Assembly: GCA_018238625.1 (NCBI GenBank)
Contig: JABCSY010000078.1
Coordinates: forward strand, 1 to 18,991
Source: Promethearchaeota archaeon
GTDB taxonomy: Archaea; Asgardarchaeota; Lokiarchaeia; Sigyniarchaeales; SOKP01
Length of the DNA stretch: 18,991 bases
Direction: 5' to 3'
Below the pieces are notes generated by a model, which ran no database searches, was not told the origin of the DNA, and was given only the letters and a program-made list of their open reading frames with translations. The first letter of the stretch is position 1; each line of letters opens with the position of its first letter. Position numbers and translations under genes: made by a program. Of the stretch, positions 1 to 18,991 are shown one piece after another.

Positions 1-1335
1 AACGGTGATCATTTTGATTCTGAAAGCAAGCCAGATATAAACGCAATCGCAACGAAAATTACTCCAGATTTCGTTCCTATGATCCGAATTATCTTTTGGA
101 ACAGTATGGGATTCTTCTTTTTCTCATTTTTGATCCCGTACGTCACAATCCAGTTATTAGGTGCTACGGGAACGGTGTTAGGGCTTACATTTTCAATACA
201 GACTATGGGTGGGTTAATCAGTGCTCCAATTGTTGGTTATTTAACTGACAGAGTTTCAAAAAAACTTTTAATCCTAATAGGGAGTTTTGGGCGTGGAGCA
301 AGCTATGTTTTAATGTATCTGGGTATTTTATTATCTTCTTTATTATTATTCGCTATTGGGATGTTTGTTTTAGGGCTTTTTGTAGGGTTTTTTTGGACAC
401 CATTAGATACATTAATTTCTGAGAAGTCAAATAAATCAAATCGTTCTTTTGCGTTCGGAAAACGAGCTGGAATGATAGGAAAAGGAAATTTGGTAGGATC
501 AATTATTAGTGTAATTGTTTTTGGTTTAGCAATTACATTTACTCCTGAAAATCTTTTTTTGGTTTACAGCCCACTAATATTGTTTGCTGCATCTAACGTT
601 CTTGGAGGTATAATTTTTCATCGTAAAGTCAACGAAGAACTCACATACGAAAAGCACATTTTCAACTTATTTCCATCCTCAGTCGAACCAATCATGATTT
701 CTAAAGAACCCGTGATACCAGATTCTTCTATAAAATCCAAGAAAAACTTAGCGACGGGATTCTTTTTTGGTTTCAGCGTATTGACCATTGCCTTTATGGT
801 GAGTAGTATGAATCAATCTTTAGCTTATCCCTTCTTTCAAGTTTATTTGATTGAAGAATTGAAAGTTGAGATGCCTATTCTTGTAATGTTGATTTATTTT
901 CCCGCTCAGGTATTATCTCTGTTATTTGCTCCTAAATTAGGTAAAATTGCTGATAAAGTAAATCCCATATTAGGGGTTGCAGTTGTAAGCGGTTTTGGGG
1001 CGTTAGCAACCTGGTTTATAATTAATTCTACATCGGGATTCATGTTTGGTTTTGTTTTACTTTTTGATGCGACTTTTGCTTGGGGAGGTAACTTAATTTT
1101 ACAAAATGTCCTCAGTCGAATATCAAAAATCCACCGTGGAAAAGTTTTTGGTGCTGCACAGTGGTTAAGCTTATTAGGTGCAGTTCTAGGTCCAACTTTA
1201 GGAGGCTTGGCTTGGGATAGTTTAGGACCAAGCGCTCCTTTCATGATCTCAATATTTATCGAGCTATCCGTAATTCCTTTGTATACAATAGCGATTATTT
1301 CTTTGAAACCATATATGGCAGAAAAAGTAGATTAG
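1..1335 (+). CDS. Major facilitator superfamily (MFS) transporter, possibly 5'-truncated by the window edge
   Basis: About 12 hydrophobic helices in two halves. MFS motif-A-like GYLTDRVSKK and GKIADKVNP; late GAVLGPTLGGLAWD. The frame is open from base 1 (NGDHFDSESKPDINAIATKITPDFVP) into the ATG at 79, so the true start may lie upstream. Confidence 0.9.
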   Translation, partial: NGDHFDSESKPDINAIATKITPDFVPMIRIIFWNSMGFFFFSFLIPYVTIQLLGATGTVLGLTFSIQTMGGLISAPIVGYLTDRVSKKLLILIGSFGRGASYVLMYLGILLSSLLLFAIGMFVLGLFVGFFWTPLDTLISEKSNKSNRSFAFGKRAGMIGKGNLVGSIISVIVFGLAITFTPENLFLVYSPLILFAASNVLGGIIFHRKVNEELTYEKHIFNLFPSSVEPIMISKEPVIPDSSIKSKKNLATGFFFGFSVLTIAFMVSSMNQSLAYPFFQVYLIEELKVEMPILVMLIYFPAQVLSLLFAPKLGKIADKVNPILGVAVVSGFGALATWFIINSTSGFMFGFVLLFDATFAWGGNLILQNVLSRISKIHRGKVFGAAQWLSLLGAVLGPTLGGLAWDSLGPSAPFMISIFIELSVIPLYTIAIISLKPYMAEKVD

Positions 1336-1360
1336 AGAAATCATTTCTCAAAGAAGCAAT

Positions 1361-2656
1361 TTAAGCTAATTCTTTATTTAACCTATTTGCAACCTCAATT
1401 GATAACCTAAAAATGTTATTTAAACCCTTTTTAGAAACTAAACTCATCTTATCTTTTTTAGAATGGACATATTTTATGCATCCAGAAGAACCAAGTACGC
1501 AAGCCTTATAACCCAAGTTTACGATGGGCATATGATCTCCAGCTGCTCCTATAGGAAAATAAATCTCCTTTATTTCAATCCCTAAATCTTTACTACTATT
1601 CCTAAATAGCTCGTTTAATTTTGTACTGGTTTGTTTCTTCGGAATTCCGTGGGATGTAACGTTTCTTAGCACGCCATGTGCACCGACAAGATCGTAGTTT
1701 ATAAAATATGTTATGTCTTTATCTAATTCATTTTTGTGTTTCTGGATGAAATCAATCGCGCCCCCTAAGTTAAGTTCTTCAGAACCCGTAATTAAAAACG
1801 TAAAATCAATATTTTCCAGAGGATTGTTCTTAAAATATTTCGAAAGGGCAATGACTGTTCCAACGCTCGTAGCGTTATCAGTTGCTCCTGGAGATTTATT
1901 CCCGACTTTATTGAAAAAGTTCAATATTGCTAATATCCCTATTGCTATGCTAACGCCTAAAAGGATGTTATCCAATGTGATATTATTAAACGTAAAAAAC
2001 ATCTTTAAAACGCTTAAGACGAAAAATACTACTAAAAGAATTATTCCGCCAAAAATTGAGACCATTATTAAATAAATCCTAATAATTGAAGAGAACACTT
2101 GAGATTTCGAATCGTAATGAGCCATAAAGATAAGATTGGCCAAAGAATTCTTGCTTTCTAAATTTACGTAAATATTTTCAGTTTCGAAGTTATACCTATC
2201 ATTCTTCATCAATTTTATCTTAGTTGAATCTAAAATGTTACTTAACTTCATTATACTTATTACAATTAGAATAATGATAACCAACGAGAAAATTGGTAAA
2301 ATGTAATGAGATATAGCTAAAAGGATATATAATATTCCCAAAATCAAAAACAAAAGTTCGATCCTCTTCCAATTGTATAGTGAAGTTTTAAATTTCTCGC
2401 GATTGACGGTACTATAACCCATCTTTTCAAACTCGTCTACGACTACTTTGACTGCCTTTTTTTCTCCTTCTGAGCCAACTAATCGAGGAAACGATAAACT
2501 TTTAGTAATTTCATACGGCAAATTTTCATCTATTGACATAGCTAAATTTTCATCTATTGATATAACTAAATTTTCATCTAATGATATAGCTAAATTTTCA
2601 TCTATTGATATAACTAAATTTTCATCTAATGATATAGCTAAATTTTCATCTATCAT
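1361..2656 (-). CDS. Membrane-embedded M28-family zinc aminopeptidase with an N-terminal 8-aa repeat
   Basis: M28 ligand motifs AHYDS, GATDNATS, GSEELNLGG, NYDLVG, GDH, YVHSKKD, plus N-terminal RLVGSEGEKKA. Two pairs of TM helices are inserted. An alternative start exists at the ATG at 2539 (MSIDENLP). Confidence 0.88.
   Translation of the reverse strand: MIDENLAISLDENLVISIDENLAISLDENLVISIDENLAMSIDENLPYEITKSLSFPRLVGSEGEKKAVKVVVDEFEKMGYSTVNREKFKTSLYNWKRIELLFLILGILYILLAISHYILPIFSLVIIILIVISIMKLSNILDSTKIKLMKNDRYNFETENIYVNLESKNSLANLIFMAHYDSKSQVFSSIIRIYLIMVSIFGGIILLVVFFVLSVLKMFFTFNNITLDNILLGVSIAIGILAILNFFNKVGNKSPGATDNATSVGTVIALSKYFKNNPLENIDFTFLITGSEELNLGGAIDFIQKHKNELDKDITYFINYDLVGAHGVLRNVTSHGIPKKQTSTKLNELFRNSSKDLGIEIKEIYFPIGAAGDHMPIVNLGYKACVLGSSGCIKYVHSKKDKMSLVSKKGLNNIFRLSIEVANRLNKELA
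2520..2653. repeat. 24-bp tandem repeat, about 5.6 copies, with a 48-bp higher-order unit
   Basis: Units aaattttcatcta(t/a)tga(c/t)ata(g/a)ct start at 2520, 2544, 2568, 2592, 2616, with a partial unit at 2640. Segment 2544-2591 is identical to 2592-2639. Encodes (I/L)DENL(A/V)(I/M)S. Confidence 0.97.
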
Positions 2657-2727
2657 ATAAAATCTTTATACAAGATATTTATATTTACCCATCAAAAAAT
2701 TTTAAAATAAAAAATAGAACATGAATT

Positions 2728-3660
2728 TTAAAGAAATGATCTAAACCATTCTAATGGAAGCTTACTTTTGACCTTCTCCAAAAACTCTGGCATCGTTAAT
2801 ATTCCTAAATCGGAGATTATTTCTTTAAAATAGTTAGATGGGGTTATATCAAAATAAAGATTATGGACTTTAAACAATTCTTTTTTAATTTTTTTAGAAT
2901 ATACCTCATAGATTGGCTTGGTTTCAACAATTATTTTCTGGTTATAATGACTTTTTATATTATATTTAAAAGTATCCCCAACTGCGTAAACATCCTTGTT
3001 ATTCGCAGCGGCAATACATGCTAAAGGATAACTCCCTATCTTATTTACTATTGACCCATCTCGCAGTACGCTATCAATTCCAAGAAGAACTATATCAACT
3101 TTTTTGATGAACTTCCCCATCGCTGAATCTGTTATTAAATGCGTTTCAAAATTAGAAGACAATATTTCGGCGGTACGTCGTCCTTCAAGTAAAGGACGGG
3201 ATTCTAAAACGTAAAAAGTAAAATCGTTTTTTGTATTGTCCTTCAAATGCTTAATAATTGTAGTACTGTAAGAGATTAACATTACTTTGAGATTTTCCCC
3301 TTCGAATCTATCTAAAAACGAATGAAACGAGGAAGTTAAAGCGTTGTCTATCCTTAATCTTTCCACAGGAAATGTCTTTAATTTTTCTAAAAGTGTTTGT
3401 TTGCTGAAAAATTCCAAATCATGAATAAAATATCCAAAAGTATTGATAATAGGAGCCATACTTGGGCGAACGGTAAATAATTCTTTAGATAATTCAAATA
3501 TATCTTCTTTGATATCCATATTAGGATCTTTTATAGTACGAAGATAGGCTTCTAAAATTTCAAGTGCGATTTCTATTAATTCACTCGCTCCAGAAGTTTT
3601 ATCTGTTTTTAAATCGTGTATCATGTGTAAAATGGTTTTGTTAATCATAATTATTTTCAC
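2728..3660 (-). CDS. eIF2B alpha/beta/delta-family protein (aIF-2B-like)
   Basis: Motifs TSGASEL, RPSMAPIIN, ESRPLLEG, GIDSVLRDGSIVNKIGSYPLA, FDITP, IISDLG. The real start may be the ATG at 3648. Confidence 0.88.
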   Translation of the reverse strand: MKIIMINKTILHMIHDLKTDKTSGASELIEIALEILEAYLRTIKDPNMDIKEDIFELSKELFTVRPSMAPIINTFGYFIHDLEFFSKQTLLEKLKTFPVERLRIDNALTSSFHSFLDRFEGENLKVMLISYSTTIIKHLKDNTKNDFTFYVLESRPLLEGRRTAEILSSNFETHLITDSAMGKFIKKVDIVLLGIDSVLRDGSIVNKIGSYPLACIAAANNKDVYAVGDTFKYNIKSHYNQKIIVETKPIYEVYSKKIKKELFKVHNLYFDITPSNYFKEIISDLGILTMPEFLEKVKSKLPLEWFRSFL

Positions 3661-3965
3661 TCTATGATTTATTGATTTAAAAAAAAAATTTTGTTGTTAA
3701 AATAGAAATAGTAAGAACATAAATATATAATTTCAGAGAGAAAATTTTTCCTAAAAAAGTTTAAGTTTTAAATTATTCGTTTTTGAAAAGACTATCAGCT
3801 ATTTTAACATAATCTGGAACAAAATGAGTCTTCAATAAATTAGAATTTTCCGTTGAAAATAAATTCCTAATTTTCACTTCAAAACATAATATCGAAATGA
3901 GAAATAGCAAATTATAAATTAATACATTGTTATGGAAATTATGTATATTTTATAGGTTAATTATT

Positions 3966-5044
3966 ATGATTCTTCAAAATGGCTCTAATCAATTTTATCT
4001 AACGAGTCTAATAATGAATATCATTAATATAGTTTTATTTTTGCTATTTATTGTATTTGTATTTAAAGGACATCAACGTCGGCGGAAGGCACCCTATATT
4101 AGTCTTGCAATTCTTTTTGGATTGATTGGAAATTCTTTAGCAAGTATACCTCTAAAATCTAATATAACATTATTTCTTGGAGTTCTTCTTGTAAGTATAT
4201 CATTCTTTTTTATATTTCTCCATTATGAAATGATCTCAAGAGAGAAAGCTAATATTCTTGTTTGTGGTTTCCTAATAGGTTTGAATATAACCATTTTTTC
4301 TCTAATTATAATATATTTAATCTACAATTTGAATAGCTATTCGATATATTATACAATAAAATTCCTCTGTTCATTATGCGGGATAACAGCAATGATTCGT
4401 TCAATTGTTATAATTTATAGAGTACATCATTTAGCTAAAATCATTGCTACAAAACTAGAATTATATGCTGTAACATTTTTATTTACTTATCGATTTGTAT
4501 TTCTAATAAGGGATGTTTTTGTAATATTTGAAGATTTATTAACATATATTGGTTTAATACCTTTAATTATTGGAATTTTAATTCTTTTATTGAATTACAT
4601 TATTCATCCTGACTACATTTATCTGCTTCCATTTCCAATTCATAGTTTTATGCTTTATAATGAAAGTGGTTTATTGATGTATAGTAAACGCGTGCATATC
4701 GAAGCATTTAAAGAAAATTTTCAAGGAATTTTAATAACCGGTGTATTTACTGCCATATCAGCCCTTATTCAAGAAACGCTGGGAACAGGAGCAAAATTAA
4801 AACAAATTAACGCTGAGCAATACCAAATCTATTTTATTAATTTACCAAGAAAAAAGGAACTTTAGCCATAATATCCCTTGGATCGACGCATTTTTTTAAA
4901 AAATCTTTAAATCGATTTGCACAGGCGATTCCAGAGACTTTACTTGAGAAAATGAATACTATAGGGATAAATACAAAAAAAATTGAACCTGAAATTGATT
5001 TAATACTAAACAATTCATTTCCTTATGTCAATTTGAATAATTAA
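3966..5044 (+). CDS. Seven-TM membrane protein fused to a C-terminal longin-like domain, split by a -1 frameshift at about 4850-4856
   Basis: Seven hydrophobic segments, then FMLYNESGLLMYSK...LITGVFTAISALIQETLG. Frame 0 stops at 4863-4865. The -1 frame continues KGTLAIISLGSTHFFKKSLNRFAQAIPETLLEKMNTIGINTKKIEPEIDLILNNSFPYVNLNN to TAA at 5042-5044. ATG 3966 is preferred over TTG 3927. Confidence 0.7.
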
Positions 5045-5173
5045 TAGTTATGCTGGTAAGATATAGCCGTATAAGGAAAGGATATCGAAATACAAAAACA
5101 GAAACTCAAAATTTTCATCTTTTAAATTGCAGTTTTTAAAAAGTATTAAACTCATGCTTAATATATACCATTA

Positions 5174-6619
5174 ATGACGCCATCTAAAACTTTTAACTTA
5201 AACGTTAAAGATATTTCATTTATTAACAATATTCAATCAATGGCAGTTGTAGGTCCTTCAAAGAAACGAAACTTCTTTTTCCTTAGGAATCACCAAGAAA
5301 ACTTTAAGGGAGAACTCTATGTTGTCCACCCCAAAGTCAAAGAAATCCCTAATTTTCCCTCAGAAAACATTTATTCTTCTATTAAAGATATTCCTGGAAA
5401 AGTTGATTTTGCTTTTATTACAGTGCCCGCGTTGCAAGTATTAAATGTCATCGACGATTGCGTGCAGAAAGGTGTTAAATTAGTCACTATATTTACAGCA
5501 GAGTTTTCCGATGCAGGAACTGAAAAGGGTCATCGCTTAGAGAGGGAATTGATAAAACGCGCTCAAAATAAAGTAAGAATTCTTGGACCCAATGGCATGG
5601 GGATATTTTACCCAAAATTAGGAATAGCTTGGCGTTCAAAATTCCCAACGACTCCTGGAAATATCGGGTTTATAGGTCAATCAGGAGGAGTATGTAATAT
5701 TGCTATTTATACTGCGAAAGAAATGGGCATTCATTTTTCCAAAGTATTCTCATTTGGGAACGGAGCAGATTTAGACTTCATAGATATTTTACATTTTTTA
5801 AGCAACGACGATGAAACTGACTTGATTTTGTGTTACTTAGAAGGTATTAAAGAAAATCGAGGAGATGACTTAAGACAAGTTCTTGCTGATAGCAAAAAAC
5901 CGATCGTAGTTTTAAAAGGTGGAAAATCCGAAAGTGGGGCGCAAGCAGTTAAAACTCACACAGCGTCTCTCTCGGGTAATACTCAAATTTGGAACACTAT
6001 TTTCAAACAACACAATCTTATTGAAGTTGAAACGCTAGAACAATTGATGCATACTGCGCGGTTAATAGACTTCTACGGCATTAATGAATTACAAAATATT
6101 GCTGTTTTCAGTTTAAGTGGCGGTTATGGGGTTATCTTAGTTGATCTAATTGAAAAATTCAGAATGAATGTACCACAATTTAGCCCTAAAATTCAAGAAC
6201 AATTGGATAAAAAATTCGTTATTCGTGGTACAAGTTCTAAAAACCCTTTAGATGTAGCAGCGCAACTATTTTACAGTCAAAGCATTAAGGAAATAATCGA
6301 TCTTGCTTTATCCGACGAAATAATCGACGCTCTAATCATGGACCTTCCAAGCTGGTATTTTGATCCCGAGTATTCCATAACCTCAGCTGAGAACTTTGAA
6401 GTTGATATGCTTGAGGCTTTTAATTTAGGACATAAACACAATAAACCATTAATTCCAATTTTAGAGAGTGCTCACCGTCCAGATCAAAGTGATCGCATTT
6501 CAAGGGTATTAGCAAAAAAGAAAGTACCTGTATTTGGAAATCCTCTTGAATTCATTCCTTTATTACCAAAAATTACTAACTATAAGAGAAAATTAAAAAA
6601 TAAAAAAAAAATTTATTAA
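5174..6619 (+). CDS. acdA: ADP-forming acetate/acyl-CoA ligase alpha subunit (CoA-binding protein)
   Basis: CoA-binding Rossmann start MAVVGPS; RILGPNGMG; GQSGG; SFGNGADL; YLEG; LKGGKS; phospho-His motif KTHTASLSG; SGGYG; NPLD. No ATP-grasp beta subunit is present in the window. Confidence 0.88.
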   Translation: MTPSKTFNLNVKDISFINNIQSMAVVGPSKKRNFFFLRNHQENFKGELYVVHPKVKEIPNFPSENIYSSIKDIPGKVDFAFITVPALQVLNVIDDCVQKGVKLVTIFTAEFSDAGTEKGHRLERELIKRAQNKVRILGPNGMGIFYPKLGIAWRSKFPTTPGNIGFIGQSGGVCNIAIYTAKEMGIHFSKVFSFGNGADLDFIDILHFLSNDDETDLILCYLEGIKENRGDDLRQVLADSKKPIVVLKGGKSESGAQAVKTHTASLSGNTQIWNTIFKQHNLIEVETLEQLMHTARLIDFYGINELQNIAVFSLSGGYGVILVDLIEKFRMNVPQFSPKIQEQLDKKFVIRGTSSKNPLDVAAQLFYSQSIKEIIDLALSDEIIDALIMDLPSWYFDPEYSITSAENFEVDMLEAFNLGHKHNKPLIPILESAHRPDQSDRISRVLAKKKVPVFGNPLEFIPLLPKITNYKRKLKNKKKIY

Positions 6620-6636
6620 AATTTTAAAAATTACAA

Positions 6637-8907
6637 TTATCTAAATAATAATCGATAGCGCCAATATTTGTTAAGAGCAAGTGCTTCGAAAGAATATGAT
6701 GTTTTGAATGTGTGTTCATATCCTGGTTGGTTAGCAACCACAAATATACTTATGGTCTCAAAAATAGGTTTAATACCAATTAGAAATAGCTCTTCACTTC
6801 CTTCTTCGGTATCATCATCGAGATCCATTGAAAATACATCGTAATAACTCTCCCCTCTAGTATTCATAATATTGATAAAGCTTGCCTCAAAATCATTATA
6901 AGCAAACTCATCGTTTCTATGCCATCCAGTATTCACAGTCCAAGTAGGATCAGCTTCTTCAACATCGTAGATATAACTAAGTTCGGGTATTTCAATGTCG
7001 TCAACATACCATCCTGAGCCAAGCACATATCCATCACTCCAGTATGTAAAGAATAAAGTTATATTTTTGCCCGCGAAAGGTGTAAGATCCATTACTTCTG
7101 TGTACATACCACCACTATCGCCTGTAAATGCGTTCCATCTTTCTGCAGCAAAGTAAGTTAATGGTTCTACATCATCTGGACAATTGGGATTGTTATTATC
7201 TTCGGCATTAGGAAGAGTTGAGGTAGTCTTAGTTCCTGGAAGTGTATACCATTCACCAGTATCAGTATCATAAACTTCTACATACCCGTAATCCCAATCT
7301 GCCTCTATTGAAAAAGAGTTCCAGAATGTCAATGATGCTCCCGTTTCAGGTATACTAAAGTTATGACCCAGTCTAAACCATGACCAAGCTTCTCCACCTG
7401 AGTACCAATTATAAACACCATTTGGTAAAGCGCCACAGAAATCATCGCCGTCAAAAGCAAAGTCCACTAATACTATTCCATTCATGCTGAATTCTACATA
7501 GTTCACTACATAGGAGTAAAAATCACCATAAGGATAAGGAGCTCCAAAAGTGGGATATTTTCCTACCAAAAAGTCAAAATCTTGTTTATATGCAGAGTCC
7601 CAATAAGCCATAGAAGATTGTATACTCTCACCTCCTGAATCAGCAGAAGGAATATCTAACTCGTAATAACCATAAATTCCGTCCTCCGCAATATCTACAT
7701 TATCCAAGTAGTTAGCGATTGCCCAATCTTGGAATATGTCATCGAATGTTTTATCAGTACGCCCTTCAAGTACATTATTCCAGCCCTTTATTCCATTGTC
7801 CTCATCATGAACAAGATCCCATATCAACCCTTTTTCTCCTTCATTAGGTTCTCCTCCATAATGTTCATACATATAGTATGTCCACAGGAACGATGCTCCG
7901 TAGTCAGCTAAATAACCTTCCCAAATTGTCAATGGGGTATCCCAGAACCACATAAGATATTCTGATATATGTCCTGGTGAGAAACCATATCCACAAAGCC
8001 ATTCAGCCAAAGTTGCACAGCCTTCATCTACCCATGAAAATTCGTCAGGATCTACGTCATAATGGACGAGGTGTTGAAATTCATGAGCAAATGTACCTTC
8101 GTATTGGTTTGGTAAAGGTGTGTAATCTTGGTAAGGGTATGGAAGTATTGGGTCATCTCCAAGACGTCTCCACCACTGATATGTATCCATATGGAATATG
8201 TTTGCATCATTGGTGTTACTAATAAAAGACCAGAAGTAGCCCATTATAAACCAAGGGGCAGTCTCAGGATCAAAGAAGAGTCCATCACGAATGTTGAATA
8301 TTAAAATCTGAGTCTTATTATCTTCTAGAGGACCTGGGCGAACAGCATATTCACCGAAGTTGGAAACAACAGTGTCGTGTATACCGTTTTCCTGATCAAA
8401 TTCTTCCATAATGTATTCTAGATCCTCATAAGTTATCCAATCATGATATTCCGGCTGTAAATAGTACCCTTGTGACAGGTCGGCATAATCGTTTGGTATA
8501 CCTTCAGCTGTCCATGGGTAAGCAAAATACCAAACATCTCCCGGACCATATCCATTATTATCATCATTATAATAATAATCTTGGTAACCACCATCCCACA
8601 CATCGGAAGCCAATCCAATCCAGATGTTAGCTCTATCACCTTCTAAGACACACTCGAAATCTTGATAATATGTTGTCATGTTATAATCATCAGAAACAGA
8701 TACTGTCCATGTGTTTCCTGTATCAATATCTAATCCCTCGTATGTTTTACCTTTAAGGTTTGGTGTGCCACTTACGCCCTCTAAATCCCATATTTCATTA
8801 TAGTCTGGAGCTTCTTTAATATCTGCTCTGATATATAACATCATCGAAAAGCTACCAATGGTTAAGAAAGCGAAGACAATTAATATTGTAAATAGTTTTT
8901 TTCTCAT
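6637..8907 (-). CDS. Secreted zinc metalloprotease, immune inhibitor A (M6)/M30-like, with a C-terminal beta-sandwich domain
   Basis: Signal/anchor MRKKLFTILIVFAFLTIG; zinc motif FAHEFQHLVH followed by WVDEGCA; InhA-like C-terminal FWNSFSIEADWDYGYVEV and FTYWSDG...GWYVDDI. ATG at 8907; the ORF track uses GTG at 8916. Confidence 0.8.
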   Translation of the reverse strand: MRKKLFTILIVFAFLTIGSFSMMLYIRADIKEAPDYNEIWDLEGVSGTPNLKGKTYEGLDIDTGNTWTVSVSDDYNMTTYYQDFECVLEGDRANIWIGLASDVWDGGYQDYYYNDDNNGYGPGDVWYFAYPWTAEGIPNDYADLSQGYYLQPEYHDWITYEDLEYIMEEFDQENGIHDTVVSNFGEYAVRPGPLEDNKTQILIFNIRDGLFFDPETAPWFIMGYFWSFISNTNDANIFHMDTYQWWRRLGDDPILPYPYQDYTPLPNQYEGTFAHEFQHLVHYDVDPDEFSWVDEGCATLAEWLCGYGFSPGHISEYLMWFWDTPLTIWEGYLADYGASFLWTYYMYEHYGGEPNEGEKGLIWDLVHDEDNGIKGWNNVLEGRTDKTFDDIFQDWAIANYLDNVDIAEDGIYGYYELDIPSADSGGESIQSSMAYWDSAYKQDFDFLVGKYPTFGAPYPYGDFYSYVVNYVEFSMNGIVLVDFAFDGDDFCGALPNGVYNWYSGGEAWSWFRLGHNFSIPETGASLTFWNSFSIEADWDYGYVEVYDTDTGEWYTLPGTKTTSTLPNAEDNNNPNCPDDVEPLTYFAAERWNAFTGDSGGMYTEVMDLTPFAGKNITLFFTYWSDGYVLGSGWYVDDIEIPELSYIYDVEEADPTWTVNTGWHRNDEFAYNDFEASFINIMNTRGESYYDVFSMDLDDDTEEGSEELFLIGIKPIFETISIFVVANQPGYEHTFKTSYSFEALALNKYWRYRLLFR

Positions 8908-9004
8908 TTTTATCACGTAAAGTTATGTGTTATTAAACCTAAAATAATAAAGATAAAAAGAAATCGGGTATAATTTTCCCCATTTGACATTTTTGTAAAA
9001 GATA

Positions 9005-9256
9005 GTGACGGCTTCAAATTTCTCTAACTTAAATGTATAAGATCTTTCCTTCATTACCGATATCGAATTAATGGCAGTTATTGGTCCGTCAAAAAAGCGA
9101 AATTATTTTTTCCTTTTTAACCATCAAGAGAATTTTAAGGGGATTCTATATGCTGTCCATCCCACAGTTAAAGAGATACCGAATTTTCCTAAAGAAAATA
9201 TAATTTCTTCAATTAAAGACCTTCCAAGTTGGTATTTTGATCCCGAATATTCTATA
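9005..9256 (+). pseudogene. Internally deleted remnant of an acdA paralog
   Basis: Reads MTASNFSNLNV*DLSFITDIELMAVIGPSKKR...SSIKD, matching the acdA N-terminus (42/50 aa identical from MAV to IKD), with a premature TAA at 9038-9040. It then jumps directly to LPSWYFDPEYSI (acdA about 6341-6379). Confidence 0.92.
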
Positions 9257-10933
9257 CTAAAATATTTGGGGACTCTTATATTCGCCAAAAACTTCTCTTA
9301 AAACGCTACAAATTTCTTCTATTGTAGCATAGGTTTTAACTACTTCAATCATGATTGGCATAATATTCTTAGAAGATTCAGCCACCTTTTTTAATTCAGC
9401 TAGTTTTGTTTCAACTAAGGTCTGGTCTCGATTTTTTTTTAATTCGCCGAGAGATGATATAATTTTTTGTTCCTCGTCAGTATCGTGTTTAAAGGTACTT
9501 ATTTTACTCTCTTCTTCTGTACAATAAGTGTTTACTCCAATTACTTGATTAATTCCCGCTTCTATTTTCTTCTGTTCGCTGTATGCATTATTTTGGATTT
9601 CCCGTTGAATGAAACCGCTCTCAATGGCAGTAGATATCCCTCCCATTGTGTCAATTTTTTCAATATACTCTAAAGCTTTTTCTTCTAATTTTGATGTTAA
9701 GTATTCTATATAATAAGAACCCCCTAATGGGTCCACAACGTCGGTAACTCCCGATTCATGCGCAAGGACTTGTTGAGTTCTTAAGGACAATCTCACAGAG
9801 TCTTCTGTTGGAATTGCTAAAGCCTCGTCTGCACCGCAGGTGTGTAGCGATTGCGTCCCCCCTAAAATTGCTGCTAACGCTTGAAGGGTTACTCGGACAA
9901 TATTTACGTTAGGTTGTTGAGCCGTTAGCGTGACTCCCGCAGTTTGGGTATGGAAGCGTAATCTCATTGAATTTGGGTCCTTAGCGTGGAACCTATCTTT
10001 CATTATTTTTGCCCATAATTTTCTAACTGCCCTTAATTTAGCAATTTCTTCAAAAAAATTATTATGAGTTGTAAAAAAGAAAGATAATCTTGGGGCAAAT
10101 TCATCAATTTTACCTCCCCGACTAAGAACTTCTTCAACATACGCAATACCATCTGCTATCGTAAAGGCGATTTCTTGAATAGCGTTACATCCCGCTTCTC
10201 GCATGTGGTACCCGCTAATGCTGATAGTATTAAAACGGGGTAAATTTTTGGAGCAATATTCGATTACATCTGCTACTAATCTTAATGATGGTTTAGGAGG
10301 ATAAATATATGTACCCCTCGCAACATATTCTTTTAAGATATCGTTTTGTACCGTACCGATTAATTGTTTAGGTTTTATTCCTTGTTTCTCGCCTACAACG
10401 ATATACATTGCTAAAAGCACTGAAGTAGGAGCGTTAATAGTCATACTTGTTGAAACCTTATCTAGAGGAATCCCTTCGAACACTTGTTCAAAATCTCTCA
10501 AGGAGTTAACCGTTACACCAACCCTTCCTACTTCTCCTAAACAGATTTTATTGTCACTATTATAGCCCATCTGTGTTGGCAAATCAAACGCAATTGAAAG
10601 CCCTTTTTGGCCTTGTGATATTAAATATTTGAACCTTTCGTTTGTTTTAGAAGCATCTGCAAAACCACCATATTGTCTCATCGTCCAAATTCTTCCACGA
10701 TACATGTTTGGATACACGCCTCTCGTAAAGGGGGGATTTCCCGGAAATCCAAGGTCTTCTAAATAATCAATATTCTTAAGATCACCGGGTCCATAGACGT
10801 GTTTTAAAGGTATGTTTGAAGGTGTTTCGAAAGTCTCTCTTCTTTCTCCTCGTTCGATATATTTATTCAAAACCTTTTCTTCCCATTCTTTTCGTTCTTG
10901 TTCAACTTTTTCCAGTTCTTCATTAGAGAACAT
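9257..10933 (-). CDS. mcmA1: Methylmalonyl-CoA mutase, large (substrate-binding) subunit
   Basis: Motifs PFTRGVYPNMYRGRIWTMRQYGGF, AFDLPTQMG, QNDILKEYVARGTY, SISGYHMREAG, GGTQSLHT, DPLGGSYYIE. The Tyr in RQY and the Arg in ARG fit methylmalonyl-CoA specificity. No B12-binding domain is fused. Confidence 0.95.
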   Translation of the reverse strand: MFSNEELEKVEQERKEWEEKVLNKYIERGERRETFETPSNIPLKHVYGPGDLKNIDYLEDLGFPGNPPFTRGVYPNMYRGRIWTMRQYGGFADASKTNERFKYLISQGQKGLSIAFDLPTQMGYNSDNKICLGEVGRVGVTVNSLRDFEQVFEGIPLDKVSTSMTINAPTSVLLAMYIVVGEKQGIKPKQLIGTVQNDILKEYVARGTYIYPPKPSLRLVADVIEYCSKNLPRFNTISISGYHMREAGCNAIQEIAFTIADGIAYVEEVLSRGGKIDEFAPRLSFFFTTHNNFFEEIAKLRAVRKLWAKIMKDRFHAKDPNSMRLRFHTQTAGVTLTAQQPNVNIVRVTLQALAAILGGTQSLHTCGADEALAIPTEDSVRLSLRTQQVLAHESGVTDVVDPLGGSYYIEYLTSKLEEKALEYIEKIDTMGGISTAIESGFIQREIQNNAYSEQKKIEAGINQVIGVNTYCTEEESKISTFKHDTDEEQKIISSLGELKKNRDQTLVETKLAELKKVAESSKNIMPIMIEVVKTYATIEEICSVLREVFGEYKSPQIF

Positions 10934-10943
10934 ATTTTCTATT

Positions 10944-10950
10944 ACCTCTT
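10944..10950 (-). promoter_or_regulatory. Shine-Dalgarno-like AAGAGGT upstream of the mutase
   Basis: Minus strand reads aagaggt-aatagaaaat-ATG, a 10-nt spacing. Confidence 0.5.
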
Positions 10951-10960
10951 AATTAGGTTA

Positions 10961-11068
10961 CTAAATTGATTCGAAAGCGTAATCAAATACTTCCTTATTA
11001 TTTAAATTATCACAAATTTTTCTATAAATGGGCTTTAATTTTTGCCCATGACCTTCTAGTTGTCCTAA
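10961..11068 (-). pseudogene. 3' remnant of a DUF35 OB-fold gene paralog
   Basis: Translates [35 protein letters not shown]; the last 26 aa match the 12593-12946 gene at 22 positions. Confidence 0.9.
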
Positions 11069-11112
11069 ATTTTGCTATTTCTTCAAAAAAATTATTATGA
11101 GTTGTAAAAAAA
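11065..11112 (-). pseudogene. Short internal fragment of a methylmalonyl-CoA mutase gene
   Basis: 11077-11111 is identical to 10044-10078 (35 bp). It translates [16 protein letters not shown] versus [16 protein letters not shown] in the intact gene. Confidence 0.85.
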
Positions 11113-11198
11113 TGAATATTCAAAATAATTTGTTTCATTGTATTATATTATAAAACAATTAGAGAAATAAAAGTAATTTAATTAAAAACCTTCTAAAA

Positions 11199-11609
11199 TT
11201 AAATATTATCTAAAAAGCTTTGGACTCTTTTTTCTACAGATTTATTTACTACTTTAATAAAATCGGTGAATTTACTAATTTCTCCATCCCAATTATTCGA
11301 TATATCAGATCCATACAATTCAAAAAATTGTTTTGAAATAATATCTAACTCGTTTAATATAAATTTTTTCTTAAATTTAGGTGAAGAAGTCGCAATGAAT
11401 AACATTTTATTTTTTTTTAGGATATCAAAACGCATATTATTCAATTCGAAGTTTGAAATCCCCGTTGCAGAAATTTCCATTGCAAATGAATTCAAAGCAC
11501 TCATAAGCATCGCAAAAAGCTGAACTTTTAAATCTTGGTCGTAAATACGTGAAAAAACTGCTGTTCCGTCCTCAGTTAAAATCCATAAATCGCGTATCAC
11601 TTTAGTCAA
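11199..11609 (-). CDS. Stand-alone longin-like domain protein
   Basis: 136 aa with a longin-like pattern: IRDLWILTEDGTAVFSR (two strands), QLFAMLMSALNSFAMEI (helix), three strands, then ILNELDIISKQFFELY and FTDFIKVVNK helices. TTG or GTG start. Confidence 0.7.
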   Translation of the reverse strand: MTKVIRDLWILTEDGTAVFSRIYDQDLKVQLFAMLMSALNSFAMEISATGISNFELNNMRFDILKKNKMLFIATSSPKFKKKFILNELDIISKQFFELYGSDISNNWDGEISKFTDFIKVVNKSVEKRVQSFLDNI

Positions 11610-11727
11610 GTATATCCATCTGAAATTTCTAGTTTTAAATATATCTTCAGAATATAATAATGGATCTTAAATATTAAATTAATTCTAAATTCAAGGTTTA
11701 ACAATAAAAAAAAAATTAATTCGTTAA

Positions 11728-12468
11728 TTATGGGTTTTTTGGTTTTAAAAAGCGATTTTTCATCCATTCAGGAAAAATAAAACCATAATAGAAGAAAACT
11801 GAGCTGAAAAACAACATTGTTCTACCCAGAATTAAGAATAAAATATTAAATGTGCTTAAGACATCAAAAATTGCCCCAATGAAGAATAACCAAAAAGCCA
11901 TAAGAAGTAACTTTCCTTTCAATTTATGCTCTGGATTGTCAGATTTTAGAGAGGCTCGAGCAAATATTGTTCCCGTTATTATTAAAACAATTAAAAGCAA
12001 AATTTGAAAGACAGAAATGAATAGTCCGTAATTTGCGTCAACAGGCGACTCCAATGTCCCAATTATCGATGGATTCGTTAGGAGGAAATAAAATAAAAAT
12101 ATTTCGAATAAAATACCTCCTATAGTAGAGATCATTATAATAATCCTTTGTTTTTGTTTATACATAAGTTCTGTGAATGCAATTAACCAAAATGTTAAAG
12201 TAAATGGAAGTAAAGAAGTTCCAATAATAAAGTATATCTCAGGAAATGAAATGAGTCCTAAACCATCGTTAAAGAGAGCAATAATAAATGAGGTCGAACT
12301 AGGATACCAAGATTCCCCAATCAAAATCCAACAAAGCCCAACAAATAAATAAGTTTTCTCCTTAATTTTACGATATCTTAGAGCAATTCGCAGACCTACA
12401 AATATGAAAATTATTACTAAAATAACACTAAAAATTCCATTTACATAATCAAAAGCTTCTAACGCCAT
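11728..12468 (-). CDS. Seven-TM membrane protein, putative sensor, with no cytoplasmic output domain
   Basis: Seven hydrophobic segments with basic loops (RYRKIKEK, KSDNPEHKLKGK) and terminal YGFIFPEWMK. Resembles HisKA_7TM-type sensor modules by pattern only. Confidence 0.65.
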   Translation of the reverse strand: MALEAFDYVNGIFSVILVIIFIFVGLRIALRYRKIKEKTYLFVGLCWILIGESWYPSSTSFIIALFNDGLGLISFPEIYFIIGTSLLPFTLTFWLIAFTELMYKQKQRIIIMISTIGGILFEIFLFYFLLTNPSIIGTLESPVDANYGLFISVFQILLLIVLIITGTIFARASLKSDNPEHKLKGKLLLMAFWLFFIGAIFDVLSTFNILFLILGRTMLFFSSVFFYYGFIFPEWMKNRFLKPKNP

Positions 12469-12592
12469 ACCATATCTTCTCTGTTTAATTAATTAAAAAA
12501 AAATTAATTATAATATAAAAGAACTTATATTTAACAGTGAAGATTAAAAAAATTTGTCAGAAATTGCATACGAACAAACTTTTTTTATTAGT

Positions 12593-12946
12593 CTAAATTG
12601 GTTCGAAAGCGTAATCATATACTTCCTTACCATCTAAATTATCACAAATTTTTCTATATATGGGCTTTAATTTCATCCCAACTTTTAAACGATCTTGGGG
12701 GGTAATTTGTCCCAGAGCTTTAATTCCGTTTTCAAACTCAACAACTCCAAGCGCATAAGAAGGTTTATTGCGAAACTCAGCGGGAGGCGCTTTTAAGATC
12801 GTAAAGGTTAATAATTCAGCGTTTCCAACTGCAATAATCGTTTCAAATTTGTCGTGTTTACATTTTAAACATCTAAGATGCGATGGATGCTGTAAAAATC
12901 CACAATTATTACATTTTTTCCATTCTATTTTTTCTTTCTTATTCAT
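12593..12946 (-). CDS. DUF35 / ChsH2-like Zn-ribbon plus OB-fold protein (thiolase-associated family)
   Basis: CNNCG...RCLKC zinc ribbon, then LLTFTILKAPPAEFRNKPSYALGVVEFENGIKALGQI...LKVGMKLKP and terminal YAFEP. Confidence 0.88.
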   Translation of the reverse strand: MNKKEKIEWKKCNNCGFLQHPSHLRCLKCKHDKFETIIAVGNAELLTFTILKAPPAEFRNKPSYALGVVEFENGIKALGQITPQDRLKVGMKLKPIYRKICDNLDGKEVYDYAFEPI

Positions 12947-13177
12947 TCATTTCTCACTTCTTCTTCTAAAACATCTAAAACAAATTTAAAAAAATGAAAA
13001 TTGTGATTATTATTTTAAATATTCATTTTTCTCGTGATATATCATCTTAGAGAAATATAAGAAAAGAAATAAAATAATCTTTTCAACAATATAAGTCATA
13101 ATAAAGCCCCAAACTAAGTAAATATTTTTAAATGTTTTCGCATTATTATATTACGAAAAAGGAGTTATTTAGCAAGC

Positions 13178-13549
13178 ATGAGCAAATTTGAAAATCATAA
13201 AAAATTGTATTTGAATTTTAAAGGAGATGCTGAGAATGAGGATGTTTCATTCCCTTCTAGAGCAGAATTATACTTTCTTTCGATATATCATTTAATTGAA
13301 AGCTGTGCAGCAAAATATCGGATACATATCAACAAACATCAAAAAGTAAGGATAACCTTAGAAAATAATCCCCACATCTTTGAAAAAGAAACGGAAAACA
13401 TTTGGCGATTATTTCAAGATATTGAAAATAAAATTCGCCCAAAATTTACTTATGGGTTTAGTTGGACGGATAAAGATTTTAATGAATTGAAGGAAAAATA
13501 TTATAAATTAGAAGAAATATGCATTAAGGTGTTGACAGATGAGTCTTAA
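13178..13549 (+). CDS. HEPN-domain protein (putative toxin of a HEPN-MNT pair)
   Basis: 123-aa all-helical protein: AELYFLSIYHLIES, a KH motif, RPKFTYG. It overlaps the nucleotidyltransferase gene by 11 bp. GGAG is present upstream at 13161-13164. Confidence 0.65.
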   Translation: MSKFENHKKLYLNFKGDAENEDVSFPSRAELYFLSIYHLIESCAAKYRIHINKHQKVRITLENNPHIFEKETENIWRLFQDIENKIRPKFTYGFSWTDKDFNELKEKYYKLEEICIKVLTDES

Positions 13550-14231
13550 TATGAATTTAGAAAAAAGTCAGATGAAAAATTTAAGAAAAGATCCAAAACT
13601 GGAAAAAAAAATAAATCAAATTAAGACTTTTATAGGCAATTATCTCTCAAAATATGAAGAGATTGAAAATATCATATTATTTGGCTCTTTAGCTTCTGGA
13701 AGATTTAATGAAAATAGTGATATTGATATATGTATTTTATTTAAGCCCAATACTCCAAAAAGTATGGAAACAACTATTTTTGACCATTTCTTAAACCTAG
13801 GAAAGTTATTAAATCGTTCCATTCAATGCATTTTCTTTTTTCCAGAGGATATTAATAATTGGGACACAAATTTTCTTGAAAATATTTTGGCTGAAGGACA
13901 ATTATTAACTGGAAATTCTAATTACTTTAAAACTTTAATAAAAGCTTTAGAATTTAAACCATATCAAATTATAACTTTAAATCTAAGAGCATTAAATAGT
14001 TCTGCTAAAATGAAACTAAAAAGAATATTATATGGATATAAAACTAGCAAGAAATATTCAGAAAAAATATATAGATATCAAAAAAGAGGGTTGGTGAAAA
14101 AATTACAGGGAATAAAATTAGGACGGGGATCATTCATTATACCTGAAAAATTCTTGTTACTTGTCGAAACCAAGTTAAAAGAATTTGATATTACATTTTC
14201 AAACTTTAGAGTATGGATGCAAGAAATATAA
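13539..14231 (+). CDS. Minimal nucleotidyltransferase (Pol-beta superfamily) with a basic C-terminal domain
   Basis: IILFGSLASGRFNENSDIDICILF is the GS...DxD signature; FLENILAEG closes the MNT domain; a further Lys/Arg-rich domain of about 90 aa follows. Confidence 0.88.
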   Translation: MSLNMNLEKSQMKNLRKDPKLEKKINQIKTFIGNYLSKYEEIENIILFGSLASGRFNENSDIDICILFKPNTPKSMETTIFDHFLNLGKLLNRSIQCIFFFPEDINNWDTNFLENILAEGQLLTGNSNYFKTLIKALEFKPYQIITLNLRALNSSAKMKLKRILYGYKTSKKYSEKIYRYQKRGLVKKLQGIKLGRGSFIIPEKFLLLVETKLKEFDITFSNFRVWMQEI

Positions 14232-14312
14232 TTAAAATCAGTTGAATTAAAAATTCTACTTTTATTTGTTTTTCACAAATTTGTTTAAAAAACAAATTTT
14301 TAAAAAAAATTT

Positions 14313-14344
14313 AATAACTCCTTGTCCTATTTTTGAAGATGTTA
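14313..14344 (-). pseudogene. 32-bp remnant of a small GTPase gene (G5 region)
   Basis: aataactccttgtcctatttttgaagatgtta matches 16383-16414 at 30/32 positions; TSSKIGQGVI versus TSAKTGQGVI. Confidence 0.75.
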
Positions 14345-14354
14345 TAAAAATGTT

Positions 14355-16310
14355 CTATTTAATATTTTTTTTTATAAATATTTCTGTTATCAATGATTTG
14401 AGTATTGGAACATCTTCAAGTTTGATTATCCGGTTGGTTTGACAATATTTATTAAACTTTTCTAATAAATCTTCATTGTTTTTTATATTTTCAACAAAAT
14501 TTTGTATTTTTTTTTGAGCAGAAAAAGAATGTCCCTTGAATAAATAACAAACCAAAAATGTTGAAATTCGCTTCATAAGTAAGGTATATTGACCAAAAGT
14601 TGCACGATCGAGCCCCTCAGAAAAGAGTTCACCACTAAATGTGTTAAAAGTAGCTAAAAAACTGCTAATGAGATTTTCTTCGATATCCAATGTTTTTGTA
14701 AATAATTTGGAGAATGTGGAAAGCCCTCCTTCTGAAATAACTAAAATCATAACAGGGTTTTCTTCAATTATCTCGGGAACTTCACTTCTACGTTTTTGGA
14801 TCATATATGTCATCTGTTCGTTCAGGTTAGTTAACTTAAAACGCTCAGATAAAGAGGATTCTGAATCCTTTAATTTCTCCCATATACTTAACTTCTGAAG
14901 TAATTCATCGTGTTCAATGGAAATTTTGGCAGCTATTCGATGCATCCCATGCTTTTCAGCTATTCTTTGGGCTTGAGTAAATAGTCGTCTAGCTCCTTTG
15001 AGATCTAATGTTAATAATGATAGTTTAGCTTGTAACACGTAACTTTCAGCTAAAAACCAATACGATCTTAATTTTACTGCGATTTCTAATAATTTATTAA
15101 TAAGGGGTTGTATCTCATCAATTATTTCGATACTATTAGTCATATGTAACTCTTCCAGTAATAACTCACTTTGGTTTAATAAAGCAATTATAATATGTTC
15201 ATTTGTTATCATCTCTCCATCTATAATTTGCTTTAAAAGTTCTTGAGCTTTTACTCGATTATGAATTCTCGGACTCGATTTTAGAACCAGAGCTTTAGAA
15301 ATAAAGTAAGATTGTTCAATCTGTTTGTTATCGTCTTCTTGTTTATAAATCGCCTCCAATTGTTCTAAATACTTCTGAGCTTGCTCAATATCGCCTTTAA
15401 CAACAAAAACCTCTATCAAACTAAAAGTAACTTCACTTAATACCCAATTATTTCTGGTTTTTTTAGCAATTTCAAAACCGCGTTTAAGATAAACTAAGCA
15501 TTGATCTAAATCACCCATTTCCCTATATATATTTCCTGTGTCACTTATAGTAGTAATAATGGGAAGCATGTTAGTCTTTTCTTCAAAAAACGCTAAAATC
15601 TTTTTATAATACATTAATGCTTTTTTTAAATCCCCTTTCATATAAAAGATTACTCCAAGATTCTTAGGAATAAATGAATCCACCCACGGATGATTTATAT
15701 CTATTGCATAAGATTGACATTGTTCTAGCAGCTCTAGAGCGTAATCTAGATCATCTTTAAAATAAGTATAATATCCACTGATTAAACTGTAAGATTCAAC
15801 AATTTCATGTTTTATACCAAGTTTTTGGCGCAATTTTAAGCTTCTTTTCGCACAATCTAATCCTTTTTCTACATTAGCTAGAAACCAATAACCACTCGCT
15901 TTAATATAAAGAATATTTGCCTCTTTCCTTTCAAGTTCTAATGTTGAAATGTTGGTTAGAGTTTTAAGAATATTCTCACTCCTTAAAGTTAATTCGAATG
16001 CTTTTTCAAAATCTCCTAACCATAGCAATGCCCAAGCCATATTTAGAAGAGCATCAATTGAATAAAGATCAAGTCCTAATTCCTGACTTTCCTGATAAGC
16101 TTTTTCAGCATACTTAAAGCACTCCTCATCATCTCTAAATCTAAAAAAAACAGAACTCTTTATAAGATCATGTGTAAGTCTGTCTAAATCTGTTAAATCC
16201 TCTTTTTTATCAATTTTATTCAATAATGAAAGAACTTCTTCAAATTTTCCTTCCTCAAATAAGTATTTTGCTTGAATTGTTTCCTTAGATTCCGAAGGTG
16301 ACATAGCCAA
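14355..16310 (-). CDS. TPR-repeat protein with a C-terminal longin-like domain (paralog 1)
   Basis: Multiple roughly 40-aa TPR-like units (NLGVIFYMKGDLKKALMYY, DTGNIYREMGDLDQCLVYL). The C-terminus reads ILVISEGGLSTFSK...LISSFLATFNTFSGELFS. Start is TTG 16310 or ATG 16304. Confidence 0.85.
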   Translation of the reverse strand: MAMSPSESKETIQAKYLFEEGKFEEVLSLLNKIDKKEDLTDLDRLTHDLIKSSVFFRFRDDEECFKYAEKAYQESQELGLDLYSIDALLNMAWALLWLGDFEKAFELTLRSENILKTLTNISTLELERKEANILYIKASGYWFLANVEKGLDCAKRSLKLRQKLGIKHEIVESYSLISGYYTYFKDDLDYALELLEQCQSYAIDINHPWVDSFIPKNLGVIFYMKGDLKKALMYYKKILAFFEEKTNMLPIITTISDTGNIYREMGDLDQCLVYLKRGFEIAKKTRNNWVLSEVTFSLIEVFVVKGDIEQAQKYLEQLEAIYKQEDDNKQIEQSYFISKALVLKSSPRIHNRVKAQELLKQIIDGEMITNEHIIIALLNQSELLLEELHMTNSIEIIDEIQPLINKLLEIAVKLRSYWFLAESYVLQAKLSLLTLDLKGARRLFTQAQRIAEKHGMHRIAAKISIEHDELLQKLSIWEKLKDSESSLSERFKLTNLNEQMTYMIQKRRSEVPEIIEENPVMILVISEGGLSTFSKLFTKTLDIEENLISSFLATFNTFSGELFSEGLDRATFGQYTLLMKRISTFLVCYLFKGHSFSAQKKIQNFVENIKNNEDLLEKFNKYCQTNRIIKLEDVPILKSLITEIFIKKNIK

Positions 16311-16325
16311 ATTTAAAAAACTATC

Positions 16326-16871
16326 CTAATTTTGGTTTTTACTTTTATTATATAATTCATTAATAATAGCATTAAATGCTTCAATAACTCCTTGTCCTGT
16401 TTTTGCAGATGTTAAATATAACTCAAGAAAGTTGTGTTCATTCACAATATTTTGAATTTTATCGGTATCTAAATCATTTTCCTCTACTAAGTCAACTTTA
16501 TTAGCGAAAAGAACTACAGGAATATTCCCACAATTCTTTTTAAGTTCATTATGCCAATTTTCTATATGTTTAAAACTTTCATTGCCTAAATCATTTTCTT
16601 CAAGGCTATATACAATAATACACGCTTTGCTCTCTTTATAGAATAAAGGTTGTAAAAAATTGAAATCATCTTGACCAGAAATATCCCAGAATATTAAATT
16701 AATTACATCTTCATTAATTTTTTTATTAAATCTTGAAAATTGGGCGCCAATAGTTTTGATGTAATCCATCTCAAAAGTTCCTTTGGTGAATTTTTTAATT
16801 AAGGATGTTTTACCAACTGCTCCATCGCCAAGAACGCATATTTTGAATACAAATTCCTCAGAATTAGTCAT
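16326..16871 (-). CDS. Rab-like small GTPase (Ras superfamily)
   Basis: G1 GDGAVGKTS, G2 TIG, G3 WDISGQ, G4 NKVD, G5 TSAK. No C-terminal Cys prenylation motif. Confidence 0.95.
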   Translation of the reverse strand: MTNSEEFVFKICVLGDGAVGKTSLIKKFTKGTFEMDYIKTIGAQFSRFNKKINEDVINLIFWDISGQDDFNFLQPLFYKESKACIIVYSLEENDLGNESFKHIENWHNELKKNCGNIPVVLFANKVDLVEENDLDTDKIQNIVNEHNFLELYLTSAKTGQGVIEAFNAIINELYNKSKNQN

Positions 16872-16990
16872 TGATTTCTTAAATACTTTTTAGATTATAT
16901 TATCTATATAATCTAAAATTAGACATTATCAAATATAAAACTATAACTAATTGAATAGTCTAAAAAAATATAATTTCTTTAATTTAGAAA

Positions 16991-18991
16991 TTAAAACGCC
17001 TTTAGTACAATATTTTTCTTTACAAATATATCTATTATTAAAGATTCCAGTAAAGGAATTTCTTTTATGTGAATAGTTTTGTTTATCTTATAACTCTTCA
17101 TCAGATTCTGCCAGATAGACTCTTCTTTCTGTATGTGATCAATAAAATAATTTATTTTCTGAAGAGCATAGTAGGAATCGCCCTTAAATATGTATGTGAC
17201 AAAAAAAGGTGGAATAGATTTCACAAGTAGTGTATATTCGCCAAATTTAGCTCGATCGAACCTTTCAGAAAACATCTCTCGAATAAAATAATCCATCGTG
17301 GTTAAAAAGCCACTAAAGAGGTGAGACTCGAACGCTTTTTCTTTAATAAATGAATGGGAGAAAAGAGAAGTACCACCTTCGGTTACGATTAAAATTGTAA
17401 AAGGTTCTTCTTCTGATATCTCAAGATCTTCTATCCCACCTTTTAAAAGCATATTTTCAATCTGTTCGTTAAGTTTGGCTAATTGAATACGCTTACTCAA
17501 AACTTCTTTTGATTCTTTAAGATTTTCCCATATGTTTAATTTCTGAAGTAATTCATCGTGTTCAATGGAAATTTTGGCAGCTAATCGATGCATTCCTTGT
17601 TTTTCAGCTATTTTTTGGGCTTGAGTTAATAATCGTCTTGCATCTTCTAAATCTAAAGTTAATAATGCTAGTTTTGCTTGTAACACGTAAGTTTCGGCTA
17701 AAATCCAAAATGAATTTGCTTTTTCAGCAATGTCTAATAATTGAGTAATTAAGTTTTCTAACTCGTTAAGCACTTCGATTTCATTAGTAAGATGTAATTC
17801 ATCCAGTAAGAGTTCACACAGGTTTAACAAGGCATTTGTAGTTATGTCAACATGAACCATCTCTTCTTGAATGATTTGTTTGAATATTTCTTCTGCTTTT
17901 GCCCGATTGTGAATCCGTGGGCTTGTTTTCAGTATTATGGCTTTACTAAAGCGATAGATTAAATCAATTGTTTTATTATCTTCTTTATCATTTATCTCTT
18001 CTAACTGCTCCAAATATCTCTGAGCACGTTCAATATTAGCCTTATAAACAAGAACTTCTATTATATTTGATATCATGAAACTTATTATCCAATTATTTCC
18101 CACTTCCTTTGAAATCATTAAACTACGCTCAAGATATGTTAAAGCTTTATCAAAATCACCTTGGTTCACGAACATAGAGGCAAGATTACTAAGATTTGAT
18201 GTGATTATTTGTTTATTGCTTGTTTTTTCAGCAATTACAAGGGACTGTTCGGTATACTTAATGCTTTTTTTAATTTCCCCTTTCAAACCGTAAATAATCC
18301 CAAGGCTTTGGAGATTCAATGATATGATACGTTGTTGGTTTATTTCCTTAGCGAGAGTTTGACATCGTTCTGCGTACATGAGAGCCCGATCTAAATCGCT
18401 TTTCATCATAGAATAAATAAATCCCATCCCATAAAGAGATTCGGCAAGCTCCTGCTTGTTCCCTATATTCTCACGCAATTCTAAGCTTCTTTTTACACAC
18501 TTTAGCGCTAAATTTACATTACCTTGAAATGAATAAATGGCTCCTTTAGTAAAGGCTATGGAAGCTTCTCTTTGTTCTTGTTCCAAGGGCGTACATCGAG
18601 TAAGAGTTTTAAGCAAATCTTCGCTTTGCTTAATTAAATTAAGAGCTTTTTCAAAATCCCCCATCCACATCGTTGCGTAAGCCATTCTCACAAGAGAATC
18701 AATTGATCGGAGATTATCCTTCAACTCCTGACTTTTTTGATAGGCTTTTTCGGTGAACTTAAGAACTTCTTCATAATTTGCCAATTCGGTTAAGCATTCA
18801 CTTATAAGGAGATAATGCGAGAGTTGGTCCGAATCCGTTATGTCGTCCCTTCCTTCCAGATTATTCATAAGTAATAAAGCTTCATCATATTTACTTTCTT
18901 TCATTAGCTGTTCTGCTTGCTTTAATTCTTTAGATTTTACACTGGGGCTCTGATTTTTTTTACTTTTTGGAAGATTTTTTCTCTCCTTTTT
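16991..18991 (-). CDS. TPR-repeat protein with a C-terminal longin-like domain (paralog 2), probably 5'-truncated by the window edge
   Basis: Colinear homolog of 14355-16310. The frame stays open from ATG 18904 to the window end (KKERKNLPKSKKNQSPSVKSKELKQAEQL), and SKELKQAEQL aligns with SKETIQAKYL of paralog 1, so the start likely lies upstream. Confidence 0.85.
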   Translation of the reverse strand, partial: KKERKNLPKSKKNQSPSVKSKELKQAEQLMKESKYDEALLLMNNLEGRDDITDSDQLSHYLLISECLTELANYEEVLKFTEKAYQKSQELKDNLRSIDSLVRMAYATMWMGDFEKALNLIKQSEDLLKTLTRCTPLEQEQREASIAFTKGAIYSFQGNVNLALKCVKRSLELRENIGNKQELAESLYGMGFIYSMMKSDLDRALMYAERCQTLAKEINQQRIISLNLQSLGIIYGLKGEIKKSIKYTEQSLVIAEKTSNKQIITSNLSNLASMFVNQGDFDKALTYLERSLMISKEVGNNWIISFMISNIIEVLVYKANIERAQRYLEQLEEINDKEDNKTIDLIYRFSKAIILKTSPRIHNRAKAEEIFKQIIQEEMVHVDITTNALLNLCELLLDELHLTNEIEVLNELENLITQLLDIAEKANSFWILAETYVLQAKLALLTLDLEDARRLLTQAQKIAEKQGMHRLAAKISIEHDELLQKLNIWENLKESKEVLSKRIQLAKLNEQIENMLLKGGIEDLEISEEEPFTILIVTEGGTSLFSHSFIKEKAFESHLFSGFLTTMDYFIREMFSERFDRAKFGEYTLLVKSIPPFFVTYIFKGDSYYALQKINYFIDHIQKEESIWQNLMKSYKINKTIHIKEIPLLESLIIDIFVKKNIVLKAF

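Follow-up and report, generated by a model that had tools for sequence, protein, structure and literature searches.

The window, meaning the whole 18,991-nucleotide stretch of Promethearchaeota DNA analyzed here, contains three independent loci with a common longin-fold domain rather than one 15-kb system (Table 1). The domain is paralogous in all three loci and is of the Mon1/Fuzzy/sybindin type. One of the loci, in which a Rab-like GTPase gene is flanked by two TPR-longin genes, is a conserved Asgard operon, for which no description was found in the literature searched. The TPR-longin proteins may regulate or bind the adjacent GTPase, by family resemblance more likely as a GEF than as a GAP, a reading that we consider evenly balanced between right and wrong.

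Table 1. Features of the three longin-domain loci in the window
Feature	Position	Strand	Description or basis
7TM-longin fusion, 5' part	3966..4865	+	seven predicted TM helices, then longin-like beta1-beta2-alpha1; ORF and translation
A6 homopolymer at frameshift	4850..4855	+	sequence; one more A in intact alleles
7TM-longin fusion, 3' part in -1 frame	4856..5044	+	longin-like beta3-beta5 and C-terminal helices; three-frame translation
Left copy of 88-nt direct repeat	10961..11048	.	duplicates 3' end of OB-fold gene; bounds cassette
Stand-alone longin, 136 aa	11199..11609	-	PF19036 Fuz_longin_1, AF2, Foldseek
246-aa multi-pass (6-7 TM) membrane protein	11728..12468	-	Asgard-restricted unnamed family; pairs with stand-alone longin
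Right copy of 88-nt direct repeat	12593..12680	.	within 3' end of OB-fold (ChsH2-like) gene 12593-12946
TPR-longin protein 2, 649-651 aa	14355..16310	-	TPR solenoid of ~500 aa and C-terminal longin-like domain (DNA 14355-14789)
Rab-like small GTPase, 181 aa	16326..16871	-	Pfam Ras; orthologue profile; clade
TPR-longin protein 1, at least 637 aa	16991..18991	-	C-terminal longin-like domain (DNA 16991-17425)

Clear links emerge between the four copies of the domain. The two-part motif pattern that the preliminary description had assigned to them was recovered in full: all 8 quoted peptide strings are present in the translations of the respective genes and align in register, with I, E, G and S as the invariant columns of part one and L and E as those of part two in the four-domain alignment. 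The four motif pairs represent one paralogous domain, and their resemblance exceeds what chance would give. A comparison of the profile of the TPR C-terminal domain (n = 39) with that of the stand-alone longin (n = 26) gave an hhalign probability of 95.2% (E 2.6e-8, 45 columns). In the 4.29-Mb genome, the four-domain HMM retrieved 18 ORFs at E<=1e-3, 4 of them inside the window. The domain profile matched 192 of 400 genomes of the Asgard phylum (E<=1e-15) and 1104 clusters at 50% identity, in almost all cases as the C-terminal end of proteins of 560-720 aa. The three fused domains taken alone were not recognized by Pfam, and a PDB search with the sequence profile built for the TPR C-terminal domain gave no significant match (best E 0.43). 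The Pfam leads for the domain were Fuz_longin_1 and Sybindin only, and the stand-alone copy matched PF19036 Fuz_longin_1 above the cut-off (E 2.4e-7, 31.4 bits against 26.1).

The longin fold proposed for these domains is also borne out by structure prediction. The AF2 models of the stand-alone 136-aa protein (pLDDT 70.9) and of the C-terminal 144 aa of TPR-longin protein 1 (pLDDT 79.7) both have the longin topology beta-beta-alpha-beta-beta-beta-alpha-alpha, and the structure match lists are dominated by longins. All 50 rows listed in the VIA-align search of the TPR-longin domain against the PDB were longin proteins, with Z up to 13.3; zeta-COP, sigma-adaptins, synbindin, Sec22b, TRAPP Bet5/Trs23, Fuzzy and BLOC-3 were found at Z 10.6-13.3 for the domain of TPR-longin protein 1. 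The match to Fuzzy in the Rab23-Fuzzy-Inturned complex (9rs9_A) had a Z of 11.5. Foldseek with the stand-alone longin returned mainly AP mu/sigma, Sec22b, VAMP7, Mon1-Ccz1 and zeta-COP, and its lists also hold a few roadblock entries, namely, Ragulator/LAMTOR, EGOC and a bacterial Roadblock/LC7 domain.

The layout of the operon is as originally described, with two longin-bearing TPR proteins on either side of the GTPase and intergenic spacings of 119 bp and about 15-21 bp. TPR-longin protein 2 matched Pfam TPR_MalT (2.2e-21) and TPR_12 (8.7e-20), its C-terminal domain was hit by the four-domain HMM at 7.6e-55, and a 649-aa protein (P0082) is identical to it. TPR-longin protein 1 matched TPR_12 (6.4e-24); its ORF (16991-18904) is open up to the contig end, and the gene may in fact begin outside the contig. 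The GTPase between them (Pfam Ras, 1.6e-39, 135.5 bits) carries the P-loop GDGAVGKTS, the switch II motif DISGQD, NKVD and SAK, and is without a C-terminal cysteine. Its Rab-like nature was upheld, as all 60 PDB matches listed were Rab/Ypt proteins, Rab23 being the closest among them to the orthologue profile (6.4e-41). Orthologues of this GTPase are well conserved: the mean column identity of their alignment is 76%, and the protein of the window is 83% identical to that of another locus (L026). In a tree of 111 rows, 37 of 41 linked GTPases and that of the window formed one clade (SH-aLRT 99), which included none of the other 44 GTPase paralogues of the window's genome. The operon-linked GTPases form a dedicated clade.

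The operon was surveyed in the 68 loci that scored best among 297 confirmed stretches; these loci contain 112 TPR-longin genes. In these best 68 of 297 stretches, 40 of the genes are followed by a small GTPase gene on the same strand within 600 bp, 30 by another TPR-longin gene and 34 by neither, and 8 reach the contig end. At the level of loci, a TPR-longin gene is followed by a small GTPase gene within 600 bp in 39 of the 60 that could be assessed. TPR-longin genes are thus found near GTPase genes far beyond what family size predicts: 40 of 74 informative TPR-longin genes have a GTPase gene downstream, as compared with a background of 29 of 3174 proxy genes (0.9%) in the window's own genome. 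The link is frequent and, because 34 genes have neither partner downstream, not obligatory.

The second locus also has the layout first reported, a longin standing alone beside a 7TM gene, and the pair is conserved. The longin gene lies 118 bp downstream of the gene for the 246-aa protein, and multi-TM ORFs of 244-253 aa from one family adjoin the stand-alone longin in 12 of 30 loci, 8 co-directional and 4 divergent. The longin has 81 homologous clusters, and wherever a source is named for these, it is an Asgard lineage. The 246-aa protein had zero Pfam families above the cut-off, and its nearest Atlas clusters are unnamed and from Promethearchaeota (score 0.97). The two copies of the 88-nt direct repeat around the pair are 90% identical at a spacing of 1632, and contigs from 3 of 4 runs omit exactly 1632 bases here, and with them the pair, while the flanks persist. 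The pair lies in a strain-variable 1.6-kb cassette and is gained or lost as one 1632-bp unit between the repeats.

For the third locus, the 7TM-longin fusion, the proposed architecture was retained and the single open frame was not. As a result of a frameshift, the frame closes prematurely at 4865 (...PRKKEL*), and the remainder of the domain (...GTLAIISLG...NLNN*) is encoded in the -1 frame with its stop at 5042-5044, so that a -1 shift is needed at 4850-4855. The preliminary description had translated 3966-5044 silently across this site. Intact alleles of 359 aa exist: P0202 is identical to the fusion over the aligned part, reads ...PRKKGTLAII..., and matches the ORF at 4856..5044 with its residues 295-359 (phmmer, E 5e-37). 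An open copy with 99% identity is present in a genome of the same genus (G317), and intact relatives measure 344-380 aa. The site is covered by three sequencing runs. In the contig of one of them (X9), an additional A follows 4849 at a depth of 15.2 of 15.2, and the X1 and X2 contigs lack it. The count of seven TM helices was obtained by merging by eye nine overlapping segments from a crude hydropathy scan, one of which is the longin alpha1 helix. Judging from its K/R-rich loops (34-44, 86-96 and 152-168), the protein would have an N-out/C-in topology with the longin domain in the cytoplasm. The fused form is present in 64 of 400 Asgard genomes, and similarity between its TM part and the 246-aa 7TM family was not detectable.

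It had been proposed that 7TM and TPR sensors both act through longin domains on the single GTPase at 16326-16871. All four domains are indeed paralogous and fall in a stretch of 15 kb. By our own arithmetic, this density of three loci exceeds an even spread of 18 ORFs over 4.29 Mb, and the topology predicted for the fusion puts its longin domain in the cytoplasm. However, unrelated metabolic genes intervene between the loci; they were identified, for some by reading of the translations, as methylmalonyl-CoA-mutase-like, protease, CoA-ligase-like and nucleotidyltransferase genes. They are also not syntenic elsewhere: in the best 68 of 297 stretches, only 1 TPR-longin locus contains a gene related to that of the 246-aa 7TM protein, and none contains the fusion. 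The anticipated enrichment of 7TM forms near GTPase genes was not seen, since the fusion had a GTPase gene inside +-6 kb at 6 of 20 loci, with about 4 expected, and the pair at 0 of 10 loci. In 3 of 4 runs, moreover, the contigs lack the pair. One integrated system is very improbable. With such a system not supported, no synteny elsewhere and no 7TM enrichment near GTPase genes, the suggested analogy with GPCR signaling, a receptor-to-GTPase logic, is reduced to a shared domain family.

Other roles of the TPR-longin proteins have to be weighed for the operon itself. TPR domains generally serve as scaffolds for protein binding, and TPR proteins may be effectors of a GTPase instead of its regulators. 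The TPR solenoid, which here matches MalT-like sensor TPRs, could bind the GTP-bound GTPase, with the longin domain only dimerizing or binding another partner. Several paralogues per GTPase suit multiple effectors and multiple regulators equally, and the available part of one report contains a precedent from Myxococcus, in which a proposed GEF was later re-assigned as an effector (PMC13408092). Against such a role, which we consider unlikely, the most conserved part of the TPR-longin protein is the linker with the longin domain (motifs KISxEHDELL and FSEGLDRAxFG, with invariant columns mostly beyond residue 430), and longin/roadblock domains adjacent to GTPases usually touch the GTPase directly, as is established for MglB-MglA, TRAPP and Mon1-Ccz1 (PMC10933270, available part). 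That adjacency reflects only co-regulation or shared inheritance, with both partners in one process and no contact, is the least probable reading. The 34 of 112 genes without a downstream GTPase would agree with it, and the correlated divergence of the partners (r 0.74) is equally expected from shared species phylogeny alone, but the tight spacing in the window, the order and strand kept across several Asgard families and the dedicated GTPase clade argue against it.

A GAP function, in which the longin domain would supply an Arg finger and the GTPase retain its own switch II glutamine, is also rather unlikely. In its favor, the Arg of the FSEGLDRA loop is invariant in 39 of 39 family members, G-G-x-P precedes beta2 in 28 of 39, the GTPase of the window has DxxGQ, and FLCN, NPRL2 and SMCR8 are longin-domain GAPs with an Arg finger, according to the accessible portion of PMC12290439, which also describes the GP motif of GAP-type longins. 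The copies in the window, however, read EGGTS and EGGLS and a strict GP is found in no copy, and the AF2 strand order, as we read it, would put this Arg where beta3 begins, a long way from the beta1-beta2 loop. The Pfam leads are GEF-type Fuz/Mon1 and sybindin longins, and the structures matched best are adaptin, TRAPP and Fuzzy longins; that FLCN, SMCR8 and NPRL2 chains are absent among the matches listed is weak evidence in the same direction.

For the preferred reading, regulation of the adjacent GTPase by the TPR-longin proteins, the following mechanism can be proposed. In the operon, one or more TPR-longin genes immediately precede the gene for a dedicated Rab-like GTPase that evolves slowly, and in the window a second one follows the GTPase gene. 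The C-terminal longin domain may dimerize into the type of platform by which longin/roadblock proteins hold small GTPases, and contact between this domain and the GTPase is what we infer. The platform would then regulate the neighboring GTPase, more likely as a GEF than as a GAP given that the Pfam leads are restricted to Fuz_longin_1 and Sybindin and that the window copies lack the GP motif. The solenoid of ~500 residues would recruit partners or inputs, and tandem arrays of 1-5 TPR-longin paralogues may allow several inputs to converge on one switch. At the other two loci, the same domain would sit at the cytoplasmic face of a 7TM protein, to which it is fused in one case and with which it forms a gene pair in the other, and these 7TM forms may serve as membrane-anchored longin platforms.

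As judged from sequence comparison, the four longin-like domains of the preliminary description are real, with the caveat of a frameshift in one of their genes, and the valuable part of that observation is a conserved operon of TPR-longin and Rab-like GTPase genes. The eight peptides that had been quoted are all present in the translations and align in register, and the described layout is found, in that the stand-alone longin gene adjoins a multi-TM gene and two TPR proteins flank a Ras-family GTPase. The positions of these and other features are compiled in the table.

Features of the window and their positions
Feature	Position (strand)	Remark
Membrane peptidase-like ORF	1361-2656 (-)	431 aa
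Tandem 8-residue repeats in this ORF	near 2537-2656	N-terminal; DENLAISL/DENLVISI...
Bases skipped in one X3 contig	2537-2586	48 bases
7TM-longin fusion	3966-5044 (+)	frameshifted
A6 run at the frame break	4850-4855	
First stop of the fusion frame	4865	
Stop of the -1 frame	5042-5044	
Left direct repeat	10961-11048	88 nt
Right direct repeat	12593-12680	88 nt
7TM + longin segment	10961-12592	1632 bases
Stand-alone longin	11199-11609 (-)	
7TM gene	11728-12468 (-)	246 aa
Two overlapping small genes	13178-14231 (+)	between longin loci
Second gene of this pair	13539-14231 (+)	Pol-beta-type nucleotidyltransferase
TPR-longin 2	14355-16310 (-)	
Rab-like GTPase	16326-16871 (-)	181 aa
TPR-longin 1	16991-18991 (-)	first ATG at 18904

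The TPR-longin architecture represents a large Asgard family, with at least 144 clusters at 90% identity and 1104 clusters at 50% identity (E<=1e-3), and its domain is nearly always C-terminal in proteins of 560-720 aa. At E<=1e-15 the domain was found in 192 of 400 Asgard-phylum genomes, in many families and with copy numbers reaching at least nine per genome; the single-contig genomes G219 and G220 each contain 5 matches. The sources name the relatives of the window proteins Promethearchaeota, Lokiarchaeota, and Thor-, Odin-, Hermod- and Hodarchaeota, which identifies the source of the window as an Asgard archaeon. Gene order was inspected in the 68 best-scoring loci out of 297 confirmed stretches, on contigs from one genome per species whose six-frame ORFs were scanned with our own HMMs. 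Among the 112 TPR-longin genes of these loci, 40 are followed by a small GTPase (within 600 bp, same strand), 30 by another TPR-longin gene, in arrays of up to five, and 34 by neither; the remaining 8 run into a contig end. The order TPR-longin followed by GTPase is thus present in 39 of 60 assessable loci and for 40 of 74 informative genes, against a background of 29 GTPases in the equivalent position for 3174 proxy genes (0.9%) of the window's own genome. The order seen in the window, TPR-longin, GTPase, TPR-longin, with intergenic gaps of 119 bp and about 20 bp, is a variant shared with loci such as L015 and L044.

Sequence relationships indicate that the GTPase of this operon is dedicated to it and evolves slowly. 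A maximum-likelihood tree was built from 111 G domains, comprising 41 linked to a TPR-longin gene, 25 from elsewhere in the same loci, and 45 paralogues of the window's genome. In this tree, 37 of the 41 linked GTPases form one clade with the window's GTPase (SH-aLRT 99), and all 44 other paralogues from the window's genome lie outside it. The window's GTPase is 83% identical to that of another locus, L026, and mean column identity in the orthologue alignment is 76%. Its designation as Rab-like holds: the protein scores 135.5 bits with Pfam Ras, all 60 PDB matches listed are Rab/Ypt proteins, and its profile matches Rab23 best (6.4e-41), followed by Rab21, a solved Thorarchaeota Rab, Rab35, Rab5 and Rab1. 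The motifs GDGAVGKTS, DISGQD, NKVD and SAK are present. No C-terminal prenylation cysteine was found in its tail (...LYNKSKNQN) or in the tails of 34 aligned orthologues. Distances between longin domains and between their GTPases are correlated across 40 pairs (mirror-tree r 0.74; 0 of 1000 permutations as high), a correlation that was not counted as evidence for binding because it is confounded by the shared species phylogeny. In one subgroup of loci (L018, L034, L035, L037, L038, L043, L056, L057, L059, and also L053) a second, very divergent GTPase-like ORF of 198-241 aa from stop to stop lies just downstream of the Rab-like GTPase; it was detected with our own HMM at E 1e-13 to 1e-17, forms a long-branch clade of 10 rows and is absent from the window.

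The assignment of the four domains as longins is well supported, by fold in two copies, namely, the stand-alone protein and the TPR C-terminal domain, and by homology in all four. The stand-alone copy matches Pfam PF19036 (Fuz_longin_1), which represents the first longin domain of FUZ, MON1 and HPS1, with 31.4 bits against a curated cut-off of 26.1, and most of its 81 homologous clusters carry a precomputed Fuz_longin_1 annotation. Pfam scans of the three fused longin domains alone and of the TM part of the fusion gave no match, and the sole tie of the fused copies to the Pfam-recognised family is an hhalign probability of 95.2% between a 39-sequence TPR C-terminal profile and a 26-sequence stand-alone profile. 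Searched against PDB sequences, the TPR C-terminal profile returned nothing usable (best E 0.43). The AF2 models of the stand-alone protein (pLDDT 70.9; E7-12 E17-21 H25-42 E51-56 E59-66 E69-75 H81-99, then further helices) and of the C-terminal 144 residues of the TPR protein (pLDDT 79.7; E7-15 E20-25 H31-54 E58-61 E64-71 E74-81 H84-100 H102-114) are both predicted to have the order beta-beta-alpha-beta-beta-beta-alpha-alpha without an N-terminal helix, which is the longin topology. In Foldseek, the stand-alone model matched AP mu/sigma, Sec22b, VAMP7 and Mon1-Ccz1 at E 1.8e-5 to 1e-4, with a few roadblock entries besides, and the TPR-domain model gave E 1.7e-4. The lists consist mainly of AP mu/sigma, zeta/delta-COP, Sec22b, VAMP7, Mon1-Ccz1, BLOC-3 and sedlin; a minority are roadblock proteins, namely, Ragulator/LAMTOR, EGOC/Ego3, dynein light chain roadblock and a bacterial Roadblock/LC7 domain. 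VIA-align superimposed the TPR-domain model over 114-131 residues with Z 10.6-13.3 and rmsd 2.4-3.9 Å, and every one of the 50 entries listed is a longin protein; among them are synbindin, Bet5/Trs23 of TRAPP bound to Ypt1, and Fuzzy from the Rab23-Fuzzy-Inturned complex. Each window protein has one longin domain of about 135-145 aa, the remainder being TPR, 7TM or nothing; the two TPR proteins score 71.1 and 84.4 bits with TPR_12 and 76.9 and 53.6 bits with TPR_MalT, which exceeds the Pfam cut-offs.

Two other forms place the domain next to membrane proteins. The stand-alone longin family (E<=1e-10) is confined, among the genomes searched, to the taxonomic family of the window, with 1-4 copies in each of 23 of 151 genomes (22 of 25 in family f1 of that search). 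A multi-TM ORF of 244-253 aa adjoins the stand-alone longin in 12 of 30 loci, 8 times upstream and co-directional and 4 times divergent, and a thirteenth such locus is cut by a contig end. These membrane proteins belong to a single family, represented in the window's genome by about nine paralogues, only two of which are neighbours of a longin gene; Pfam has no name for this family, which was placed in unnamed Asgard clusters. In the window, this gene pair is a strain-variable two-gene cassette. It is bounded by direct repeats that are 90% identical at a spacing of 1632 and go back to the 3' end of the adjacent OB-fold gene, the left copy being the duplicate, and the segment that holds exactly these two genes is skipped in contigs of three of four sequencing runs (X2, X3 and X9). 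That both genes are gained or lost together supports a functional coupling of 7TM protein and longin. In other paralogue groups of the stand-alone longin, the conserved neighbours are single-pass membrane ORFs of about 295 and about 110 aa (L072, L075, L076, L078, L081, L091, L095, L097) or a 107-113-aa single-TM ORF and a protein of about 440 aa (L086, L087, L088, L090, L098), so the stand-alone family regularly has membrane proteins as its genomic neighbours.

The full-length 7TM-longin fusion has a patchy distribution, occurring in 64 of 400 Asgard genomes, with 25 of 31 in family f5, 13 of 134 in family f1 and 1 of 41 in the window's genus. A crude reading of hydropathy and the positive-inside rule gives seven TM helices in an N-out/C-in orientation, by which the longin domain is predicted to be cytoplasmic. 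The window's copy had been described as a single open frame; it is interrupted, since a stop ends the frame early and the remaining part of the domain is encoded in the -1 frame, with the break at a run of six A. An intact fusion is known in the 359-aa database protein P0202, which is identical over the aligned part, other relatives are 88-91% identical, and a genome of the same genus (G317) has an open copy at 99%. Among contigs of four runs compared with the window, that of X9 has an extra A at this site and those of X1 and X2, which also span it, have the frameshifted A6, so that the break reflects either a real A6/A7 polymorphism or an assembly error at the homopolymer. No homology between the two 7TM parts was shown (BLASTP E 4; the HMM of the 246-aa family misses the TM part of the fusion), and neither part nor its relatives matched any Pfam family, 7tm and other 7TM receptor families included. 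HisKA_7TM, the nearest named Atlas cluster, was rejected as its scores of 0.87 and 0.77 are below the trust level of the tool.

The proposal that these elements constitute one integrated 7TM/TPR-longin-GTPase system does not find support in their genomic arrangement. Genes whose matches are unrelated lie between the three loci. When 8 kb on either side is considered, only one of 68 TPR-longin loci includes a gene related to the 246-aa 7TM gene, and the fusion is found in none. GTPases lie within 6 kb of the fusion in 6 of 20 loci, in only one of them adjacent, and about 4 of 20 are expected by our own arithmetic from 79 GTPase domains per 4.29 Mb. The surroundings of ten 7TM-longin pairs, 115 kb in all, contain no GTPase. 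Neighbourhoods thus lend support to the suggested receptor-to-GTPase logic for the TPR proteins, with their 39 of 60 loci, but not for the 7TM forms, and the analogy to GPCR signalling, with 7TM parts lacking a Pfam 7tm match and no enrichment near GTPase genes, was not sustained.

As to mechanism, the strongest conservation of the TPR-longin proteins is in the linker and the longin part (KISxEHDELL, FSEGLDRAxFG). By analogy to MglB-MglA, TRAPP, Mon1-Ccz1 and Fuzzy-Inturned, the longin domains would dimerise to form a platform that binds the GTPase. A GEF-type role is favoured because the only profile leads are to Fuz/Mon1 and sybindin longins and because a GP motif, which at the end of the beta1-beta2 loop marks GAP-type longins according to the accessible part of PMC12290439, is absent from the window's four copies (EGGTS, EGGLS, EDGTA, ESGLL). 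The TPR-longin proteins may, however, act as GAPs: GAP-type longins have a catalytic arginine finger beside the GP motif, the Arg in FSEGLDRA is invariant in 39 of 39 TPR-longin sequences, and the family consensus at the GP position reads G-G-x-P in 28 of 39 relatives, although G-P occurs in none, the window's copies included. The proteins may also be effectors that act through their TPR part. The GEF-type role would, in its most far-reaching form, mean that the TPR-longin proteins are cognate exchange factors for a single, specific and highly conserved Rab-like GTPase of Asgard archaea and represent an operon-encoded precursor, with only one longin domain, of the longin-based Rab-GEF platforms of eukaryotes (TRAPP, Mon1-Ccz1 and Fuzzy-Inturned), which we consider improbable.

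Several known systems resemble this arrangement in part. Like the tri-longin Rab GEFs (Mon1-Ccz1/Rab7, Fuzzy-Inturned CPLANE/Rab23, HPS1-HPS4 BLOC-3), the window combines a longin platform with a Rab-type GTPase; its stand-alone copy matches their Fuz_longin_1 profile, Fuzzy (9rs9_A, Z 11.5, 131 residues), CPLANE and BLOC-3 are among the structures to which the TPR C-terminal model aligns, and the best GTPase match is the Fuzzy-Inturned client Rab23. However, those GEFs have three consecutive longins per chain, whereas the window proteins carry a single longin on TPR, 7TM or alone, are putative GEFs only and have no defined heterodimer partner; the window's GTPase also lacks a prenylation cysteine. 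With TRAPP longins (sybindin/TRAPPC4-Trs23, Bet5, sedlin) the family shares weak Sybindin leads among relatives (database protein P0209, E 0.059, and two 271-aa paralogues) and structural matches of the TPR-domain model to synbindin (up to Z 12.6) and to Bet5/Trs23 in TRAPP-Ypt1 complexes (Z 11-11.8), but sequence similarity is below Pfam cut-offs, the architecture differs, and the window has no gene for a Bet3-type partner. Candidate small-GTPase regulation is common to the GAP-type longins FLCN, NPRL2 and SMCR8/C9orf72, from which the window copies differ in the missing GP motif, the C-terminal position on a TPR protein and a Rab-like GTPase directly downstream. The resemblance to GPCRs and heterotrimeric G proteins is one of outline only, a 7TM protein with a cytoplasmic module whose relatives act on GTPases in other systems; the GTPase in the window belongs with the small Rab-like proteins and is no G-alpha.

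Among prokaryotic operons, the bacterial roadblock regulator MglB is encoded directly upstream of the Ras-like MglA, as described in the accessible part of PMC10933270, so that in both cases a known or putative regulator of the roadblock/longin superfamily immediately precedes a co-directional GTPase. In contrast to MglB, the domain in the window is a longin, with two C-terminal helices and no N-terminal helix, and bears a TPR extension of about 500 aa; in contrast to MglA, the GTPase is Rab-like, and arrays of the putative regulators in TPR-longin loci comprise up to five paralogues. Liu et al. (10.1101/2020.10.19.343400, in the sections available) described a conserved Asgard operon in which a Rab-like GTPase is encoded with a DENN protein and a roadblock protein resembling LAMTOR1; this operon and an ESCRT neighbourhood are the only conserved ESP operon examples named there. 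Fusions of longin with GTPase and NPRL2-like longin fusions are described as well. That operon is likewise an Asgard neighbourhood of a Rab-like GTPase and putative roadblock/longin/DENN-type regulators, but the partner here is TPR-longin, and no DENN or LAMTOR1-like gene was seen in the window. The Vps28-C/adaptin/longin proteins with TPR in the ESCRT paper, as far as its accessible text goes, have a different architecture. In the available portions of the literature covered (including PMC10933270, 10.1101/2020.10.19.343400, 10.64898/2026.10.28.762692, PMC10936438, PMC4917890 and PMC12290439), no mention was found of the C-terminal-longin TPR family, its GTPase operon or the 7TM-longin fusion, which asCOG supplementary tables may list. 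Elsewhere in the window's genome, a 308-aa protein (G000:C145:3619-4542, locus L110) combines an N-terminal longin-like domain (own HMM E 3.7e-4) with an Arf-like GTPase (Pfam Arf 4.2e-16); such fusions have been reported in Asgard archaea in the parts seen of PMC10933270, 10.1101/2020.10.19.343400 and PMC4917890.

The genome of which the window is one whole contig has 4.29 Mb in 201 contigs, a completeness of 97.9% and a contamination of 7.6%, and DNA runs with this contig come from marine and cold-seep sediment metagenomes of 9 studies. Contig depth is uneven over 3805-5072 and 10779-12680 and was not counted as evidence. Weak joints 14233->16218 and 14379->17138 were rejected as variants without TPR-longin 2 or the GTPase, their sides of 21-30 letters being too short. 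The frame of TPR-longin 1 is open from its first ATG to the contig end, and the family consensus N-terminus aligns upstream of this ATG, so the start is probably past the contig end or at a non-ATG codon. In the membrane peptidase-like ORF, the bases skipped in one X3 contig suggest copy-number variation of the tandem repeats. Of the two overlapping small genes, the first has no Pfam match and the second matches Pfam Polbeta (3.1e-14); we take the pair to resemble a nucleotidyltransferase toxin-antitoxin-type arrangement.

Asgard genomes encode dozens of Ras-superfamily GTPases, with 74 Pfam Ras matches in the present one, and also dozens of longin and roadblock proteins. According to the accessible part of Tran et al. 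2024 (PMC10933270), genes for small GTPases in a cultured Asgard archaeon do not, as a rule, share an operon with those for roadblock, longin or TRAPPC3 proteins, so that regulators are difficult to match to GTPases, and the available text of Dey et al. 2016 (PMC4917890) lists the analysis of Loki GTPase operons as an open question. The TPR-longin domain escapes Pfam, so the operon can readily be overlooked. For binding, GEF/GAP and structural work it provides a defined and conserved pair, one orthologous Rab-like GTPase and the longin-bearing proteins encoded next to it. It also bears on the origin of eukaryotic longin-based Rab regulation, and in the 7TM-longin fusion and the split 7TM/longin pair the same candidate platform would be tethered to membranes. 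If the reading as exchange factors were true, the operon would be the first Asgard regulator-GTPase pair readable straight from the genome, and the 7TM-longin proteins would be archaeal membrane receptors that recruit small GTPases via the same platform.
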